64,000 bases of DNA, taken from assembly GCA_035641315.1 (NCBI GenBank), contig DASQUK010000057.1, positions 1,268-65,267 on the forward strand, given 5' to 3'. This DNA is from Acidimicrobiales bacterium. Lineage in GTDB: Bacteria > Actinomycetota > Acidimicrobiia > Acidimicrobiales > VFJN01. The notes beneath the pieces were generated by a model. That model was not told the DNA's origin. It saw only the letters and a list, made by a program, of their open reading frames with translations, and searched no databases. A program made the position numbers and the translations under genes. This document shows positions 1 to 64,000 of this stretch, piece after piece. Each line of letters starts with the position of its first letter. Within the stretch, counting starts at the first letter, position 1.

Positions 1-7857: not shown

Positions 7858-9987
7858 ATGGCGATCGTCGAACGACCCGCAGCACCCCTCGAGCTCGCCC
7901 CCGGGGCTACCGTCACCGTTCGCCCGCTCGGGGTCTTCACCCGGCCCAAGGCGACGACCGGCTGGCGCAGCTGGTTCACCACCGTCGATCACAAGCGCGT
8001 CGGCATCTTGTACGGCGCAGCGGCGATGTTCTTCTTCCTGCTGGGCGGCGTCGAGGCGCTGTTCATCCGGGCCCAGCTGGCGGCACCCGGCCAGGAGCTG
8101 TACTCGGCCGACCTCTACAACCAGCTCTTCACCATGCACGGGGTGACGATGATCTTCCTCGTCGTCATCCCCATTGGCGCCGCGTTTATGAACTACCTCA
8201 TGCCGCTGCAGATCGGGGCCCGCGACGTCGCGTTCCCGCGGGTCAACGCGCTCAGTTTCTGGGTGTTCCTGTTCGGCGGGCTTTTCCTGAACACGTCGTG
8301 GTTCCTGGGCGGCGGCGCGGACGGCGGCTGGTTCGCCTACGCCCCCAACACCGGCGTGACGTTCTCACCCGGTCACGGCATGGACTTCTACGCCCTCGGC
8401 CTGCAGATGACCGGCATCGCCTCGCTGCTGGGCGCCATCAACCTGGTGGTCACCGTGCTCAACATGCGGGCGCCGGGCATGACGCTCATGAAGATGCCGG
8501 TGTTCACCTGGATGGGCCTCGTCACGCAGCTGCTGCTGGTGTTCGCGCTGCCGGTCCTCTCGGTGGCGCTGTTCCTGCTCACCTTCGACCGGCTGTTCGA
8601 CGCCAACTTCTTCAACGTGTCGGCGGGGGCCGATCCGCTCCTGTGGGAGCACCTGTTCTGGATCTTCGGCCACCCGGAGGTCTACATCCTCATCCTGCCG
8701 GCCTTCGGGATCGTGTCCGAGATCGTCCCCGTGTTCTCGCGCAAGCCGATCTTCGGCTACCCGTTCATGGTGTTCTCGGGCATCGCCATCGGGTTCATGG
8801 GCTGGGGCGTGTGGGCGCACCACATGTTCGCCTCGGGCATGGGACCGATCTCGGTGGCGGCGTTCTCGCTGTCCACCATGTTCATCGCCGTGCCCACCGG
8901 CGTGAAGATCCTCAACTGGATGGCCACCATGTGGGGCGGCAAGTTGCGCTTCACCACGCCGATGCTGTTCGCCATCGGCCTGGTCACGATGTTCACCATC
9001 GGCGGCCTGTCGGGCGTGACCCACGCCGTCGCGCCCGCCGACACCCAGCAGACCGACACCTATTACATCGTCGCCCACTTCCACTACGTGCTCTTCGGCG
9101 GCGCGCTGATGGGCTTCCTGGGGGGCATGTACTTCTGGTGGCCCAAGGTGTTCGGCTTCGCGCTCAGCGACAAGTTGGGCAAGTGGCATTTCTGGTTGAT
9201 CCTCATCGGGTTCAACCTCACCTTCGGGCCGATGCACATCCTCGGGCTGCAGGGCATGCCCCGGCGGATGCACACCTACATCGCCGACTACGGCTTCGAG
9301 ACGTGGAACATGGTGGCGACCATCGGGGCATTCCTGATCGCGGTGGCCATGCTGGTGTTCGTCGGGAACATCCTGATGAGCTGGCGGGCGCACCGCGCCA
9401 ACCCGGTGGGCCCGGGGCCCGACCCGTGGGACGCCCGCAGCCTCGAGTGGAGCGTGCCGTCGCCGGTGCCCGCCCACAACTTCGACACCGTGCCCACCGT
9501 CTCGCACCTGGACGAGTTCTGGCACCACAAGTACCAGGAGAACGCCGAGGGCAAGGTGGTGCGGGTCGCCACCGGCGCGGAGGTGGCCCAGAAGGGCGAC
9601 GGTACCGGCGTGCACCTGCCGTCACCGTCGTACTGGCCGCTGGTGCTGGCTGCCGCGCTGCCCATCGTCGGCTATGGCCTCATCTTCAACCTGGGGATCG
9701 CCGCCGCCGGCGGCGTGCTGGTGATCCTGGCGGGCTTCGGCTTCGGCTTCGAGCCGTCCGACGACCCCGAGGCGCACCACGGCCCCCACGGTCCCCTCGG
9801 CAACGGGCACGGCGACGGGCGCGCCGAGCTCGGCGCCGGGGAGGACGGCGCCGAGCCCGGGTCCGAAGGCGAGTCGGCAGCCAAGGTGGCGGCGGGAGAG
9901 GCCGAGCCGGTCGGCGTCACCAGTGGTGCCGGCGGCGCCCGCACGTCCGACACCGCGGCCGACGAGGAGGGCAGCAGCGATGGCTGA
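7858..9987 (+). CDS. ctaD: Cytochrome c oxidase subunit I (A-family), with C-terminal subunit-IV-like TM pair and acidic His/Gly-rich tail
   Basis: 709 aa. All ligand motifs are present: FTMHG, WIFGHPEVY, WAHHMF, HFHYV. The C-terminal extension starts at …LPSPSYWP…. Confidence 0.95.
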   Translation: MAIVERPAAPLELAPGATVTVRPLGVFTRPKATTGWRSWFTTVDHKRVGILYGAAAMFFFLLGGVEALFIRAQLAAPGQELYSADLYNQLFTMHGVTMIFLVVIPIGAAFMNYLMPLQIGARDVAFPRVNALSFWVFLFGGLFLNTSWFLGGGADGGWFAYAPNTGVTFSPGHGMDFYALGLQMTGIASLLGAINLVVTVLNMRAPGMTLMKMPVFTWMGLVTQLLLVFALPVLSVALFLLTFDRLFDANFFNVSAGADPLLWEHLFWIFGHPEVYILILPAFGIVSEIVPVFSRKPIFGYPFMVFSGIAIGFMGWGVWAHHMFASGMGPISVAAFSLSTMFIAVPTGVKILNWMATMWGGKLRFTTPMLFAIGLVTMFTIGGLSGVTHAVAPADTQQTDTYYIVAHFHYVLFGGALMGFLGGMYFWWPKVFGFALSDKLGKWHFWLILIGFNLTFGPMHILGLQGMPRRMHTYIADYGFETWNMVATIGAFLIAVAMLVFVGNILMSWRAHRANPVGPGPDPWDARSLEWSVPSPVPAHNFDTVPTVSHLDEFWHHKYQENAEGKVVRVATGAEVAQKGDGTGVHLPSPSYWPLVLAAALPIVGYGLIFNLGIAAAGGVLVILAGFGFGFEPSDDPEAHHGPHGPLGNGHGDGRAELGAGEDGAEPGSEGESAAKVAAGEAEPVGVTSGAGGARTSDTAADEEGSSDG

Positions 9988-10615
9988 CACCGCGATCCAC
10001 GGGTCGATCGCGGCCGAGACCGAGCACGGGGTGCCCAGCCACGCCACCAGCACCGGCATCTCCAACGAGAAGCTGGCGATGTGGGTGTTCCTCGGCTCCG
10101 ACTGCCTGCTGTTCGGCGCCCTGATCTCCACCTACCTGCTGCTGCGCCACCGCAGCCTCACCGGACCCGAGGAGCTGCGCGGCCCGGCCAACGTCTTCGA
10201 CATCCCGTTCACGTCGGTGTCGAGCTTCGTGCTGCTGTTCAGCTCGCTGACCATGGCGCTGGCGGTCGGGGCGATCCACCGGGGCGACGTGCGCCGCTGC
10301 CGCACGTTCCTGCTGACCACCGCCCTGCTGGGCTCGGTGTTCATCGGCGGCCAGGTCTACGAGTTCACCAGCTTCGTGAACGAGGGGCTGGGCTACACAA
10401 CCAACATCCTCGGGTCGGCCTTCTACACGCTGACCGGCTTCCACGGCGTGCACGTGAGCGTGGGGATCATGTTCCTCATGTCGCTGTTCGTGATGTCGCT
10501 GCGGGGCAAGCTGGGGCCCGAGCGGGCCGAGACGGTCGAGATCTTCGGCCTCTACTGGCACTTCGTCGACATCGTGTGGATCCTGATCTTCACGATCGTC
10601 TACCTGATCCCGTGA
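9980..10615 (+). CDS. ctaE: Cytochrome c oxidase subunit III (short, 5-TM type)
   Basis: MADTAIHG… start overlaps the ctaD stop. Carries …AMWVFLGSDCLLFGALI…, …TGFHGVHV… and …YWHFVDIVWI…. Confidence 0.9.
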   Translation: MADTAIHGSIAAETEHGVPSHATSTGISNEKLAMWVFLGSDCLLFGALISTYLLLRHRSLTGPEELRGPANVFDIPFTSVSSFVLLFSSLTMALAVGAIHRGDVRRCRTFLLTTALLGSVFIGGQVYEFTSFVNEGLGYTTNILGSAFYTLTGFHGVHVSVGIMFLMSLFVMSLRGKLGPERAETVEIFGLYWHFVDIVWILIFTIVYLIP

Positions 10616-10628
10616 CGGAGGCTGAGAG

Positions 10629-11006
10629 ATGAGCGTCGCCGAGACCGAGCACAAGGGGACCCCGCTCGAGCCGCATCACGAGGCCCACCAGAAGGAGCAC
10701 CCCAGCGACTGGACGTACATCAAGGTCGCGCTCTTCCTCGGCGCTCTCACCGCGCTCGAGGTCTCCACGTACTTCTGGGAGGACCCCAGCACCACCGTGT
10801 TGGTGGCGACCCTGTTCCCGATGATGATCATCAAGTTCGGGGTCGTGGTCGCCTACTTCATGCACCTCCGCTACGACAACCCGCTGTTCCGGCGGGTGTT
10901 CGTGTTCGGGCTGATGCTGGCGGTCGTCGTCTACCTCGTCGCCATGACCGCCATGCAGTTCTGGTCGGACGACTACGCCGTCGGGGCCCTCGGCCTGGTC
11001 ACATGA
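10629..11006 (+). CDS. ctaF: Cytochrome c oxidase subunit IV (prokaryotic COX4/CtaF-QoxD-like family)
   Basis: 125 aa with 3 TM segments, …YIKVALFLGALTALEV… and …KFGVVVAYFMHLRYD…. It sits in the ctaF position of a Bacillus-type ctaCDEFG operon. Confidence 0.75.
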   Translation: MSVAETEHKGTPLEPHHEAHQKEHPSDWTYIKVALFLGALTALEVSTYFWEDPSTTVLVATLFPMMIIKFGVVVAYFMHLRYDNPLFRRVFVFGLMLAVVVYLVAMTAMQFWSDDYAVGALGLVT

Positions 11007-11923
11007 ACCTGTTCCCTGGCGCCCTTGAAGCTGGGGGTGCCGACTTCTGGCGGTGGCAGCCGCATCCCGAGGTGTGGCTGCTGGTGGGCGGCGTCGCCGT
11101 GCTGGCGATCTACGCCCTGAGGGTTGTGGGCCCCAAGGTGGTGCCGCCGGGCCAGCCCGTCGCCACCCGCAGCCAGATGGCCTGGCTCGTGCTGGGCGTC
11201 GCGCTGCTGTGGTTCGCCTCGGACTGGCCAATGCACGACGTCGCGGAGGAGTACCTGTTCTCGATCCACATGACCCAGCACATGCTGCTCACGTTCATGG
11301 TGCCGCCGGTGCTGCTGCTGGCCACGCCCGAGTGGCTCGCCCGGTTGGTGCTCGGCCGGGGTCGGGTCAAGCGGGCGTTCTTCGCCGTGGCCCGCCCGGT
11401 GCCGGCGGCGCTGGCGTTCAACGCCCTGCAGCTGCTGACCCACTGGCCGGGGATGGTCAACGCCTCGGTCGAGAACGCGCTGGTCCACTACCTGGTGCAC
11501 ACGGCGCTGGTGTCGGCGGCGTTCCTGCTGTGGATCCCGATATGCGGGCCGCTGCCCGAGCTGCGCCTCTCGTACCCGGCGCAGATGCTGTACCTGTTCG
11601 TCACCTCCATCGTCCCGACGGTGCCCGCCGCCTGGTTGACGTTCGCCGAGGGCTCTGTCTACTCGGCGTACGACATCCCGCAGCGGTTGTGGGGCATCTC
11701 GGTCACGACCGACCAACAGGCGGCGGGGCTGATCATGAAGCTGGTGGCGGGCGGGTTCCTGTGGCTGATCATCACCGTGCGGTTCTTCCAGTGGGCGTCG
11801 AAGTTCTCCGACACCGACAAGGCGGTGGATCAGGCCGGGCCCGCCCACGACCTCACGTGGGCCGACGTGGAGCGGGAGTTCGAGCAGCACCCGCCGCCGC
11901 CCGAGCCCCAGGTCCGCAGCTAG
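11003..11923 (+). CDS. ctaG: Cytochrome c oxidase assembly factor CtaG (Bacillus-type, caa3_CtaG family)
   Basis: 306-aa polytopic protein with the …HMTQHMLL… and …HYLVHTAL… helices typical of caa3 CtaG. Its start overlaps the ctaF stop. Confidence 0.8.
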   Translation: MNLFPGALEAGGADFWRWQPHPEVWLLVGGVAVLAIYALRVVGPKVVPPGQPVATRSQMAWLVLGVALLWFASDWPMHDVAEEYLFSIHMTQHMLLTFMVPPVLLLATPEWLARLVLGRGRVKRAFFAVARPVPAALAFNALQLLTHWPGMVNASVENALVHYLVHTALVSAAFLLWIPICGPLPELRLSYPAQMLYLFVTSIVPTVPAAWLTFAEGSVYSAYDIPQRLWGISVTTDQQAAGLIMKLVAGGFLWLIITVRFFQWASKFSDTDKAVDQAGPAHDLTWADVEREFEQHPPPPEPQVRS

Positions 11924-11929
11924 CGCGGT

Positions 11930-12658
11930 TCAGTCCGACGGTTCCCAGCGGAACAGGCTCACCGCCAGCCCCACCGCCCCGACCGCCCACAGCGTCAGCA
12001 CCGGCCACACCCGGCCCGGGATGCCCACGCCGTCTGTCAACGCACCGTGGGCCGCCTCGGCCAGCGCGGTGGAGGGCAGGGCGCGGGCGATGCCCCGCAG
12101 CGTCGACGGCAGCTCGTCGAGCGGGAACACCATCCCTGACAGCAGCAGAAGCACCACGAAGATGGCGTTGGCGGCGGCCAGAGCCACCAGCGCCCGTAGC
12201 CGGCCGGCGAGCGCCAGCGCCAGCCCGGTGAACGCCACCACCGCCAGCACCAGGGCGGCGACGAGGGGCAGCGGCTCGACGTCGGGACGCCAACCGAGGG
12301 CAAGCGCCGCCGCGGCCAGCACCGCCACCTGGACAGCGATGACGATCAGCACGGACAGGGCCTTGGCGGCGACCAGCCGGGGTCGGCCCAGTGGCGTGGT
12401 GCCCAGCCGCTTGAGGACGCCGTAGGAACGGTCGAACCCGGTGGATATGGCCAGGTTGGCGAAGGCCGTGGCCAGCACCGCCAGGGCCAGCGTGCCCGGC
12501 GCCAGGAAGTCGACGTCGTCGCCGTCGATGGGCAGCACGTCGACCACCGAGAAGAACACCAGCACCACCACGGGGATGCCGAGGGTCAGCAGCAGCGACT
12601 CCGCGTTGCGGAACGTCAACGCCAGCTCCAGCCGCAGCTGCGCCCACAGTCCCCTCAC
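11930..12658 (-). CDS. ABC-2 type transporter permease
   Basis: 242 aa with 6 TM segments. Its start overlaps the stop of the ATPase gene upstream. Confidence 0.75.
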   Translation of the reverse strand: MRGLWAQLRLELALTFRNAESLLLTLGIPVVVLVFFSVVDVLPIDGDDVDFLAPGTLALAVLATAFANLAISTGFDRSYGVLKRLGTTPLGRPRLVAAKALSVLIVIAVQVAVLAAAALALGWRPDVEPLPLVAALVLAVVAFTGLALALAGRLRALVALAAANAIFVVLLLLSGMVFPLDELPSTLRGIARALPSTALAEAAHGALTDGVGIPGRVWPVLTLWAVGAVGLAVSLFRWEPSD

Positions 12659-13653
12659 GGCTCCACCTCCGCCGTCCCTTTCCCCCGCTCCTGACTTCTG
12701 GTGACGGAATCCGGCGGATCTCGACGGATCGCGTCACCAGAACCGGGCGACTCCGACGTCAGCCGCAGGAACACGTCCTCCAACCGCTGCCGTCCGGCCC
12801 TGAGGTCGCCGAGGGGCAGGTCGTGCTCGGCCAGCCAGGCGGTGATGGCCGCCACCGTCGCCGGCGTGGGCTCCGCCGTGACCTCGTACTCGCCAGGTCC
12901 GGTCTCGGCGACCGTGACGCCGCCGAGGCGCCCGGCCAGCGCGGCGGTGTCGATGCCGGGTGGCGCCGCGAACCGCACGGTTTCGCCTGCGCCTGGCCCC
13001 CGCATGATCTCGTCCAGCGGGCCCTCGGCCACCAGGCGGGCCCGGTCGATGATCACGACCCGATCGGCCACCCGCTCGGCCTCGTCGAGGTCGTGGGTGG
13101 TCAGCAGCACCGTGACGCCCTCGGAGCGCAGGTCGGCGATCACCTGGCGGATGACCTGGCGGCCGGCGGGATCGACCCCCGACGTGGGTTCGTCGAGGAA
13201 CGCCACCTGCGGGCGGCCCACCAGGGCCAGGGCGAGCGCCAGGCGCCTCTGCTCGCCACCGGACAGCTGGCGGTAGGTGCGGCGCTCGAGCCCGCCGAGG
13301 CCCAGCCGCTCCAGCAGCTCGCCGGGGTCGAGCGACTCGGCGTAGAGGCTGGCCGCGTGCCGGACCGCCTCCAGCGCCCGCACACCGGGATGGATCCCGC
13401 CGTCCTGCAGCATCACGCCGATGCGCTCGACCAGCGACCGGTGGTCGGCGTGGGGGTCGAGCCCGATGACGGACATGCGGCCGAGCTTGGGCCGGCGCAG
13501 TCCCTCCAGCGACTCGATCGTCGAGGTCTTGCCGGCGCCGTTGGGCCCGAGCACGCAGGTGACCTCGCCCGCCTCGGCCTGGAACGACAGGGCGTCGACC
13601 GCGACGACCGCGCCGTAGGTGACCGTCAGTCCCTCGACCTCGATGGCGGACAT
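12655..13653 (-). CDS. ABC transporter ATP-binding protein (ABC-2/DrrA-like)
   Basis: Walker A GPNGAGKTS, signature LSGGEQRR, Walker B FLDEPTSGVD and H-loop TTHDLDE. Confidence 0.9.
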   Translation of the reverse strand: MSAIEVEGLTVTYGAVVAVDALSFQAEAGEVTCVLGPNGAGKTSTIESLEGLRRPKLGRMSVIGLDPHADHRSLVERIGVMLQDGGIHPGVRALEAVRHAASLYAESLDPGELLERLGLGGLERRTYRQLSGGEQRRLALALALVGRPQVAFLDEPTSGVDPAGRQVIRQVIADLRSEGVTVLLTTHDLDEAERVADRVVIIDRARLVAEGPLDEIMRGPGAGETVRFAAPPGIDTAALAGRLGGVTVAETGPGEYEVTAEPTPATVAAITAWLAEHDLPLGDLRAGRQRLEDVFLRLTSESPGSGDAIRRDPPDSVTRSQERGKGTAEVEP

Positions 13654-13690
13654 GGCGACAGCGACGCTACCGCCGGGCCGTCACATGCTC

Positions 13691-13723
13691 CCCGTTCTTG
13701 GCCTTCGGTCGGGCCGCTCTGGC
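13691..13723 (+). repeat. REP-like unit (degenerate copy)
   Basis: CCCGTTCTTGGCCTTCGGTCGGGCCGCTCTGGC compared with the family consensus CCCGCTCTTGNNGCTTCGCNNCGGGCCGCTCGGGC. Confidence 0.6.
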
Positions 13724-13737
13724 TGTCGACGTGTTGT

Positions 13738-13800
13738 CGCCCGCTCCCGCGGCCGCTCGGGCCGGGCTCGCTCTCTCGCCCCTACGGGGACGCTCGCTCA
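13738..13800 (+). repeat. REP-like unit (long form with CTCGCTCTCTCGCCC…GACGCTCGCTCA tail)
   Basis: …CCCGCTCCCGCGGCCGCTCGGGCCGGGCTCGCTCTCTCGCCCCTACGGGGACGCTCGCTCAGG is nearly identical in its tail to 52140..52188. It overlaps the last 6 codons of lysE. Confidence 0.75.
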
Positions 13801-14432
13801 GGCCGGCCACTCGCCGCCAGGCGGACGCCCAGGCCGATCATGGTCAGCCCGCCGACGCCCCCGAGGGCTTCCAGCCGGCGCGGCGAGCGGGCCAGCCAGC
13901 TGCGAACGGACCCGGCCAGCATCCCCCAGGTGCTGTCCGACACCACGGCGATGCCGACGGCGATGGCCCCGAGCGCCAGCATCTGCAGCGCCACCGGCGC
14001 CCCGCCCGGATCGACGAACTGCGGCAGGATCGCCGTGAAGAACACGATCCCCTTGGGGTTGCTGATGCCCACCACGAACCCCTCTACGGCCAGGCTGTGC
14101 CGCCAGCTGGTCGCGGCGCCCACGTCGAGGACCTCCGCCAGCTCCCGCCGGTGCCGGATGGCCTGGACGCCGAGGTACACCAGGTAGGCCGCGCCGAGCA
14201 ACCGGACGGCGTTCAGAAGCACCACCGAGCGCTCGATGACGGCGCCGACGCCGAGGGCAACGGCGACGACCTGCATGTAGACGCCGGCGGCGTTGCCCAT
14301 GGCGGTGACGACCGCTGCCCGGCGTCCCAGCGCCACACCCCGGCTCACGACGAACAGCACGCTCGGCCCCGGCACCACGATCAGCACGAATGCGGCCACG
14401 GTGAACGAGGCGAGCGCGTGCGAGTCGACCAC
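13782..14432 (-). CDS. LysE/RhtB family amino-acid exporter
   Basis: 216 aa with 6 TM segments. N-terminal …FVLIVVPGPSVLFVVSRG… and …GISNPKGIVFF… are LysE-family hallmarks. Confidence 0.85.
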   Translation of the reverse strand: MVDSHALASFTVAAFVLIVVPGPSVLFVVSRGVALGRRAAVVTAMGNAAGVYMQVVAVALGVGAVIERSVVLLNAVRLLGAAYLVYLGVQAIRHRRELAEVLDVGAATSWRHSLAVEGFVVGISNPKGIVFFTAILPQFVDPGGAPVALQMLALGAIAVGIAVVSDSTWGMLAGSVRSWLARSPRRLEALGGVGGLTMIGLGVRLAASGRPERASP

Positions 14433-14449
14433 CGCCGCGACCCTAGGGG

Positions 14450-14497
14450 CTTCTGCCCGCGCTCACCGCGCCATTTGCGTCTCAGCGCGGGCAGAAG
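14450..14497. promoter_or_regulatory. Perfect 14-bp inverted repeat in the lysE/serS divergent intergenic region
   Basis: CTTCTGCCCGCGCT-(20 nt)-AGCGCGGGCAGAAG, ending 21 nt upstream of the serS ATG. It could be an operator or a leader hairpin. Confidence 0.5.
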
Positions 14498-14518
14498 GGC
14501 TGGGTAGCCTCGGCGTCC

Positions 14519-15838
14519 ATGCTCGACATCCGCCGGATCCGCAGCGAGCCCGAGGCCGTCAAGGCCGCGCTCGACCGCCGGGGTCCGGGCACCTCCGAGC
14601 CCATCGACAGGGTGCTCGCCATCGACGCCGAGCAGCGCCGGATCATCGCCCAGCGTGACGACGTCCGCAGCCAGATCAAGGTGTTGTCCAAGCAGGTCGG
14701 CCGCCTCCGCGGCCAGGGCAAGGGCGACGAGGTCGAGGCGGCCATGGCCCGGAGCCGGGCGCTCGGCGACGACGAGGAGGCGCTCGCCAAGGCGGCCAGC
14801 GTGCTCGCCGACCAGGTCCGCACCGAGCTGCTCGCGCTGCCCAACCTGCCGAGCGACGATGCGCCCCACGGCACGGGCGAGCGGGACAACGTCGTGCTGC
14901 GCACCGAGGGCTTCGACGCGGGGGCCTACGGCGAGCATCAGCGGGTCCCACACTGGGAGATCGGCGCCGAGCTCGGCATCCTCGACAACGAGCGGGCCAC
15001 GAAGATCTCGGGCTCGATGTTCACCATGTACCGGGGCTGGGGCGCCCGGCTGCTGCGGGGCCTGGTGCAGCTGAGCCTCGACCGCAACGCTGACACCTAC
15101 GAGGAGATCCGCCCGCCCACCCTCGTGCGCACCGAGACGATGGTCTCGACCGGACACCTCCCCAAGTTCGCCGACGAGGCGTACCACATCGAGCGCGACG
15201 ACCTGTGGGCCATCCCGACCGCCGAGGTGCCGCTCACCTCGCTGCACGGCGGCGAGATCCTCGACGCCGCCGACCTCCCGCTGCGCTACATGGCCTACAC
15301 GTCGTGCTTCCGCCGCGAGGCTGGCTCCGCCGGCAAGGACACCCGGGGCCTGTTGCGGGCCCACGAGTTCGACAAGGTCGAGCTGCTGGCCGTGGCCGCC
15401 GACCGCGAGCAGGCGATCGCCTGCCAAGAGGACGTGCTGGCCCGCAGCGAGGGCCTGCTGCGGGACCTGGGGCTGGCGTACCGGGTGGTCGACCTGTGCA
15501 CCGCCGACCTGAGCAACTCGGCCGCGCGCACGTGGGACCTCGAGGCCTACGCCCCGGGCGTTGACCAGTGGCTGGAGGTGTCGTCGGTGTCCTGGTTCGG
15601 CGACTACCAGGCCCGCCGGGCCAACATCCGCTGCCGCCCGGCCGAGGGCGAGGTGAGCGGCGGAAAGAGCAAGGCCAAGGGCACCGAGGTGGCCCACACC
15701 GTCAACGGCTCGGCCATGGGTTGGCCGCGCACGGTGGCCGCCTACCTGGAGACCCACCGCCGGCCCGACGGCACGGTGGCGATCGTCGAGCCGCTCCGCC
15801 CCTATCTGGCCGGCGCCGAACGCATCCCGCCCCAATAG
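14519..15838 (+). CDS. serS: Seryl-tRNA synthetase
   Basis: 439 aa. N-terminal coiled-coil arm (MLDIRRIRSEPEAVKAAL…) and class II core (…TSCFRREAGSAGKDTRGLLRAHEFDKVE…, …NGSAMGWPRTVAAYLE…). Confidence 0.95.
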   Translation: MLDIRRIRSEPEAVKAALDRRGPGTSEPIDRVLAIDAEQRRIIAQRDDVRSQIKVLSKQVGRLRGQGKGDEVEAAMARSRALGDDEEALAKAASVLADQVRTELLALPNLPSDDAPHGTGERDNVVLRTEGFDAGAYGEHQRVPHWEIGAELGILDNERATKISGSMFTMYRGWGARLLRGLVQLSLDRNADTYEEIRPPTLVRTETMVSTGHLPKFADEAYHIERDDLWAIPTAEVPLTSLHGGEILDAADLPLRYMAYTSCFRREAGSAGKDTRGLLRAHEFDKVELLAVAADREQAIACQEDVLARSEGLLRDLGLAYRVVDLCTADLSNSAARTWDLEAYAPGVDQWLEVSSVSWFGDYQARRANIRCRPAEGEVSGGKSKAKGTEVAHTVNGSAMGWPRTVAAYLETHRRPDGTVAIVEPLRPYLAGAERIPPQ

Positions 15839-15855
15839 GGCTCCGACGCTGTCCG

Positions 15856-15893
15856 TCCCGCTCTTGCCGCTTCGCGGCGGGCCGCTCGGGCCC
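15856..15893 (+). repeat. REP-like unit
   Basis: TCCCGCTCTTGCCGCTTCGCGGCGGGCCGCTCGGGCCC, with the small hairpin GCCGC-TTC-GCGGC. Lies just after the serS stop. Confidence 0.8.
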
Positions 15894-15996
15894 AGGGGCC
15901 ACTCGACTCCCGCCAGACCGGCGTAACCACTAACCTCGCAGGGTCCCCTTCTCCCCTCGAGGGACATCGCCGCCGAGTCAGGGAGATCCTTCAGCA

Positions 15997-18492
15997 ATGC
16001 GACGCGTATGGGCTTGGATGGCCCTCAACTTCGGCAAGCACGCCGGCATCGTCGGGGCCATCGGCCTGGCGATCACCCTCGTGCTCGGCATCGGCGCCAC
16101 CAAGCTCGACTTCGCCACCGGCCAGGACTCGTACCTCAACAAGGACGAGCAGGTCTACGAGGACAACGTCGCCTACCAGGGCCTGTTCGGCGGCCAGGCC
16201 ATGCTCACCTTGTTCACCATGGACGAGGGCAGCGGCGTCGTCGACCTGTTCACGCCCGAGAACATCGCCCACCTGCAGGACATCGACGAGCAGCTCCACG
16301 CTGTCGACGGCGTCGAGGCGGTCGTCACGCCGCTGACCGCCCTGCAGTTCACCCAGAACCTGGCGGTGAGCGACAGCGGCGATCCCACCCAGAGCGTCGC
16401 CGGCCGGGCGCTGCTCGGCGCTCGCGCGCGCGAGCCCGACCCGGCCGCCAAACAGATCCGCCTCGACGACGCCGCCACCACCCTGGGGCGCCTCAACGAG
16501 ATCCCCGAGGACCAGCGCACGTTCGACAACCCCGAGTGGGTGCAGTTCCTGCTGTACGACAACCGAGGCGAGATCCGGAAGTCGCTCCGCCCGTTCTTCC
16601 CCGACGAGACCCACGCGCAGCTGGTCACACGCCTGGTCGGCAACGCCTCGCTGGAGGACGAGGGCAACGCCAGCGAGGCCGTGCAGGACATCACCCTGGC
16701 CGAGCCCTTCGATGGCGCGGAGGTCACCTCGACCGGGGCGCCGGTGCTCCTCAAGGACCTGAACCGCTACCTGCGGGGCGGCATGTTCACGCTGGGGGCC
16801 ATCGCGGTGGCGATCATGGTCGTGATCCTGCTGCTGCTGTTCGGCGTGCGCTGGCGGCTGCTGCCCTTGGCCGTGATCCTCGTCGGCCTGGTGTGGGCCT
16901 TCGGGCTCGCCGGGTACCTCGGCATCCCGCTGTCCGTGGTGACCATCGCCGGGCTGCCCGTCATGCTCGGCGTGGGCATCGACTACGCGATCCAGATGCA
17001 CTCCCGCATCGAGGAAGAGGTGGTGATCGACCGCTCGGCCCACCCCATCCAGGAGGCGTCGGTCAACCTGGGCCCCGCGCTGCTGGTCGTCACCTTCGAC
17101 GCGGTGTTCGCTTTCCTGGCGCTGCGGTTCGCACGGGTGCCGATGATCCGCGACTTCGGCCTGCTGCTGGCCGTGGGCATCGCCGTCATCTGCGTCGCCA
17201 GCATCGTCGTGCCGCTGGCGGTGCTCGGCATCCGTGAGTACCGCTCGCCCACCAAGGGCAAGGACTTCAGCCACGGCGTGCTCGCCAAGCTGGTCGTATG
17301 GCTTGGCAGCCTGCCGACCCGCCTGGCCGTGCCGATCGCGCTCGCCAGTGCCGCCGTCTTCGCCGGCGGGATCCTCGTCGAGGACGATCTCACCATCCAG
17401 AGCGATCCCGAGGAGTGGGTCAACCAGGACAGCCAGGTGATCGACGACATCGACGCCATCAAGCGCGAGACCGGGTCGTCGGCCGAGCTGGGCATCTTCG
17501 TCGAGTCCGACGACATCTTCAGCGACGACACCGCGGCCTTCGTCACCGACTTCGCCAACGAGCAACTGGCGGAGCGGCCCGACGACCTGCTCACCGCCTC
17601 GTCGCTCGTGACCACGGTCAGCTTCCTGTTGGAGATGCCCGACACGACGGTGCTCCCGCCGACCGGTGACGATGTGCGGCGGGCGTACAGGGTGGCGCCG
17701 CCCGACATTCAGAGGGCGCTCGTCAACCCCGACGCCGGGGCACTCAACCTGGTGTTCCGCACCGCCCCCGGCTCGCTCGACCACCGCGCCGTCTACGTCG
17801 ATGCCATCCGCGACGAGCTCGAGTCCGGCAACCTCGACGACGGCGACCCCATCCCCGGGGACGTGCGGGCCACGCCTTCGGGCTTGGCGGTGGTGGGCGT
17901 CGGCCTGCTGGAGAACATCGAGTCCAACCGCATCCTGCTGACCTATCTGGCGGTGGCGTTCGTGTTCGCCTACCTCGTGGTGCGGCTGCGCAGCTTCGTG
18001 CGGGCACTGCTGTCGATGGTGCCCGTGCTGACCGCCGTGGGCGCGGCCTCGCTGGTGGCGTGGATCTTCGACCTCCAGCTCAGCCCGATGACCGCGGTGG
18101 GCGGACCGCTGGTCGTCGCGGTGTGCACGGAGTTCACATCGCTGATCCTGCTGCGGTTCATCGAGGAGCGGCGGCGCGGTTACAGCCCCCAGGAGGCGAT
18201 CGACGTCACCGCCCGCCGCACAGGTCGGGCATTCATCGTGTCGGCGCTCACCGCCATCGCGGGTGTGGCGGTCATCGCCTTCTCGTCGCTGCCGTTGCTG
18301 CGCGACTTCGGCATGATCGTGGCCATGAACGTGGCGGTGGCGCTGGTGTCGGCGCTCGTGTTCCTGCCGCCGATGCTGGTGTGGGCCGAGAACCGCGGCT
18401 GGGTCACCCGGGGCATGCTGCCGACGCCGCCGACGGCGCCGACCCCGGCACGCGGTCCCGAGGTGCCCCGCCAACCGGTCGCCGGCTCGTGA
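15997..18492 (+). CDS. MMPL/RND-superfamily membrane transporter
   Basis: 831 aa with two 6-TM bundles, each preceded by a large extracytoplasmic domain (MMPL architecture). The 827-aa antisense ORF is a mirror artefact. Confidence 0.85.
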   Translation: MRRVWAWMALNFGKHAGIVGAIGLAITLVLGIGATKLDFATGQDSYLNKDEQVYEDNVAYQGLFGGQAMLTLFTMDEGSGVVDLFTPENIAHLQDIDEQLHAVDGVEAVVTPLTALQFTQNLAVSDSGDPTQSVAGRALLGARAREPDPAAKQIRLDDAATTLGRLNEIPEDQRTFDNPEWVQFLLYDNRGEIRKSLRPFFPDETHAQLVTRLVGNASLEDEGNASEAVQDITLAEPFDGAEVTSTGAPVLLKDLNRYLRGGMFTLGAIAVAIMVVILLLLFGVRWRLLPLAVILVGLVWAFGLAGYLGIPLSVVTIAGLPVMLGVGIDYAIQMHSRIEEEVVIDRSAHPIQEASVNLGPALLVVTFDAVFAFLALRFARVPMIRDFGLLLAVGIAVICVASIVVPLAVLGIREYRSPTKGKDFSHGVLAKLVVWLGSLPTRLAVPIALASAAVFAGGILVEDDLTIQSDPEEWVNQDSQVIDDIDAIKRETGSSAELGIFVESDDIFSDDTAAFVTDFANEQLAERPDDLLTASSLVTTVSFLLEMPDTTVLPPTGDDVRRAYRVAPPDIQRALVNPDAGALNLVFRTAPGSLDHRAVYVDAIRDELESGNLDDGDPIPGDVRATPSGLAVVGVGLLENIESNRILLTYLAVAFVFAYLVVRLRSFVRALLSMVPVLTAVGAASLVAWIFDLQLSPMTAVGGPLVVAVCTEFTSLILLRFIEERRRGYSPQEAIDVTARRTGRAFIVSALTAIAGVAVIAFSSLPLLRDFGMIVAMNVAVALVSALVFLPPMLVWAENRGWVTRGMLPTPPTAPTPARGPEVPRQPVAGS

Positions 18493-18659
18493 TCGCGTAA
18501 AGGCGTTCCCTCAGCCGGCGCCAGCGGTATGGTGGCGGGCAGCAAGACCCAGGGCTCCACACCGACATCGGGGCCCGACGGCTTCTCCCGGGGCCGCACC
18601 TGCGGGGAGGGAACCGTGATCCACCCGACAGCGCACACCACCGACCCACGCCCATCGAC

Positions 18660-19805
18660 GTGACCGCCGCTCCGGGCGGCGCCACCGACACCTCGGCCGG
18701 TGACGTCGCCATTCGGCTCGAACACCTAACCAAGACCTACCCCGGCGCGTTCCGACCCGCGGTCGACGGACTCGACCTGGCGATCCCCCGCGGCGAGCTG
18801 GTGGCGCTGGTCGGTCCATCCGGGTGCGGCAAGACCACAACCCTCAAGATGATCAACCGTCTTATCGAGCCCACCGGCGGCACGGTGTGGGTGGAGGGCG
18901 TCGACATCCGCACCCAGCCGACCCACGAGCTGCGCCGGGGCATCGGCTACGTCATCCAGCAGGCCGGGCTGTTCCCCCATCGCACGGTCGGCGACAACAT
19001 CGCCACCGTCCCCAAGCTCCTCGGGTGGGACCGCGCCCGCATGCAGGCGCGCGTCGACGAGCTGGCCGACCTGCTGCGGCTGGACCGGGGACTGCTCGGC
19101 CGCTACCCGGCGGCGTTGTCCGGCGGGCAGCAGCAGCGCGTCGGTGTCGCCCGGGCGCTGGCCGCCGACCCCCCGGTTCTGCTCATGGACGAGCCCTACT
19201 CGGCGGTCGACCCCATCGTGCGGGCGCAGCTCCAGGACGAGCTGCTCACGTTACGGCGCGAGGTTCGCAAGACGATCGTGTTCGTCACCCACGACATCGA
19301 CGAGGCCATCAAGCTCGCCGACCGCATCGCCATCCTCAACGTGGGCGGCATCCTCGAGCAGGTCGACCCACCCGCCGAGATGCTGCGGGCACCGCGCACC
19401 GACTTCGTAGCCGACTTCCTGGGCGACGACCGCGGCATCAAGCGCCTCTCGCTCATGACCGTGGGCGGCGCCTCGCTGAGCAAGGGCCCGGTGGTGGGCC
19501 AGTCCGCCACTGCCGACGACGCCCGGGCCACGATGGCCGAGCTGGGCTACGACTGGGTGGCCGTGTGCGACGGCGACGACCGGCTGCTGGGCTGGATCGG
19601 GGCTGCCGAGCTCGACGGCGCCACCGCCGTCGGCGGGCTGACGCCCAAGCCCTTCCTCGCCGTGGTCACGGCCGACACCACGCTCAAGGCCGCGCTCGAC
19701 GGCATCGTCACGTCCCGCACCCGCGTGGCCATGGCGGTGGACGGCGAGGGCCGCTACCTGGGCATGCTCACCGTCGACGACCTGGCCGAGGGGATCACGG
19801 CATGA
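18660..19805 (+). CDS. Osmoprotectant (glycine betaine/choline-type) ABC transporter ATP-binding protein with C-terminal CBS pair
   Basis: GPSGCGKTT, LSGGQQQRVGVARAL, LLMDEPYSAVD, then a tandem CBS-like C-terminus (OpuCA/OsmV architecture). GTG start; the N-terminus is uncertain. Confidence 0.85.
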   Translation: MTAAPGGATDTSAGDVAIRLEHLTKTYPGAFRPAVDGLDLAIPRGELVALVGPSGCGKTTTLKMINRLIEPTGGTVWVEGVDIRTQPTHELRRGIGYVIQQAGLFPHRTVGDNIATVPKLLGWDRARMQARVDELADLLRLDRGLLGRYPAALSGGQQQRVGVARALAADPPVLLMDEPYSAVDPIVRAQLQDELLTLRREVRKTIVFVTHDIDEAIKLADRIAILNVGGILEQVDPPAEMLRAPRTDFVADFLGDDRGIKRLSLMTVGGASLSKGPVVGQSATADDARATMAELGYDWVAVCDGDDRLLGWIGAAELDGATAVGGLTPKPFLAVVTADTTLKAALDGIVTSRTRVAMAVDGEGRYLGMLTVDDLAEGITA

Positions 19806-19859
19806 TGCCGTCCTCCCGGCGGTTCCCGTGATCGCCGTCAAGCCCGCCGAGGCCGTGAC

Positions 19860-20540
19860 ATGACCTCGCTTGCGGCGCGGCCGCCGAGCTGGAGCGGGTT
19901 CGGCTTCGACGGCAACTGGGACGTCGTCTGGTACTACATCCTCGTCCACCTGCGCATCACTGCGCTCGCCCTCGTCCTCGGCGCGGCGGTGGCGTTCCCA
20001 CTCGGGCTGGCCGGCTATCGCTGGCGCCACTCGTACCCGGCGATCCTCGGCGTCACCAGCGTGCTCTACACGATCCCGTCGCTGTCGCTGATCGTGCTGC
20101 TCGGTCTCGGCTTCGGGCTCGGGCTGCTCAACGACAAGCCGCTCATCATCGCCCTCGCCATCTACACGCTGGCCATCTTGGTCCGGAACCTCGTCGAGGG
20201 GCTGCGGGCAGTACCCGACTCGGTGAAGGACGCCGCCACGGGCGTCGGCTACACGCCGCTGCGCTCATTGTTGGTCATCGAGCTCCCGCTCGCCGTCCCG
20301 GCCGTCATCGCCGGGCTACGGGTGGCAGCGGTCTCCACGATCAGCCTGGTGAGCGTTGGTGGTGTCCTTGGCCGTGGTGGCCTCGGGTTCCTGTTCTTCG
20401 AGGGGTATCGCCGCAACCGCACGAGCGAGATCATTGCCGGCATCGGGGCCTCGATCGTGCTGGCCGTGGTCGTCGATATCGCGCTCGTGCTCACCCGCCG
20501 GGTGTTGACGCCGTGGACCCCAGCCCGGGCGGTGCGCTGA
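19860..20540 (+). CDS. Osmoprotectant ABC transporter permease (BPD_transp_1)
   Basis: 226-aa permease with 5-6 TM segments, lying between the ATPase and the second permease. Confidence 0.8.
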   Translation: MTSLAARPPSWSGFGFDGNWDVVWYYILVHLRITALALVLGAAVAFPLGLAGYRWRHSYPAILGVTSVLYTIPSLSLIVLLGLGFGLGLLNDKPLIIALAIYTLAILVRNLVEGLRAVPDSVKDAATGVGYTPLRSLLVIELPLAVPAVIAGLRVAAVSTISLVSVGGVLGRGGLGFLFFEGYRRNRTSEIIAGIGASIVLAVVVDIALVLTRRVLTPWTPARAVR

Positions 20541-21265
20541 TGGACATCCTCACCGACACGATCGCATGGCTGACCACCGCCGACAACTGGTGGGGACCCG
20601 CGGGGATCCTGCAGCGGCTCTGGGAGCACCTCCAGTACTCACTGCTCGCGATCGGGCTCGCCGTCCTCATCGCCGTGCCCGCCGGGTTGGTGATCGGCCA
20701 CACCGGACGGGCCGAGCCGGGCGCCTTCGCCCTGTCGGGCGCGGCGCGAGCCGTCCCCACGCTCGGGCTGCTCGTCCTCCTCGGGCGCTGGTACCCCGTT
20801 GAGGCGTGGCCGGTCATCGTCGTCCTCGCCGTGCTGGCCATCCCGCCGATACTCGCCAATACCACCACCGGCATCGGTGGCGTCGATCCAGCGGCGCGTG
20901 ACGCCGCCCAGGGCATGGGCATGACCCCGATACAGGTGCTCACGCGCGTGGAGGTTCCGCTCGCCGCCCCGCTCATCCTCGCCGGCGTCCGCTCGGCACT
21001 GCTCCAGGTGATCGCCACCGCTACGATCGCCGCCTTTGCCGGCCTGGGCGGCCTCGGCCGATTCATCATCGACGGCTTCGCCGTCAGTGACGACGCCAGA
21101 GTCTATGGAGGCTCGATCGTCGTCGCCGCGCTCGCCTTGGTGGGCGAGGGTTTGTTCGCCGTCGCCCAGCGGTCGGTGAGGCCCGCCGGGATTCGCCGCC
21201 GCCGGGCGCCGTTGCTCTCAGCCGCAGTCCCTATCCCACCCACAGCTGGAGGAGTCAGCACATGA
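20540..21265 (+). CDS. Osmoprotectant ABC transporter permease (second subunit)
   Basis: MDILTDTIAWL…. The ATG at 20540 overlaps the upstream stop (ATGA). The track ORF from 20513 is a short upstream extension. Confidence 0.8.
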   Translation: MDILTDTIAWLTTADNWWGPAGILQRLWEHLQYSLLAIGLAVLIAVPAGLVIGHTGRAEPGAFALSGAARAVPTLGLLVLLGRWYPVEAWPVIVVLAVLAIPPILANTTTGIGGVDPAARDAAQGMGMTPIQVLTRVEVPLAAPLILAGVRSALLQVIATATIAAFAGLGGLGRFIIDGFAVSDDARVYGGSIVVAALALVGEGLFAVAQRSVRPAGIRRRRAPLLSAAVPIPPTAGGVST

Positions 21266-22203
21266 AGCGCACCCGCCTGCTCGCCGCCCTCGCGGCCCTC
21301 GCCCTTATCGCCGGGGCGTGCGGCGACGACGACGACGATGACGCCACCGGCGATGATTCCGCCGCCGGCGACCTCTCGGGCCAGAGCCTCAACATCGGCT
21401 CGGCCAACTTCCCCGAGAGCGTCCTGCTCGCGGAGATCTACGCCGGCGTGCTGGAGGCCGGTGGCGCCGACGTGACCGTGACGCCGAACATCGGCTCGCG
21501 CGAGGTCTACTACCCGGCCATCGAGACCGGCGAGATCGACCTGCTGCCGGAGTACACGAACTCGCTGCTCTCGTTCGTCCTGCGCCAGGCCGACCCCGAG
21601 GCGGCTCCCGAGGCCACCAACGTCGAGGAGCAGCTCGCCGCGCTCGAGGAAGCGCTGCCGGACAACCTGACCGTGCTGACGCCGTCGACCGCCGAGGACA
21701 AGGACGTCATCGTCTGCAACCAGGAGACGATCGACCAGTACGGCTTCTCCGATCTCAGCGGCCTCGCCGAGGTGTCGGGTGAGATCACCCTCGGCGGCCC
21801 GCCCGAGTTCGCGGAGCGCTCGCCGTTCGGCATCCCTGGCTTGCGGGAGTTCTACGGCGCCGAGTTCGCCGAGTTCGTCCCGCTCGAGATCGGCCCCCCG
21901 ATCGTCGACGCGCTCAATGCCAACGCGATCAACTGCGGCAACCTGTTCTCCACCGACGCGGCAATCACCGAGAACGACTTCACTGCGCTCGAGGACGACA
22001 TGAGCATCGTCCCCAACGAGGCCGTCCTCCCGCTGATCAGCGTCGAGAAGGCCACGCCCGAGGTCACCGCCGTGCTCGACGAGGTCAGCGCGGCTCTCGA
22101 CACCGAAGGCCTGACCGAGCTCAACTTCGAGGTCCAGGCCGAGGGCTTGGCCGAGGCCGAAGTCGCGGCCCGATGGCTCGCCGACAACGGCTTCACGGAG
22201 TGA
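21262..22203 (+). CDS. Osmoprotectant-binding lipoprotein (OpuCC/OsmF-like substrate-binding protein)
   Basis: Lipobox LIAGAC followed by a poly-Asp linker. …NFPESVLLAEIYA… and …LLPEYTNSLL… are typical of OpuAC/OpuCC-fold binding proteins. Confidence 0.8.
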   Translation: MKRTRLLAALAALALIAGACGDDDDDDATGDDSAAGDLSGQSLNIGSANFPESVLLAEIYAGVLEAGGADVTVTPNIGSREVYYPAIETGEIDLLPEYTNSLLSFVLRQADPEAAPEATNVEEQLAALEEALPDNLTVLTPSTAEDKDVIVCNQETIDQYGFSDLSGLAEVSGEITLGGPPEFAERSPFGIPGLREFYGAEFAEFVPLEIGPPIVDALNANAINCGNLFSTDAAITENDFTALEDDMSIVPNEAVLPLISVEKATPEVTAVLDEVSAALDTEGLTELNFEVQAEGLAEAEVAARWLADNGFTE

Positions 22204-22267
22204 CCTGACACGAGGGTTTCCTGCGGACATGTGTCGCAGATCGCAGCTGCGCTGCAGACCGTGCGTT

Positions 22268-22369
22268 GCCCGAGGTCATAGGCGCCACGATGCCGGGGGC
22301 GAGGGTCATAGGTTCGGATCAGGAACCCAATGCCTCGGGCCCGGTTTGCCGGAACCTATGACCTCGGGC
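22268..22369. repeat. Four ~19-nt units (two direct, two inverted) forming a nested hairpin between the opu operon and pdxH
   Basis: The unit is GCCCGAGGTCATAGGTTCC. Direct copies lie at 22268-22286 and 22298-22317, and inverted copies at 22322-22340 (degenerate) and 22351-22369. Confidence 0.7.
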
Positions 22370-22397
22370 TTGGTGCCGCTGAGCTAGACCCCACGGC

Positions 22398-23042
22398 GTG
22401 GACATTCCCCGCCTCCGCCAGGAGTACGCCGACGCCGGGCTGGCGGAGGGCGACCTGGCCGCCGCTCCGATCGAGCAGTTCCGTCGCTGGTTCGCCGCGT
22501 GGCGCGACGTGGCGGTGGGTGAGCCCGAGGCCATGGTCGTCACGTCGGCGACGCCCGATGGCCGGCCGTCGGTCCGCATGGTGCTGTTGCGCCGCTTCGA
22601 CGCCGACGGCTTCGTGTTCTTCTCCAACCGCGACAGCCGCAAGGGACGGGAGATGGCGGCCAACCCGCGCGTGGCGCTCCTGTTCCCATGGCACCCTGTC
22701 GGCCGCCAGGTCATCGTCGAGGGGACGGCGGCTCCGATCTCCGACGAGGACTCCGACGCCTACTGGGTCACCCGACCCCGTGGCAGCCAGATCGCCGCCA
22801 GCGCCTCACCGCAGAGCCAGGTCGTCCCCGACCGCGCCACGCTGGAACGACGCTTCGCCGAGGTGGCGCGGCGCCACGAGGGCCAGCCCGTGCCCCGCCC
22901 CGACAACTGGGGCGGCATCTGCGTGTCACCCGACCGCGTCGAGTTCTGGCAGAACCGCGACCGGCGCATGCACGACCGGCTGGTCTACTGGCGGGACACC
23001 ACCCGGTCGTCCGGCTGGCGCATCGAGCGCCTGGCCCCCTGA
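22398..23042 (+). CDS. pdxH: Pyridoxamine 5'-phosphate oxidase
   Basis: 214 aa. …MVLLRRFDADGFVFFSNRDSRKGREMAANPRVALLF… and the C-terminal …EFWQNRDRRMHDRLVY… are PdxH signatures. GTG start. Confidence 0.92.
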   Translation: MDIPRLRQEYADAGLAEGDLAAAPIEQFRRWFAAWRDVAVGEPEAMVVTSATPDGRPSVRMVLLRRFDADGFVFFSNRDSRKGREMAANPRVALLFPWHPVGRQVIVEGTAAPISDEDSDAYWVTRPRGSQIAASASPQSQVVPDRATLERRFAEVARRHEGQPVPRPDNWGGICVSPDRVEFWQNRDRRMHDRLVYWRDTTRSSGWRIERLAP

Positions 23043-23980
23043 CGCCGTGTGCCGTAGACGCCGTAGACCGCGAGGATCAGCGCGGCGAGCACCACCCCCA
23101 CGGTGACGGCGATGCGCACCGAGCCCGTGCGCTGGATCCAGTCGCTGACGTCATAGGACCAGCCGGTTACCACGTCGGTGATGCTCGACGACGGGATCAC
23201 GCCGCCCGACGCCCGCGCCACCCGCACCTCGAGCCAGCCGTAGTAGGCCACGTAGGCGCCGGCCAGCGCCACCAGCCCGCCCGCCACCCGACCGATGTAG
23301 GGCTGGACCCGGCGCAGGAACCGCACGACCGAGGTGCGCGCCAGCGCCATGGCCACCGTGAGCCCGGTCAGCACCAGCGTCATGCCCAGGGCGTAGATGC
23401 CGAACACCAGCAGGCCGTCGGCCACCGACTCCCGGTTGATCGTGCCCGATACCGCGGTGAGGAACAGCGGCAGGGTGCAGCCGATCGAGGCGATGGCGTA
23501 CGACACGCCGAACACGAACATCGACGGCGCCGTCCGCTCCCGGCCGCCCCGGTCCAGCCGGGGCAGCTTCACGTTGAGCTCGAAGCCGCCGAGCATGGCG
23601 AGGCCGAGCGCGAACAGCGCCAAGCCGATGACGATCGAGATCCACGGCACGTTCTCGTAGACGGGCAGCGACGTCAGCTCCACCGCCAGCCCCGCCAGCG
23701 CGAAGACGGCCATGAACCCGGCCGACACGGCTAGCGCCACTCGCAGCGCGGTGGCGACGCTCGCCCGGGCCTCGCCCACCTCCCGGCCCGAGACACGTCT
23801 CCCGCTCCCACGGCCGCTCGGGCCGGGGGAGCGGAAGGCATGTTCGTCGATCCCCAGGAAGTAGGCCAGGTAGGCGGGCAGCATGGCGAACCCGCAGGGG
23901 TTGACGGCGGCCACCATGCCCTGGGTCAGGAACAGGGCGAGCGGCCCCTCGGGGCCGATGCGGGCGAGCACGCCGATCAC
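22985..23980 (-). CDS. ccdA: Cytochrome c biogenesis thiol-reductant transporter CcdA (DsbD-family), with an enlarged first loop and C-terminal extension
   Basis: …AAVNPCGFAMLPAYLAYFLG… and …ASIGCTLPLFL… are the two CcdA Cys motifs. The GTG at 23980 overlaps the resA-like stop (GTGA). The 3' end overlaps convergent pdxH by 58 nt, so the C-terminus is uncertain. The upper part of the track ORF 22985..24850 is read-through. Confidence 0.8.
   Translation of the reverse strand: MIGVLARIGPEGPLALFLTQGMVAAVNPCGFAMLPAYLAYFLGIDEHAFRSPGPSGRGSGRRVSGREVGEARASVATALRVALAVSAGFMAVFALAGLAVELTSLPVYENVPWISIVIGLALFALGLAMLGGFELNVKLPRLDRGGRERTAPSMFVFGVSYAIASIGCTLPLFLTAVSGTINRESVADGLLVFGIYALGMTLVLTGLTVAMALARTSVVRFLRRVQPYIGRVAGGLVALAGAYVAYYGWLEVRVARASGGVIPSSSITDVVTGWSYDVSDWIQRTGSVRIAVTVGVVLAALILAVYGVYGTRRQGARRSMRQPDDRVVSRQ
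23798..23838 (+). repeat. REP-like unit (short hairpin form) lying in frame inside ccdA
   Basis: TCTCCCGCTCCCACGGCCGCTCGGGCCGGGGGAGCGGAAGG has the same core as 43215..43252. It is translated on the minus strand as …AFRSPGPSGRGSGR… within the first CcdA loop. Confidence 0.75.
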
Positions 23981-24564
23981 GCGGCGATCCCGAAGTGGTC
24001 CTCGAGCGCCGAGCGCAGCCCGGCTTCGTCGAAGGCCCGGCTGCGGACGTCGACCACCGTGCCGTCGGCGTCGATGAACACGGTGGTCGGCATGTTGATG
24101 CCGCCGAAGTAGGTGAGCGCGTCCTGCCCGCTGTCGCCGAACGTGGGGTACGTGACGCCGGTGCGCTCGACCGTGTCGAGGGCCAGCTCGTCGCTGTCCT
24201 GGTAGGCGATGCCGATGATCGTGACGCGGTCGCCGACGTCCCGGTGGACCGCCTCGAAGGCCGGCATCTCGCGGATGCAGGGCACGCACCACGAGGCGTA
24301 GAAGTTCACGACGACCGGCGTGGACCCCAGCAGCTCGCCCAGCTTGCGGTCGGGGCCGCCGTCGAGCGCCGCCAGCGTCACGTCGGCGGTCGAGTCCGGC
24401 AGCTCGCCTGCGGGGGTGAGCTGGTACGAGTCCGACTCGGCGGCGTCGTCGTCGGCCGACGAGTCGTCGTCGTCCCCGAACAGGGCCACGGCTCCGATCG
24501 CCACGACCACGGCCAATGCGGTGGCGATGACCAGGGGAAACGGGTGGATGCGGCGGGCGGCCAC
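23977..24564 (-). CDS. TlpA/ResA-like thiol-disulfide oxidoreductase (membrane-anchored thioredoxin fold)
   Basis: N-terminal TM anchor, then the WCVPC active site within …VVVNFYASWCVPCIREMP…. Lies upstream of ccdA in the same operon. Confidence 0.88.
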   Translation of the reverse strand: MAARRIHPFPLVIATALAVVVAIGAVALFGDDDDSSADDDAAESDSYQLTPAGELPDSTADVTLAALDGGPDRKLGELLGSTPVVVNFYASWCVPCIREMPAFEAVHRDVGDRVTIIGIAYQDSDELALDTVERTGVTYPTFGDSGQDALTYFGGINMPTTVFIDADGTVVDVRSRAFDEAGLRSALEDHFGIAA

Positions 24565-24618
24565 GGGCTACGACCGTACCGCCGGGGCTCGTATCATCGG
24601 CAATCGCCCCGACCCGCC

Positions 24619-24657
24619 GGCCTGGGGGCACCGCCGCCGCGCGGTGGCCCCCAGGCC
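24619..24657 (-). terminator. GC-rich hairpin immediately downstream of the whiB7-like stop
   Basis: GGCCTGGGGGCACC-(10 nt)-GGTGGCCCCCAGGCC forms a ~14-bp stem. There is no clear U-tract, so it may be a factor-independent terminator or only a stabilising hairpin. Confidence 0.5.
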
Positions 24658-24668
24658 TCGTGCAGGAC

Positions 24669-25076
24669 CTATGCGATACGCACGATCGCCACGTCCTGCA
24701 GGTGCTCGGGGATGGGAATCTCGGGAAGCTGGTCCTCGGGCCGGGGCAGCTTGGGCGGACGGCCCCGGCGCCGCTTGGTGGCGAGGATCTTCCCGTTGAG
24801 GAACAGCTGACCGCCCCAGACGCCCCAGGGCTCGCGCCGCTCGAGGGCACCCTCGAGGCAGGGGATCATGGCCGGGCAGGTGGCACAGATGTGCTTGGCC
24901 CGGGCGACGTCCTGCAGCTCCTCGCTGAAGAACATGCCGGCGAGCCGGCCGCTGCCGTCGTTGCAGCGGGCATGCGCCCACCACGTGTCCTCGCTGGTGA
25001 GGGCGTCGGGCTCGGCCTCATCGGTACTTCGGTCGGTCAGGTCGAGTATCTCGTCGGGTGCCAGTGGGGCGATCAT
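24669..25076 (-). CDS. whiB7: WhiB-family Fe-S transcription factor with C-terminal AT-hook (WhiB7-like)
   Basis: 135 aa with four Cys (C-x27-C-x2-C-x5-C). …ALERREPWGVWGGQLF… is followed by KRRRGRPPK, matching the M. tuberculosis WhiB7 layout (…AEPWGVWGGEIF…RPRGRPRK). Confidence 0.85.
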   Translation of the reverse strand: MIAPLAPDEILDLTDRSTDEAEPDALTSEDTWWAHARCNDGSGRLAGMFFSEELQDVARAKHICATCPAMIPCLEGALERREPWGVWGGQLFLNGKILATKRRRGRPPKLPRPEDQLPEIPIPEHLQDVAIVRIA

Positions 25077-25160
25077 CGGCCTATTCCCTTTGCGTCTGTT
25101 GTCGTGTCTGTATTGGTCAGTCGTTACGGGTTGTCGGTGTCGGGTCGGCGGAGGTGGCGG

Positions 25161-25199
25161 GAGAAAGAAGAAGGCCGCCGGGGTGTCCCGGCGGCCTTC
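25161..25199 (-). terminator. Intrinsic terminator between the upstream small ORF and whiB7 (candidate attenuator)
   Basis: Minus strand reads GAAGGCCGCCGGG-ACAC-CCCGGCGGCCTTC followed by TTCTTTCTC. The 13-bp GC stem plus pyrimidine/T-rich tail lies ~90 nt upstream of the whiB7 ATG. Confidence 0.7.
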
Positions 25200-25228
25200 G
25201 GAGGTTTCGCGCTGTGCGCCTGATCTGG

Positions 25229-25438
25229 TCAGGGGAAGCGCTCCGAGAGCCGTCGGGTCGGTCGGTCGTTGGTGAACAGCCGGAAGGTGGCGGACACCGG
25301 CTTGCCGGCCGACACCTGGAGCCACGTGTGCTCGGGCATGGGCGCGGCGATGCCACCGGGGATGAGGTGAACGGCGCAGGCCACCCGGCGCGCGGCACCG
25401 GCCATCTGGCCGTTCTCTTGGTTGGTGCCGGCGTACAT
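25229..25438 (-). CDS. Small conserved-looking ORF (69 aa) in the whiB7 leader region; function unknown
   Basis: MYAGTNQENGQMAGAARRVACAVHLIPGG…. It shows strong GC3 codon bias typical of real genes here and ends 30 nt before the terminator hairpin. The track ORF start at 25516 is less likely. Confidence 0.5.
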   Translation of the reverse strand: MYAGTNQENGQMAGAARRVACAVHLIPGGIAAPMPEHTWLQVSAGKPVSATFRLFTNDRPTRRLSERFP

Positions 25439-25530
25439 GGGTCCTGGGCCGTCCTCTCGTGTCGTGGTGGGTCGAGTCAGTGGCGGAGAAGCGCCATAGG
25501 GTTTCAAGGCCACCACGCGACTCCGCCGCC

Positions 25531-25545
25531 CGTCAATGAAATATT
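25531..25545 (-). promoter_or_regulatory. AT-rich tract abutting a TTGACG -35-like hexamer (candidate WhiB7-type promoter)
   Basis: Minus strand AATATTTCA-TTGACG is the most AT-rich spot in the window. I could not assign a convincing -10. Confidence 0.3.
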
Positions 25546-25568
25546 GCGATCTGGCGCAAATCGTGTGT

Positions 25569-25593
25569 CGAACGGCAGAAACGCTGCCGTTCG
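25569..25593 (-). terminator. Hairpin downstream of the MBL-hydrolase gene
   Basis: CGAACGGCAG-CGTTT-CTGCCGTTCG (minus strand) lies 11 nt after the stop at 25604 and is followed by ACACACGATTTG. Confidence 0.55.
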
Positions 25594-25603
25594 CGACTGT
25601 GCG

Positions 25604-26722
25604 TCAGCTGGCGACCTCGTAGACGAGGTCGGGGCCCCGGTCGTCGACCGTCACGCGGCCCTGGTGCCGTAGGTGCTCGAGGTGCGCGTACGTCTCGCTC
25701 TCTGCCATCTGGCCCCAGGCCCGGGGGTGGAACACCTGCTGCGTCACCGCCTCGACGGTGGCGCGCCCGGCCGCGGCGGTGGCCTGTTGGATGGCGTCGA
25801 GGCGCTCGCGGTGATGCCGGCGGATGGCGTCGACCCGGCCCGGGAGGTCGTCGAACGGGTGCCCGTGCGCCGGCAGCGCCAACCGCACGCCCTCGAGCTC
25901 GCGCACCTTGGCCAGGCTGGCCAGGAAGTTGGCCAGCGGATCGGGTCCCGCGCCCATCCCCGACACGTGCGGCGTGATGGTGGGCAGCACGTGGTCGCCC
26001 GCCAGCAGCAGTCCCTCGGCCGGGTCGAGCAGGCACAGGTGGTCGAGCGTGTGCCCCGGCGTGTGGATCGCCACCCAGTCGCGGCCGGCCAGGCGGATCA
26101 CCTCGGCGTCATCGAGCCGTCGGCTGGGCTTGGGCGAGCGCAGCCAGCGGGGGACGAGGCGTCGGACCAACGGGTTCCGGTACCGCTGGCGGCCCCCGGG
26201 AACGAACTCGGCGTCACGCCACGGGAGCTTGGAGCCGACCGGCCCCTTGGGCGGGCGATCGCGCACGATGTCGTCGTCGGGCTCCAAGGCGTCGGGATCG
26301 CCCTCCTCGTCGGGATCGAACCAGGTGCGGAAGCTGCGGTGGGTGACGACCTCCGCACCGGACTCCGAGCGCAGCTTGTCCGCCCCGCCGAAGTGGTCGG
26401 GATGGCTGTGGGTGACGATGACCGTGTGGACGTTCCGGGGCGCGGCGCCGATCTGGCGCAGCCGGTCGCCGAGCGCCCGCCACGTGGCCGGGCCGGGCAT
26501 GCCGGGATCGACCACGGCCAGCCCCCGCTCGTCCTCCAGGGCGTAGCAGTTGACGTGGCCGAGGCCGGGCATGGAGATGGGCAGCTGCATGCGCAGGATG
26601 CCCGGCGCCACCTCGGTCACCTCCGCGTTCGCCGGCAGCGCCTCTTGGCGCGGGGGTCGAGCGGCGCGAGTACCGGGAGGCGGGGCCGGGGACGGGGCGG
26701 GTGACGCAGGGGGCGGGGTCAC
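25604..26722 (-). CDS. MBL-fold metallo-hydrolase
   Basis: …VIVTHSHPDHFGG… (HxHxDH motif) plus downstream His/Asp ligands. The Pro/Ala-rich N-terminus makes the start uncertain. Confidence 0.85.
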   Translation of the reverse strand: MTPPPASPAPSPAPPPGTRAARPPRQEALPANAEVTEVAPGILRMQLPISMPGLGHVNCYALEDERGLAVVDPGMPGPATWRALGDRLRQIGAAPRNVHTVIVTHSHPDHFGGADKLRSESGAEVVTHRSFRTWFDPDEEGDPDALEPDDDIVRDRPPKGPVGSKLPWRDAEFVPGGRQRYRNPLVRRLVPRWLRSPKPSRRLDDAEVIRLAGRDWVAIHTPGHTLDHLCLLDPAEGLLLAGDHVLPTITPHVSGMGAGPDPLANFLASLAKVRELEGVRLALPAHGHPFDDLPGRVDAIRRHHRERLDAIQQATAAAGRATVEAVTQQVFHPRAWGQMAESETYAHLEHLRHQGRVTVDDRGPDLVYEVAS

Positions 26723-26752
26723 GCCGCCACACTACTTGACCGTTGGGTCAAC

Positions 26753-27337
26753 TCAGCCAGGCGCCACCGGCGGTGGCGCCGGCGATGGGACCGTCTTGGC
26801 CCCGAAGTCACGGAACAGGTGCTCCCGGTACCACCGCAGCTCGTTCACGCTCTCGCGGATGTCGTCGAGCGCACGGTGGGTCGACTCCTTCTTCGGCGCG
26901 CCCTCGACCACCTCGGGCGCCCAGCGGAGTGCCAGCTCCTTGAGGGTGGAGACGTCGACCGAGCGGTAGTGCAGGTAGCTCTCGATCTCCGGCAGGTAGA
27001 CGGCCAGGAACCGCCGATCGGTGCCGATCGAGTTGCCGCTCAGGGGCACCGAGCGCGGCGCGGGCACGTGGGCCTTGATGAAATCGAGGGTGGCCGCGCC
27101 GGCGTCGGCCAGCGACACGGTCGAGGCTTCGATGGCGGGCAGCAATCCGCTCTTGGTGTGCATCTCGCGCACGATGTCCTCCATGGCGGCCAGCGCCTCG
27201 GCCGGTTGGTGGACCACGATGTCCGGCCCCTCCGCCACGATCTCGAGGTCGTCGTCGGTGACGAGCGTGGCGATCTCGACGATCACGTTGCGCACGGGGT
27301 CGAGGCCGGTCATCTCCAGGTCCATCCACACGAGCAC
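26753..27337 (-). CDS. orn: Oligoribonuclease
   Basis: …[13 protein letters not shown]… (DEDDh exo I), …[11 protein letters not shown]… and …[18 protein letters not shown]…. Confidence 0.92.
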
Positions 27338-27388
27338 GCCGGCAGGCTATGGCGCGGACGGGCGGGTTGCCGCCGCGACAATGGCGGC

Positions 27389-27826
27389 GTGCTGCCCATC
27401 CCCGTGGTCCGCCTGGACGTCGACCTGCCCATGCCCGACTACGCCCGGCCCGGTGACGCCGGCGCGGACCTGGTCGCGCGCGAGTCCGTGACGTTGCGGC
27501 GGCGCGGCGGCCGGGGGCTCGTGGGCACCGGCATCGCCGTCGCCATCCCCGTGGGTTATGCCGGCTTCGTGCAGCCCCGCAGCGGGTTGGCGCTGCGCCA
27601 CGGGGTCACCTGCCTCAACAGCCCGGGGCTGATCGACAGCGGCTACCGGGACGAGCTGCGCGTGCTGCTGGTCAACACCGATCCCGACGCCGACTACGAG
27701 GTGCGGCGCGGTGATCGCATCGCCCAGCTTGTGGTGCAGCGCGTCGAGCATGCGGCCTTCACCCCCGTCGACGCCCTCGACCCGTCGCCCCGCGGCACCG
27801 GCGGCTTCGGCCACACGGGGCGGTAG
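27389..27826 (+). CDS. dut: dUTP diphosphatase
   Basis: GTG start. Carries …AGADL…, …GLIDSGYRDEL… and …RGTGGFGHTGR. The track ORF from 26819 is an upstream read-through antisense to orn. Confidence 0.9.
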   Translation: MLPIPVVRLDVDLPMPDYARPGDAGADLVARESVTLRRRGGRGLVGTGIAVAIPVGYAGFVQPRSGLALRHGVTCLNSPGLIDSGYRDELRVLLVNTDPDADYEVRRGDRIAQLVVQRVEHAAFTPVDALDPSPRGTGGFGHTGR

Positions 27827-27900
27827 CGGCGCCGCACCCGCCCGCCACCCGTTCCGGCGGTGAACTCTCGCGTGTACCGCACGGAATCACCGCAGGTTCG

Positions 27901-28293
27901 TCAATCGTCGTAGTCGGCGTCGGGGTGCGCCCGCTTGTGGAGGACGATCCGGCGCCCGCCGTCGTCGAGCCGCCACGTGTCGACGCTGGCGTCTAGCACC
28001 GCCGCCGCGACGGGCGGGACGTCGCCCACCGCACCCGCGTCCTCGGTGAGATGGAGGTCGATGTGCAGGGCCTCGTCCTCCAGGTCGTAGACGATGACCA
28101 GCGTGCCGTCCCCCTCGGGGGCTGGGGCCAGCAGCGCCGCCGCCTCGCCCACGGCCAGCCGCAGCTCCTCGCCTTCGCGGTAGCTGAACCCGGCGTGGGT
28201 CGCTAGCGCCGCCGCGCCGGACCGGGCGATGCGCACGGCGGCCGACGTGGCGGGCACGGTCAGACGGATGCTGTCCCCGGTATTGCGCTCCAT
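27901..28293 (-). CDS. Anti-sigma-factor-like ATP-binding protein (RsbW/HATPase_c_2-like), tentative
   Basis: 130 aa from MERNTGDSIRLTVPATSAAVRIAR…. The length and N-terminal pattern resemble actinobacterial anti-sigma Ser kinases, but I did not confidently see a clear ATP-lid motif. Confidence 0.45.
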   Translation of the reverse strand: MERNTGDSIRLTVPATSAAVRIARSGAAALATHAGFSYREGEELRLAVGEAAALLAPAPEGDGTLVIVYDLEDEALHIDLHLTEDAGAVGDVPPVAAAVLDASVDTWRLDDGGRRIVLHKRAHPDADYDD

Positions 28294-28326
28294 GCTGCTT
28301 CCGCTCTCGGGCCACTTCGTGGCGTG

Positions 28327-28390
28327 GACCGCTCGGGCTTCGACGCTAGGTCTCTCGCTCCTGGTGCTTCGCACCGGGCCGCTCTGGCCG
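28327..28390 (+). repeat. REP-like dimer fragment
   Basis: GACCGCTCGGGCTTCGACGCTAGGTCTCTCGCTCCTGGTGCTTCGCACCGGGCCGCTCTGGCCG is collinear with the reverse complement of 47741..47815. Small hairpin GGTGC-TTC-GCACC. Confidence 0.75.
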
Positions 28391-28413
28391 TGGCGAGCCT
28401 ATTGGCCGGGTGG

Positions 28414-29388
28414 TCAGGGGCGAACCACGCCATCGGCGTCGACGTCGGTCCGCTGGCCCATGTACACGGGGTGGCGCAGCCGGCCGTCGGAGGTCCAGTC
28501 GCCGTAGGCGACCTCGACCACGATCTCGGGGCGCACCCAGTGTGCCAGCCGCGCTTGGGCCGCCGGCGGCCGGGGCTCGAACGGGCACTCCTTCTGGGCC
28601 AGTGGCGCGAGCAGCCGCCCCACCCGGTTGAGCTCGGCCCCCGTGAAGCCTGATCCCACCTTGCCGGCGTACCGCAGCGTGCGGTCGCCCGGCCCGGCGT
28701 GGTAGCCGACGAGCAGGGCACCGAGCCGTCCGGCGCGGTTGCCCTCGCCCGGCGCCCAGCCGCCAACCACCATCTCGTCGTGGCGGCGGACCTTGACCTT
28801 GATCCAGCTGCGGGTCCGCCGGCCCGGCGTGTAGACGCTGTCCGTCCGCTTGGCGACGACACCCTCGAGCCCGCGCTCCTCACACACCGCCAGCAGGGCC
28901 GGCCCGTCGTCGTAGACCTGGGCCACGTCGGTGCCTAGCGGCAGGTCGTCGGCGAGCTGGTCGAGCAGATGCCGTCGGTCGCTCCACGGCCGGTCGGTCA
29001 CGTCGTGGCCGTCGAGGCGGAGCAGGTCGAACACCACGTACGCCACCCGCACCTCCTCGGCCCGGCGGCGGGCGTCCGCCACCGAGGTCACGTGCATGCG
29101 GTGCTGCAGGCGCTCGAAGCTGGGGCGGCCCTCGTCGTCGAGCGCCACGAGCTCCCCGTCGAGCGTGGCCTCCACCGGCAGAGCGTCGGCCAGCGCACCC
29201 AGCTCGGGGAAGGCCGCCGTGCTGTCCCGTCCGTTGGCGCTCCAGGCCCGCACGCCCGCCGGCGCCACCTCGGTGACGGCGCGCATGCCGTCCCACTTCA
29301 CCTCGTAGATCCAGCCCGGACCGGTCGGCAGCGTGCCGGTCGTGGCCTTCATGGGAAGCACCGCCACCGGCGGCAGCCTAGGGACCAC
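28414..29388 (-). CDS. ATP-dependent DNA ligase (LigD ligase-domain type)
   Basis: Adenylation motif …YEVKWDGMR…, plus …VVFDLL…, …EGVVAKR… and …WIKVK…. The start is 29388 or the Met at 29352. No Ku gene was seen in the window. Confidence 0.88.
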   Translation of the reverse strand: MVPRLPPVAVLPMKATTGTLPTGPGWIYEVKWDGMRAVTEVAPAGVRAWSANGRDSTAAFPELGALADALPVEATLDGELVALDDEGRPSFERLQHRMHVTSVADARRRAEEVRVAYVVFDLLRLDGHDVTDRPWSDRRHLLDQLADDLPLGTDVAQVYDDGPALLAVCEERGLEGVVAKRTDSVYTPGRRTRSWIKVKVRRHDEMVVGGWAPGEGNRAGRLGALLVGYHAGPGDRTLRYAGKVGSGFTGAELNRVGRLLAPLAQKECPFEPRPPAAQARLAHWVRPEIVVEVAYGDWTSDGRLRHPVYMGQRTDVDADGVVRP

Positions 29389-29397
29389 CGGCCCACG

Positions 29398-30375
29398 TCA
29401 GAGAGATCGGGGCACCACCGGGAGCTTCAGCAGGTCGCCGCCCCGCACGACCTCGGCGTCGAGGGTGTGGCCGGCGACCTCGCCGGTGAGCAGCCGCTGC
29501 ATGTCGCTGATGACCTCGACCGGGTGGCCGCCGAGGGCCACCACGATGTCCTCGGGCCGCATGCCCGCCCGGGCCGCCGGGCCGCCGGTCACGACGCCGG
29601 TCACCTCGACGCCCCGGCGCCGGCCCAACCGCTCGGCCATGCGGGGCGGCAGCGCCCGGCTGCCGCCGGACAGTCCCAGCTCGGCCCGGTGGACCCGACC
29701 GTGGGCGATCAGGGCACCGATGATGCCGTTGGTGGTGGCATCGAGCGGGATGGCCATGCCCAGGCCCTGGCCGATGCCCGGCCCGACCACGGCGGTGTTG
29801 ATGCCGACGACCCGGGCGTCGCCGGTGGCCAAGGCGCCGCCGCTGTTGCCGGGATGCAGGGCGGCGTCGGTCTGGATGACGCCCTCGACGATGCGGGCCC
29901 GGCGACCGTCGATCGCCGGCAGCGAGCGGCCCACGGCGGAGACGACGCCGGCCGACACCGATCCCGCGTAGCCGAGCGGGCTGCCGACGGCGACGACCAG
30001 CTGGCCCACCCGCAGGCGGGCGGCGTCGCCCAGCTCGGCGGCCGGCAGGTCGCTCGTGGCCACCCGAACCACGGCCAGGTCGGACAGGCGGTCGGCGCCT
30101 ACGACCTCGTAGGGCAGCTCGGCGCCGTCGTGGAACACCGCCGACCCGACCCGCCCGCTCGCCACCACGTGGGCAGAGGTGAGCAGCAGCCCGTCACCAG
30201 ACAGGATCACCGCCGACCCGTTGCCCCGCCCGTGGCGCAGGCTGGCGACCGATGGCAGAAGCCGCTGGGCGACCGTGGTGACCGTGCGCGAGTAGGCGTC
30301 GAGCGCCTCGCTGTCGTCGGGCAGCGGCGGCTCGCCCGGTGGCTCGACAGCGAGACGATCGTCGAGGTCAGGCAT
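29398..30375 (-). CDS. Trypsin-like serine protease with C-terminal PDZ domain (S1C/HtrA-like), no signal peptide
   Basis: Triad contexts TSAHVV, DLAVV and GNSGGAL, with a PDZ-like C-terminus. The ATG at 30375 overlaps the upstream paralog's stop. Confidence 0.85.
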   Translation of the reverse strand: MPDLDDRLAVEPPGEPPLPDDSEALDAYSRTVTTVAQRLLPSVASLRHGRGNGSAVILSGDGLLLTSAHVVASGRVGSAVFHDGAELPYEVVGADRLSDLAVVRVATSDLPAAELGDAARLRVGQLVVAVGSPLGYAGSVSAGVVSAVGRSLPAIDGRRARIVEGVIQTDAALHPGNSGGALATGDARVVGINTAVVGPGIGQGLGMAIPLDATTNGIIGALIAHGRVHRAELGLSGGSRALPPRMAERLGRRRGVEVTGVVTGGPAARAGMRPEDIVVALGGHPVEVISDMQRLLTGEVAGHTLDAEVVRGGDLLKLPVVPRSL

Positions 30376-31288
30376 CGCCCACGTCGCTCGTCCCGTCGTC
30401 GCCCGCGTCGTCGAAGCGGGCCATGACGTCGAGCTCCTCGGTGCCCCGCACGACGTGCAGGGCCAGCGTCTCGCCATCGCCGAGGCCGTCGAGCGCGACG
30501 GCCAGGGCGTCGACGTCGGCGATGTCGGTGCCGCCCGCGGCGGTGATGAGGTCGCCCTGCCGGAGCCCGGCACGCTCCGCCGGGCTGTCGGACTCGACCG
30601 CCCTGACCAGCACGCCGTCACGCTCGGGCAGCCCCACCGCCTGGCGCATCCGCCGAGCGACGTGGGCCGGAGCGGCGCCGATGCCGAGCACGCGACGTCG
30701 AGGCTCGCGGCCGGCGGCCAGGGCGTCGACGCGCTCCTGCAGGGCCGGGCCGGCGGGTTGGGCGATGGAGAAGCCGTCGCCGAGCCGCAGGGTGGTGATG
30801 CCGAGGAGCCGTCCCTCGCCGTCGACGATGGGGCCGCCCGAGCTGCCCCGGGCCAGGGGTGCCGTGTGCTCGATGCCGCCGGGGATCAGCCGTCCCCGCG
30901 GGCCCCGGAACGAGCGGCCGGTCGCCGACACGGTGCCGACTGTTACCCGGTGGCCGTCGGGGATGTTGGCCACCGCGAACACCGGCGCCCCGAGCTCGAC
31001 GGCACCGTCGCCCCAGTCCAGTGCTGGCGCCCCGCCGGTGTCGACCGCCAGGACCACCAGGTCGGTGTCGACGTCGACGCCGACGGCCCGGCTCTGGACC
31101 GAGCGGCCGTCGGGGAAGGTGACCAGGGTCGTGCGTGCGCGCAGGTTGTGGGCGTTGGTGAGGACCAGGCCATCGCCGACCACGACGCCGCAGCCGCGTC
31201 CGCCGTGGCGGCCGATGCGGACCACCGAGGGAGTGACACGCCCGGCGACGCGGCCGATGGTGGATTGCAGGTCGTCGATCACCGTCAT
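30368..31288 (-). CDS. Trypsin-like serine protease with PDZ domain (second paralog), no signal peptide
   Basis: TNAHNL, DLVVL and GSSGGPI, with PDZ (…GVLVRAVESDSPAERAGLRQGDLI…). The ATG at 31288 is preceded by GGAGG. Confidence 0.85.
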   Translation of the reverse strand: MTVIDDLQSTIGRVAGRVTPSVVRIGRHGGRGCGVVVGDGLVLTNAHNLRARTTLVTFPDGRSVQSRAVGVDVDTDLVVLAVDTGGAPALDWGDGAVELGAPVFAVANIPDGHRVTVGTVSATGRSFRGPRGRLIPGGIEHTAPLARGSSGGPIVDGEGRLLGITTLRLGDGFSIAQPAGPALQERVDALAAGREPRRRVLGIGAAPAHVARRMRQAVGLPERDGVLVRAVESDSPAERAGLRQGDLITAAGGTDIADVDALAVALDGLGDGETLALHVVRGTEELDVMARFDDAGDDGTSDVGDA

Positions 31289-31307
31289 GGGAGCCTCCGG
31301 CTGGTTC

Positions 31308-31324
31308 TTGCTAGTGACTAGCAA
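31308..31324. promoter_or_regulatory. Perfect 8-1-8 palindrome in the protease/HxlR divergent intergenic region (candidate operator)
   Basis: TTGCTAGT-G-ACTAGCAA lies 20 nt upstream of the protease ATG and 42 nt upstream of the hxlR-like ATG. Confidence 0.55.
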
Positions 31325-31365
31325 TCTGCAAGTAACTGCTCGGCACTGTAGCGTGGCCCATCCAG

Positions 31366-31884
31366 ATGACGACCTCCGGATCGCGAAAAGGCTCGACGTC
31401 GACTTCACCGGCCTCGCCGGCATCCGGGGCTACCGCCTCCGTCCCCGAGCTGCCCGCCGCCGACGCCCTGGCCGAGGCGGCCGAGCGCATCGGCGACCGG
31501 TGGTCGCTGCAGGTGATCGCAGCACTGCTCTCCGGACCGCGCCGGTTCGGCGACCTGCTCGCCGACCTCGGCGGCATCGCCCCCAACATCCTCTCCAAGC
31601 GCCTGGCGCGCCTGGAGGCCGAGGGCTTGGTGGTGGGCGAGCCCTATTCGCGGCGGCCCGTCCGCCACGCCTACCGACTGACGGCGGCCGGTGCGGACCT
31701 GGCCGGCGCGCTGAGGATGCTCGCACAATGGGCGGCGTCGCACCGGTCCGTGCGCCACGGTGGGACCGAGTCGGGTCTGCCGACGCACAGCGCCTGCGGC
31801 ACGGCACTCGAGGCCCGGTGGTTCTGCCCCACTTGTGGTGAGGTGGTGGACAACGTGGACTCCGCCGACGTCAGCTGGGTGTAG
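31366..31884 (+). CDS. HxlR-family winged-helix regulator with C-terminal Cys/His zinc-ribbon-like tail
   Basis: …IGDRWSLQVIAALLSGPRRFGDLLADLGGIAPNILSKRLARLEAEGLV…YRLT… is the HxlR core. The tail is …HSACG…FCPTCG…. The Ser/Thr-rich N-terminus makes the start uncertain. Confidence 0.8.
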   Translation: MTTSGSRKGSTSTSPASPASGATASVPELPAADALAEAAERIGDRWSLQVIAALLSGPRRFGDLLADLGGIAPNILSKRLARLEAEGLVVGEPYSRRPVRHAYRLTAAGADLAGALRMLAQWAASHRSVRHGGTESGLPTHSACGTALEARWFCPTCGEVVDNVDSADVSWV

Positions 31885-31970
31885 TGCCTCGTCGGGCGCG
31901 GTCGATCGCCGGACGGTAGTTTCGGCCCGCCCCGGCGCGGACGACTCGCACGATCTCGAGGAGACCTTCC

Positions 31971-32888
31971 ATGTCCCAGGTCAGTCCCGGCTGGTATCCG
32001 GACCCCTCCGGACGGTTCGTCCAGCGCTACCACGACGGCACCCGCTGGACCGAGCACGTGGCCGACGCCAACGGCAACCGCGCCACCGACATGCCGGAGA
32101 CCCAGGCCCGGCCCGCCTCCTACCAACAGGGTGGCTACGGCCAGCAGGGACCGGAGCGGCGTTACGACCGGCAGGCCGGCGGCGGCTGGGACCCACGCCA
32201 CGTCGGCGAGGCGGCGGGTGCCTGGCCGGCTGCCACCCAGGCTCCTGGCCCCACCGGTGTCGGCAGCCGGCCGCCTGCGGGAGCGGCGGGCGCCGGTCCC
32301 CGCACCGGCGCCGCGCCGGGGCACGACGTGCGCCAGGGTTACGGCCCGCAACCGGGTTACGGCCAGCCCGCCTACGGCCAACCCAACCGTGCCGACGGTG
32401 CTCCACCTTCCGCGTCGGCCGGGCGGTTCACACCGACGCTCGGGCTGATCGTCGGCGTGGTCGGCGGGCTGCTCGTGCTGCTGTCGTTGTTCGGGCTCGA
32501 CTTCCTCGAGTTCAGCTTCCCGGGCTTCAGCGAGACCATCTCGCTGGCCGACGTGGCCGGCGACTTCAACGAGGATGCGCCGTTCGCCATCGACACCTAC
32601 GCGAGCTTCGGGCGCTTCCTGGCCGTGGTCGTGATCGTGGGTGCTGTGCTGGCGCCTCTCAGGGTGATCCCCCTGTTCGAGGAGGTCCCGGTGCCGATCA
32701 TCGTGGCGGCGGTGTGCGGGGCGTTCGCGCTATGGCATGTTCTCGCCATGCTGTCCAGCGCCGAAGGCTTGGATGTGTCCCCGACGTTCGGGGCGATCCT
32801 CGGGCTGCTTGGTTATGTGGGCCTGGCGGCCGGCCCCTTCCTGAAGCAACCGCTCGGCGCAGCCGGCGCGGCCGGCGTCGAGCACTGA
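31971..32888 (+). CDS. DUF2510-domain membrane protein
   Basis: N-terminal GWYPDPSGRFVQRYHDGTRWTEHV, a Gly/Gln/Pro-rich linker, then a 4-TM C-terminal region. Confidence 0.7.
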   Translation: MSQVSPGWYPDPSGRFVQRYHDGTRWTEHVADANGNRATDMPETQARPASYQQGGYGQQGPERRYDRQAGGGWDPRHVGEAAGAWPAATQAPGPTGVGSRPPAGAAGAGPRTGAAPGHDVRQGYGPQPGYGQPAYGQPNRADGAPPSASAGRFTPTLGLIVGVVGGLLVLLSLFGLDFLEFSFPGFSETISLADVAGDFNEDAPFAIDTYASFGRFLAVVVIVGAVLAPLRVIPLFEEVPVPIIVAAVCGAFALWHVLAMLSSAEGLDVSPTFGAILGLLGYVGLAAGPFLKQPLGAAGAAGVEH

Positions 32889-32953
32889 GCGCGCTGCCGC
32901 AATGGCGCAACACCTAACCTGGTGGTGCGGGCGAGTCGCGTCGTGTGCGACTC

Positions 32954-33026
32954 GGGGGTGTAGCTCAGTTGGCAGAGCGGCCGCCTTTTAAGCGGATGCG
33001 CGAGGGTTCGAGACCCTCCACCCCCA
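32954..33026 (+). tRNA. tRNA-Lys (anticodon TTT)
   Basis: GGGGGTG-TA-GCTC-AGTTGGCA-GAGC-G-GCCGC-CTTTTAA-GCGGA-TGCGC-GAGGG-TTCGAGA-CCCTC-CACCCCC-A. No CCA is encoded. Confidence 0.9.
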
Positions 33027-33069
33027 CCGACCGTCCCACGCCCGGCACCCGGGACGTACGCTCTGCGTC

Positions 33070-33429
33070 GTGGAGCGCGACCTCGCCCGGGAGCACCTGA
33101 GCGCCGAGCACGAGCGGCTCGAGCGGCTGCGCACCTCGCTGGAGAACGACCACCTGCACGACGAGCCCGAGGACGACACCGGCTTCCGGTCGCGCCTGTA
33201 CCAACACCCGGCCGACTCGGCGAGCGACGCCTTCGAACGGGAGAAGGAGTTCTCGATCCTCGAGCAGGTGCAGGCCGAGCTGGCTGCCGTCGACCGGGCG
33301 CTGCAGCGCCTCGACGAGGGGACCTACGGCACCTGCGACGTCTGTGGCGAGTCGATCGCCGACGAACGGCTGGCGGTGATGCCGGCGGCCCGGTTCTGCG
33401 TCGGCCACCAGGGCGACGCCGAGGTCTGA
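33070..33429 (+). CDS. DksA/TraR-family C4-type zinc-finger protein
   Basis: Coiled-coil N-terminus and C-terminal …YGTCDVCGESIADERLAVMPAARFCVGH…. GTG start. Confidence 0.8.
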   Translation: MERDLAREHLSAEHERLERLRTSLENDHLHDEPEDDTGFRSRLYQHPADSASDAFEREKEFSILEQVQAELAAVDRALQRLDEGTYGTCDVCGESIADERLAVMPAARFCVGHQGDAEV

Positions 33430-33445
33430 GCGAGTCCCCCCTGGC

Positions 33446-34045
33446 TCACATCTGGCGGGGGACGGTCACGTCCTGGGGTTCGGCCAGCACCAGTCGGTCG
33501 CCCAGCCGCAGTTGATCCCCGGCCACCGTCACCCAGCGGCCCTCGACGTTGGCCAGCCGGCTGTGGTCGAGTCCCAGGTCGCGTTCCACCGCGAACACCA
33601 GCCCCGCATGGGTGATCACCAGGACGTCGGCGCCCGGAACCGCCTCGGCGATGCGCCCCAGGCAGCGCAGCGCCCGGACCAGCAACTGCTCGTCCGTCTC
33701 CCAACCGGGCGGGCGCCGCCCGTCGGGCAGGAATCCCGGGTAGCGCCGTTCGATCTCTACTCGGGTGAGCCCCGTCCACTCACCGGCGTCGCGCTCCCGC
33801 AGGTCGGCGTCGAGCACCACCGGGCCCACGCCGATGTCGTCCGCGATGATGACCGCCGTCTCGGCCGCCCGCTGCAGGTCCGAGGCCCAGATGGCGTCGA
33901 CGCTGCCGAGCGACCGGGCTGCCTCGTGAGCCTGGCGTCGCCCGAGGTCGCTGAGCGGGGGATCGGCCTGGCCCTGCCACCGCCCGAGCGCGTTCCACTC
34001 GGACTGCCCGTGGCGGGTCAACAGGACGCGCGTCTCGGTGATCAT
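33446..34045 (-). CDS. Histidine phosphatase family protein (PGAM-like)
   Basis: …VLLTRHGQSEWN… (RHG catalytic motif) and a downstream …ITHAG… His motif. Confidence 0.85.
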   Translation of the reverse strand: MITETRVLLTRHGQSEWNALGRWQGQADPPLSDLGRRQAHEAARSLGSVDAIWASDLQRAAETAVIIADDIGVGPVVLDADLRERDAGEWTGLTRVEIERRYPGFLPDGRRPPGWETDEQLLVRALRCLGRIAEAVPGADVLVITHAGLVFAVERDLGLDHSRLANVEGRWVTVAGDQLRLGDRLVLAEPQDVTVPRQM

Positions 34046-34197
34046 CGTCCGGCGACGCTATCCGGAGCTTCCGGCCCGACCCCCACCCGCCACCCGTGAT
34101 GGCGTCGGCCTGGGGCCGACCGGGTCGTCTAGGCTCGTTCGGCGTTTGCTGGGGGCGGACGCGTGCCGCTGCCCAGGTCCGCAGGAAGGGACGCCAC

Positions 34198-34551
34198 ATG
34201 GCCTTGCCGCTGGAGAAGCTCGGAAGCACCCATCCACCGCGGACGGCCCTGATCGATCCCGAGCGCGCCAAGCAGTACGCCGCCGCCACCAACGATCCCA
34301 ACCCCGCCTACGAGGCGGCCATGTGCAGCCAGTCGGTCATCGCCACCGTGGCCGGTGACGACGCCGGCCTGCTCCGGCGGTTGGCGGTGCGGTTCGGCGG
34401 CAACGTGTTCCCGGGCAACCACGTGGTGACCGAGATCTACGACGCCGACGGCGTGGTGCCGCCGCCGGTGGACGGCGTCTCGGTGTATGTCTTCGAAGCC
34501 ATCAGCCAGGGGGCGGTCGTCGTTCGCAACGGGCTGGCCGAGGTCCTTTGA
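34198..34551 (+). CDS. Short MaoC/hotdog-like protein (apparently internally shortened)
   Basis: …ERAKQYAAATNDPNPAY… (N-terminal MaoC-dehydratase-like motif) runs after ~25 residues into …RFGGNVFPGNHVV…. At 117 aa it is ~35-40 aa shorter than typical single hotdog proteins. Confidence 0.5.
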   Translation: MALPLEKLGSTHPPRTALIDPERAKQYAAATNDPNPAYEAAMCSQSVIATVAGDDAGLLRRLAVRFGGNVFPGNHVVTEIYDADGVVPPPVDGVSVYVFEAISQGAVVVRNGLAEVL

Positions 34552-34559
34552 CGGCGTCT

Positions 34560-34802
34560 ATGGCTGTGCTCCGCCTGTTCGCCCAGGCCCGCGAGGCCGC
34601 CGGGGCCGCCCGCGACACGGTCGAGGGTGCGACCGTCGACGAGGTGCTGGCTGCGGCCCGGGCCCGCTACGGGGACGGGTTCGCGGCGCTCCTTCCCAAC
34701 TGCCGCATCTGGGTGAACGGCGAGCCCGCCCAGGGGGAGGACCCGGTGGCCGCCACCGACGAGGTCGCCGTCCTCCCGCCCGTCTCGGGGGGCTTTTCGT
34801 GA
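34560..34802 (+). CDS. MoaD/ThiS-family sulfur-carrier protein with two residues after the Gly-Gly
   Basis: MAVLRLFAQAREAAG…VAVLPPVSGG-FS*. An alternative TTG start lies at 34548. Confidence 0.75.
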   Translation: MAVLRLFAQAREAAGAARDTVEGATVDEVLAAARARYGDGFAALLPNCRIWVNGEPAQGEDPVAATDEVAVLPPVSGGFS

Positions 34803-36037
34803 GCTCCACGGTGTCCGGACCGACGCCGCGGATCATCGACCCGCCGGGCCTCGCTTGGAACCCGCCGCCTCGTCCGCCGGCGGCCCCCGCCCCGCCGACA
34901 CTCGCACCCAGGACCCCGGTGCCCCCGCCGACTGGGCCGACACCGCCGTCGGGGTCCCGCGGTGGCGGATCGCGGCGTGGCGGTCCCGCCGGCCGCTCGG
35001 GACCACCCGCAGCGGGGACCGGCCCCGACCGTGGCCCCGCGATCGGCCCGCCGACCCGCCGGCGCCGCCCGCCCGCGGGCGCCACCCCCGACATCGGCGA
35101 CGCCGGGCCCAGGTCGGGCGGACCAGGACGGGGCCCCCGTCCCGCCAGGCGGGCACCCAACGGCTCGGCACCGCCGCCCGGCCGCGGCCGCCGGGCGACG
35201 ACCGCTGCTCCGCCGGCCAAGGGAAGGCGTCGCAAGGCGAACGCCGGCCGCCCGGGACTCTCCCGTGACCGCGCCACGCCGCCGAAGCGCGGCCGGCTGG
35301 CGGTCGTCTACGACGTCGACGGGCCGCGGGTCCGCCTCGGCGTCGGCTGGTTCGTGGTGGCGCTGGCGGGTGTCGTCGCCAGCCCGATATCCGCGGCGCT
35401 GGTGTACTGCGTCGCCGCCGGCTGGGCCGCCCGCCAGGTGGTACGGGCCTGGGGTTCGGTCCCGTGGCAGGCCGACCTCGCCGCCGGGCTCGGAGCCCTG
35501 CCGGTGCTTGCCGCCCTCGCCGGCACCCGGCCGCTGGTCGCCGCGCTCGCCGTGGTCGTGGTGGTGGCCATCGGTGCTGCCTGCGCCCCGGGTGGTGGGC
35601 GTTTCGCCGGCCGGGGGAGCCGGGCCGCGGCCCTCGGCATCCTGTGGCTCGCCGTCGTGCCCGCAGTGGGCGCGGCCTCGCTCGTGCTGGTGCGGACCGA
35701 GTCGCTGGCGTCGGCCCTCGTCCTGCTCCTGGTGGTGAGCGCCTACGAGGTGGGCGACTTCATCGTCGGCTCCGGTGCGTCCAACCCGGTCGAGGGCCCG
35801 CTGGCCGGCATCACCACCGCGCTGCTGATCGGGTTCCCGCTGGCGGTGATCCTGGTCTCGCCGTTCGACGACGCCGGAGCGGCGCTGCTGGGCTTCGCCG
35901 CCGTCGCCTGTCCGTTCGGCCAGGTGGCGGCGTCCGCACTGCTGCCCGACGCCGGGGCGCCTGCGCCGGCCCTGCGGCGCATCGACACGCTGCTGGTCCT
36001 CGGCCCGCTGTGGGCCGCGGCCTCCGCGGCGTTCTGA
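34799..36037 (+). CDS. Membrane protein with a long Pro/Arg/Gly-rich N-terminal region; function unknown
   Basis: The GTG overlaps the moaD-like stop (GTGA). About 150 aa are low-complexity, followed by ~7 TM segments. It lacks the CdsA signature, so no enzymatic call is made. Confidence 0.5.
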   Translation: MSSTVSGPTPRIIDPPGLAWNPPPRPPAAPAPPTLAPRTPVPPPTGPTPPSGSRGGGSRRGGPAGRSGPPAAGTGPDRGPAIGPPTRRRRPPAGATPDIGDAGPRSGGPGRGPRPARRAPNGSAPPPGRGRRATTAAPPAKGRRRKANAGRPGLSRDRATPPKRGRLAVVYDVDGPRVRLGVGWFVVALAGVVASPISAALVYCVAAGWAARQVVRAWGSVPWQADLAAGLGALPVLAALAGTRPLVAALAVVVVVAIGAACAPGGGRFAGRGSRAAALGILWLAVVPAVGAASLVLVRTESLASALVLLLVVSAYEVGDFIVGSGASNPVEGPLAGITTALLIGFPLAVILVSPFDDAGAALLGFAAVACPFGQVAASALLPDAGAPAPALRRIDTLLVLGPLWAAASAAF

Positions 36038-36055
36038 GACCTCGCCGCCCGGCGG

Positions 36056-36640
36056 CTATGACTTCGCGAGGTTCGCCGCTGCGAACTCCCAGTTGACCAG
36101 GTGCTCCAGCCACGTCTCGACGTAGGCCGGCCGCGCGTTCTGGTAGTCGAGGTAGTAGGCGTGCTCCCACACGTCGATGGTGAGCAGAGCCGTCTGGCCG
36201 TGCTTGAGCGGCAGGTCGGCGTCCTTGGTCTGCACGATCTCGAGCCCGTTCTCGCCCTTGGCCAGCCAGGTCCAGCCCGAGCCGAACAGGGTCTTGGCCT
36301 TGTCGTTGAACGTCTGCAGGAAGTCGTCGACCGAGCCGAAGGAATGCTCGATCGCCGTCTTGAGCTCACCCTCGGGCTCGCCCCCGCCCGGGGTCATGCA
36401 GCTCCAGAAGAAGCTGTGGTTCCACGCCTGTGCCGCGTTGTTGAACAGGCCGCCGGGCTCGGCGGCGAGGATGATCTCTTCGAGCGAGCGCCGTTCGTTG
36501 TCGGTGCCCTTGATGAGTTCGTTGAGGTTGTTGACGTACGTCTGATGGTGCTTGCCGTAGTGGAAGTCGAGCGTCTGCTCGCTCATGTGCGGGGCGAGTG
36601 CGTCCTTGGGGTACGGCAGCGGGGGAAGCTCGAAGGCCAT
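36056..36640 (-). CDS. sodA: Fe/Mn superoxide dismutase
   Basis: …LDFHYGKHHQTYV…, …AAQAWNHSFFW… and …DVWEHAYYLDYQN… carry all four metal ligands. The sequence context looks Fe-type, but metal specificity cannot be determined from sequence alone. Confidence 0.93.
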   Translation of the reverse strand: MAFELPPLPYPKDALAPHMSEQTLDFHYGKHHQTYVNNLNELIKGTDNERRSLEEIILAAEPGGLFNNAAQAWNHSFFWSCMTPGGGEPEGELKTAIEHSFGSVDDFLQTFNDKAKTLFGSGWTWLAKGENGLEIVQTKDADLPLKHGQTALLTIDVWEHAYYLDYQNARPAYVETWLEHLVNWEFAAANLAKS

Positions 36641-36800
36641 CGGGCGCTCCTTCGTGTCTCGTGGGGACGGACCTTTGCGAACCTACCCACCACGAGGGCG
36701 AACACACACCGGACCTGCGGTGTATTCGGCGTCGGTCACGAGTCCTACGATCCGCCCCGAACGACGACCGACTGGGTCAGGAATCTCTTGACGGCGGCGG

Positions 36801-38054
36801 ATGTTGAGGCCCTTGGTGCGAAGACTCGCGGTCCTCTCCCTGCACACGTCGCCCTTGGCCCAGCCGGGTGCCGGTGACAGCGGCGGCATGAACGTCTACG
36901 TGCGCGAGCTGGTGTCGGCGCTCGCCCAGGCGGGCGTGACCAGCGACGTCTACGTGCGCCGCTGGGCCGACGGGCTCCCCGAGGTCGTCGACGTCGAGCC
37001 GGGGTTCCGCGTGGTGCACGTTCCGGCGGGGCCGGTCGACCTGCCCAAGGAGGCGTTGCCCGAGATCGTCGACGAGTTCGCCGACGGCGTGCTGGCCCGG
37101 CTCATCGCGGACGATGGCACCGACGGGGTCGGCGCCCTCCACGCCAACTATTGGCTGTCGGGCGTCGCCGGGCACCGGCTCAAGCACGAGCTGGAACTGC
37201 CGTTGGTGTCGACGTTCCACACGCTGGCCCGGGTCAAGGCCGAGACCGGTGACCCCGAGCCGCGCCGACGGGTCGAGGCCGAGGCCGCGGTCATAGGCTG
37301 CTCCGACGCCATCCTCGCCAACTGCACGGCCGAGGCTGCGCAGCTCCAGCGGCTCTACGGCGCCGACCCCGATCGCATCGAGATCGTGCCCCCGGGGGTC
37401 ATTCACGCCTTCTTCTCTCCCGGGGACCGCATCGGTGCCCGTGCTGCGCTCGCCCACCTCGACCTGGGGGACGGGCCGATGCTGCTGTTCGTCGGGCGCA
37501 TCCAGCCGCTCAAAGGGTTGGACGTGGCCGTGCGGGCGCTGGCGGGGCTCGACGACCCCCGGGCCGTGCTGGTGGTGGTGGGCGGCGCCAGCGGGAGAGA
37601 CGGACGGGCCGAGGTCGAGCGGATCGAGAAGCTGGCGGGGTCTCTCGGCGTGGCCGACCGCATCCGCTTCACCGACCCGCAGCCCCACCACTTGTTGTCG
37701 ACCTACTACCGGGCCGCCGACGTGGTGCTCGTGCCCAGCCGCAGCGAATCGTTCGGCTTGGTGGCGCTGGAGGCGGCGGCGTGCGGGACGCCGGTGGTCG
37801 CGGCCGCCGTCGGCGGGCTGCGGACGCTGGTGGAGCATGGCCGCACCGGGTTCCTGGTCGAGGGCCGCGATCCCGAGGTGTTCGCGGCCTACACCGAGCA
37901 GATCCTGGGCAACCCGGCGCTGGCCCGCGAGCTGGCCGCCACCGCCGCCAGCCGGGCCCGCAACTTCACCTGGTCCACGGCCGCCGGCCGACTGCGTCGG
38001 ATCTACGCCGACCTCACCGCCCGGGCGCCGGTGGAGTGCGGCACGGGGGCCTAG
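36801..38054 (+). CDS. mshA: D-inositol-3-phosphate glycosyltransferase (mycothiol biosynthesis)
   Basis: …LSLHTSPLAQPGAGDSGGMNVYVRE… and the GT4 C-terminal …SRSESFGLVALEAAACGTPVVA…. An alternative GTG start lies at 36816. Confidence 0.9.
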   Translation: MLRPLVRRLAVLSLHTSPLAQPGAGDSGGMNVYVRELVSALAQAGVTSDVYVRRWADGLPEVVDVEPGFRVVHVPAGPVDLPKEALPEIVDEFADGVLARLIADDGTDGVGALHANYWLSGVAGHRLKHELELPLVSTFHTLARVKAETGDPEPRRRVEAEAAVIGCSDAILANCTAEAAQLQRLYGADPDRIEIVPPGVIHAFFSPGDRIGARAALAHLDLGDGPMLLFVGRIQPLKGLDVAVRALAGLDDPRAVLVVVGGASGRDGRAEVERIEKLAGSLGVADRIRFTDPQPHHLLSTYYRAADVVLVPSRSESFGLVALEAAACGTPVVAAAVGGLRTLVEHGRTGFLVEGRDPEVFAAYTEQILGNPALARELAATAASRARNFTWSTAAGRLRRIYADLTARAPVECGTGA

Positions 38055-38144
38055 CCACGGGCCCTGGCCCGGTAGCGTCTCCGGCCCGACCCCTACCGCC
38101 GCCCCTAATGGCGTCGGTCTGCCACCGACCCGTACCTTCTCGAT

Positions 38145-38612
38145 GTGACGCAGAGGCCGTTCACCGGCGAGGAGCTCGACGCCATCGCCGCCCGCATCGA
38201 GGCGTGGCTGGAGCGCCAGCGGACCGAGAACCCGGTGGTGGCCGCAGTGGAGCGCGACACCGAATCGGGGGAGCGCCGCTGGTTCGTGCGGGTGCGGGGC
38301 GAGCAGAAGGACGTGTTCACCATCTGGTTCCACCTGCGCCAGCGCACGCTCCATTACGAGACGTACGTGATGCCGGCGCCCGAGGAGAACGAGGCCGCCT
38401 TCTACGAGCACCTGCTGCGCCGCAACCGCAAGCTGTACGGCGGGGCGTTCGCGATCGGCGAGGAGGACGCGATCTTCCTGGTGGGCCACATCGCCAACGA
38501 CGCCATCGACGACGACGAGCTCGACCGCATCCTGGGCTCGCTCTACGACTGGACCGAGCAGTTCTTCCGCCCGGCCATGCGGATCGCCTACGCCTCCCGG
38601 TTCAAGGGCTGA
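38145..38612 (+). CDS. YbjN-domain protein (conserved mshA neighbour)
   Basis: 155 aa. …FTIWFHLRQRTLHYETYVMP…. Its position after mshA matches the M. tuberculosis Rv0486-Rv0487 arrangement. Confidence 0.7.
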   Translation: MTQRPFTGEELDAIAARIEAWLERQRTENPVVAAVERDTESGERRWFVRVRGEQKDVFTIWFHLRQRTLHYETYVMPAPEENEAAFYEHLLRRNRKLYGGAFAIGEEDAIFLVGHIANDAIDDDELDRILGSLYDWTEQFFRPAMRIAYASRFKG

Positions 38613-38808
38613 CCCACGTTTCCGGCGTTCGAAGCCACCGGATTCCGCCATTTGTGGACGCCGGTTCCGATGGCTACGGATCCTCGTTGCTTTTCGTGCT
38701 ACTTCAGACCTAGCGTTGCGTCGGCCCGGGAGCGGGGCGGTCCACCGATCGGGGAAGTCGAGCTGGTCGCCTCGCGCCCGGGCACTGTCGAGCCGTACTG
38801 TCCTCGAA

Positions 38809-39609
38809 ATGGGGATGCCCAAGCTCCAGGTCATCGGCGGGGGGAAGATGGGGGAGGCGCTGCTCGCCGGCCTGGTGTCCGGCGGATGGGCGCCCACCAG
38901 GGAGCTGCGGGTGGTCGAGAAGCTGGCCGACCGGGCCGCCCAGCTGCGCGACGCCTTCCCCGGCGCCACGGTCGCCGGCGAGCCGGACGTCGCGCACGGG
39001 CACGTGCTGGCGGTCAAGCCCGCTGACGTCGACGCCGCCTGCCGGGCGCTGGCGGCCACCGGCTCGTGCGCACCGGTCCTGTCGATCGCCGCCGGCGTCA
39101 CCATCGAGCGCCTGGAGGCGGGCCTGGCCCCCGGCACGCCGGTGGTGCGGGCCATGCCCAACACGCCGGCACTGGTCGGTGCCGGCGCCGCGGCCGTGGC
39201 CGCCGGCCATGCCGCCGACGAGGCCGACCTGGCCTGGGCCGAGCAGATCCTCGGCGCCGTGGGCACGGTGGTGCGGGTCGACGAGCCGCTGCTCGACGCC
39301 GTCACCGGGCTGTCGGGCTCGGGGCCGGCCTACGTCTTCCTGGTGGCCGAGGCCCTGATCGAGGGCGGCGTGCTGGCCGGGCTGTCCCGGCCGGTGGCGG
39401 CCAGCCTGGCGGTGCAGACGCTGCTGGGATCGGCCCGGCTGCTCGCCGAGTCGCCCGACGGCCCCGAGGCGCTGCGGGCGGCGGTCACGTCCCCCGGCGG
39501 CACCACCGCCGCCGGCCTCCGGACCCTCGAGGCCGCGGGCGTGCGCTCGGCGTTCCTGGAGGCGGTGCTCGCCGCCACCGAGCGCAGTCGCGAGCTCGGG
39601 CGGGGCTGA
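38809..39609 (+). CDS. proC: Pyrroline-5-carboxylate reductase
   Basis: …IGGGKMGEALLAGL…, …MPNTPALVGAGA… and …VTSPGGTTAAGL…. I prefer the ATG at 38809 (or 38815) over the track start at 38716. Confidence 0.92.
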   Translation: MGMPKLQVIGGGKMGEALLAGLVSGGWAPTRELRVVEKLADRAAQLRDAFPGATVAGEPDVAHGHVLAVKPADVDAACRALAATGSCAPVLSIAAGVTIERLEAGLAPGTPVVRAMPNTPALVGAGAAAVAAGHAADEADLAWAEQILGAVGTVVRVDEPLLDAVTGLSGSGPAYVFLVAEALIEGGVLAGLSRPVAASLAVQTLLGSARLLAESPDGPEALRAAVTSPGGTTAAGLRTLEAAGVRSAFLEAVLAATERSRELGRG

Positions 39610-39711
39610 GCCTGGCCGTCCTAGCAGGCCATACATGCGAGCCCGCCCCACTCGCCACATCAGCAACGGTCGCATACAGTGACCCCAGCGGAGTTGGAAG
39701 GGGTCTTCCAC

Positions 39712-39900
39712 ATGCCTATGTCGCGCGCCCGGTTCCTGACGCCTCGCGAGGTGGCCGACCTCTTGCGGGTGTCATCGATGACCGTCTACCGGCTGATCAA
39801 GTCGGGCGAGCTGCGCGCCGTGCGGGTGGGCAAGGCGTACCGCATCCTCGAGGACGACGTCGACGCCTATCTGGCCGACCGCTTCACCCAGGCCGGCTGA
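39712..39900 (+). CDS. Small excisionase-family helix-turn-helix DNA-binding protein (Rv0500A-like)
   Basis: …LTPREVADLLRVSSMTVYRLIKSGELRAVRVGKAYRI…. It sits immediately after proC, as in mycobacteria. Confidence 0.8.
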   Translation: MPMSRARFLTPREVADLLRVSSMTVYRLIKSGELRAVRVGKAYRILEDDVDAYLADRFTQAG

Positions 39901-39969
39901 CACGCACCAAAGCCGCTCAGCACCCGCCGGATTGACCATCCGGCGGCCCTCCCCGCCACACTGGCGTCC

Positions 39970-40878
39970 GTGCCGCTCCTGCGCTTCGACACGATCTCTT
40001 TCCTGTCCGACTACGGCACCACCGACGAGTTCGTGGGCGTCGTCAAGTCGGTCATCCGGTCGATCGAGCCCCGGGTCACCGTCGTCGACATCACCCACGA
40101 CATCCAGCCCTACGACGTCAAGGCGGGCTCCCTCACACTGGCCCGCAGCGTGCAGTACCTCTGCCCGGGCGTGGTGCTGGCGGTGGTCGATCCCGGGGTC
40201 GGGACCGATCGCCGGGCCATCGCCATCGAGGTCGGCGGCGGCCAGTCCTACCTGGTCGGACCGGACAACGGGCTGCTCGCCGCGGCCGTCGGCATGGTCG
40301 GTGGCGCCAGCGCCGCCGTCGAGCTCACCAATCCGGAGTACCGGCTGACCTCGCCCGGACCCACCTTCGACGGGCGGGACGTCTTCGGCCCGGCCGCGGC
40401 CCACCTGTGCGCCGGCGTGCCGCTCGACGCGCTGGGCCCCCCGGTCGATCCCGTCGAGCTGGTTCCCGGGCTGGTACCGCTGCCGCGGGACGAAGAGGGG
40501 GCCATCGTGGGCGAGGTCCTCTGGGTCGACCGCTACGGCAACTGCCAGCTCAACATCGACCCGGACCAGATCGAGTCGTGGGGCGACCGGGTCCAGCTCC
40601 GGTGGACCCGGCCCACCGAGGGCACCCGGACCGCGGTGCGCGTGCGGGCCTTCGACGAGCTGGGCACGGGTCAGGTCGGGCTGGTCATCGACAGCTACGG
40701 GCTGCTGGCCGTGGCCATGAGCCGGGCGTCGGCGGCCGACACGCTGCAGATCGCGGCGGGCGACGAGCTGGCGCTGGTGCCGCTCGGCGACGAGGGCGGC
40801 GAGGTGGCCGCCGGCAACGGGGCAAACGCCGTCACCTCCAGCCCGATCCACCTCCACCGGCGGGGCTCGCCGTCGTGA
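39970..40878 (+). CDS. SAM hydrolase / SAM-dependent halogenase family protein (DUF62)
   Basis: …ISFLSDYGTTDEFVGVVK…, …VVDPGVGTDRR… and …FDGRDVFGPAAAHL… are hallmarks of the S-adenosyl-L-methionine hydroxide adenosyltransferase family. Confidence 0.85.
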   Translation: MPLLRFDTISFLSDYGTTDEFVGVVKSVIRSIEPRVTVVDITHDIQPYDVKAGSLTLARSVQYLCPGVVLAVVDPGVGTDRRAIAIEVGGGQSYLVGPDNGLLAAAVGMVGGASAAVELTNPEYRLTSPGPTFDGRDVFGPAAAHLCAGVPLDALGPPVDPVELVPGLVPLPRDEEGAIVGEVLWVDRYGNCQLNIDPDQIESWGDRVQLRWTRPTEGTRTAVRVRAFDELGTGQVGLVIDSYGLLAVAMSRASAADTLQIAAGDELALVPLGDEGGEVAAGNGANAVTSSPIHLHRRGSPS

Positions 40879-40964
40879 GGCCCGGCACGACCATCGTCCT
40901 CGCCGTGCTGCTGGCGCTCATCCTCGGGGCGTCGGCGATCCAGCTACTGTTCCTGGCGCGCTAG
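40875..40964 (+). CDS. Possible 29-aa single-TM micropeptide, translationally coupled (GTGA) to the upstream gene
   Basis: VRPGTTIVLAVLLALILGASAIQLLFLAR* has a hydrophobic core flanked by Arg. The only evidence is the ORF, the overlap and codon usage. Confidence 0.3.
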   Translation: MRPGTTIVLAVLLALILGASAIQLLFLAR

Positions 40965-41007
40965 GGGCGCTGACGATGCCCAGGCGGCCACCAGGGGAGA
41001 CGGGGAC

Positions 41008-42462
41008 GTGAACCTCGCCGCGGCGATCGAAGCCCACCCTGCGGACGCGCCGGCGCTGGTGAGCGGCGGCGAGGTGACCAGCTACGGCCAGCTGCGCTCG
41101 CAGGTGGCACAGGTCCGCGGCGCGCTGGTCGCCCGGGGCGTGGCGCCCGGTGACCGGATCGCCATCGTGGCCCCCAACGGCCGGCCCTTCGTGGCCGCGT
41201 ACCTCGGGGTGCTAGGGGTCGGCGCCGTGGCGGTGCCGCTCAACCCGCTCAGCCCGCCGCCCGAGCTGGAACGTGAGCTGGGCATGGTGGACGCCCGGCT
41301 GACCCTCGCGGATCGCGTTGGCGGCGGCCCGGCGTTGGGCGAGGTCGTCGCGATCGCCGACATCGCCGACCTGCTGGGCGCCGAGCCGGCACCGTTGGTG
41401 GACCGAGCCGACGACGACGCGGCCGTGCTGCTGTTCACCAGCGGCACGGCGGGGCTGCCACGGGCGGCCATGCTGACGCACGGCAACCTCCGGGCCAACA
41501 TCGAGCAGGTCCGTGCGGGTCCGGGCGGTGGGGCGACGACGCCCGACGACGTGGCTCTGGGTGTCATCCCCCTGTTCCACATCTTCGGGCTCAACGCCGT
41601 GCTGGGCTTGGCCCTGACCGTCGGCAGCTCGGTGGTACTGGTCGACCGCTTCGATCCCACGGCCACCCTCGACCTGATCGCCGAGCACAAGGTCACGGTG
41701 GTCTCGGGCGTCCCCACCATGTGGCGGGCCTGGGCCGAGCTGCCGCCCGCGAGCGGCGACGCCGACGCCAACCCCATGGCCAGCGTGAGGCTGGCCGTGT
41801 CGGGGGCGGCGCCCCTCGACCCCGCCGTCCGCCGTGCTGTCGCCGCCCGCTACGGGGTCGAGCTGGCCGAGGGCTACGGGCTGACCGAGGCGTCGCCGGT
41901 GGTCACCAGCGGCGCCGGCCTCGACGCCCCCGACGGCAGCATCGGCGTGCCGCTCCCCGGACTGCGGGTGCGCCTCATCGACCGCTTCGGCGAGGACGCC
42001 CTGATCGGCGACCCCGGGGAGATCTGGGTCCACGGTCCCAACGTGTTCGCCGGTTACTGGAACGACGCCGAGGCGACCCGCGTCGCGCTGACCGAGGACG
42101 GCTGGCTGCGGACCGGAGACCTGGCGGTGGTCGACGACGACGGCTTCCTGCGCCTGGTCGACCGGGCCAAGGACGTCATCATCGTGTCGGGTTTCAACGT
42201 GGTGCCGGCGGAGGTCGAGGCGGTGCTGGTGCGGCACCCCGACATCGCCGAGGCCGCGGTCGTCGGCGTGCCGCATCCCCACACCGGAGAGGCGGTGAAG
42301 GCGTTCGTCGTGCCGGTCCCGGGGGCCACCATCGAGGGAGGTGCAGTCGTGGAGTACACGTCGCGCCACCTCGCCCGGTACAAGTGCCCCTCGACGGTGG
42401 CCGTCGTCGACCGACTGCCGCACGGACTCACCGGCAAGCTGCTGCGTCGGGAGTTGCGCTGA
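41008..42462 (+). CDS. AMP-dependent synthetase/ligase (acyl-CoA synthetase family)
   Basis: …LLFTSGTAGLPRAAMLTHGNL…, …EGYGLTE…, …TGDLAVVDDDGFLRLVDRAKD… and a C-terminal …GKLLRREL. Confidence 0.88.
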   Translation: MNLAAAIEAHPADAPALVSGGEVTSYGQLRSQVAQVRGALVARGVAPGDRIAIVAPNGRPFVAAYLGVLGVGAVAVPLNPLSPPPELERELGMVDARLTLADRVGGGPALGEVVAIADIADLLGAEPAPLVDRADDDAAVLLFTSGTAGLPRAAMLTHGNLRANIEQVRAGPGGGATTPDDVALGVIPLFHIFGLNAVLGLALTVGSSVVLVDRFDPTATLDLIAEHKVTVVSGVPTMWRAWAELPPASGDADANPMASVRLAVSGAAPLDPAVRRAVAARYGVELAEGYGLTEASPVVTSGAGLDAPDGSIGVPLPGLRVRLIDRFGEDALIGDPGEIWVHGPNVFAGYWNDAEATRVALTEDGWLRTGDLAVVDDDGFLRLVDRAKDVIIVSGFNVVPAEVEAVLVRHPDIAEAAVVGVPHPHTGEAVKAFVVPVPGATIEGGAVVEYTSRHLARYKCPSTVAVVDRLPHGLTGKLLRRELR

Positions 42463-42497
42463 GGGCGAGGCGCAGGACAGATGCCACACGCACACCC

Positions 42498-42515
42498 TTG
42501 TGAGCGCGTGAACAA
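42498..42515. promoter_or_regulatory. Rex-operator-like site upstream of rex
   Basis: TTGTGAGCGCGTGAACAA. Its inner 16 nt match the Streptomyces ROP TGTGAACGCGTTCACA at 13/16 positions. It lies 22 nt upstream of the rex ATG. Confidence 0.55.
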
Positions 42516-42536
42516 GCGGCGATAGGCTGCCGGCCG

Positions 42537-43298
42537 ATGGCGAGTGGTGGCAAGCGGCAGGCGCGCAAGATCCCCGAAGCCACCGTCAGCCGCCTCCCGC
42601 TCTACCTCCGCAGCCTCCTCGAGGTCGCCGACGAGGGCATGCCGACCATCTCGTCGGAACGGCTGGCCGAGATGTCCGGCGTGAACGCCGCCAAGGTGCG
42701 CAAGGACCTCAGCTACCTCGGCAGCTACGGCACCCGCGGCGTCGGCTACGACGTCGAGTACCTGCTGTTCCAGATGAGCCGCGAGCTCGGCCTCACCCAC
42801 GACTGGCACGTCGTGATCGCCGGCGTCGGCAACCTCGGGCACGCGCTCGCCAACTACGCCGGGTTCCACGAGCGGGGCTTTCCCGTGGCCGCCCTCGTCG
42901 ACGCCGACCCGCGGGTCATCGGCACCGAGGTCAACGGCATCGCCGTGCGGCACATCGACGACCTGCCGGCCATCGCCGCCCGACAGGAGATCGCCATCGG
43001 CATCATCGCCACGCCCGCCAGTGCCGCCCAAGAGGTGGCCGACCGCATGATCGCAGCCGGCGTCAGCTCCATCCTCAACTTTGCGCCGACGATCCTGTCG
43101 GTGCCGCCCGAGGTGTCGCTCCGCAAGGTCGACCTGGCGGTGGAGCTGCAGATCCTGAGCTTCTACCAGCAGCGCAAGGTCGCAGCCGAGCGCGTCGCAC
43201 CGCCCCGAGACATGCCTTCCGCTCCGACGGCCGCTCGGGCCGGGGGAGCGGGCGACGTGCCCGCCGGCGAGGCGGCCGTCGCTCGGCCCGGGAGCTGA
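42537..43298 (+). CDS. rex: Redox-sensing transcriptional repressor Rex
   Basis: …IPEATVSRLPLYLRSL…, Rossmann motif …VIAGVGNLGHALANY… and …ILNFAP…. The C-terminal ~45 aa is a low-complexity extension partly encoded by a REP-like unit. Confidence 0.92.
   Translation: MASGGKRQARKIPEATVSRLPLYLRSLLEVADEGMPTISSERLAEMSGVNAAKVRKDLSYLGSYGTRGVGYDVEYLLFQMSRELGLTHDWHVVIAGVGNLGHALANYAGFHERGFPVAALVDADPRVIGTEVNGIAVRHIDDLPAIAARQEIAIGIIATPASAAQEVADRMIAAGVSSILNFAPTILSVPPEVSLRKVDLAVELQILSFYQQRKVAAERVAPPRDMPSAPTAARAGGAGDVPAGEAAVARPGS
43215..43252 (+). repeat. REP-like unit (short hairpin form) inside the 3' end of the rex ORF
   Basis: CCTTCCGCTCCGACGGCCGCTCGGGCCGGGGGAGCGGG has the same core as 23798..23838. 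Confidence 0.75.
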
Positions 43299-43313
43299 CC
43301 CGCCGGTTCAGCC

Positions 43314-43946
43314 ATGCCGGTCGAGCACCCCCTCTATCCCGTCAACCTGGTGGTCGACGGGCGGCGGTGCCTCGTGGTCGGTGGCGGGCCGGTCGCGCTG
43401 CAGAAGGTGCGTGGACTGGTAGAGGCCGGAGCCCGGGTGACTGTGGTGGCGCCTCAGGTCGACACCGCCATCCGCGAGCTGGCCGACGTCGCCGAGGCCC
43501 GGCCCTACCGGCGGGGCGAGGTCGCCGACTACCGGCTGGTGGTGGCGGCCACCGGCGATCAGGCGGTCAACCAGCAGGTGTACGCCGACGCCGAGGCAGC
43601 GGGGGTGTGGATCAACAGCGCCGACGATCCCGACCGCTGCACGGTGACGCTGCCGGCGAAGCTCCGCCAGGGACGGCTGACCGTGACCGTGTCCACGGCG
43701 GGGTACAGCCCGGCCGTCGCCGCCTGGCTCCGCGACCGCCTGGCCGACGAGCTCGGACCGGAATACGACCAGCTCATCGGGCTGTTGAGCGAGGAGCGCG
43801 ATCGCGTCCAGAGTGAGGGTCGATCACCTCAGGACCTGGATTGGCGATCGGCGCTCGATTCGGGAATTCTGGAACTGATCCGGGCCGGCCGGCTCGATGC
43901 TGCAAGGGAGCGCCTGCGCGCGTGTCTGTCGTCGTCATCGGACTGA
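43314..43946 (+). CDS. Precorrin-2 dehydrogenase / sirohydrochlorin ferrochelatase (CysG N-terminal/SirC-Met8-like)
   Basis: …LVVGGGPVALQKVRGLVEAGARVTVVAP… (NAD fold) and …FNLPA-type …CTVTLPA…. Lies between rex and hemA. Confidence 0.8.
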   Translation: MPVEHPLYPVNLVVDGRRCLVVGGGPVALQKVRGLVEAGARVTVVAPQVDTAIRELADVAEARPYRRGEVADYRLVVAATGDQAVNQQVYADAEAAGVWINSADDPDRCTVTLPAKLRQGRLTVTVSTAGYSPAVAAWLRDRLADELGPEYDQLIGLLSEERDRVQSEGRSPQDLDWRSALDSGILELIRAGRLDAARERLRACLSSSSD

Positions 43947-45187
43947 ACCACCGCACCGCACCGCTCGAGCTGCTCGAACGGATGAGCGTGGCCGACGGCC
44001 AGCTCCCCAAGGCCCTCCACGACCTCCGCACCCGCGAGCACATCAGCGAGGCGCTGGTGCTCTCCACCTGCAACCGCACCGAGGTCTACGCCGTGGCCGA
44101 GCGGTTCCATGGCGCCTACAGCGACATCCGCAGCTTCCTGGCGGAGCATTCGTTCCTCCCACCCGAGGACTTCTCCGACCATCTCTACGTCCACTACGAC
44201 TCGGCCGCCGCGGCCCACCTGTTCTCGGTGACGGCCGGGCTGGACTCGGCGGTGCTGGGCGAGACCGAGATCCAGGGCCAGGTCAAGGTGGCGTGGGAGC
44301 GGGCGAGGGCCGAGGGCGCCGCCGGGCCGGCGCTCAACCTGCTGCTCCGTCACGCGCTGGCCGGGGGGAAGCGGGCCCGCACCGAGACCGCCATCGGCCG
44401 CAACATCGCCTCGGTGTCCCAGGCGGCGGTGGCGATGGCCGGCGAGCGGTTGGGCGGCCTCGCCGGCAAGACCGTGCTGGTGCTGGGTGCGGGCGACATG
44501 GGTGAGGGCATGGCCGTCGGTCTGGCCGGCGCCGGCGTGGCCGGCGTCCTGGTCGCCAACCGCACGCAGGCCAAGGCCATGGCGTTGGCCAGCCGCATCG
44601 GTGGCCAGCCGGTGGCTCTGGTCGACGTACCGGACCGCGTGGCCGATGTCGACCTGCTGCTGACGTCGACGGGATCGCAGGCGCCGATCATCGAGCGCCC
44701 CGACCTCGAGCCGGTGATGGCGGGGCGGTCGCAGCGGCCGCTGCTGATCGTGGACATCGCCGTGCCGCGTGACGTCGACCCGGCCGTGGCCGACATCGAT
44801 GGCGTCACCCTGCTCGACATGGACGACATTCGCCGCTTCGCCGCCGCCGGGGTGGTGGAACGACGCCGCGAGGTGGCCGCGGTCGAGGCGATCCTGAACG
44901 ACGAGCTCGAGCGTTACCTCATGGCCACGTCGGCCCGCGAGGTGGCACCGATGATCGTGGCGCTGCGGGAACGGGCCGAGGCGGTGCGCCAAGCCGAGGT
45001 CGAGCGTTTCCGGGCGCGCCTCGACACCCTTGACCCCGGCCAGGCCGAGCTGGTGGACGCAGTCACCAAGGGCCTCGTGTCCAAGCTGCTGCACGAGCCG
45101 ACGGTCGTCCTCAAGGACGCCGCCGGGAGCCCCCGGGGTGACCGCCTCGTCGCCGCCCTGCGCGAGCTCTTCGAGATAGAGGGTTAG
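43922..45187 (+). CDS. hemA: Glutamyl-tRNA reductase
   Basis: GTG start giving VSVVVIGLNHRTAPLELLER…LSTCNRTEVY… (catalytic Cys) and the NADPH motif …VLGAGDMGEG…. It overlaps the upstream gene by 25 nt. Confidence 0.92.
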   Translation: MSVVVIGLNHRTAPLELLERMSVADGQLPKALHDLRTREHISEALVLSTCNRTEVYAVAERFHGAYSDIRSFLAEHSFLPPEDFSDHLYVHYDSAAAAHLFSVTAGLDSAVLGETEIQGQVKVAWERARAEGAAGPALNLLLRHALAGGKRARTETAIGRNIASVSQAAVAMAGERLGGLAGKTVLVLGAGDMGEGMAVGLAGAGVAGVLVANRTQAKAMALASRIGGQPVALVDVPDRVADVDLLLTSTGSQAPIIERPDLEPVMAGRSQRPLLIVDIAVPRDVDPAVADIDGVTLLDMDDIRRFAAAGVVERRREVAAVEAILNDELERYLMATSAREVAPMIVALRERAEAVRQAEVERFRARLDTLDPGQAELVDAVTKGLVSKLLHEPTVVLKDAAGSPRGDRLVAALRELFEIEG

Positions 45188-45193
45188 GCGCCC

Positions 45194-46102
45194 GTGACGA
45201 AGCTCCGGGTCGCGACCCGGGGCTCGGCGCTGGCCCGCTGGCAGGCCGACCACGTGGCCGTCCTGTTGCAGAAGGCCGAGCCCGGCCTCCAGGTCGAGCC
45301 GGTGGTGGTCGAGACCAGCGGCGACCGCCGGCGGGACGTCCCCATCTGGCAGCTGGGCGGCAAGGGCATCTTCGTCAAGGAGGTGCAGGCGGCAGTCCTC
45401 GAGGGGCGGGCGGACCTCGCCGTCCACTCCGCCAAGGACCTGCCCTCGACCACCCCCGACGGACTGGTGATCGGCGCGGTGCCGGAGCGGGCCGATGCGC
45501 GTGACGCCTTGGTGGGCGCCCCGCTTGCCACGCTTCGGACCGGCGCGGTGGTCGCCAGCGGGTCGCTGCGCCGGCGGGCCCAGCTCTCCCGCGCCCGACC
45601 TGACCTGCGGTTCGAGGGCCTGCGGGGCAACATGGCGACTCGGCTGGCCCGGGTCGAGGACCCCGACATCGACGCCGTGGTGGTGGCCGCCGCGGCGCTC
45701 GACCGGCTGGGCCTCGCCGACCGGATCGCCGAGCGCCTGGACCCCGACGTGGTGCTGCCCCAGGTGGGGCAGGGGGCGCTGGCGGTGGAGTGCCGCGCCG
45801 ACGACACCGAACGCCGCGGCCTGCTCGACCGGATCGAGCACACCCCGAGCCGCCGGGCCGTCGACGCCGAGCGGGGGTTCCTCGCCGAGCTGGGCGGCGA
45901 CTGCTCGGTGCCGGCCGCCGCGCACGCCACGCTGGCGGGGGACCGGTTGCGGATCCGGGGCCTGGTCGCCTCGCCCGATGGCGCAACGGTGGTGTGCCAC
46001 GAGCTGGCGGGGCCGGCGTCGTCAGGCCCGGCGCTCGGGCGGTCGGTGGCCCGCCAGCTGCTCGACGACCAGGGCGGCGCCGCCCTCCTGGGCCGGACGT
46101 GA
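45194..46102 (+). CDS. hemC: Hydroxymethylbilane synthase (porphobilinogen deaminase)
   Basis: …LRVATRGSALARWQA…, …GKGIFVKE…, …RGNMATRL… and …GGDCSVP… (cofactor Cys). Confidence 0.93.
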   Translation: MTKLRVATRGSALARWQADHVAVLLQKAEPGLQVEPVVVETSGDRRRDVPIWQLGGKGIFVKEVQAAVLEGRADLAVHSAKDLPSTTPDGLVIGAVPERADARDALVGAPLATLRTGAVVASGSLRRRAQLSRARPDLRFEGLRGNMATRLARVEDPDIDAVVVAAAALDRLGLADRIAERLDPDVVLPQVGQGALAVECRADDTERRGLLDRIEHTPSRRAVDAERGFLAELGGDCSVPAAAHATLAGDRLRIRGLVASPDGATVVCHELAGPASSGPALGRSVARQLLDDQGGAALLGRT

Positions 46103-46185
46103 CCCGCCCGTGACCCCGCGTTCTCGCGCCTGGAATGGTCGCCAGGGCGGCCGATTCTGGCGCGAGAACACGTAGGTTCCGCGCA

Positions 46186-47709
46186 GTGACCGTCCACCTC
46201 GTCGGCGCCGGGCCGGGCGACCCGGGACTGCTCACCGTGCGCGCACTGGAGCTGCTGCGCCGGGCCGACGTCGTGGTCTACGACCGGCTGTCTCAGGAGT
46301 CGCTGCTCGACCTGGCCCCCGAGAGCGCCGAGCGCATCGACGTCGGCAAGGCGCCGGGGCACGTGCGGCTGTCGCAGGTCGAGATCAACGACCTGCTGAT
46401 CGAGCGGGGCCGGGGGGGCGAGACGGTGGTACGGCTCAAGGGCGGCGACCCGTTCGTGTTCGCCCGGGGCGGCGAGGAGGCGGCCGCCCTGCACGACGCG
46501 GGAGTGCCGTTCGAGGTCGTGCCCGGCATCACCGCGGCCATCGCGGTGCCGGCCTACGCCGGCATCCCGGTGACGCTGCGGCACTCGTCGACCAGCGTCA
46601 CCATCGTCACCGGCCACGAGGAGCCGGCGGCGGGCGACCACGGCACCGTCGACTGGGACGCCGTGGCCCGGGTCGGCGGCACGATCGTGGTCCTCATGGG
46701 CGTGGCCCGCATCGGGCGGATCGCCGCCGAGCTGATGGCCGCCGGCCGGTCGCCCGAGACGCCGGTGGCGGCGGTCCAGTGGGGCACCCGGCCAGAGCAG
46801 CGCACGGTGCGGGCGACGCTGGCGACCATCGCCGACCAGTCCCTGGGCACACCGTCGACCATCGTGATCGGTGATGTCGCCGCCTCCGACCTGGCCTGGT
46901 TCGAGAGCCGGCCTCTGTTCGGGCGGCGGGTCGTCGTGACCCGGGCCCGCGAACAGGCGAGCGAGCTGGTGGCGCGACTGCGTGCGCAGGGTGCGGCCAC
47001 GGTCGAGGTGCCGGCGATCGAGATCCGGGATCCGGCCGACGCTGGTGCGGCCCTGGCCGCCGCCGTGGACCGGCTCGGCGATTACGACTGGGTGGTGCTG
47101 ACGTCGCCCAACGGCGCGCGCCGGCTGCTCGACGCCGTGCGGGCCGCCGGACGCGACGCCCGGGCCTTCGCCGGCGCCCGGCTGGCGGCGATCGGCCCCG
47201 GCACCGCCGAGGCGCTGGCCGCCGGGAACCTCGCCGTCGACTTGGTGCCGCCGCGGTTCGTCGCCGAGTCCCTACTGGAGGCGTTCCCAGATCCTCCCGG
47301 CCGACCGCCGGGACGGCAGGGACGGGTGCTGCTGGTGCGGGCCGCCGTGGCGCGGGACGTCCTCCCCGCAGGTCTGCAGGAACGCGGCTGGGACGTCGAG
47401 GTGGTCGAGGCCTACCGCAGCGAGCAGGCGGCCCTGACCGACCAACAGGCGGCGGCGGTCGCCGTGGCGGACGTGGTGACGTTCACGTCGTCGTCGACGG
47501 TCACCAACTTCGTGACGGCCATGGGCGATCGGCCGATCCCGCCGGTGGTGGCGGCCATCGGGCCGGTCACCGCCGCGACGGCGCGCGAGCACGGGCTGGC
47601 GGTCGACGTCGAGGCCGAGGTCCACACGATCGACGGGCTGGTGGATGCATTGATCGAATGGGCCGCCAAGCACCCCCGACCCGCCAGCGAGGATGCCGCC
47701 GGTGGGTGA
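46186..47709 (+). CDS. Bifunctional uroporphyrinogen-III C-methyltransferase / uroporphyrinogen-III synthase
   Basis: N-terminal …LVGAGPGDPGLLTVRALELL…VRLKGGDP… (CobA/SUMT) and a C-terminal HemD-like half (…VVVTRAREQASELV…). The GTG at 46186 is preferred; the ATG at 46135 is possible. Confidence 0.88.
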   Translation: MTVHLVGAGPGDPGLLTVRALELLRRADVVVYDRLSQESLLDLAPESAERIDVGKAPGHVRLSQVEINDLLIERGRGGETVVRLKGGDPFVFARGGEEAAALHDAGVPFEVVPGITAAIAVPAYAGIPVTLRHSSTSVTIVTGHEEPAAGDHGTVDWDAVARVGGTIVVLMGVARIGRIAAELMAAGRSPETPVAAVQWGTRPEQRTVRATLATIADQSLGTPSTIVIGDVAASDLAWFESRPLFGRRVVVTRAREQASELVARLRAQGAATVEVPAIEIRDPADAGAALAAAVDRLGDYDWVVLTSPNGARRLLDAVRAAGRDARAFAGARLAAIGPGTAEALAAGNLAVDLVPPRFVAESLLEAFPDPPGRPPGRQGRVLLVRAAVARDVLPAGLQERGWDVEVVEAYRSEQAALTDQQAAAVAVADVVTFTSSSTVTNFVTAMGDRPIPPVVAAIGPVTAATAREHGLAVDVEAEVHTIDGLVDALIEWAAKHPRPASEDAAGG

Positions 47710-47740
47710 TCTGGCTGAGGCTGCGCCGACAGGCGCAGCC

Positions 47741-47830
47741 TCGGGCCCGAGCGGCCCGGCGCGAAGCGCCAAGAGCGGAAGGTACAGCGTCGAAGCCCGA
47801 GCGGCCCGCTGCGAAGCAGCAAGAGCGGGA
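47741..47830 (-). repeat. REP-like tandem dimer
   Basis: The plus strand carries two units, GCCCGAGCGGCCCGGCGCGAAGCGCCAAGAGCGGAAGG and GCCCGAGCGGCCCGCTGCGAAGCAGCAAGAGCGGGA, joined by TACAGCGTCGAA. Small hairpins are GGCGC-GAA-GCGCC and GCTGC-GAA-GCAGC. Confidence 0.85.
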
Positions 47831-47875
47831 GCCGCGCCGCGTGGAGTCGGCGCGGGCTCGCGCCGGCTCGCAGCC

Positions 47876-48526
47876 TTGGTCTTCGATTTCGACGGCCTCG
47901 TCCTCGACACCGAGACCTGCACCTACGAGACAACGGCGGCGATCTTCGCGGAGCACGGCGAGACCCTGGACGGGGACTGGTGGCACACGATCCTGGGTAC
48001 GGCCGACCATCCGCACTGGACCGAGGTGCTGGCCGAGCGGCTGGGTCGGCCCGTGGATCGTGAAGCGCTCGTCGCGCAGCGGGAGGCCCGCCGGCTGAAG
48101 CTCCTGCGGGAGCTGCCGCCCTGCGCCGGCGTGGTCGACCTGCTCGACGAGGCCGAGGGCTGCGGCGTACCGACCGCGGTGGCGTCCTCGTCCCGCCTCG
48201 ACTGGGTCGGCGGTCACCTCCACCGGCTGGGCCTGCGGCGGTACTTCGATGCGGTGGTCACCCGCGAGGACGTCGGCGACGACGCGGCCCGCACCAAGCC
48301 GGCCCCCGACCTGTTCCTGGCGGCGGCCGAGCGGCTCGGGGCCGAGCCCGCCCGCTGCGTGGCGCTCGAGGACTCGCCCAACGGTGTTGCCGCCGCCCAC
48401 GTCGCCGGCATGGTCGTAGTCGCCGTGCCGGGGCCGATGACGGCCGGCCTCGACTTCTCCCTTGCCGACCTGGTGGTGCCGTCGCTGCTCGAAGTCGACG
48501 TGGAGGGACTGGCCGCGATCGTCTAG
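47876..48526 (+). CDS. HAD-superfamily hydrolase (beta-phosphoglucomutase-like subfamily IA)
   Basis: …LVFDFDGLVLDTE… (motif I), …SSS… and …ALEDSPNGVAAA…. The start is unresolved. A TTG at 47876 would put motif I at residue 4. The in-frame ATG at 47693 or GTG at 47702 would add ~60 aa encoded entirely by the REP dimer. Confidence 0.75.
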   Translation: MVFDFDGLVLDTETCTYETTAAIFAEHGETLDGDWWHTILGTADHPHWTEVLAERLGRPVDREALVAQREARRLKLLRELPPCAGVVDLLDEAEGCGVPTAVASSSRLDWVGGHLHRLGLRRYFDAVVTREDVGDDAARTKPAPDLFLAAAERLGAEPARCVALEDSPNGVAAAHVAGMVVVAVPGPMTAGLDFSLADLVVPSLLEVDVEGLAAIV

Positions 48527-48563
48527 CGGGGCGGCGACCGGCCGGGCGCCCGCGGCGGTAGTC

Positions 48564-48604
48564 AGAGGGGAGTCCCAGGGGACACTCCCCGGGGACTCCC
48601 CTCT
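48564..48604. terminator. Long perfect hairpin between convergent genes (bidirectional terminator candidate)
   Basis: AGAGGGGAGTCCC-AGGGGA-CAC-TCCCC-G-GGGACTCCCCTCT lies between the HAD stop (48526) and the binding-protein stop (48610). Confidence 0.6.
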
Positions 48605-48609
48605 CGGGG

Positions 48610-49896
48610 TCAGAACTCGAAGTCCTCGGCGAAGGGTGCTTGGTGTTCGGCCACCACCAGACCCAGCCCGATGGGCTTGCTCGGGTCCACCTCGAAGATC
48701 GAGTTGGCCCGTGGCGGGTTGCGGTCGTCGGGCTCGCCCCAGCCGTACTCACCGAAGAGCCCCTCGAACTCCAGCTGGTCGAGCGAGTTCATCGCCTCGA
48801 TGATGCCGTCGTGTGACAGGTCGCCCATCTCGACGGCCTGCTCCAACACCTGGTGCACGGCCGCTGACTCGACATACCCGAAGTTGAAGTAGATGTCGGG
48901 CTCCTGGCGGGGCGCGTAGGTCTCCTGGATCCGCAGCAGCTCCGACATGCCGGGCACCGACTCGTCGCCGTACTCGGGGCCCTCGGAGACCCAGGTGAAG
49001 TTCTCCTGGAGGTACGGCAGCAGCGGCGAGTCGACGAAGAGGCCGATCCACGTGGGCGACTGGGCCATCCACCGGGGCGCGTAGCCGAGCTCGGCGGCCT
49101 TGCCCAGAGCGCCGCCGGTGTCGGTGGGCGTGGACGTCAGCCACACCATCTCGCATCCCGCCCCCTGCAGCTGGGTGATCTGCGTCGTGAAGTCCGGGTT
49201 GGCCACCGGGAAGGTGACCTCTTCGGTCAGGTCCATGCCGAGCTGCTCGAGGGCGAAGTCGACGCCCTCCTGGCCGGCCTCGCCGTAGGGGTCGTCCTGG
49301 CGCAGGGTGCAGATGGCGCTGTCTTCGCTGCCGCCGCCCTCGGTGACGTACCAGTCGACGCCGTTGATGGCCTGGATCTGGTACGGCGCACCGATGGGTA
49401 GCAGATTGCCTTCCCGCACCCAGAACGAGTCCAGGGACGCCGGCTGGGCGACGATGTTGTCGGCGACCAGCTGTTCGAGCAGGGCGTTCACGATCGGCGT
49501 GCCGAGCAGCTGGTTGAACATCACCACGTCGCCCTTGATCTGGTTGTACTTCTGCACGGCGGTGGGTGCGTCGTACGCCGAGTCCTCGATGACCAGCTCG
49601 ACCTGGTACTTGCCGGCCACCCCGCCCAGCTCCTCGTTGACGTAGTCCCAGTAGGCCCGGTTGCCGTTGGTCAGCGGCTCGCCGATGATCGCCACCGGCC
49701 CGCTGGTCGGCGTGACCACCCCGAGCCGGATGGTCTCGCCGTCGAAGCCCGGCACCGTCTCCGGTTCGCCACCTTCTTCGGCCTCCTCGTCGGCGGTTGC
49801 GTCGTCGTCGTCGTCACGGCCTCCGCACGCCGCGGCGACGAGCGCCACCGCGGCGAGAGCCACGAGCAGCCTCAGCCACCCTTGTCGTTTCTCCAT
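48610..49896 (-). CDS. ABC transporter substrate-binding lipoprotein (branched-chain amino acid/Leu-Ile-Val-binding family, type I PBP)
   Basis: MEKRQGWLRLLVALAAVALVAAACGG lipobox and an acidic linker. …IRLGVVTPTSGP…GNRAYWDYVNE… is typical of LivK-like proteins. The upper part of the track ORF reads into the permease gene. Confidence 0.82.
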   Translation of the reverse strand: MEKRQGWLRLLVALAAVALVAAACGGRDDDDDATADEEAEEGGEPETVPGFDGETIRLGVVTPTSGPVAIIGEPLTNGNRAYWDYVNEELGGVAGKYQVELVIEDSAYDAPTAVQKYNQIKGDVVMFNQLLGTPIVNALLEQLVADNIVAQPASLDSFWVREGNLLPIGAPYQIQAINGVDWYVTEGGGSEDSAICTLRQDDPYGEAGQEGVDFALEQLGMDLTEEVTFPVANPDFTTQITQLQGAGCEMVWLTSTPTDTGGALGKAAELGYAPRWMAQSPTWIGLFVDSPLLPYLQENFTWVSEGPEYGDESVPGMSELLRIQETYAPRQEPDIYFNFGYVESAAVHQVLEQAVEMGDLSHDGIIEAMNSLDQLEFEGLFGEYGWGEPDDRNPPRANSIFEVDPSKPIGLGLVVAEHQAPFAEDFEF

Positions 49897-49928
49897 ATCT
49901 CCCCCTGTTGCTGTCGTTGGTGTGGGAC

Positions 49929-51092
49929 CTAGTACGAGAACGGCCAAGTGACGAACCAGGTCTTGACCCGGAACCAGAACGCCGCCAAGCCGCGTGGCTC
50001 CAAGAGCAGGAACAAGACGATGGCCAGCCCGAACAGGACCGCGTTGAGCTCGCCGATGGTGAAGATGCCCGGCTCGCCGGACCGGGTGGTGATCAACGGG
50101 TCGAAGATCGCCTGCCCGCTGTTCTGCTCGATGAGGGAGCGGCCCCCCAACACGAACAGCGCGCCGATGATGGAGCCGAAGATGGTCCCCAGCCCGCCGA
50201 TGATGATGATGGCCACGTACGTGATGGCCAAGAACAACCCGAACTCGCTGGGGCTCACGTATTGCTGCAGCAACCCGTAGAGGGCGCCCGCCACCGCGGC
50301 GTAGGCGCTGGACCAGGCGAAGGCACCGACCTTGTAGCGTGCCGGGCTCACCCCGATCACCTCGGCGGACAGGTCGCGGTCGCGGATTGCCTGCATGGCC
50401 CGGCCCGCCCGGCTGCGTACCAGGTTCTTGGCCAGGAGCGCACCCAGCACGACCAGTGCCCAGACCAGCCAGAAGAAGCTCTGCTCGAAGGTGTAGGTCT
50501 CGCCCCCCAGCTCCAGGCCCTGCTTGAAGTCGAGCGGGCCCAAGGACATCGGCGCCGCGCCCAGGCTGATGCCATTCCCGCCGCCCGTGACGCTGTCCCA
50601 GTTGTTCCACAGGTGCTCGCCCAGGAACACCAGCCCCAGGGTCACCACCACCAGGTAGTTCCCCCGCAGCCGCAGGGCGAAGGGTCCGATCACGCCGCCG
50701 ACCACGAAGCCGAGCAACGCCGCGAAGGCGAGGTAGGCGGGCATCGGCCAGCCCCGCTGAGCGCCGAAGTAGGCCGCGGCGTAGGCGCCGACCCCGACGA
50801 AGAAGGCATGACCGAGGGAGATCTGCCCCGTGTAGCCCGTCAGCAGGTTGAGGCCGATGGCGCCGATGGCATAGATGCCGCAAAGCGACATCACCCGCAG
50901 CCCGGGGTCACCGAGATAGGTGGGCAGCAACAGGAACAGCACGAGCCCGCCCACGACGACGACCCACCGCCACGGCGTGCGCCATGGGCTGCGCAGCAGC
51001 TTGATCTCGTCCGCGTAGGAGAGGGTCAGGTCCCGTGCCGGGCCGCTGCGGCCCGGGCGCAGGCCTGTCGTGAGCGCATGGGTGATCGCCAT
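49929..51092 (-). CDS. Branched-chain amino acid-type ABC permease (LivM-like)
   Basis: …IGLNLLTGYTGQISLGHAFFVGVGAY… is a LivM hallmark. The ATG at 51092 abuts the livH-like stop. Confidence 0.85.
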   Translation of the reverse strand: MAITHALTTGLRPGRSGPARDLTLSYADEIKLLRSPWRTPWRWVVVVGGLVLFLLLPTYLGDPGLRVMSLCGIYAIGAIGLNLLTGYTGQISLGHAFFVGVGAYAAAYFGAQRGWPMPAYLAFAALLGFVVGGVIGPFALRLRGNYLVVVTLGLVFLGEHLWNNWDSVTGGGNGISLGAAPMSLGPLDFKQGLELGGETYTFEQSFFWLVWALVVLGALLAKNLVRSRAGRAMQAIRDRDLSAEVIGVSPARYKVGAFAWSSAYAAVAGALYGLLQQYVSPSEFGLFLAITYVAIIIIGGLGTIFGSIIGALFVLGGRSLIEQNSGQAIFDPLITTRSGEPGIFTIGELNAVLFGLAIVLFLLLEPRGLAAFWFRVKTWFVTWPFSY

Positions 51093-52027
51093 CAGACGCG
51101 CCGCACCTCCCGGGTGCCGAACAGCCCATAGGGCCGGATGAGCAGGATCACGATCATCACCAGGTACGGCGAGACCCGCTCGAAGCTGTCGCCCACCCAG
51201 TCGAAGTACTCCGGCGCCAGCAGGGCGGTGAACTGCTGGACGAGGCCGATGATGATCCCGCCCACCACCGCCCCCAGCGGCGAGTCCAGCCCGCCGAGGA
51301 TGATGGCCGGAAATGCGACCAGGGCCAGCGCGCCGGTGGCGGGGCTGAGCTGGCCGGCGCCGGCGGCCAGCGTGGCGCCCGCCAGGGCCGCCACCACCCC
51401 GGCAATGGCCCAGGCCACCCGGTGGACGCGACGGGCGGGGATCCCCTGAGCCATGGCCACCTCGGGGTCGAACGCCGCCGCGCGCATGGCCAGGCCCAGA
51501 GTCGAGTACCGGAAGAACACGAAGAACGCTGCCATCGCCACGGCCGCGAACCCGATGGTCCACAGGTCACGGTCGGCGACGGTCACGCCCGCCAGCTCGC
51601 GGGTCTTGATGCCCCAGGGATCGCCGAGGTTGTGGTTGTCCGGGCCCCAGATCGCGGTGACCACGTTGTTCAGCACGAACAGCAGCCCGATGGTCACCAT
51701 GATCAGCGCCGCCGGCGGCTCGCCGACCAGCCATCGCAAGACCAGCGCCTCTGTGATCACCCCGATCAGCGCCCCCACCCCCATGGCGATCACCAACGAG
51801 AGGTAGAAGTTCTGGTCCCAGGTCTGGGAGAAGTTGAAGGTTAGGTAGGCGCCGAGCAGGACGAGGCTGGCTTGGGCGAAGTTGATGACACCGGTGGCCT
51901 TGAAGACCACGGAGAACCCCAGGGCGATCAGCGCGTACTTGCACCCCACCGCCAGTCCCGAGAACGCGGTCTGCAGCAGGTCGTCACGCGTGATGACCGC
52001 CAGGATCGGCGCCCCGAGCCCGCTCAT
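51092..52027 (-). CDS. Branched-chain amino acid-type ABC permease (LivH-like)
   Basis: …GCKYALIALGFSVVFKATGVINFAQ…. Confidence 0.85.
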   Translation of the reverse strand: MSGLGAPILAVITRDDLLQTAFSGLAVGCKYALIALGFSVVFKATGVINFAQASLVLLGAYLTFNFSQTWDQNFYLSLVIAMGVGALIGVITEALVLRWLVGEPPAALIMVTIGLLFVLNNVVTAIWGPDNHNLGDPWGIKTRELAGVTVADRDLWTIGFAAVAMAAFFVFFRYSTLGLAMRAAAFDPEVAMAQGIPARRVHRVAWAIAGVVAALAGATLAAGAGQLSPATGALALVAFPAIILGGLDSPLGAVVGGIIIGLVQQFTALLAPEYFDWVGDSFERVSPYLVMIVILLIRPYGLFGTREVRRV

Positions 52028-52040
52028 CGGCGTGCGTCCG

Positions 52041-52190
52041 ACGGGCCGATGAGCGGTCGCTCAGCGGCGAGCGACGCACCGTGCTTCTGACTCGCTCCCT
52101 TGCGCTCGCTCATTGCTCCCCGCTCTTGCTGCTTCGCAGCGGGCCGCTCGGGCCTCGCTCGCTCTCTCGCCCTCCGGGACGCTCGCTCAT
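52041..52190 (+). repeat. Composite REP-like element (full unit plus flanking hairpins) inside the liv/acyl-CoA ligase operon
   Basis: The core at 52117..52186 is CCCCGCTCTTGCTGCTTCGCAGCGGGCCGCTCGGGCCTCGCTCGCTCTCTCGCCCTCCGGGACGCTCGCTCA. It is preceded by the hairpins GTCGCTC-AGCGGC-GAGCGAC and GCAC-C-GTGC. The element abuts the ligase stop codon. Confidence 0.85.
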
Positions 52191-54034
52191 GGGTACAGCT
52201 CCTCGATCATGGGACCGAACGCCTTCTCGATGGCTAGCCGCTTGACCTTCTGGGTGGCGGTGACCTCGCCGTCCTCGTGGTCCAGCTCCTTGGGCAGCAG
52301 GGCGAACCGCTTGACCTGTTCGACCGAGGCCATGGCGGTGTTGACCTGTTCGACCACCCCTCCGATCAGCTCCACCACCTCGGGCTTGGACGACAGGTCG
52401 GCGTAGGTGGTGAAGGGGATGCGGCGCTGCTGGGCCCAACTGCCCACGGTGTCGAGCTCGATGCCGATCAGGGCTACCAGGTACCGGCGCTGGTCGCCGA
52501 TGACGACGGCCTCGCGCACGTACGGCGAGACCTTGAGCGCGTTCTCGATCTCGGAGGGGCTGATGTTCTTACCCCCCGCGGTGATGATGATGTCCTTCTT
52601 GCGGTCGGTGATGGTGAGGTAGCCGTCGTCGTCCAGGTAGCCGATGTCGCCGGTGTGCAGCCAGCCGTCGGCATCGACGGCCTCGGCGGTTGCCTCGGGG
52701 TTGCGGAAGTACCCCACGAAGGTTCCCGGTCCCCGGGTCAGGATCTCGCCGTCCTCGGCGATGCGGACCTCGCAGTCGGGCACCGCCCTCCCCACCTTGC
52801 CCAGCCGGACCCCGTCGACGGGGGTGACCGTGGCCTGGGCCGAGTTCTCGGTCATGCCGTAGCCCTCGAGCACCGGGACGCCCAAGGCCCAGAAGTACTC
52901 GAGCACCTGGGGCGCGATGGGAGCGGCACCGGACAGCGCATAGCGCATCCGGCTCATGCCGATCTTCTGGCGCAGCGACCGATACAACAGCAGCCAGCCG
53001 AGGGCGTACTCGACGGTCCCCAGCGGGCCCAGCTTCCCCCGCCAACGCTTGCGGGCCAGCCGGGCGCCCCGGGACATCCAGAATCGATAGTTGGCCCGCT
53101 TCAGGAAGCCGGCGTCCTGCATGCGGATCGTGATCGTTGCCAGCAGCTTCTCCCAGACCCGGGGCACCCCGAGGAAGAACGTGGGCTGCACGGCGCGCAG
53201 GTCGGCGGCGAGGTCGTCCACACCGTCGCCGAAGTTCACGACGTAGCCGTGGGCGATGGCGTCGATGACCGATATCAACCGCTCGGCGATGTGGCACAGC
53301 GGCAGGTACGACAGGACCTCGTCCTCTGGCGACACCGAGAACACCCGGCCACCGTTGCGGGCGGCCGCCAGGAGGTTGTCGTGCGACAGCATCGCACCCT
53401 TGGGTGGGCCGGTGGTGCCCGAGGTGTAGACGATCAGCGCCGGCTCGGCCGGGTCGACCTCCGCCACCAGCCGCGCGTAATCGGCCAGCTCGCCCTGCGC
53501 TGCGCCCAGCGCCTCGAGCTCGGCGAAGGTCATGAGGTCGGGGTCGGACATGTCGAGGCCACGGGGGTCGATCACCACGATCTTCTCCAGCGCGTCGAGC
53601 TCGGCCCGGACCTCGAGCGCCTTGTCGACCTGCTCCTCGTCCTCGGCGATGAGCACCTTGGAGCCCGAGTGCCCGAGCAGGTACTCGAGCTCGGCCGCTG
53701 GCGAGGTCGGGTAGACGCCCACGGTGATCGCGCCGATGCCCTGCGCTCCCATGTCGGCCAGCGCCCACGCCGGGCGGTTGAGGCTGTGCACCGCCACGCG
53801 GTCGCCGGGCTCCACGCCGAGGCCCCGAAGGCCGAGGCCGACGGCGGCCGCCCGCGCCGCGTAGTCGGCCCAGGTGTACTGCTTCCAGATCCCCAGGTCC
53901 TTCTTGCGCATGGCGACCCGATGCGGCGTGGACTGGGCTCGCTGCAGGAGCAGTGCCGGCAGCGTGGAGCCGCCGAGGTCGGCGGGGTGGCGGCCGGCCT
54001 CGAGGGTCGGTGTTCCCGTGGCGGTGGACATCAC
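52187..54034 (-). CDS. Long-chain acyl-CoA synthetase (AMP-forming)
   Basis: …IVYTSGTTGPPKGAMLSHDNL…, …EGYGMTE… and …TGDIGYLDDDGYLTITDRKKD…. It is embedded in the liv-type operon, a recurrent arrangement. Confidence 0.9.
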   Translation of the reverse strand: MMSTATGTPTLEAGRHPADLGGSTLPALLLQRAQSTPHRVAMRKKDLGIWKQYTWADYAARAAAVGLGLRGLGVEPGDRVAVHSLNRPAWALADMGAQGIGAITVGVYPTSPAAELEYLLGHSGSKVLIAEDEEQVDKALEVRAELDALEKIVVIDPRGLDMSDPDLMTFAELEALGAAQGELADYARLVAEVDPAEPALIVYTSGTTGPPKGAMLSHDNLLAAARNGGRVFSVSPEDEVLSYLPLCHIAERLISVIDAIAHGYVVNFGDGVDDLAADLRAVQPTFFLGVPRVWEKLLATITIRMQDAGFLKRANYRFWMSRGARLARKRWRGKLGPLGTVEYALGWLLLYRSLRQKIGMSRMRYALSGAAPIAPQVLEYFWALGVPVLEGYGMTENSAQATVTPVDGVRLGKVGRAVPDCEVRIAEDGEILTRGPGTFVGYFRNPEATAEAVDADGWLHTGDIGYLDDDGYLTITDRKKDIIITAGGKNISPSEIENALKVSPYVREAVVIGDQRRYLVALIGIELDTVGSWAQQRRIPFTTYADLSSKPEVVELIGGVVEQVNTAMASVEQVKRFALLPKELDHEDGEVTATQKVKRLAIEKAFGPMIEELYP

Positions 54035-54894
54035 GAACCTCCCAGGTATGCCTCGATGACGCGCGGATCGGCCCGCACCTCGTCGGGGGTGCCGGTAGCG
54101 ATGGTGACCCCGAAGTCCAGGGCCATGACCCGATCGGCGATGTCCATCACCAGCTGCATGTCGTGCTCGACCAGGATCATGGGCAGGCGCAGCTCCTGGC
54201 GGGCCTCGAGGATGTAGCGCGCCATGTCCTCAGTCTCCTCGAGGTTCATGCCCGCCACCGGCTCGTCGAGCAGCAACAGCTTGGGTTCCATCGCCAGCGC
54301 CCGGCCCAGCTCGATGCGCTTCTGGATGCCGAAGGGCAACAGCCCCACGGGTTGGCGGCGGTACGGGGTCAGCTCCAACAGGTCCACGATCTGCTCGACC
54401 GTGGCCCGGTGCCCGATCTCCTCGCGCCGCGCCCTCCCATACCACAGGGCCCCAGCGATGAAGCCGCTGCCCATCAGGTGGTGCCGGCCGAGCAGGAGGT
54501 TGTCGACGAGTGTCAGCTGAGTGAACAGGCCCAGGTTCTGGAACGTCCGGCCAATCCCCAGCTGGGCCACCTGGACGGGACGCTCGCCGACCAGCTCGTG
54601 CCCGTCGAGCCGGATCGAGCCCGCCACCGGCCGATAGACCGCGGAGAGGCAGTTGAAGATCGATGTCTTACCCGCGCCGTTGGGGCCGATGATGGCGAAC
54701 AGCTCGTCGCGCCCGACCTCGAAGCTCACGTCCGACAGGGCGGCGACCCCCCCGAAGTGCAACGTCAGCCCCGACACCGCCAGCAGGGGCGTGGCGGTTA
54801 GCTCCGATGGGGCTTCCTCCGCCTCGGCATACGTGGCCGCGCCCTTGGCCGCGGCTTCGGCCTCGGCGTCCACCACAGTCGCGTCGCGGCGCAC
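54031..54894 (-). CDS. ABC transporter ATP-binding protein (LivG-like)
   Basis: GPNGAGKTS, …FQNLGLF…, LLLDEPVAGMN and the C-terminal …VIEAYLG. Confidence 0.9.
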   Translation of the reverse strand: MRRDATVVDAEAEAAAKGAATYAEAEEAPSELTATPLLAVSGLTLHFGGVAALSDVSFEVGRDELFAIIGPNGAGKTSIFNCLSAVYRPVAGSIRLDGHELVGERPVQVAQLGIGRTFQNLGLFTQLTLVDNLLLGRHHLMGSGFIAGALWYGRARREEIGHRATVEQIVDLLELTPYRRQPVGLLPFGIQKRIELGRALAMEPKLLLLDEPVAGMNLEETEDMARYILEARQELRLPMILVEHDMQLVMDIADRVMALDFGVTIATGTPDEVRADPRVIEAYLGGS

Positions 54895-55760
54895 TACATC
54901 CCCCAGCTCTTGCGTCGGCGGTACGTCTTGACGTTGCGGAACGAGCGACGCTCCGCGGAAGGGTTCATGCCCAGGTAGAACTCCCGGATGTTCGAGTCGG
55001 CCAGCAGCTCGTCACCGGACCCCGACCGGACCACCCGGCCCTGCTCCAGCACCAGCCCGTGGTCGGCGATGGCGAGCGCCATGGTGGCGTTCTGCTCCAC
55101 CAGCAACACGCTGGTGCCCTGGGTGTTGATGTCGACGACGAGGTGGCGGATCTGCTCGACGACCAGCGGAGCAAGGCCAAGCGACGGCTCGTCGAGCAAC
55201 AAGAGGCGGGGCGACGACATGAGCGCCCGGCCCATGGCCAGCATCTGCTGCTCGCCCCCGGACAGGTAGCCCGCGATCTGACGGCTGCGCTGCTTCAACA
55301 CAGGGAACAGCTCCATCACTCGGTCGCGGCTCTCCGCCAAGCCCGCCCGGTTGGTGTAGGCGCCGGTGCGCAGGTTCTCGTCGACGGTCAGCTCGGCGAA
55401 GGTCCGGCGGCCTTCCATCACTTGGGCCAAGCCCGCTCGGACCCGTCGGGCGGGGTCGTCGTGCGTGATGTCGCGCCCGGCGAGCGTGATGCGCCCCTTG
55501 GTGACCTTGCCCCGGTGCACAGGGAGGAGGCCGGTGATCGCCCGGAGGAGCGTTGTCTTGCCGGCGCCGTTCGCCCCCAGCACGGCGACGATCTTCCCCG
55601 GGGGCACGGCCACGCTGACCCCGCGGAGCACGAGCACGACGTCGTTGTAGACGACCTCGAGGTTGGCCACCTCGAAGTCGTCCGCGGAGGCCTCCGCTCG
55701 GTCCCCGGCGCGCGGCGATGTCGCCCCCGCCACCCGCTGCTCGGCCATAGGTTGCCCCAT
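54894..55760 (-). CDS. ABC transporter ATP-binding protein (LivF-like)
   Basis: GANGAGKTT, LSGGEQQMLAMGRAL, LLLDEPSLGLAP and …IREFYLG. Confidence 0.9.
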   Translation of the reverse strand: MGQPMAEQRVAGATSPRAGDRAEASADDFEVANLEVVYNDVVLVLRGVSVAVPPGKIVAVLGANGAGKTTLLRAITGLLPVHRGKVTKGRITLAGRDITHDDPARRVRAGLAQVMEGRRTFAELTVDENLRTGAYTNRAGLAESRDRVMELFPVLKQRSRQIAGYLSGGEQQMLAMGRALMSSPRLLLLDEPSLGLAPLVVEQIRHLVVDINTQGTSVLLVEQNATMALAIADHGLVLEQGRVVRSGSGDELLADSNIREFYLGMNPSAERRSFRNVKTYRRRKSWGM

Positions 55761-55870
55761 GTGCTGGTCCCCCCGGATCTGGTGATCGCTACGTTAGTGA
55801 CGTTCGTCGCATTGGGGGAGATGCAGTTCAGCATGTCGTCCGGACCGCGGGGCGAGCTCGACGAGCTGGG

Positions 55871-57193
55871 TCACGACGACGGGACGCCGGCAATGGATAC
55901 CGGCTTGGTCTCCACATCGAACGACCCGAGCGAGGCCAGCACGACGGCGGTGTCGTCGACCGACAGGTCAGTGTTGAAGCTGACCATCGTCACTCCGTCG
56001 GACACCGTGCCCCTCGTCGACGCCCAGCTCTCCTCGGCTCGGCCCGAGAACGACCCGGCGCGGAACGGCTCGCCCCAAGCGATGCCGCGGCGGCCCATCT
56101 GGGCATGGCACCTGTCCGAGGTGACTCCCAGCGACAGCCACCCATCCGATACCGCCCCCAGGTCGCGGTAGTCGAGGCTGAGCCAGGGGCAGTGCTGGGG
56201 TAGCCCCATGGTCCCGTCACGGGTTGCCCGCGCGTCCGTCAGCGCCCAGCCGGCTGGCACCCGGCCCAGCTCGAGGGCCTCCACACCGGCGGCATCGAGG
56301 ACATCGACTGGCACGGTGCCGCGTGCCGGGTCGCCGATCTCGGCCGGCGTGATGAGCTCGGGCTCTCCCAGCCGCTCGACGGCAAGCTCGACCACGAGTT
56401 GGGGATCATCGACCGGCGCGGAGCTCACGACGATGTGGTCGAGGTCGCCCGCCTCGTCGAGCACCAGTGACACCTCCGCTCCCGCCAAGAGATCGCCGTA
56501 GCGTAGGTGAGGGGTGTTCATCGGGACCGCGCCGTGGAGCGAACGGCGTCCGGTCGGGTCGGGCGGTTCGCTGCGCCGGTTGCCGGCTGACCGCACGACG
56601 TCGGCCACCAACGCGATGCCCAGTCGATTCGGCCGGGCCGCGTCGAAGGCGCCCGGTGAACGCAGTCGCGCCATGCCGGGCGACACGACCACCTCCCACG
56701 GCGCCTGGGCCAGCCCGCCGGTGCTCGACGCAGTGCGGCTCCACGCGGTTCGTCCAGACGTGACGGTCTCGACCGCCCGGCCTCTCGCATCGACCGCAAC
56801 TTCCCGTGTGATGGAATGGGGCAGCAGCACCGCGCCCTCGACGGTCACATCCCGTGCGAGCCACGTCCCTGGCCGCATCGGGCTGGGCCCGGTGGCGTGC
56901 ACCGAGCCGCGGTAGGCAAACGACCCGGCTTGTCCAAACCGCCGCACCGCTTCGGTGTAGGCGACATGAGCGGTGTCGGCTTGCGGACGCTCGTCGGAAC
57001 CGTCGCCTCGACCGGCTCGCCCGCCACCATCTCGCATCAACACCAGCAGGCCCGATGCCACCAACCCGGCGAGCACGATGAAGGCAACCACCCGAGTCCA
57101 CCGACTCGGCTCGCGGACGACCCGTCTCGAAGACGCGCCGCGACCGTAGCCGCGTCCGATGGATCTCGTTCTGCCCGCGCCCGCTCGCGCCAA
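55871..57193 (-). CDS. Membrane-anchored hypothetical protein (single N-terminal TM, large extracytoplasmic domain)
   Basis: Lower part of track ORF 55871..57793; the upper part is antisense to hemB and was rejected. The TM is …VVAFIVLAGLVASGLLVL…. I recognised no family. The start is uncertain (TTG 57193 suggested). Confidence 0.5.
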   Translation of the reverse strand: MARAGAGRTRSIGRGYGRGASSRRVVREPSRWTRVVAFIVLAGLVASGLLVLMRDGGGRAGRGDGSDERPQADTAHVAYTEAVRRFGQAGSFAYRGSVHATGPSPMRPGTWLARDVTVEGAVLLPHSITREVAVDARGRAVETVTSGRTAWSRTASSTGGLAQAPWEVVVSPGMARLRSPGAFDAARPNRLGIALVADVVRSAGNRRSEPPDPTGRRSLHGAVPMNTPHLRYGDLLAGAEVSLVLDEAGDLDHIVVSSAPVDDPQLVVELAVERLGEPELITPAEIGDPARGTVPVDVLDAAGVEALELGRVPAGWALTDARATRDGTMGLPQHCPWLSLDYRDLGAVSDGWLSLGVTSDRCHAQMGRRGIAWGEPFRAGSFSGRAEESWASTRGTVSDGVTMVSFNTDLSVDDTAVVLASLGSFDVETKPVSIAGVPSS

Positions 57194-57274
57194 CGCGATT
57201 GGGCGCGGGCAGATGTTGGTGCGCAGGGGTGGCGGAACCCGTTGCCTCGGGTCGTACCATGCCCGGAGTGAGCG

Positions 57275-57340
57275 AGCGTCAGCGAGCGAACCATCGGTAC
57301 AGTGCGTTACTCGCCGCGAAGCGGCGAAAGCTCGTTGCCG
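57275..57340 (-). repeat. Degenerate REP-like unit upstream of hemB
   Basis: GGAGTGAGCGAGCGTCAGCGAGCGAA…CTCGCCGCGAAGCGGCGAAAGC carries the TGAGCGAGCG submotif and the small hairpin GCCGC-GAA-GCGGC. Confidence 0.6.
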
Positions 57341-57356
57341 TGCCGGAGGCATGGCA

Positions 57357-58337
57357 ATGAGCTTTCCCCAGCGCCGGCTGCGGCGGCTGCGCCGCACACC
57401 CGCCCTGCGCCGCCTCGTGGCCGAGACCCACCTGTCCGTCGACGACCTGATCGCGCCCCTGTTCGTGCGCGAGGGCATCGACGAGCCGGTGGCGATCACG
57501 TCGTTGCCGGGTGTGGTCCAGCACACCCGCGAGTCGCTGCGCAAGGACGTGCACGAGCTGGTGCAGCTGGGCGTGCCGGGGGTGATCCTCTTCGGCGTGC
57601 CGGCCGCCAAGGACGCCACCGGCTCTGGCGCCTGGGACCCCGACGGCATCGTCCAGGTGGCGCTGCGCGACCTGCGGTCCGACCTGGGCGACGAGCTCGT
57701 GATCATGGCCGACCTGTGCCTCGACGAGTACACCGACCACGGGCACTGCGGCGTCGTCGACGATGACGGCCAGGTCGCCAACGACGCCACCATCGACCTC
57801 TACGCTCGGGTGGCGGTCGCGCAGGCCGAGGCCGGCGCCGATGTGGTGGCGCCCAGCGGGATGATGGACGGCCAGGTGGCCGCGATCCGCGGGGCCCTCG
57901 ACGAGGCCGGGTTCGAGCAGGTGGCGATCCTGGCCTACGCCGCCAAGTACGCCTCCGCGCTGTACGGCCCGTTCCGCGAGGCGGTGGACGTCACCATCGT
58001 GGGTGGCGGCGACCGCAAGGCCTACCAGCAGGACCCGCGCAACGGCCGCGAGGCGCTCGAGGAGATCCGCGCCGACCTGGCCGAGGGGGCGGACATGGTG
58101 ATGGTCAAGCCCGCCGTCGCCTACCTCGACGTGCTGGCCGCCGCGCGGGCCGAGGTCGACGTGCCGCTGGCGGCGTACCACGTGTCCGGCGAGTACGCGA
58201 TGGTCAAGGCCGCCGCCGAGCGGGGCTGGATCGACGGCCCCGCCGTCATGCTCGAGCACCTCACGGCCATCCGCCGCGCCGGTGCCGACATGATCCTCAC
58301 CTACGCGGCGCGAGAGGTCGCCGAGTCGCTGAGGTGA
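57357..58337 (+). CDS. hemB: Porphobilinogen synthase (delta-aminolevulinate dehydratase)
   Basis: …RRLRRTPALRRLV…, the metal-site region …DLCLDEYTDHGHCG… and the active-site …MVKPA…. The ATG at 57357 lies 7 nt after GGAGG; an alternative ATG is at 57351. Confidence 0.93.
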   Translation: MSFPQRRLRRLRRTPALRRLVAETHLSVDDLIAPLFVREGIDEPVAITSLPGVVQHTRESLRKDVHELVQLGVPGVILFGVPAAKDATGSGAWDPDGIVQVALRDLRSDLGDELVIMADLCLDEYTDHGHCGVVDDDGQVANDATIDLYARVAVAQAEAGADVVAPSGMMDGQVAAIRGALDEAGFEQVAILAYAAKYASALYGPFREAVDVTIVGGGDRKAYQQDPRNGREALEEIRADLAEGADMVMVKPAVAYLDVLAAARAEVDVPLAAYHVSGEYAMVKAAAERGWIDGPAVMLEHLTAIRRAGADMILTYAAREVAESLR

Positions 58338-58444
58338 GGCTGCCAGGACAGGGCCGCAACCATCCGCCTGCGAGGTCGAGTGAATAGCTGCCGCCAGACG
58401 TGGGCTATTTCCTCGGCCTCGGTGCGTTCGGGCCCCGGATCTAC

Positions 58445-59698
58445 GTGACCGGCAACCACGAGCTCTTCGCCCGGGCCGAGCGGGTGATCCCCGGCGGCGT
58501 CAACAGCCCGGTGCGGGCCTTCCGGGCGGTGGGGGGCACGCCCTACTTCGTGGACCGGGCCGAGGGTGCCTACGTGTGGGATGTCGAGGGCCGGCGCTAC
58601 GTCGACCTGGTGCAGTCCTACGGGGCGATCATCGCCGGCCACGCCCATCCCGCCATCGTGGAGGCGGTGCAGCGGACGGCGGCCGGCGGGACGAGCTACG
58701 GCGCGCCCACCGAGCGCGAGGTGCGGCTGGCCGAGGAGATCTGCGCCCGCGTGCCGTCGTGCGAGATGGTGCGGCTGGTGTCCAGCGGCACGGAGGCCAC
58801 GATGTCGGCCATCCGGGTGGCACGCGGCTTCACCGGGCGACCGAAGGTCGTGAAGTTCGCCGGCAACTACCACGGCCACGGCGACCTGCTGCTGGCCGAG
58901 GCGGGCAGCGGGCTGGCGGCGCTCGGCCTGCCGGCCTCCGCCGGGGTGACGGAGGCGGCGGTCCACGACACCGTCGTCGTCCCCTACAACCGGGTGCCGA
59001 CGCTCGACGAGCAGACCGCCTGCGTCATCGTCGAGCCCATCGCCGCCAACATGGGGCTGGTCCCGCCCGAGCCGGGCTTCCTGGCGGGCCTCCGGGCCGA
59101 GTGCGACCGGGTGGGCGCCCTGCTCGTCTTCGACGAGGTGATCACCGGCTTCCGGGTGGCCCGCGGCGGCGCGCAGGAGCTGTTCGGGGTCGCCGCCGAC
59201 CTCACCACGATGGGCAAGGTCATCGGCGGCGGGCTCAACATCGGCGCCTACGGCGGACGGGCCGACGTGATGGGCGTGGTCGCGCCGCTGGGCCCCGTCT
59301 ACCAGGCGGGCACGCTGTCGGGGAATCCCCTGGCCACGGCTGCCGGGCTGGCGGTGCTCGACCTGCTCGACGACGCCGCCTACGAGACGCTGCGGCGGAC
59401 GGCCGAGTCCTTGGCTGCCGCCTTCGGGGCCGGGTTCGCGTCCGCCGGCGTGCCCGCCCACGTGCCGGTGGCGTCGACGCTCGTGGGGATCCACCTGGGG
59501 GACCGCCGCCCGATCGACTACGAGGGCGCCCGCGCCGCCGACGAGGCCGGCTACGCCAAGCTGTTCCACGGGCTGCTGGATGGGGGCGTCGCGCTGGCCC
59601 CGGGGGCGTACGAGATCATGTTCCCCGGGCTCGCCCACACCGACGAGGTGATCGGCGAGGTGGCGGCCGCCGTGGGGGACGCGCTGGCCGGCGGCTGA
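58445..59698 (+). CDS. hemL: Glutamate-1-semialdehyde 2,1-aminomutase
   Basis: …LFARAERVIPGGVNSPVRAF…, …SGTEATMSAIRVARG… and …FDEVITGFR…. The GTG at 58445 gives a canonical N-terminus; the track start at 58400 is possible. Confidence 0.92.
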   Translation: MTGNHELFARAERVIPGGVNSPVRAFRAVGGTPYFVDRAEGAYVWDVEGRRYVDLVQSYGAIIAGHAHPAIVEAVQRTAAGGTSYGAPTEREVRLAEEICARVPSCEMVRLVSSGTEATMSAIRVARGFTGRPKVVKFAGNYHGHGDLLLAEAGSGLAALGLPASAGVTEAAVHDTVVVPYNRVPTLDEQTACVIVEPIAANMGLVPPEPGFLAGLRAECDRVGALLVFDEVITGFRVARGGAQELFGVAADLTTMGKVIGGGLNIGAYGGRADVMGVVAPLGPVYQAGTLSGNPLATAAGLAVLDLLDDAAYETLRRTAESLAAAFGAGFASAGVPAHVPVASTLVGIHLGDRRPIDYEGARAADEAGYAKLFHGLLDGGVALAPGAYEIMFPGLAHTDEVIGEVAAAVGDALAGG

Positions 59699-60297
59699 TG
59701 GCCCGCACCTCCCAACGACGCCGACAATCCCCACAACCCCGACCTGATGCGCGTGTCGAGCGCACGGTGGCGCGGGTGCTCGCCGGCGCCCACCGGCTGC
59801 TCGAGACCGAGGGCCTCGGGAGCGTGACGTTCGGCCGGATCAGCCGTGAGACCGGCGTGTCGCGCACCACGCTCTACCGGCACTGGTCGAGCCCTTCCGA
59901 CCTCGTGTCCGACGCCTGGGCGAGGGTGGCGCCCCCGAACAGGGTCGCCCACACTGCCGACCTCCAGGCCGACCTCGTCGGGCTGTTCCTGTCGGTCCGC
60001 GACGTCGTGGAGTCCGCCACCATGCGGCGCTCCCTGCCCGCCCTGCTGGTGTCGGCACAGCGTGACCCCGTCATCTCGACGTTGCACACGCGGTTCGTCC
60101 ACGACCGCCGGCAGCCGATCGTCGAGCGCTTGCGGGCTGCCGCCGCCGAGGGCGCGATCGCCGCCGACGCCGATCCCGAGCTGCTGGTCGACCTGTTGTC
60201 GGGCCCGATCTTCTACCGCCAGCTGCTGCGCCGGACGCCCACGTCGGACGACGACGTCCGGGCGGTCGTCGCCGCGGTGCTGGCCAGCGTGAGCTGA
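59698..60297 (+). CDS. TetR-family transcriptional regulator
   Basis: …VTFGRISRETGVSRTTLYRHW… HTH motif. The ATG overlaps the hemL stop. Confidence 0.85.
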   Translation: MARTSQRRRQSPQPRPDARVERTVARVLAGAHRLLETEGLGSVTFGRISRETGVSRTTLYRHWSSPSDLVSDAWARVAPPNRVAHTADLQADLVGLFLSVRDVVESATMRRSLPALLVSAQRDPVISTLHTRFVHDRRQPIVERLRAAAAEGAIAADADPELLVDLLSGPIFYRQLLRRTPTSDDDVRAVVAAVLASVS

Positions 60298-60312
60298 CCC
60301 AACGGCTTCACG

Positions 60313-61515
60313 TCACCCGGTGGGACCCCGCATCGGCTCGAGCGTGCAGTCCCAGGCGCCGGAGTCGAGCCGCGGCGGCTCGTCCATGAACTCGATGCGA
60401 CAGTCGATGTCGTTGAGGAGCAGACCGAGGGTGACGGCGGGTTCGAAGTCGGCGCTCTTGGCATCGTCGGGGGTATCGGTCGTGAACGGGCGGAAGGCGA
60501 CGATGCCGTTGAGCGCGGTGGCGCCGATCAGGAGCCACAGGAACGGCCGACGGTTGCGCTCGCTGGCCGCCACCCACAACACCAGGGCCAGGAGGCTGGG
60601 GAGCAGGTGTGCCAGCTTCCACGGCACCACGAAGAACAGGCCCTCGGTGACCACCGCGGCCAGGACCGCGAACCGCACCAGGGGATCGACCCCCCAGCGG
60701 CGCAGCGACCGGACCAGCGCCGGCAGCGCCAGCGCCACGACCACGATCAGCGCCAGGCCGGCGGCGGCGTAGCTCTTGACCCCGAACCGGCCCACGTTGT
60801 TGGCGAAGCTGCGCCAGCCCTCGGTGGCGGTGAGGAATCCGAAGGTGCGGTCGAACGCCAGCCACGACGGGATGAACAGGGCGGCGCCGAGCGGCAGCGC
60901 CACCGCCGCCGTGGTGAGGCAGCGGCGCCGGTGGGCCCGGTCCCAGCCGTCGGCGACGAGGAAGGCGACGACCGCGAGCACCGTGGTGCCGCGGCTCCCG
61001 ATGGCCAGCCCGAACAGGACCCCCGCCAGGAGCGCCCGGTCCCGAAGGTGGGCCAGAGCCGCCCACACGAAGAATGCCAGCGCCCAGACGAAGTCGCCCG
61101 TGGACGTGCCGGCGATGAGCGTGACCGGCGAGGCGAGGAAGGCGAGGGCCACGAGGTCGCCGTTGTCGTGGCCCCACACCCGCACCAGCCGGGCGATCCC
61201 GACGACTGTCAACGCCAGCGCCGCGCCCGTGGCCAAGTTGACGAGGATGTGCCCGCCCACCGGGTCGAGCAGGCCGACGATCGTCTCGACCACGGGCACG
61301 CCGGGGTTGCGGGAGGGGGCGTAGTCGCCGTCGCGGATCCGCTCCCCGGCCAGCAGCACGTCGCCGACGTCGATGTCCGTCCCGTAGCCCAGCCAGAAGA
61401 TGGGCAGGGCGACGACGGCGGTGATGGCCAGCAGGGCTGTGTCCGACAACCCGCCGGGCGCCCCCCGATCGGCGGCCGGCCCGGTGTCGGTGGCGGCGGG
61501 GGCGGCCGAAGACAT
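60313..61515 (-). CDS. Polytopic membrane protein, GT-C-like glycosyltransferase (tentative)
   Basis: About 11 TM segments with an early extracytoplasmic acidic loop (…GYGTDIDVGDVLLAGERIRDGDY…), reminiscent of PMT/ArnT/DUF2029-type enzymes. Start taken at MSSAAPA (61515). Confidence 0.45.
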   Translation of the reverse strand: MSSAAPAATDTGPAADRGAPGGLSDTALLAITAVVALPIFWLGYGTDIDVGDVLLAGERIRDGDYAPSRNPGVPVVETIVGLLDPVGGHILVNLATGAALALTVVGIARLVRVWGHDNGDLVALAFLASPVTLIAGTSTGDFVWALAFFVWAALAHLRDRALLAGVLFGLAIGSRGTTVLAVVAFLVADGWDRAHRRRCLTTAAVALPLGAALFIPSWLAFDRTFGFLTATEGWRSFANNVGRFGVKSYAAAGLALIVVVALALPALVRSLRRWGVDPLVRFAVLAAVVTEGLFFVVPWKLAHLLPSLLALVLWVAASERNRRPFLWLLIGATALNGIVAFRPFTTDTPDDAKSADFEPAVTLGLLLNDIDCRIEFMDEPPRLDSGAWDCTLEPMRGPTG

Positions 61516-61571
61516 CGGCGCGCCAAGGTAGTGGGCGCAACTTGGCCACATGGCTGGTAGCAAGGGGAAGT

Positions 61572-63134
61572 GTGATCGCCGACGAGATCCCCGACCGCCT
61601 CGGACCGCTCACCGACGCCGCCCAGGCGGCCCTTGCCGAGCTGACCGAACGGGACGCCGTCGCCCGCACCTGGGCGCGTGACCACACCCTGTGGCGGGAC
61701 GATCCCACGGAGATCAGCGACCGGCTGGGCTGGCTCACCGTGGTGCCCGACATGGTGGCCGGGCTCGACGACATGCGGGCCACCTGCGCCCGCCTCGCCT
61801 CCGACGTGGACCACGTGCTGCTCGCCGGCATGGGTGGATCCAGCCTGTTCCCCGAGGTCGTCGCCCGCTCGATGCCGCCGGACTCGAGGGCCCCGACGCC
61901 GCACATGCTCGACACCACCGTCCCGGCCGCCATCGCCCGCCTCGGCGCCGAGCTGCCGCCCGAGCGGACGCTGCACATCGCGGCGTCCAAGTCCGGCACC
62001 ACCCTCGAGACCCGCAGCCACCTGGCGTGGGCCTGGGAGCGCCACCCCGACCCGGCGCGGTTCGCCGTCATCACCGACCCCGGCAGCGAGCTCGCCGCGC
62101 TGGCCCAGGAGCGGGGCTTCGCGGCCGTGTTCGAGAACCCGCCCGACATCGGCGGGCGCTACTCGGCCCTGTCGCGGTTCGGGCTGGTGCCGGCGATCCT
62201 GGCCGGGGCCGACGTCGACGGGCTGCTGGCCTCGGCGTCGGGCATCACCGAGTCCCTGCGGACCGCACCCCCCGCCAATCCCGCGGCCCGCATGGCGGCG
62301 ACCATGGCGGCGGCGGTCCGGGAGGGACGCGACAAGCTGACCCTGGTCGTCCCCGACGAGCTGGCGATGTTCGGCCTTTGGCTCGAGCAGCTGCTGGCCG
62401 AGTCGACCGGCAAGGACGGCACCGGCGTCGTCCCGATCGTCGGCGAACCCCTGGGCGACCCGGCGGTGTACGGGGACGACCGGCTGTTCGTGGCCGTGGC
62501 GGAACCTCCCTTGCGGGCCGCCGGCCGGCTCGACGCGCTGGCCGCGGCCGGGCACCCGGTGGTCCTGTTGCCCAGCGGCGCCACCTTCGCCGACCTGGGT
62601 GCCCAGGTGCTCCTGTGGGAGCTGGCTACGGCCCTGGCCGGGGCGCTGCTCGGCATCCACCCGTTCGACCAGCCCGACGTGGCGGCGGCCAAGGCGGCCA
62701 CCGCCCGGGTGCTGGCCGAGGGTCCGCCCGACCTCCCGCTCACGCCACTGGACGAGCTGCTGGACCGGGTCGAGGTGGGCGACTACCTCGCCATTCAGGC
62801 GTTCGTCGACCCCGGGAGCCCGGCGGTCGCCGACATCGAGGCCGCCCGTGTGGCCCTGCGCGATCGCCTGCGGGTGGCCACCACCGTCGGGCTCGGGCCC
62901 CGGTTCCTGCACTCCACCGGCCAGCTCCACAAGGGCGGGCCCGACACGGGCGTGTTCGTGCAGGTGGTGGGCGAAGCCGCCGACGGCGCCGGCGACGTCC
63001 CGATTCCCGGCGAGGCCTACGGGTTCGGTGCGCTCGAGCACGCCCAGGCCGACGGTGACCTGGTGACGCTGAGGGAGCGCAAGCGCCGGGCGGGGCGTGT
63101 CCGGCTGGACGAGCTCTCGGAGGTCGTTCCGTGA
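61572..63134 (+). CDS. pgi: Glucose-6-phosphate isomerase
   Basis: …LLAGMGGSSLFPEV…, …AASKSGTTLET… and …GGRYSALS…. The GTG at 61572 is preceded by AAGGGGAAG. Confidence 0.88.
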   Translation: MIADEIPDRLGPLTDAAQAALAELTERDAVARTWARDHTLWRDDPTEISDRLGWLTVVPDMVAGLDDMRATCARLASDVDHVLLAGMGGSSLFPEVVARSMPPDSRAPTPHMLDTTVPAAIARLGAELPPERTLHIAASKSGTTLETRSHLAWAWERHPDPARFAVITDPGSELAALAQERGFAAVFENPPDIGGRYSALSRFGLVPAILAGADVDGLLASASGITESLRTAPPANPAARMAATMAAAVREGRDKLTLVVPDELAMFGLWLEQLLAESTGKDGTGVVPIVGEPLGDPAVYGDDRLFVAVAEPPLRAAGRLDALAAAGHPVVLLPSGATFADLGAQVLLWELATALAGALLGIHPFDQPDVAAAKAATARVLAEGPPDLPLTPLDELLDRVEVGDYLAIQAFVDPGSPAVADIEAARVALRDRLRVATTVGLGPRFLHSTGQLHKGGPDTGVFVQVVGEAADGAGDVPIPGEAYGFGALEHAQADGDLVTLRERKRRAGRVRLDELSEVVP

Positions 63135-64000
63135 AGATCGGGATGGTGGGGCTCGGCAAGATGGGCGGCAACATGGCCGCCCGCATCCAGGCCGCCGGGC
63201 ACGAGGTGGTGGGGTACGACGCCTTCAGTGACGCCTCCGAGGTGTCGTCGCTGGCCGAGCTGGTCGAGCGGCTCGACGCGCCCCGAGTGGTGTGGGTCAT
63301 GGTCCCGGCCGGCGACCCCACCGAGGGCGTCGTCACCGAGCTGGCGGGCCTCCTGCAGCCCGGCGACGTCGTGATCGAGGGCGGCAACTCCCACTGGCAC
63401 GACTCCGTCCGCCGCGGCAAGGAGCTCGGCGGGCGGGGCATCGGCTTCGTCGACGCCGGCACCAGCGGCGGCGTGTGGGGCCGCGCCGAGGGCTACTGCC
63501 TGATGGTCGGGGGCAGTCCGGAGCACGTGGCGGTGGCGCAGCCCATCTTCGACGCCCTGAAGCCGCCCGACGGTGGGTTTGTGCACACCGGCGGCGTCGG
63601 GACCGGGCACTTCACCAAGATGGTCCACAACGGCATTGAGTACGGGCTCATGCAGGCGTACGCCGAGGGCTACGAGCTGCTCGACCGGTCCGGGCTCGAC
63701 ATCGACGTCCTGGGCGCGCTCGACGCCTGGCGGGAGGGGTCGGTGGTGCGGTCGTGGCTGCTCGACCTGCTGGTGCGGGCGCTGCGGCAGACGCCGGATC
63801 TCAAAGGCATCGCCGGTGTCGCGCAGGACTCCGGCGAGGGGCGCTGGACCGTGCAGGAGGCCATCGAACGGGGCGTCGCCACCCCGGTCATCAGCGCCGC
63901 GCTGTTCGCCCGCTTCGTCTCCCAGGAGGAGGATTCGATCGCCATGAAGACCATCGCCGCCCTGCGCAACCAGTTCGGCGGCCACGCGGTGCTGGCCGAG
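63131..64000 (+). CDS. gnd: 6-phosphogluconate dehydrogenase, decarboxylating (short Gnd/YqeC-like form), 3' end beyond window
   Basis: My own translation from the GTG at 63131 (which overlaps the pgi stop, GTGA) gives VKIGMVGLGKMGGNMAARI…GGNSHWHDS…DAGTSGGVWG…GHFTKMVHNGIEYGLMQAYAEG…. It is not in the ORF track because it is open at the window edge. Confidence 0.88.
   Translation, partial: MKIGMVGLGKMGGNMAARIQAAGHEVVGYDAFSDASEVSSLAELVERLDAPRVVWVMVPAGDPTEGVVTELAGLLQPGDVVIEGGNSHWHDSVRRGKELGGRGIGFVDAGTSGGVWGRAEGYCLMVGGSPEHVAVAQPIFDALKPPDGGFVHTGGVGTGHFTKMVHNGIEYGLMQAYAEGYELLDRSGLDIDVLGALDAWREGSVVRSWLLDLLVRALRQTPDLKGIAGVAQDSGEGRWTVQEAIERGVATPVISAALFARFVSQEEDSIAMKTIAALRNQFGGHAVLAE

Follow-up and report, generated by a model that had tools for sequence, protein, structure and literature searches.

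The GC-rich repeats dispersed over the window (the whole stretch of DNA analysed, 64,000 nucleotides) belong to a short mobile repeat family of uncultured soil Acidimicrobiia that is real and has no earlier name. The copies in the window are probably modular, non-autonomous mobile repeats of Acidimicrobiia, about 45-170 nt in length, that behave like MIRUs, which are interspersed repetitive units of mycobacteria (Supply et al. 1997, in the summary given by PMC12548453). An initial annotation had listed nine loci of a dispersed family, and the features described were present at all nine. The pattern CCGCTCTTGNNGCTTCGCNNCGGGCCGCTCGGGC with at most three mismatches matched the window five times (15858+, 28355+, 47745-, 47795-, 52120+) and none of 100 dinucleotide-preserving shuffles, indicating a family beyond chance. 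A covariance model (R1) of 80 distinct copies, taken from the window and elsewhere, was searched against the window with filters off and gave ten clear copies (E < 0.02) and one marginal match (Table 1), while 140 matches were found outside the window across 98 other loci. The initial annotation had named a scan for more copies as a refutation test; at least 106 further stretches were found in public genomes and, among the matches listed, most were in MAGs of Acidimicrobiales/Acidimicrobiia. It had recognised no named family either, and we found no match in Rfam, no paper containing the core string in a literature search and no copy in the plasmids and viral contigs searched.

Common to every unit is a 45-nt core. 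On the informative strand, GGCCCGAGCGGCCCG and four variable nt stand before GAA, and four complementary nt and CAAGAGCGGGAAGCA after it. The initial annotation had used the opposite strand, on which the GAA triloop appears as TTC. The 5' tetranucleotide varies between GTGG (the commonest variant), GGGG, GAGG, GGAG and GAAG. Ahead of the core stands, as 5' module, either TGA followed by GCGAGCGTCCC..GGGCGAGAGAGCGAGCG (the MSER type) or a hairpin of 9-14 bp whose loop is GAYA (the hairpin type), and some units also have, as 3' module, the 5' hairpin in an imperfect inverted form. The second shared module noted earlier (13766-13800 and 52152-52188) was confirmed and is also present in many other genomes. 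The element starts immediately 3' of a TGA, sometimes a TAA, which is mostly the stop codon of a real upstream gene; among 40 independent hairpin-type units, the distance from the end of this stop to the hairpin is 0 or 2 nt in 16, and the stop is within 12 nt in 23. Hairpin-type units are 105-150 nt long, have no ORF and cannot code for a transposase. An inverted repeat is missing from the 3' end of the MSER type, whose 3' boundary (..GGGAAGCAA, then TGA) is nevertheless sharp at many independent loci. Short forms lack the hairpin between two GAGCGG direct repeats and may have arisen by deletion between them.

Table 1. Copies of the repeat family in the window and the units that they form.
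Feature	Position	Strand	R1 score	Context or content
Core	52113-52157	-	70 bits	
Core	47791-47835	+	64 bits	
Core	15851-15895	-	63 bits	
Core	47741-47785	+	59 bits	
Core	28348-28392	-	50 bits	
Second complete core	28294-28342	-	30 bits	Own stem CCAC/GTGG
Degenerate full core	13685-13727	-	30 bits	
Hairpin-less short form	23795-23827	-	22.8 bits	
Hairpin-less short form	43212-43244	-	22.1 bits	
Hairpin-less short form	13734-13766	-	19.9 bits	
Marginal copy	57313-57331	+	13 bits, E = 0.43	Hairpin part only
Complete MSER-type unit (mini-ORF 1)	52110..52190	-		Encodes MSERPGGRESERGPSGPLRSSKSGEQ, then stop
Degenerate, older unit without GAA hairpin (mini-ORF 2)	52024..52113	-		Encodes MSERKGASQKHGASLAAERPLIGPSDARR, then stop
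Hairpin-type composite, two cores	47716..47875	+	59 + 64 bits	3' of cobA/hemD (46135-47709)
Direct dimer	28294..28392	-	50 + 30 bits	DNA-ligase gene (28414-29388) / HATPase_c_2-like gene (27901-28293)
Decayed composite	13681..13800	-	19.9 + 30 bits	LysE gene (13782-14432) / ABC ATPase gene (12655-13653)
Linker fragment and complete core (15851-15895)	15839..15895	-	63 bits	Stem GCCGC/GCGGC
Short palindromic form	23795..23838	-	22.8 bits	Inside CcdA/DsbD_TM-like gene 22985-23980 (-)
Short palindromic form	43212..43252	-	22.1 bits	C-terminal tail of Rex ORF (42537-43298, +)
Probable degenerate unit	57262..57349	+		GAGTGAGCGAGCGTCAGCGAGCG ... GCCGC-GAA-GCGGC; upstream of hemB (start near 57350)

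Two units are chained between the AMP-binding gene (52187-54034) and the BPD_transp_2 permease gene (51092-52027). The stop (TGA) of the AMP-binding gene is overlapped by the ATG of mini-ORF 1 (52190-52188), the TGA of which (52112-52110) overlaps the next ATG; this unit contains the 5' module, given earlier as CTCGCTCTCTCGCCC...GACGCTCGCTCA, and a core with the hairpin GCUGC-GAA-GCAGC. The ATG of mini-ORF 2 overlaps the stop of mini-ORF 1, and its TGA (52026-52024) in turn overlaps the permease gene's ATG (52027). The 47.7-kb tandem dimer, reported to lie in opposite orientation, is indeed a direct dimer on the opposite strand: a TGA (47716-47718) is followed by the 5' hairpin GGCTGCGCC-GACA-GGCGCAGCC at 47719-47740, a core with stem GGCGC/GCGCC, the linker ACAGCGTCGAAGCCC, a core with stem GCTGC/GCAGC and a 3' hairpin at about 47829-47860, and the composite ends at the TTG start of a HAD hydrolase gene (about 47876). 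Its predicted fold has an MFE of -100.1 kcal/mol (z = -2.2). At 28327-28390 the repeat was present, but this range covers only half of a second complete core; the stems of the dimer are GGUGC/GCACC (28348-28392) and CCAC/GUGG (28294-28342), and it ends in ...GAGAGCGGAAGCAGC with an ATG directly downstream (28293-28291). In the decayed composite at 13681..13800, the 5' module (13766-13800, preceded by CTGA instead of ATGA) is followed by a short-form and a degenerate full core, no ATGA overlaps are left and the LysE ORF extends six codons into the element. The copy at 15839..15895 is antisense to the flanking plus-strand genes SerRS (14519-15838) and MMPL (15997-18492). Placement at gene ends and operon junctions, as first described, proved right in that most copies are intergenic, but two short forms lie in frame inside ORFs. 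One encodes ...AFRSPGPSGRGSGRR... in the loop that follows transmembrane helix 1 of the CcdA/DsbD_TM-like protein, and the other is antisense in the tail of Rex, beyond its Pfam domains, which end near residue 184 of 253. For the degenerate copy reported at 57275-57340 the GCCGC-GAA-GCGGC hairpin was found and the R1 match was marginal; the unit is a probable but weak member of the family.

Copies at operon junctions form a mini-ORF (MSERP...GPSGPLRSSKSGKQ, then stop) between two ATGA overlaps, one on the stop of the upstream gene and the other on the start of the downstream gene, the latter 9 nt after CAAGAG. Such composites were in frame in 24 of 25 cases, not all of them independent loci as some are orthologous, and their nine lengths (72, 78, 93, 102, 117, 126, 132, 153 and 171 nt) are all multiples of three, which has been kept through many indels. 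In L133, ATGA...ATGA is kept in frame though the core is read in another frame. A long high-GC3 ORF starting with ATGA exactly 9 nt after CAAGAG was seen for 20 of 113 cores. The upstream flank was co-directional for 77 copies versus 23, and counted per locus the ratio was 20:4 for the MSER type and 20:10 for the hairpin type (p = 0.10 for the latter). As exceptions, the ATGA overlaps are lost at 13.7 kb of the window and in L067, and the copies at 15.86 kb and 43.2 kb of the window are antisense. Through the mini-ORF, ribosomes may terminate and then re-initiate across the insert; translational coupling of both genes would therefore be kept and the insertion would be nearly neutral, which would account for the persistence of such copies in operons.

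Related metagenome contigs contain empty sites, each a single ATGA, GTGA or TGATG stop/start overlap. At the AMP-binding/permease junction, the genes overlap by a single ATGA or GTGA without any unit in L115-L148, while L113, L114, L119 and L120 show ATGA-unit-ATGA with a unit orthologous to 52024..52113 of the window. The window has in addition the 78-nt core unit (52110..52190), which is absent in L113, L114, L119 and L120. Likewise, L050 is empty (GCG-TGATG-GTG) and L067 is filled (TGA/GCGAGCG...GCACG/ATG), and further pairs are L047 (empty) with L096 (filled) and L121 (empty) with L133 (filled). Therefore, we conclude that the elements are mobile now or were so recently. The start after TGA, the in-frame mini-ORFs chained by ATGA overlaps and the empty sites had all been missed by the initial annotation.

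Compensatory change in the stem, proposed earlier from a few stems that were correctly read, held when many aligned copies were examined. The 5-bp stem at the GAA triloop was paired in 99.0% of cells over the 80 distinct copies, compared to 80.6% in shuffles, and in 11-62% when the partner was slid. Three of the five stem pairs had changed on both sides (67 cells), with pair types including CG/GC, CG/UA/AU/GC and GC/CG/AU/UA. None of 500 shuffles reached the observed percentage of paired cells, the number of both-side-changed cells or the covariation score; the number of pairs changed on both sides was non-discriminating (294 of 500 shuffles). The loop and its closing pair (C-GAA-G) were invariant in 79 of the 80 copies while the inner stem varied. 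The stem changes swap residues of the peptide (LRSS versus PRSG), which is therefore not what is constrained, and we infer that the hairpin is constrained at the nucleic-acid level. It is highly improbable that the mini-ORFs encode a functional small protein and that the repeats are paralogous small genes. The peptide does recur across genomes with a conserved C-terminal half, and most copies retain its start and stop signals; on the other hand, it is of low complexity, its residues change pairwise (L..S to P..G) following base pairing and not chemistry, L133 keeps an open frame with the core in a different one, hairpin-type units have no ORF, and the same DNA is also found antisense and inside other proteins.

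The compensatory changes could also stem from mechanical quasi-palindrome correction, by intrastrand template switching or gene conversion between copies, and not from selection. The almost always perfect stems (99%) with very few intermediates would agree with this, as would the likeness of stems within a genome (CTGC/GCAG in MFD09267.bin.2.303, CCGC/GCGG in the 'long' subtype) and the tandem arrays, which suggest frequent inter-unit recombination. However, an invariant C-GAA-G beside a varying inner stem resembles constraint and not drift with repair, and we regard this origin as distinctly unlikely. Template switching requires extrusion of the hairpin in vivo, and a structural role would therefore not be removed.

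The 5' hairpins, read on the GAA strand, contained 13 G.T pairs and no A.C pairs (25 distinct hairpins), with only about four independent G.T events because many of the pairs descend from one common variant. The loops of the family, GCGAAGC and C-GAYA-G, belong to a class of very stable DNA mini-hairpins, in which d(GCGAAGC) has a Tm of 76.5 °C, GCGACAGC of 72 °C and GCGATAGC of 71 °C, whereas the corresponding RNA, r(GCGAAAGC), has a melting point of 39 °C (PMC13037366). This asymmetry, in G.T bias and loop class, points to one folded strand. In enterobacteria, REP/BIME stem-loops protect mRNA, set processing sites or affect translation, and the hairpins of the family might similarly be selected as RNA, as intercistronic or 3'-end stem-loops that guard mRNA from exonucleases, set processing sites or tune the next gene, with mobility being secondary. 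The sense-strand bias relative to flanking genes (77:23 by copy, 20:4 for the MSER type), the G.U-compatible wobbles on the sense strand only, the 5' hairpin 0-2 nt after the stop codon and composites folding somewhat better than shuffles (z about -2) would all fit. We nevertheless consider selection as RNA unlikely: both loops are exceptionally stable as DNA and much weaker in RNA, the core hairpin lies inside a presumably translated mini-ORF and would be melted by ribosomes, hairpin-less and antisense copies persist, no Rfam family matches, and the sense bias of the MSER type is needed anyway to leave both genes intact. The copies have no U-tract and are therefore not intrinsic terminators.

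We tentatively favour, as the most likely mechanism, a role of the GAA hairpin as the subterminal hairpin at the right end of the top DNA strand. A HUH/Y1-type enzyme (IS200/IS605- or RAYT-like) would recognise it in single-stranded form and insert the element 3' of TGA. We found no transposase of any kind in the window, and none, including RAYT/Y1, was seen beside elements in about 1.2 Mb of related loci, although the tblastn search used was a weak test. Against a HUH enzyme stand the imperfect terminal inverted repeats of the hairpin-type unit, its orientation bias of only 2:1 (p = 0.10) and the same T-N-A on both sides in 8 of 13 units, which fits a DDE enzyme with a 3-bp duplication better. 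Insertion sequences of the IS1031 group have GAG ends and 3-bp TNA duplications. The elements could be classical MITEs moved by a DDE transposase duplicating T-N-A (IS5-family IS1031-like or PIF/Harbinger-like); the central hairpin would have no part in transposition, and the stop-codon position would reflect TGA/TAA as tolerated T-N-A sites in a 72% GC genome. In agreement, GAG begins the hairpin-type repeats (GAGGCTGCGCCGAYAGG compared with GAGCGTGCGCGGACAGG as reverse complement), the inverted repeats reach about 50 nt in the 'long' subtype, T-N-A is found at both ends and is identical in 8 of the 13 units for which both ends could be read, with the rarer pairs TCA..TCA and TAG..TAG among them, MSER-type units have TGA on both flanks, and the weak orientation bias also fits. 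Against this, identical triplets in 8 of 13 compared to about 5 of 13 by chance are only suggestive, the L050/L067 pair allows at most 1 nt duplicated in the present sequences, no IS with these ends was found, and the MSER type is sharply bounded without a 3' inverted repeat. Moreover, in distant genomes conservation is much stronger in the 45-nt core than in the supposed inverted repeats, and a transposase that binds these repeats would predict the opposite. We see a MITE origin as rather improbable.

Known systems resemble the family in different parts. Rickettsia palindromic elements (RPE) are short palindromic repeats tolerated in frame inside protein-coding genes, similar to the short forms in the CcdA-like loop, the Rex tail and the permease N-terminus of L120; in the family, however, only short forms are found in genes and most copies are intergenic, the host is unrelated and no sequence relationship is known. 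IS5-family/TNA MITEs share with the hairpin-type unit a length of 105-150 nt, imperfect GAG-starting inverted repeats, T-N-A flanks and the lack of transposase coding capacity, but in the family the centre is most conserved, a 3' inverted repeat is lacking in the MSER type, the search gave no parent IS and target duplication is only suggestive. PATE-like elements derived from IS200/IS605, which Y1 HUH transposases move as single-stranded DNA, resemble the MSER type in having subterminal hairpins instead of inverted repeats, and the likeness extends to strand-specific insertion immediately 3' of a short fixed target, G.T pairs on one strand only and stable DNA-hairpin loops, although neither a Y1 transposase nor any pairing of guide sequence with cleavage site was found and TGA on both sides is equally readable as a duplication. 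With REP/BIME/REPIN sequences the family shares GC-rich extragenic palindromic units with a hairpin kept by compensatory change, a position at gene ends, mosaic modular arrays and a conserved short motif 5' of the structure (GTGG in its commonest variant), and a single-strand DNA hairpin is a plausible recognition feature in both. Still, 'REP-like', as the family was first called, fits only loosely: its arrays are direct tandems and not inverted REPIN doublets, its 5' tetranucleotide varies, no RAYT (TnpA_REP) or Y1 was seen in the sampled DNA (again a weak test), and REPs have neither in-frame mini-ORFs nor the precise placement behind a TGA. MIRUs insert at start codons and carry a coupled ORF at -4 spacing (PMC12548453). 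Like the family, they are short units of tens of nucleotides, often in direct tandem arrays, intergenic within operons and oriented with the flanking genes, and their small ORF starts on the upstream stop and stops on the downstream start (ATGA, -4 spacing), whereby coupling is thought to be kept. The likeness is one of described features, the host being Mycobacterium in one case and uncultured Acidimicrobiia in the other; particular to the family are a 45-nt core that is strongly conserved and includes a covarying GAA-triloop hairpin, another architecture in which the ends are inverted-repeat hairpins and no ORF is present, and hairpin-less forms in frame inside proteins. By analogy, and with MITE and REP features fitting in part, the closest counterpart of the family is MIRU and not REP, because of its start after TGA, its ATGA-chained in-frame mini-ORFs and the empty sites in relatives.

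The sequences quoted in the initial annotation were read directly in the window and are present at each of the nine loci that it listed. The full core pattern, with up to three mismatches allowed, matched five times in the 64-kb window and never in 100 dinucleotide-preserving shuffles, and a 12-nt half-core occurred 16 times against 5.4 expected. The window has a G+C content of 68-77% along its whole length and a gene content of ordinary housekeeping functions. A covariance model was built from 80 distinct copies of the 45-nt core (stem-GAA-stem) and the window was searched with it with filters off. All nine loci were recovered, and the model found five strong cores (50-70 bits), two weaker complete cores (30 bits each) and three short forms (20-23 bits), which lack the hairpin between their two GAGCGG direct repeats. 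Coordinates are collected in the table.

Public genomes, one per GTDB species, were scanned with the pattern CTCTTGNNNNTTCNNNNCGGGCCGCTC, in which the stem was left free. At least 106 stretches matched, nearly all in MAGs labelled Acidimicrobiales or Acidimicrobiia and several under other labels, and one tested window gene was identical to contigs of ENA soil metagenome assemblies. Large contigs with copies of the family include CAWJGJ010000001.1 (3.3 Mb), CAWIMB010000002.1 (4.0 Mb) and CAVTKV010000009.1 (1.0 Mb). Judged by its repeat family and base composition, the window probably belongs to Acidimicrobiia. Matches in Oscillospiraceae, Sideroxydans and Kribbella (L032, L057 and L085) were rejected as Walker-A (GPPGxGKS) coding DNA with non-complementary 'stems'; matches with such 'stems' in other unrelated taxa, which also lack the flanking context of the family, were rejected too. 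Read in the frame of the mini-ORF that it carries, one core of the window is itself one base away from a P-loop; the resemblance is probably a coincidence, yet a trap for pattern searches. A similar element was found neither in Rfam, PLSDB and IMG/VR nor, by core string, in the searchable literature. At the gathering threshold Rfam recognised only tRNAs in the window, and a permissive Rfam scan of four array-bearing loci (L001, L013, L061 and L101) gave no match at E <= 1. With no family matches among the IMG/VR viral contigs and PLSDB plasmids, a phage or plasmid origin was rejected. The literature searched held nothing on MITEs of Acidimicrobiia, nor on MITEs with translational coupling. The family is real, and it is a new and widespread element of a kind already known.

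The initial annotation had proposed that the stem of the core hairpin changes by compensation, and this proved sound. Over the 80 distinct copies, 99.0% of the stem cells are paired, whereas column shuffling gives 80.6% and sliding the partner 11-62%, and changes on both sides were seen in three of the five stem pairs (67 cells). None of 500 shuffles matched the observed percentage of paired cells, the cells changed on both sides or the covariation score, while the count of pairs with a both-sided change was reached by 294 of the 500 and does not discriminate. Fully complementary 4-nt stems are present in 107 of 121 pattern matches (the stretches listed and the window), with at least eleven different stem sequences, and the loop with its closing pair, C-GAA-G, is practically invariant across the 80 copies. 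That further copies might be lacking, or that the covariation might vanish, had been considered in the initial annotation; neither is the case, since the covariation holds in 80 copies and the covariance model finds 140 copies in 98 loci among the scan matches listed.

Viewed together with their flanks, the copies show a modular structure. The informative strand is the reverse complement of the one given in the initial annotation, and on it the core reads (C)GTGGCCCGAGCGGCCCG-NNNN-GAA-NNNN-CAAGAGCGGGAAGCA. Two kinds of 5' module precede it. The MSER module (mini-ORF MSERP...) consists of TGA followed by GCGAGCGTCCC-small variable hairpin-GGGCGAGAGAGCGAGCG and corresponds to the second shared module of the initial annotation. 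The hairpin-type module is a 9-bp stem closed by a GAYA loop (GGCTGCGCC-GAYA-GGCGYAGCC), and in its 'long' subtype the stem has 10-14 bp around about 35 nt. Hairpin-type units also have a 3' module, which repeats the 5' end imperfectly and in inverted form; such a unit is 105-150 nt long in all and MITE-like in appearance. A linker (..ACAGCGTCGRAGCCC) and short hairpin-less units of 39 nt connect the units head to tail. Each kind of unit is exemplified in the window, which also holds two tandem dimers, and arrays of 39-nt and about 100-112-nt units occur in four loci from other genomes (L089, L013, L061 and L101). MIRU-VNTR serves for strain typing in tuberculosis, and variation in tandem copies of the present family could type strains of soil Acidimicrobiia.

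Three further observations concern the structure and distribution of the units. Among the hairpin-type units considered (window 47719-47740 and L003-L099), the 5' hairpin of some genomes carries tandem G.A/A.G mismatches (GGCCGAGCC-GAYA-GGCGAGGCC) in place of the Watson-Crick pairs at positions 5-6; this variant is recurrent and not random decay. In three different MAGs, a second, unrelated palindromic repeat of about 65 nt (TCCGCCTAGATCGACACC...GGTGTCGATCTAGGCGGA) splits the core after GGCCCGA and before GAGCGGCCCG; this nested mobile element seems to target the GAA-core family. The 'long' subtype (5' hairpin GGCTCCGCAAAT...ATTTGCGGAGCC) was also seen in MAGs labelled Acidobacteria (B3T1L10, B11T1B8), Kiloniellales (07C-BC-St03_bin.26, St04_bin.11) and Actinomycetota (KW1-S11_42), and cores occur in the Chloroflexota-labelled MAG B46T1L10. 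Behind the unexpected labels lies either the mislabelling of bins from a single lineage or horizontal spread across phyla.

Coordinates of the repeat copies and associated features (window positions unless a locus handle, L plus number, marks a stretch from another public genome or metagenome)
Feature	Location	Strand	Detail
Weaker complete core	28294-28342		30 bits; own stem variant CCAC/GTGG; half-covered by the range in the initial annotation
Marginal model match	57313-57331		13 bits, E = 0.43
Tandem dimer	47741-47835
Tandem dimer	28294-28392
5' hairpin of hairpin-type unit	47719-47740
Mini-ORF	52190-52110	-	MSERPGGRESERGPSGPLRSSKSGEQ, then stop
Mini-ORF	52113-52024	-	MSERKGASQKHGASLAAERPLIGPSDARR, then stop
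Core in mini-ORF frame	52113-52157		SGP(L/P)RS(S/G)KSGKQ
Short form in CcdA/DsbD_TM-like gene	23795-23838		in frame
CcdA/DsbD_TM-like gene	22985-23980	-	Pfam E = 1.6e-6
AhpC/TSA-thioredoxin-like gene	23977-24564	-
Long spurious ORFs	22688-23734; 23995-24810	+	no Pfam match
Short form in Rex tail	43212-43252		antisense
Tail of Rex ORF	43212-43298		about 35 residues
LysE ORF end within repeat	13782-13800		six codons, ..PERASP, then stop
Haem-biosynthesis neighbourhood	42537-47709; 57350-59698
Three-tRNA cluster	1-228	-	one gene cut by window edge
Single tRNA	32954-33026	+
30-nt mini-ORF insert	L123 1385-1420; L125 2262-2297; L127 3415-3450
Nested palindromic repeat	L028 ~2484-2600; L044 ~1182-1300; L105 ~2140-2240
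Deletion pair	L012 1954-2032; L066 1670-1673		97.5%-identical MAG contigs
'Long' subtype	L001, L004, L009, L012, L019, L024, L026, L036, L039, L042, L055, L066, L070, L076, L079, L082-L084, L086, L095, L098, L100-L103

The design of the element had been overlooked in the initial annotation: its bridging mini-ORF fits it to ATGA junctions between genes. At the 5' end of the MSER class (NTGA), the TGA is the stop codon of the upstream gene and NTG opens the mini-ORF, being ATG in most units and GTG or TTG in some, while at the 3' end (CAATGA) the TGA closes the mini-ORF and the ATG starts the real downstream gene. The composites between NTGA and ATGA are in frame in 24 of 25 cases, with lengths of 72, 78, 93, 102, 117, 126, 132, 153 and 171 nt, every one a multiple of three, and the sole exception runs in frame into the next unit. 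A long high-GC3 ORF follows 5-16 nt after 29 of 113 family cores, and in 20 of those 29 it starts with ATGA exactly 9 nt past CAAGAG. The element junctions of the window lie inside operons; two chained mini-ORFs link the gene of an AMP-binding enzyme to the first permease gene of a branched-chain amino-acid ABC transporter operon. With the hairpin type, 16 of 40 independent units have the stop of a long upstream ORF 0 or 2 nt ahead of the 5' hairpin and 23 have it at most 12 nt away, and the preceding triplet is TGA, TAA or TAG in 27 of the 40 and TCA in two. The 5' boundary comes directly after TGA/TAA in all MSER units and filled/empty pairs. We infer from this arrangement that the mini-ORFs are translated and that translational coupling between the flanking genes is preserved.

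The AMP-binding/permease junction was read in 80 metagenome loci encoding relatives of the window permease. In L115-L148 (59-88% protein identity) the two genes overlap directly by ATGA or GTGA, whereas in the closer relatives L113, L114, L119 and L120 (89-93%) the junction consists of ATGA, a 60-78-nt unit that is open and in frame, and a second ATGA. The window contains the older unit of these four loci and an extra 78-nt unit bearing the core. Comparing every locus with every other one yielded further pairs: L050 has an empty site (..GCG-TGATG-GTG..) where L067 is filled (..TCC-TGA, the element GCGAGCG...GGGAAGCACG, then ATG-GTT..), and L047 is empty (GTGA overlap) and L096 filled (ATGA...ATGA). 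The next junction of the same operon is empty (TGATG) in L121 and the window, and in L133 the next operon junction holds a unit of MSER and degenerate core between two ATGAs, in frame, but with another frame used to read the core. These comparisons show the elements to be insertions that are polymorphic among close relatives and land at the stop/start overlap. Conservation concerns the openness and phase of the frame, and not a peptide. A functional small protein was rejected accordingly: its residues follow the base pairing, L133 uses a different frame, and an ORF is absent from other architectures. Stem changes exchange residues pairwise (LRSS to PRSG), and the hairpin constraint therefore acts on nucleic acid. 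Public metagenomes already show sites with and without the element, nine variants in length and two architectures, which amount to many natural experiments on movement and expression.

The pair L012 and L066 was rejected as a filled/empty pair, as a 78-nt deletion has removed half of a long-type element together with about 40 nt of flank; elements serve also as deletion sites. At the permease1/permease2 junction, three loci carry another in-frame bridging insert, a 30-nt mini-ORF (e.g. ATGCCGCGTCGCACCGGAGCTGGCCGCTGA) with TGATG on both sides, which has no sequence relation to the core family, and in L121 and the window nothing interrupts the TGATG at this site.

Some copies lie inside genes or at their ends. 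The short form in the CcdA/DsbD_TM-like gene adds ..AFRSPGPSGRGSGRR.. after the first transmembrane helix, and the matched stretch of this protein is about 23 residues longer than the matched part of the Pfam profile. The gene, which escaped the GC3 ORF filter, overlaps by GTGA with the stop of the AhpC/TSA-thioredoxin-like gene, and the plus strand of this region bears long spurious ORFs. Another short form is found in antisense orientation past the domains of Rex, where the C-terminal tail of the Rex ORF runs through it; the LysE ORF likewise extends into a repeat, and in L120 an in-frame short form is found in the N-terminus of the second permease. Through the elements spurious small ORFs arise, real ORFs (LysE, Rex) become longer and proteins (CcdA-like) gain peptides, and annotation pipelines will mishandle such element-derived ORFs and insertions. 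Repeat copies also stand at three junctions (43.2, 47.7 and 57.3 kb) of a haem-biosynthesis neighbourhood that comprises Rex, a sirohaem-synthase-like NAD-binding protein, a cobA-hemD fusion, hemB (ALAD), a probable hemL and, by position only, probable hemA and hemC. No copy is adjacent to the tRNA genes of the window.

As regards the strand, the upstream flank (250-550 nt from the copy) has the direction of the GAA strand for 77 copies and the opposite one for 23. With each locus counted once, the ratio is 20:4 for the MSER type (p = 0.0015) and 20:10 for the hairpin type (p = 0.10). On the GAA strand, 25 distinct 5' hairpins show 13 G.T and no A.C pairs, the 13 representing roughly four independent events, and this asymmetry indicates that the GAA strand is the one that folds. 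GCGAAGC is the classic DNA 'mini-hairpin', with a Tm of 76.5 C; the C-GACA-G and C-GATA-G loops belong to the same class (72 and 71 C), and the RNA counterpart is far weaker, r(GCGAAAGC) melting at 39 C (PMC13037366). A role at the RNA level, as a stem-loop right after the stop codon or as an intercistronic stabiliser, is possible but less well supported: compared with shuffles, the composites have only a moderate folding advantage (z about -2), and no Rfam family matches. An intrinsic terminator was rejected, there being no U-tract after the hairpins and many copies lying within operons.

Loop identity, wobble strand, orientation and the strand-specific position 3' of TGA, together with the sharp 3' end of MSER units without any inverted repeat, make us lean tentatively, and with limited confidence, towards top-strand DNA hairpins that would be recognised by an HUH/Y1-type enzyme. 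A TGA is found on the 3' side of MSER units too, which is equally compatible with target duplication. Hairpin-type units have imperfect terminal inverted repeats starting with GAG, and in 8 of 13 the same T-N-A stands on both sides, as a TNA-duplicating DDE transposase leaves; such an enzyme might move these units instead. The eight identical triplets compare with about five expected, which is suggestive and not decisive, the duplication in the L050/L067 pair is 1 nt or less, and the MSER type has no 3' inverted repeat. No transposase or integrase was found by Pfam among the 31 window ORFs, and no transposase of the HUH or DDE class in the window or in 8-kb pieces of the other genomes. A tblastn search of about 1.2 Mb of loci with approximate IS608 TnpA and E. 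coli RAYT queries, a weak test, returned only hits with E > 0.1, and the same 1.2 Mb held no full-length IS with the same ends, nor any end away from a core that suggested one. ORFs between opposed cores in L082 and L101 were also considered; they are housekeeping genes (rsmG, parA, parB) or unknown, with no transposase.

A further scenario seems to us less likely than not: a stop-codon-seeking selfish element, moved as ssDNA by an HUH-type enzyme reading the ultra-stable GAA mini-hairpin, would have colonised ATGA junctions by means of a bridging mini-ORF that leaves translational coupling intact, and spread through uncultured Acidimicrobiia, possibly also into the MAGs labelled Acidobacteria, Kiloniellales and Chloroflexota. 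If true, it would offer a tractable, highly polymorphic model for the movement of MIRU-like repeats, for which, to our knowledge, no mechanism has been known since 1997, and would show mobile DNA fitted to the way in which its host organises translation.

Among known systems, REP/RAYT, DDE-MITEs and IS200/IS605-derived elements each leave at least one defining feature without a clear fit. Like REP/REPIN sequences, the family consists of short extragenic palindromes in which compensatory changes maintain the stem. REPs have an invariant GTAG-like tetranucleotide 5' of the hairpin; here GTGG stands before the core in the commonest variant, and GGGG, GAGG, GGAG and GAAG occur as well. In contrast to the inverted doublets of REPINs, its arrays have direct cores; cores on both strands occur only in four loci and the window, kilobases apart. 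The terminal inverted repeats of MITEs are imperfect in the hairpin type and absent at the MSER 3' end, and a parent IS with the same ends was not seen in about 1.2 Mb. IS200/IS605-type elements have subterminal hairpins and insert 3' of a specific short target on one strand; the 5' boundary after TGA/TAA would suit this, but the TGA on the 3' side fits a duplication equally well. MIRUs are apparently mobile units inserting at start codons, with an internal ORF coupled to the downstream gene at -4 spacing, which probably minimises the effect of insertion (2025 review, PMC12548453). Three of four MIRU features are shared: short, often tandem units in intergenic operon regions; a unit ORF overlapping the upstream stop and the downstream start (24 of 25 composites); and the orientation of the flanking genes (MSER 20:4, all copies 77:23, hairpin type only 20:10). 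The hosts differ, being the M. tuberculosis complex and M. leprae for MIRUs and MAGs labelled Acidimicrobiales/Acidimicrobiia here. Since the host differs and the likeness is one of lifestyle, we call the family MIRU-like and not MIRU. In the searchable literature, in-frame bridging repeats in operon stop/start overlaps are discussed for the MIRUs of mycobacteria alone. That an apparently sequence-distinct family of another actinobacterial class shares this lifestyle points to convergence or to a common strategy of old date, and implies that 'coupling-preserving' insertion is a general way for selfish DNA to persist in gene-dense, high-GC genomes.

What the first reader, a model, noticed from the sequence alone, without database searches (positions are those of the whole stretch)
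24669..25560. WhiB7-like regulator with a ~460-nt leader containing an AT-rich/-35 element, an upstream ORF and an intrinsic terminator: a candidate attenuation switch
The regulator has the WhiB7 hallmarks: four Cys, EPWGVWGG, and a C-terminal AT-hook RRRGRPPK.

Reading upstream on the same strand, the following elements appear:
1. The most AT-rich spot of the window abuts a TTGACG hexamer (AATATTTCA-TTGACG, 25531..25545). This is the layout reported for WhiB7-autoregulated promoters.
2. A 69-codon ORF (25438..25229).
3. A strong terminator lies 30 nt after that ORF's stop and ~90 nt before the whiB7 ATG (13-bp GC stem plus TTCTTTCTC, 25161..25199).

In mycobacteria and streptomycetes, whiB7 induction by ribosome-targeting drugs works through uORF-dependent anti-termination in a long leader. 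The geometry here is analogous. However, the upstream ORF is much longer than I would expect for a leader peptide and shows gene-like codon bias, so it may instead be a genuine small protein whose terminator is read through.
Basis: partly seen in the sequence, partly recalled or inferred. Interest (0 to 1): 0.6.

Follow-up and report, generated by a model that had tools for sequence, protein, structure and literature searches.

The report
whiB7 leader attenuator, Acidimicrobiia version
This is a complete copy of the known control region of the actinobacterial stress and antibiotic-resistance regulator gene whiB7 (self-activated promoter, translated sensor reading frame, antiterminator and terminator), found here in an uncultured Acidimicrobiales bacterium; it is ordinary in kind.

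Summary
The gene at 24669..25076 (-) is a WhiB7-type regulator: four Cys, EPWGVWGG, an RGRP AT-hook, and M. tuberculosis WhiB7 as best solved-structure match. Upstream lie the window's most AT-rich spot abutting TTGACG, a 69-codon uORF (25438..25229) and a 13-bp terminator (25199..25161).

New here: uORF codons about -10 to -5 (25257..25241) are complementary to the terminator's 5' arm. Together they form a long antiterminator hairpin with the uORF stop codon at its tip. This pairing forms in the predicted fold of 87 of 87 related leaders, covaries with the terminator arm, and beats shuffled and slid controls.

The uORF occurs once per genome and always sits next to whiB7. Its frame stays open, but all three codon positions diverge equally, so it behaves as a translated sensor, not a functional small protein.

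The mechanism matches the published whiB7/wblC uORF attenuation of Mycobacterium and Streptomyces. Verdict: a new member of a known kind, in class Acidimicrobiia, and of low interest.

The parts
24669..25076 (-). whiB7-type regulator gene (135 aa). It has an acidic N-terminal extension, a Wbl core, EPWGVWGG, the AT-hook RRRGRPPK, and a conserved tail PRPEDQLPEIPIPEHL.
   Evidence: Sequence. Pfam Whib at 3.8e-14. Best solved-structure match is M. tuberculosis WhiB7 7KIF, E = 5.6e-15 and 58.9 bits, against 29.8 bits or less for WhiB3 and WhiB1. Orthologues are 93-96% identical in nine of ten same-genus genomes, 85% in the tenth.
25085..25090 (-). Shine-Dalgarno-like AAGGGA, 8 nt before the whiB7 ATG.
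   Evidence: Sequence. The block AAAGGGAATGGGCCGATG is conserved in the genus alignment.
25091..25160 (-). C/A-rich, T-poor spacer between the terminator and whiB7. Its length and sequence vary, and no promoter-like site lies in it.
   Evidence: poorly conserved; 0 promoter-like sites; mean composition over 87 loci: C 0.39, G 0.24, A 0.28, T 0.09.
25161..25199 (-). Intrinsic terminator. 5' arm GAAGGCCGCCGGG (25199..25187), loop ACAC, 3' arm CCCGGCGGCCTTC (25182..25170), U-tract TTCTTTCTC (25169..25161).
   Evidence: Hairpin alone is -29.4 kcal/mol. The stem core GGCCGYCGG/CCGGCGGCC is conserved in 92 loci. On alignment A1, 95.3% of cells are paired, the covariation score is 0.200 against 0.130 in shuffles (0 of 500 reach it), and slid controls give 27-59%.
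25187..25257 (-). Antiterminator: one long hairpin. CCCGACGGCT (25257..25248) pairs with the terminator's 5' arm, and CGGAG (25245..25241) pairs with CUCCG (25203..25199). The apical stem-loop carries the uORF stop codon.
   Evidence: The fold of the nascent leader truncated after the 5' arm gives -36.0 kcal/mol. The same fold appears in 87 of 87 distinct loci, with a mean of -37.4 against -25.8 kcal/mol for the terminator. The variable Y in the arm covaries with its partner: U-A 40, C-G 31, U-G 5. Duplex energy is -19.4 against -15.4 kcal/mol in shuffles, lower in 85 of 89 loci, and the position is fixed 35-60 nt upstream of the stem. On the unfitted MAFFT alignment, 76% of cells pair against 30-52% when slid, and covariation is 0.175 against 0.131 (0 of 500).
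25219..25233 (-). Apical hairpin of the antiterminator (CCUGA-CCAGA-UCAGG), containing the uORF stop codon TGA at 25231..25229.
   Evidence: Relatives have a hairpin of different sequence that always embeds the stop codon, for example CCCTCTCAG-TAGCA-CTGAGAGGG and GTAGC-AGCC-GCTAC.
25229..25438 (-). uORF, 69 codons plus stop: MYAGTNQENGQMAGAARRVACAVHLIPGGIAAPMPEHTWLQVSAGKPVSATFRLFTNDRPTRRLSERFP. The translated sensor frame.
   Evidence: -; no Pfam or NCBIfam match.
- One copy per genome, always just upstream of whiB7.
- 68-71 codons in the genus, with only in-frame indels.
- The stop lies 23-33 nt before the stem in nearly all of 87 loci.
- GC at codon positions 1/2/3 is 0.67/0.57/0.91, and all 20 amino acids are present.
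25373..25450 (-). Conserved nested hairpin (H1) spanning the uORF ribosome-binding site, start codon and the first 22 or so codons. Its 3' arm is the motif GCCGG-N4-GCGCG, read as the peptide AG.AR.
   Evidence: predicted in 33 loci, with arm sequences that differ between clades (CGGCACC/GGUGCCG against CAGCACC/GGUGCUG); mean -38.2 kcal/mol against -34.2 with the upstream arm shuffled. AG.AR in 31 of 85 uORF frames and 0 in other frames; the Ala codons are fixed as GCC and GCG.
25477..25497 (-). Six-codon mini-ORF (MALLRH*), coincident with a small hairpin UGGCG/CGCCA, near the predicted 5' end of the transcript.
   Evidence: Conserved in the genus; L012 has the compensatory form UGGCA/UGCCA.
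25507..25515 (-). Probable extended -10 element (TG-G-TGGCCT), 18 nt after the -35 hexamer. The transcription start is predicted near 25500.
   Evidence: Inference from conserved spacing. TTGACG, then about 14 nt, then (C/T)GTGG followed by a T-N4-T hexamer (TCCGAT, TCGGAT, TGCGAT, TTCGAT) is seen in many of the 87 loci (by eye; not counted). The generic consensus scan did not call it.
25531..25545 (-). WhiB7-type promoter core: the AT-rich element AATATTTCA (25545..25537) abutting the -35 hexamer TTGACG (25536..25531).
   Evidence: most AT-rich spot of the window. In 72 of 87 loci the most AT-rich 9-mer upstream of the uORF is followed within a few bases by a -35-like pentamer, in nearly all cases TTGAC. 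The published WhiB7 site is an AT-rich sequence 3 bp upstream of the -35 element (PMC10727445).
25544..25592 (-). Two conserved upstream inverted repeats: the hairpin GAACGGCAG-CGTTT-CTGCCGTTC (25592..25570) and the palindrome TTGCGCCAGATCGCAA (25559..25544). Role unknown; possibly an insulating terminator or an operator.
   Evidence: Conserved in the genus even where the upstream gene differs.

Best explanation
This is the uORF-dependent transcription attenuator of whiB7.

**Proposed sequence of events**
1. Transcription starts near 25500 from a weak promoter. Its -35 hexamer (TTGACG) is preceded by an AT-rich site for the WhiB7 AT-hook.
2. The 69-codon uORF (25438..25229) is translated behind RNA polymerase.
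3. If a ribosome runs unhindered to the last codons and the stop codon, it occupies or unwinds the 5' strand and the apical hairpin of the antiterminator (25257..25219). The terminator's 5' arm (25199..25187) is then free to pair with the 3' arm. The hairpin plus U-tract forms, and transcription stops 84 nt before whiB7.
4. If ribosomes are slowed or stalled anywhere in the first 55 or so codons, the antiterminator zips up as soon as the 5' arm leaves the polymerase. Possible causes are ribosome-targeting drugs, shortage of any charged tRNA (all 20 amino acids are encoded), or other translation stress. The antiterminator is the more stable fold: -36 against -29 kcal/mol here, and -37 against -26 on average.
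5. The terminator then cannot form, whiB7 is transcribed, and WhiB7 activates its own promoter.

**Shown here, by computation**
- The anatomy of the leader.
- Conservation and covariation of both alternative helices.
- The fixed position of the stop codon inside the antiterminator.
- Exclusive linkage of the uORF to whiB7.
- Absence of protein-level selection on the peptide.

**Inferred, not shown**
- The transcription start.
- Actual translation of the uORF.
- The inducing signals.
- Autoregulation by WhiB7.
For: - **Regulator identity.**, with the sequence motifs matching the published definition (PMC10727445).
- **Terminator.**
- **Antiterminator.**: present in 87 of 87 loci; U-A/C-G covariation at the variable arm position; 0 of 500 shuffles reach the observed covariation; slid controls give 30-52% pairing against 76% observed.
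- **uORF stop position.** 23-33 nt before the stem and inside the apical hairpin in nearly all of 87 loci.
- **uORF linkage.** One copy per genome, always adjacent to whiB7.
- **uORF evolution.** The frame is kept open through in-frame indels while all three codon positions diverge equally. GC3 is gene-like at 0.91.
- **Promoter.** The AT-rich element followed by a -35-like pentamer, nearly always TTGAC, is found in 72 of 87 loci.
- **Uniqueness in the genome.** A covariance model of the element hits once in this genome, at 109 bits; the next hit scores 19.5 bits.
- **Reach beyond the class.** The model also finds leaders of WhiB7-type genes in other classes of the phylum: 6 of 14 out-of-class hits tested.
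- **Published mechanism.** The same mechanism is described for Mycobacterium and Streptomyces.
Against: - There are no transcript, ribosome-profiling or reporter data for this organism or for any Acidimicrobiia member.
- The predicted -10 element lacks the usual A at position 2, and the generic promoter scan found nothing.
- The Shine-Dalgarno-like AGGA lies only 3 nt from the uORF ATG, and the start region is predicted to sit in the base of a hairpin. How well the uORF initiates is therefore unknown.
- In this particular genome the antiterminator has an A.C mismatch: the arm carries C where most relatives carry U. The duplex is -18.3 kcal/mol, against about -23 in close relatives.
- A ribosome parked exactly on the stop codon would cover only the 3' edge of the CCCGACGGCU strand. 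Disruption of the antiterminator therefore relies on melting the inner helix and on kinetics, which are inferred.
Confidence: 0.87

Rival explanations
1. The 69-codon ORF encodes a genuine small protein with a function of its own. The hairpin would simply be its transcription terminator, which is partly read through into whiB7.
For: - GC3 is gene-like at 0.91.
- The ORF has 69 codons.
- Recurrent motifs (AG.AR, KP, RP.RR) appear in the uORF frame but rarely in the other frames.
Against: - No family match.
- Divergence is equal at the three codon positions, unlike whiB7.
- Peptide similarity is lost within the taxonomic family.
- The conserved peptide motifs coincide with RNA helices and use fixed synonymous codons.
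- The stop codon is always embedded in the antiterminator.
- The ORF is never found away from whiB7.
Confidence: 0.04
2. The terminator/antiterminator switch is real, but it is set by something other than uORF translation. Candidates are a ligand or protein binding the conserved 5' hairpins, or Rho acting on the C-rich spacer.
For: - A conserved 5' hairpin H1 and a mini-hairpin have no assigned role.
- The spacer after the terminator is C/A-rich and T-poor.
- No anti-antiterminator was found.
Against: - No Rfam family matches, even with relaxed thresholds.
- The open frame and the stop-codon position are conserved across 87 loci, which only a translation-dependent mechanism requires.
- The published whiB7 mechanism is translation-dependent.
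Confidence: 0.06
3. The elements are a chance juxtaposition: a GC-rich hairpin and an accidental ORF in a high-GC genome, with whiB7 transcribed from a promoter of its own.
For: Long accidental ORFs and GC-rich hairpins are common at 72% GC.
Against: - The whole arrangement recurs in 92 loci across the class.
- Covariation supports both helices.
- No promoter-like site and no conservation lie between the terminator and whiB7.
Confidence: 0.01

Closest known systems
whiB7 5' leader of Mycobacterium (M. tuberculosis, M. smegmatis, M. abscessus): uORF-mediated transcription attenuation (Burian and Thompson 2018; Lee, Lee and Roe 2022; Poulton et al. 2023)
   Same: - A long leader.
- An autoregulated promoter with an AT-rich site next to the -35 element.
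- A translated uORF.
- An intrinsic terminator before whiB7.
- An antiterminator built from overlapping uORF and terminator sequence.
- A uORF of tens of codons encoding many different amino acids.
   Different: - The uORF here has 69 codons, against 40 in M. tuberculosis.
- Alanine is not markedly enriched: 14.5%, against 12% in neighbouring genes.
- The lineage is the deep-branching class Acidimicrobiia.
- There is an extra conserved hairpin over the uORF start.
- The regulator carries an additional conserved C-terminal tail of about 25 residues.
- Nothing has been tested experimentally here.
wblC leader of Streptomyces coelicolor (Lee, Lee and Roe 2022, Mol Microbiol 117:179; cited; paper not held)
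   Same: The same logic applies. Complete uORF translation favours the Rho-independent terminator, and impaired translation favours the antiterminator.
   Different: I could not compare the sequences or structures directly, because the paper is not in the library and no Streptomyces leader was retrieved with its attenuator.
Classical amino-acid operon leaders (E. coli trp, his, leu)
   Same: The position of the ribosome on a leader ORF chooses between mutually exclusive antiterminator and terminator hairpins.
   Different: - There is no run of one regulatory codon; the uORF is long and of mixed composition, so it reports general translation speed.
- No 1:2 anti-antiterminator pairing was found. 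An untranslated leader is therefore predicted to read through rather than terminate.

Membership tests
WhiB7/WblC subfamily of Wbl transcription factors | Four invariant Cys that bind a [4Fe-4S] cluster | tested here: met
   Cys38, Cys64, Cys67 and Cys73 in a C-X25-C-X2-C-X5-C spacing (translation). Pfam Whib at 3.8e-14. Cluster binding itself is not testable here.
WhiB7/WblC subfamily of Wbl transcription factors | Beta-turn G[IVL]W[GA]G preceded by the WhiB7-specific EPW motif (PMC10727445) | tested here: met
   The protein contains EPWGVWGG, aligned to the same motif of M. tuberculosis WhiB7.
WhiB7/WblC subfamily of Wbl transcription factors | C-terminal AT-hook (RGRP) | tested here: met
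   KRRRGRPPK at residues 101-109, aligned to KRPRGRPRK of 7KIF.
WhiB7/WblC subfamily of Wbl transcription factors | Closer to WhiB7 than to other Wbl paralogues | tested here: met
   WhiB7 scores 58.9 bits, against 29.8 bits for WhiB3 and 27.5 bits for WhiB1. No NCBIfam model matched.
whiB7/wblC uORF-mediated transcription attenuator | A uORF in a long leader, linked to whiB7 | tested here: met
whiB7/wblC uORF-mediated transcription attenuator | A Rho-independent terminator between the uORF and whiB7 | tested here: met
whiB7/wblC uORF-mediated transcription attenuator | An antiterminator hairpin that uses overlapping sequences of the uORF and the terminator | tested here: met
   (prediction plus covariation; no structure probing).
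whiB7/wblC uORF-mediated transcription attenuator | The uORF is translated | tested here: inconclusive
   All evidence is indirect: the frame is kept open with in-frame indels, the stop position is fixed, and GC shows a period-3 pattern. There are no ribosome-profiling or reporter data.
whiB7/wblC uORF-mediated transcription attenuator | Read-through is induced by ribosome-targeting antibiotics or amino-acid starvation | not testable with these tools
   This needs experiments.
whiB7/wblC uORF-mediated transcription attenuator | A WhiB7-dependent promoter with an AT-rich sequence about 3 bp upstream of the -35 element | tested here: met
   The sequence layout is met here and in 72 of 87 loci. 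Autoregulation itself is not testable.
whiB7/wblC uORF-mediated transcription attenuator | Alanine enrichment of the uORF (reported for mycobacteria, Poulton et al.) | tested here: inconclusive
   Ala is 14.5% in this uORF and 14.2% on average over 85 uORFs, against 12% in three neighbouring proteins. This is at most a slight enrichment.
Any curated Rfam family | A match to a covariance model | tested here: not met
   No match at E up to 1 in 24000..26500. No family of Rfam release 15 matched this leader, even at relaxed thresholds.

The most novel reading that the evidence does not exclude
The leader may carry more information than the published model of 'any uORF plus terminator and antiterminator' needs. 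Three features go beyond that model:

- The terminator core GGCCGYCGG/CCGGCGGCC is nearly invariant across a whole class and is detectable in other classes.
- A conserved structured hairpin lies over the uORF start.
- The uORF tail has the form R-P-x-R-R-[P/L]-x-E-x-x-P-stop, with a C-terminal proline in 46 of 85 loci.

These could mean that the nascent peptide or the termination context is itself selected to park the ribosome on the antiterminator, and that the 5' hairpin synchronises polymerase and ribosome. In that case the element would be an ancient, phylum-wide RNA family with additional functional parts.
Probability: 0.15. Interest if true: 0.45.

Novelty: new member of a known kind. 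Interest (0 to 1): 0.22.

Why it matters
The finding extends the whiB7 translation-stress attenuator, so far characterised in Mycobacterium and Streptomyces, to the deep-branching and mostly uncultured class Acidimicrobiia. That implies the switch predates the split of these classes.

The 81-sequence alignment (A1) and covariance model (R1) could seed an RNA family, since none in Rfam release 15 matched this leader. They could also help annotate whiB7 leaders and their unannotated uORFs in metagenome-assembled genomes.

The finding does not change understanding of the mechanism.

Tried and rejected
- **Rfam.** A scan with relaxed thresholds gave no match.
- **NCBIfam.** No match for WhiB7 or for the uORF peptide.
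- **Anti-antiterminator.** I looked for a trp-like 1:2 pairing that would sequester the antiterminator's 5' strand. Folding the nascent RNA of about 40 loci gave no consistent partner, so I dropped it.
- **Peptide-level conservation.** I tested whether conserved uORF peptide motifs (AG.AR, W, KP) reflect selection on the peptide. AG.AR coincides with the RNA motif GCCGG-N4-GCGCG, uses fixed synonymous codons, and lies in a hairpin with compensatory changes. The 'conserved' W occurs in 84 of 85 uORF frames but also in about 64 of 85 control frames, so it is largely an alignment effect.
- **Alanine enrichment.** Not marked.
- **Second whiB7-like copy.** The copy at G000:C12:3648-3953 has no uORF, terminator or AT-rich promoter upstream, and it reads in a different frame after the AT-hook.
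- **Generic promoter scan.** It found nothing. The -10 assignment rests on conserved spacing only.
- **Key paper.** Lee, Lee and Roe 2022 is not held in the library. The comparison with the published antiterminator therefore rests on secondary descriptions.
Full report
**Observation**

On the minus strand the window reads, 5' to 3':
- a conserved hairpin (25592..25570);
- a palindrome (25559..25544);
- AATATTTCA abutting TTGACG (25545..25531);
- a 69-codon ORF (25438..25229);
- a 13-bp GC-rich hairpin followed by TTCTTTCTC (25199..25161);
- after 84 more bases, a 135-codon gene (25076..24669).

The gene product matches Pfam Whib (3.8e-14). It has the four Cys, the EPWGVWGG turn and the RGRP AT-hook that define WhiB7 (definition in PMC10727445). 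Its best match among solved structures is M. tuberculosis WhiB7 (7KIF, 5.6e-15, 58.9 bits), well ahead of WhiB3 and WhiB1.

The AT-rich block is the most AT-rich 9-, 12-, 15- and 20-mer of the whole 71.7%-GC window. The terminator is called by the scan, which found 4 terminator-like sites in the region against 0.4 expected.

**Source organism**

The closest public loci are metagenome-assembled genomes labelled Acidimicrobiales or Acidimicrobiia. The window's genome is a 313-contig assembly.

**Conservation of the arrangement**

A WhiB7 orthologue is found in 37 of 41 related genomes. In the ten other genomes of the genus, the roughly 450-nt stretch from the conserved upstream hairpin to the terminator is alignable, including promoter, uORF and terminator. 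The spacer between terminator and whiB7 is variable, and the sequence upstream of the conserved hairpin differs between genomes.

Across 110 loci from the class and beyond, 92 carry a terminator with the same stem core, GGCCG[U/C]CGG...CCGGCGGCC, upstream of whiB7. Nearly all of these have an ORF of about 50-100 codons that ends 23-33 nt before the stem.

A six-frame search with the 69-residue peptide finds exactly one copy per genome, always a few hundred bases upstream of whiB7. Similarity fades from 84% to about 40% and then to nothing within the taxonomic family, whereas WhiB7 stays 63-89% identical there.

**The antiterminator**

It exists.
- CCCGACGGCU (25257..25248, uORF codons about -10 to -7) pairs with the arm GGCCGCCGGG.
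- The adjacent CGGAG (25245..25241) pairs with CUCCG (25203..25199), just before the arm and overlapping its first base.
- Between them sits an apical hairpin that contains the uORF stop codon.

Folding the nascent leader truncated after the 5' arm gives this long hairpin in 87 of 87 distinct loci. The mean energy is -37.4 kcal/mol, against -25.8 for the terminator hairpin. For this window the values are -36.0 and -29.4.

The complementary segment binds the arm better than dinucleotide shuffles do (-19.4 against -15.4 kcal/mol, lower in 85 of 89 loci). It also sits at a fixed distance, 35-60 nt upstream of the stem.

The one variable base of the arm covaries with its partner: U-A in 40 loci, C-G in 31, U-G in 5. 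Two divergent lineages with an arm GCCGCUGGGAG have CUCCCAGCGG upstream.

I also counted pairs on a MAFFT alignment that was not fitted to any structure (A1).
- Antiterminator: 76% of cells are paired, against 30-52% when the partner is slid. The covariation score is 0.175, against 0.131 in shuffles, and 0 of 500 shuffles reach it.
- Terminator: 95.3% of cells are paired, with covariation 0.200 against 0.130.

Both mutually exclusive helices are therefore under selection.

**Is the uORF a protein?**

It is not a protein in the usual sense. Within the genus, mean pairwise divergence at codon positions 1/2/3 is 0.106/0.136/0.105 for the uORF and 0.035/0.019/0.157 for whiB7. There is no purifying selection on the peptide, and third positions are more constrained than in a real gene.

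Yet the frame stays open. Lengths are 68-71 codons in the genus, with in-frame indels only. GC3 is gene-like at 0.91, and the stop codon is fixed relative to the terminator. That is the signature of a sequence that must be translated but whose product does not matter.

The recurrent peptide motifs can be accounted for by RNA.
- The C-terminal RP.RR[PL].E..P overlaps the antiterminator's 5' strand.
- AG.AR is the 3' arm of a conserved hairpin over the uORF start, spelt GCCGG-N4-GCGCG with fixed synonymous codons. Its partner strand differs between clades in a compensatory way.

The length does not argue against a leader function. The M. tuberculosis whiB7 uORF has 40 codons. Mycobacterial uORFs are described as longer and more diverse than classical leader peptides.

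**Mechanism**

The best-supported account is the published whiB7/wblC attenuation mechanism. A ribosome that reaches the end of the uORF prevents the antiterminator from nucleating. The terminator then forms and whiB7 stays off. Slowed translation anywhere earlier in the uORF lets the more stable antiterminator form first. whiB7 is then transcribed, and WhiB7 boosts its own promoter through the AT-rich site.

The uORF encodes all 20 amino acids, so it should report shortage of any charged tRNA as well as drug-induced stalling.

The steps that are inferred rather than shown are the transcription start, uORF translation, the inducers and autoregulation. No anti-antiterminator was found, so an untranslated leader is predicted to read through.

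In this genome the arm carries C where most relatives carry U. This creates an A.C mismatch in the antiterminator and a G-C pair instead of a G.U pair in the terminator. That should bias this copy towards termination.

**Promoter**

In 72 of 87 loci the most AT-rich 9-mer upstream of the uORF is followed within a few bases by a -35-like pentamer, in nearly all cases TTGAC. This matches the published WhiB7 binding layout of an AT-rich sequence 3 bp upstream of the -35 element.

About 14 nt further on, many loci have (C/T)GTGG followed by a T-N4-T hexamer. I read this as an extended -10 element (25515..25507 here). The assignment is an inference, and the generic scan did not call it.

**Distribution**

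A covariance model built from A1 (R1) hits this genome once, at 109 bits, with the next hit at 19.5 bits. The element is therefore not reused elsewhere in the genome.

In 301 genomes sampled from the phylum, 57 have a hit at E <= 0.001. These include 11 of the 14 listed same-order genomes. Of 14 out-of-class hits inspected, 6 lie upstream of WhiB7-type genes. The leader is therefore probably homologous across classes.

Rfam has no matching family. The held literature has nothing on whiB7 leaders in Acidimicrobiia.

Earlier notes of this scan describe the same module in many other Actinomycetota genomes. I treat those as leads that agree with this report, not as evidence.

**Verdict**

The alternative, that the uORF is a genuine small protein, is rejected. 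The finding is a complete and typical whiB7 attenuator in a class where it had not been described in the literature I could search: a new member of a known kind, and of low interest.

**Limits**

The key mechanistic paper was not available.

Noticed in passing
window 25373..25450 (-): A conserved three-tier hairpin covers the uORF ribosome-binding site, ATG and first 22 or so codons. Its 3' arm is GCCGG-N4-GCGCG, read as AG.AR in 31 of 85 uORFs. The arms differ between clades in a compensatory way. It may be a polymerase pause hairpin or a gate on uORF initiation; its role is unknown.
   Followed up: partly
window 25477..25497 (-): A six-codon mini-ORF (MALLRH*) coincides with a small hairpin UGGCG/CGCCA right at the predicted 5' end of the transcript. 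It is conserved in the genus, with a compensatory UGGCA/UGCCA in L012.
   Followed up: no
window 25544..25592 (-): A perfect 9-bp hairpin (GAACGGCAG-CGTTT-CTGCCGTTC) and a palindrome (TTGCGCCAGATCGCAA) lie just upstream of the AT-rich site. Both are conserved in the genus even where the upstream gene differs. They may be an insulating terminator and an operator for another regulator.
   Followed up: no
window 24672..24770 and 24975..25076 (-): The WhiB7 orthologues of this class carry a conserved tail of about 25 residues after the AT-hook (PRPEDQLPEIPIPEHL..V.IA) and an acidic N-terminal extension. Both are absent from the 92-residue M. tuberculosis protein. WhiB7-type proteins of other classes found with the RNA model have a vaguely similar tail (HPLPLHL...AEAC).
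   Followed up: no
G000:C12:3648-3953 (locus L111): A second whiB7-like sequence (73% identical over the core) sits on a 6-kb contig. It has no uORF, terminator or AT-rich promoter upstream, and it reads in a different frame after the AT-hook. It may be a decayed paralogue or bin contamination (contamination estimate 3.8%).
   Followed up: partly
window 25191 and 25253 (-): This genome has C in the terminator's 5' arm where most relatives have U, while the uORF strand keeps A. The result is an A.C mismatch in the antiterminator and a G-C pair instead of a G.U pair in the terminator. This should make the off state tighter than in sister species.
   Followed up: partly
window 25229..25234 (-) and 85 related loci: The last uORF residue is proline in 46 of 85 loci (codons CCC, CCG, CCT, CCA), although the surrounding hairpin sequence varies. 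From general knowledge, a C-terminal Pro slows peptide release in E. coli. It could help park the ribosome on the antiterminator.
   Followed up: partly
window 25091..25160 (-): The spacer between terminator and whiB7 is C/A-rich and T-poor (here A 28, C 33, G 18, T 5 of 84 nt, counted to the base before the whiB7 ATG; class mean C 0.39, G 0.24). It is either an unstructured region for whiB7 initiation or a Rho-loading-like stretch.
   Followed up: no
window 24619..24657 (-): An 11-bp GC hairpin (GGCCTGGGGGC...GCCCCCAGGCC) without a U-tract lies directly after the whiB7 stop codon. It precedes a TlpA/ResA-like thiol-disulfide oxidoreductase gene (23977..24564) and ccdA.
   Followed up: no
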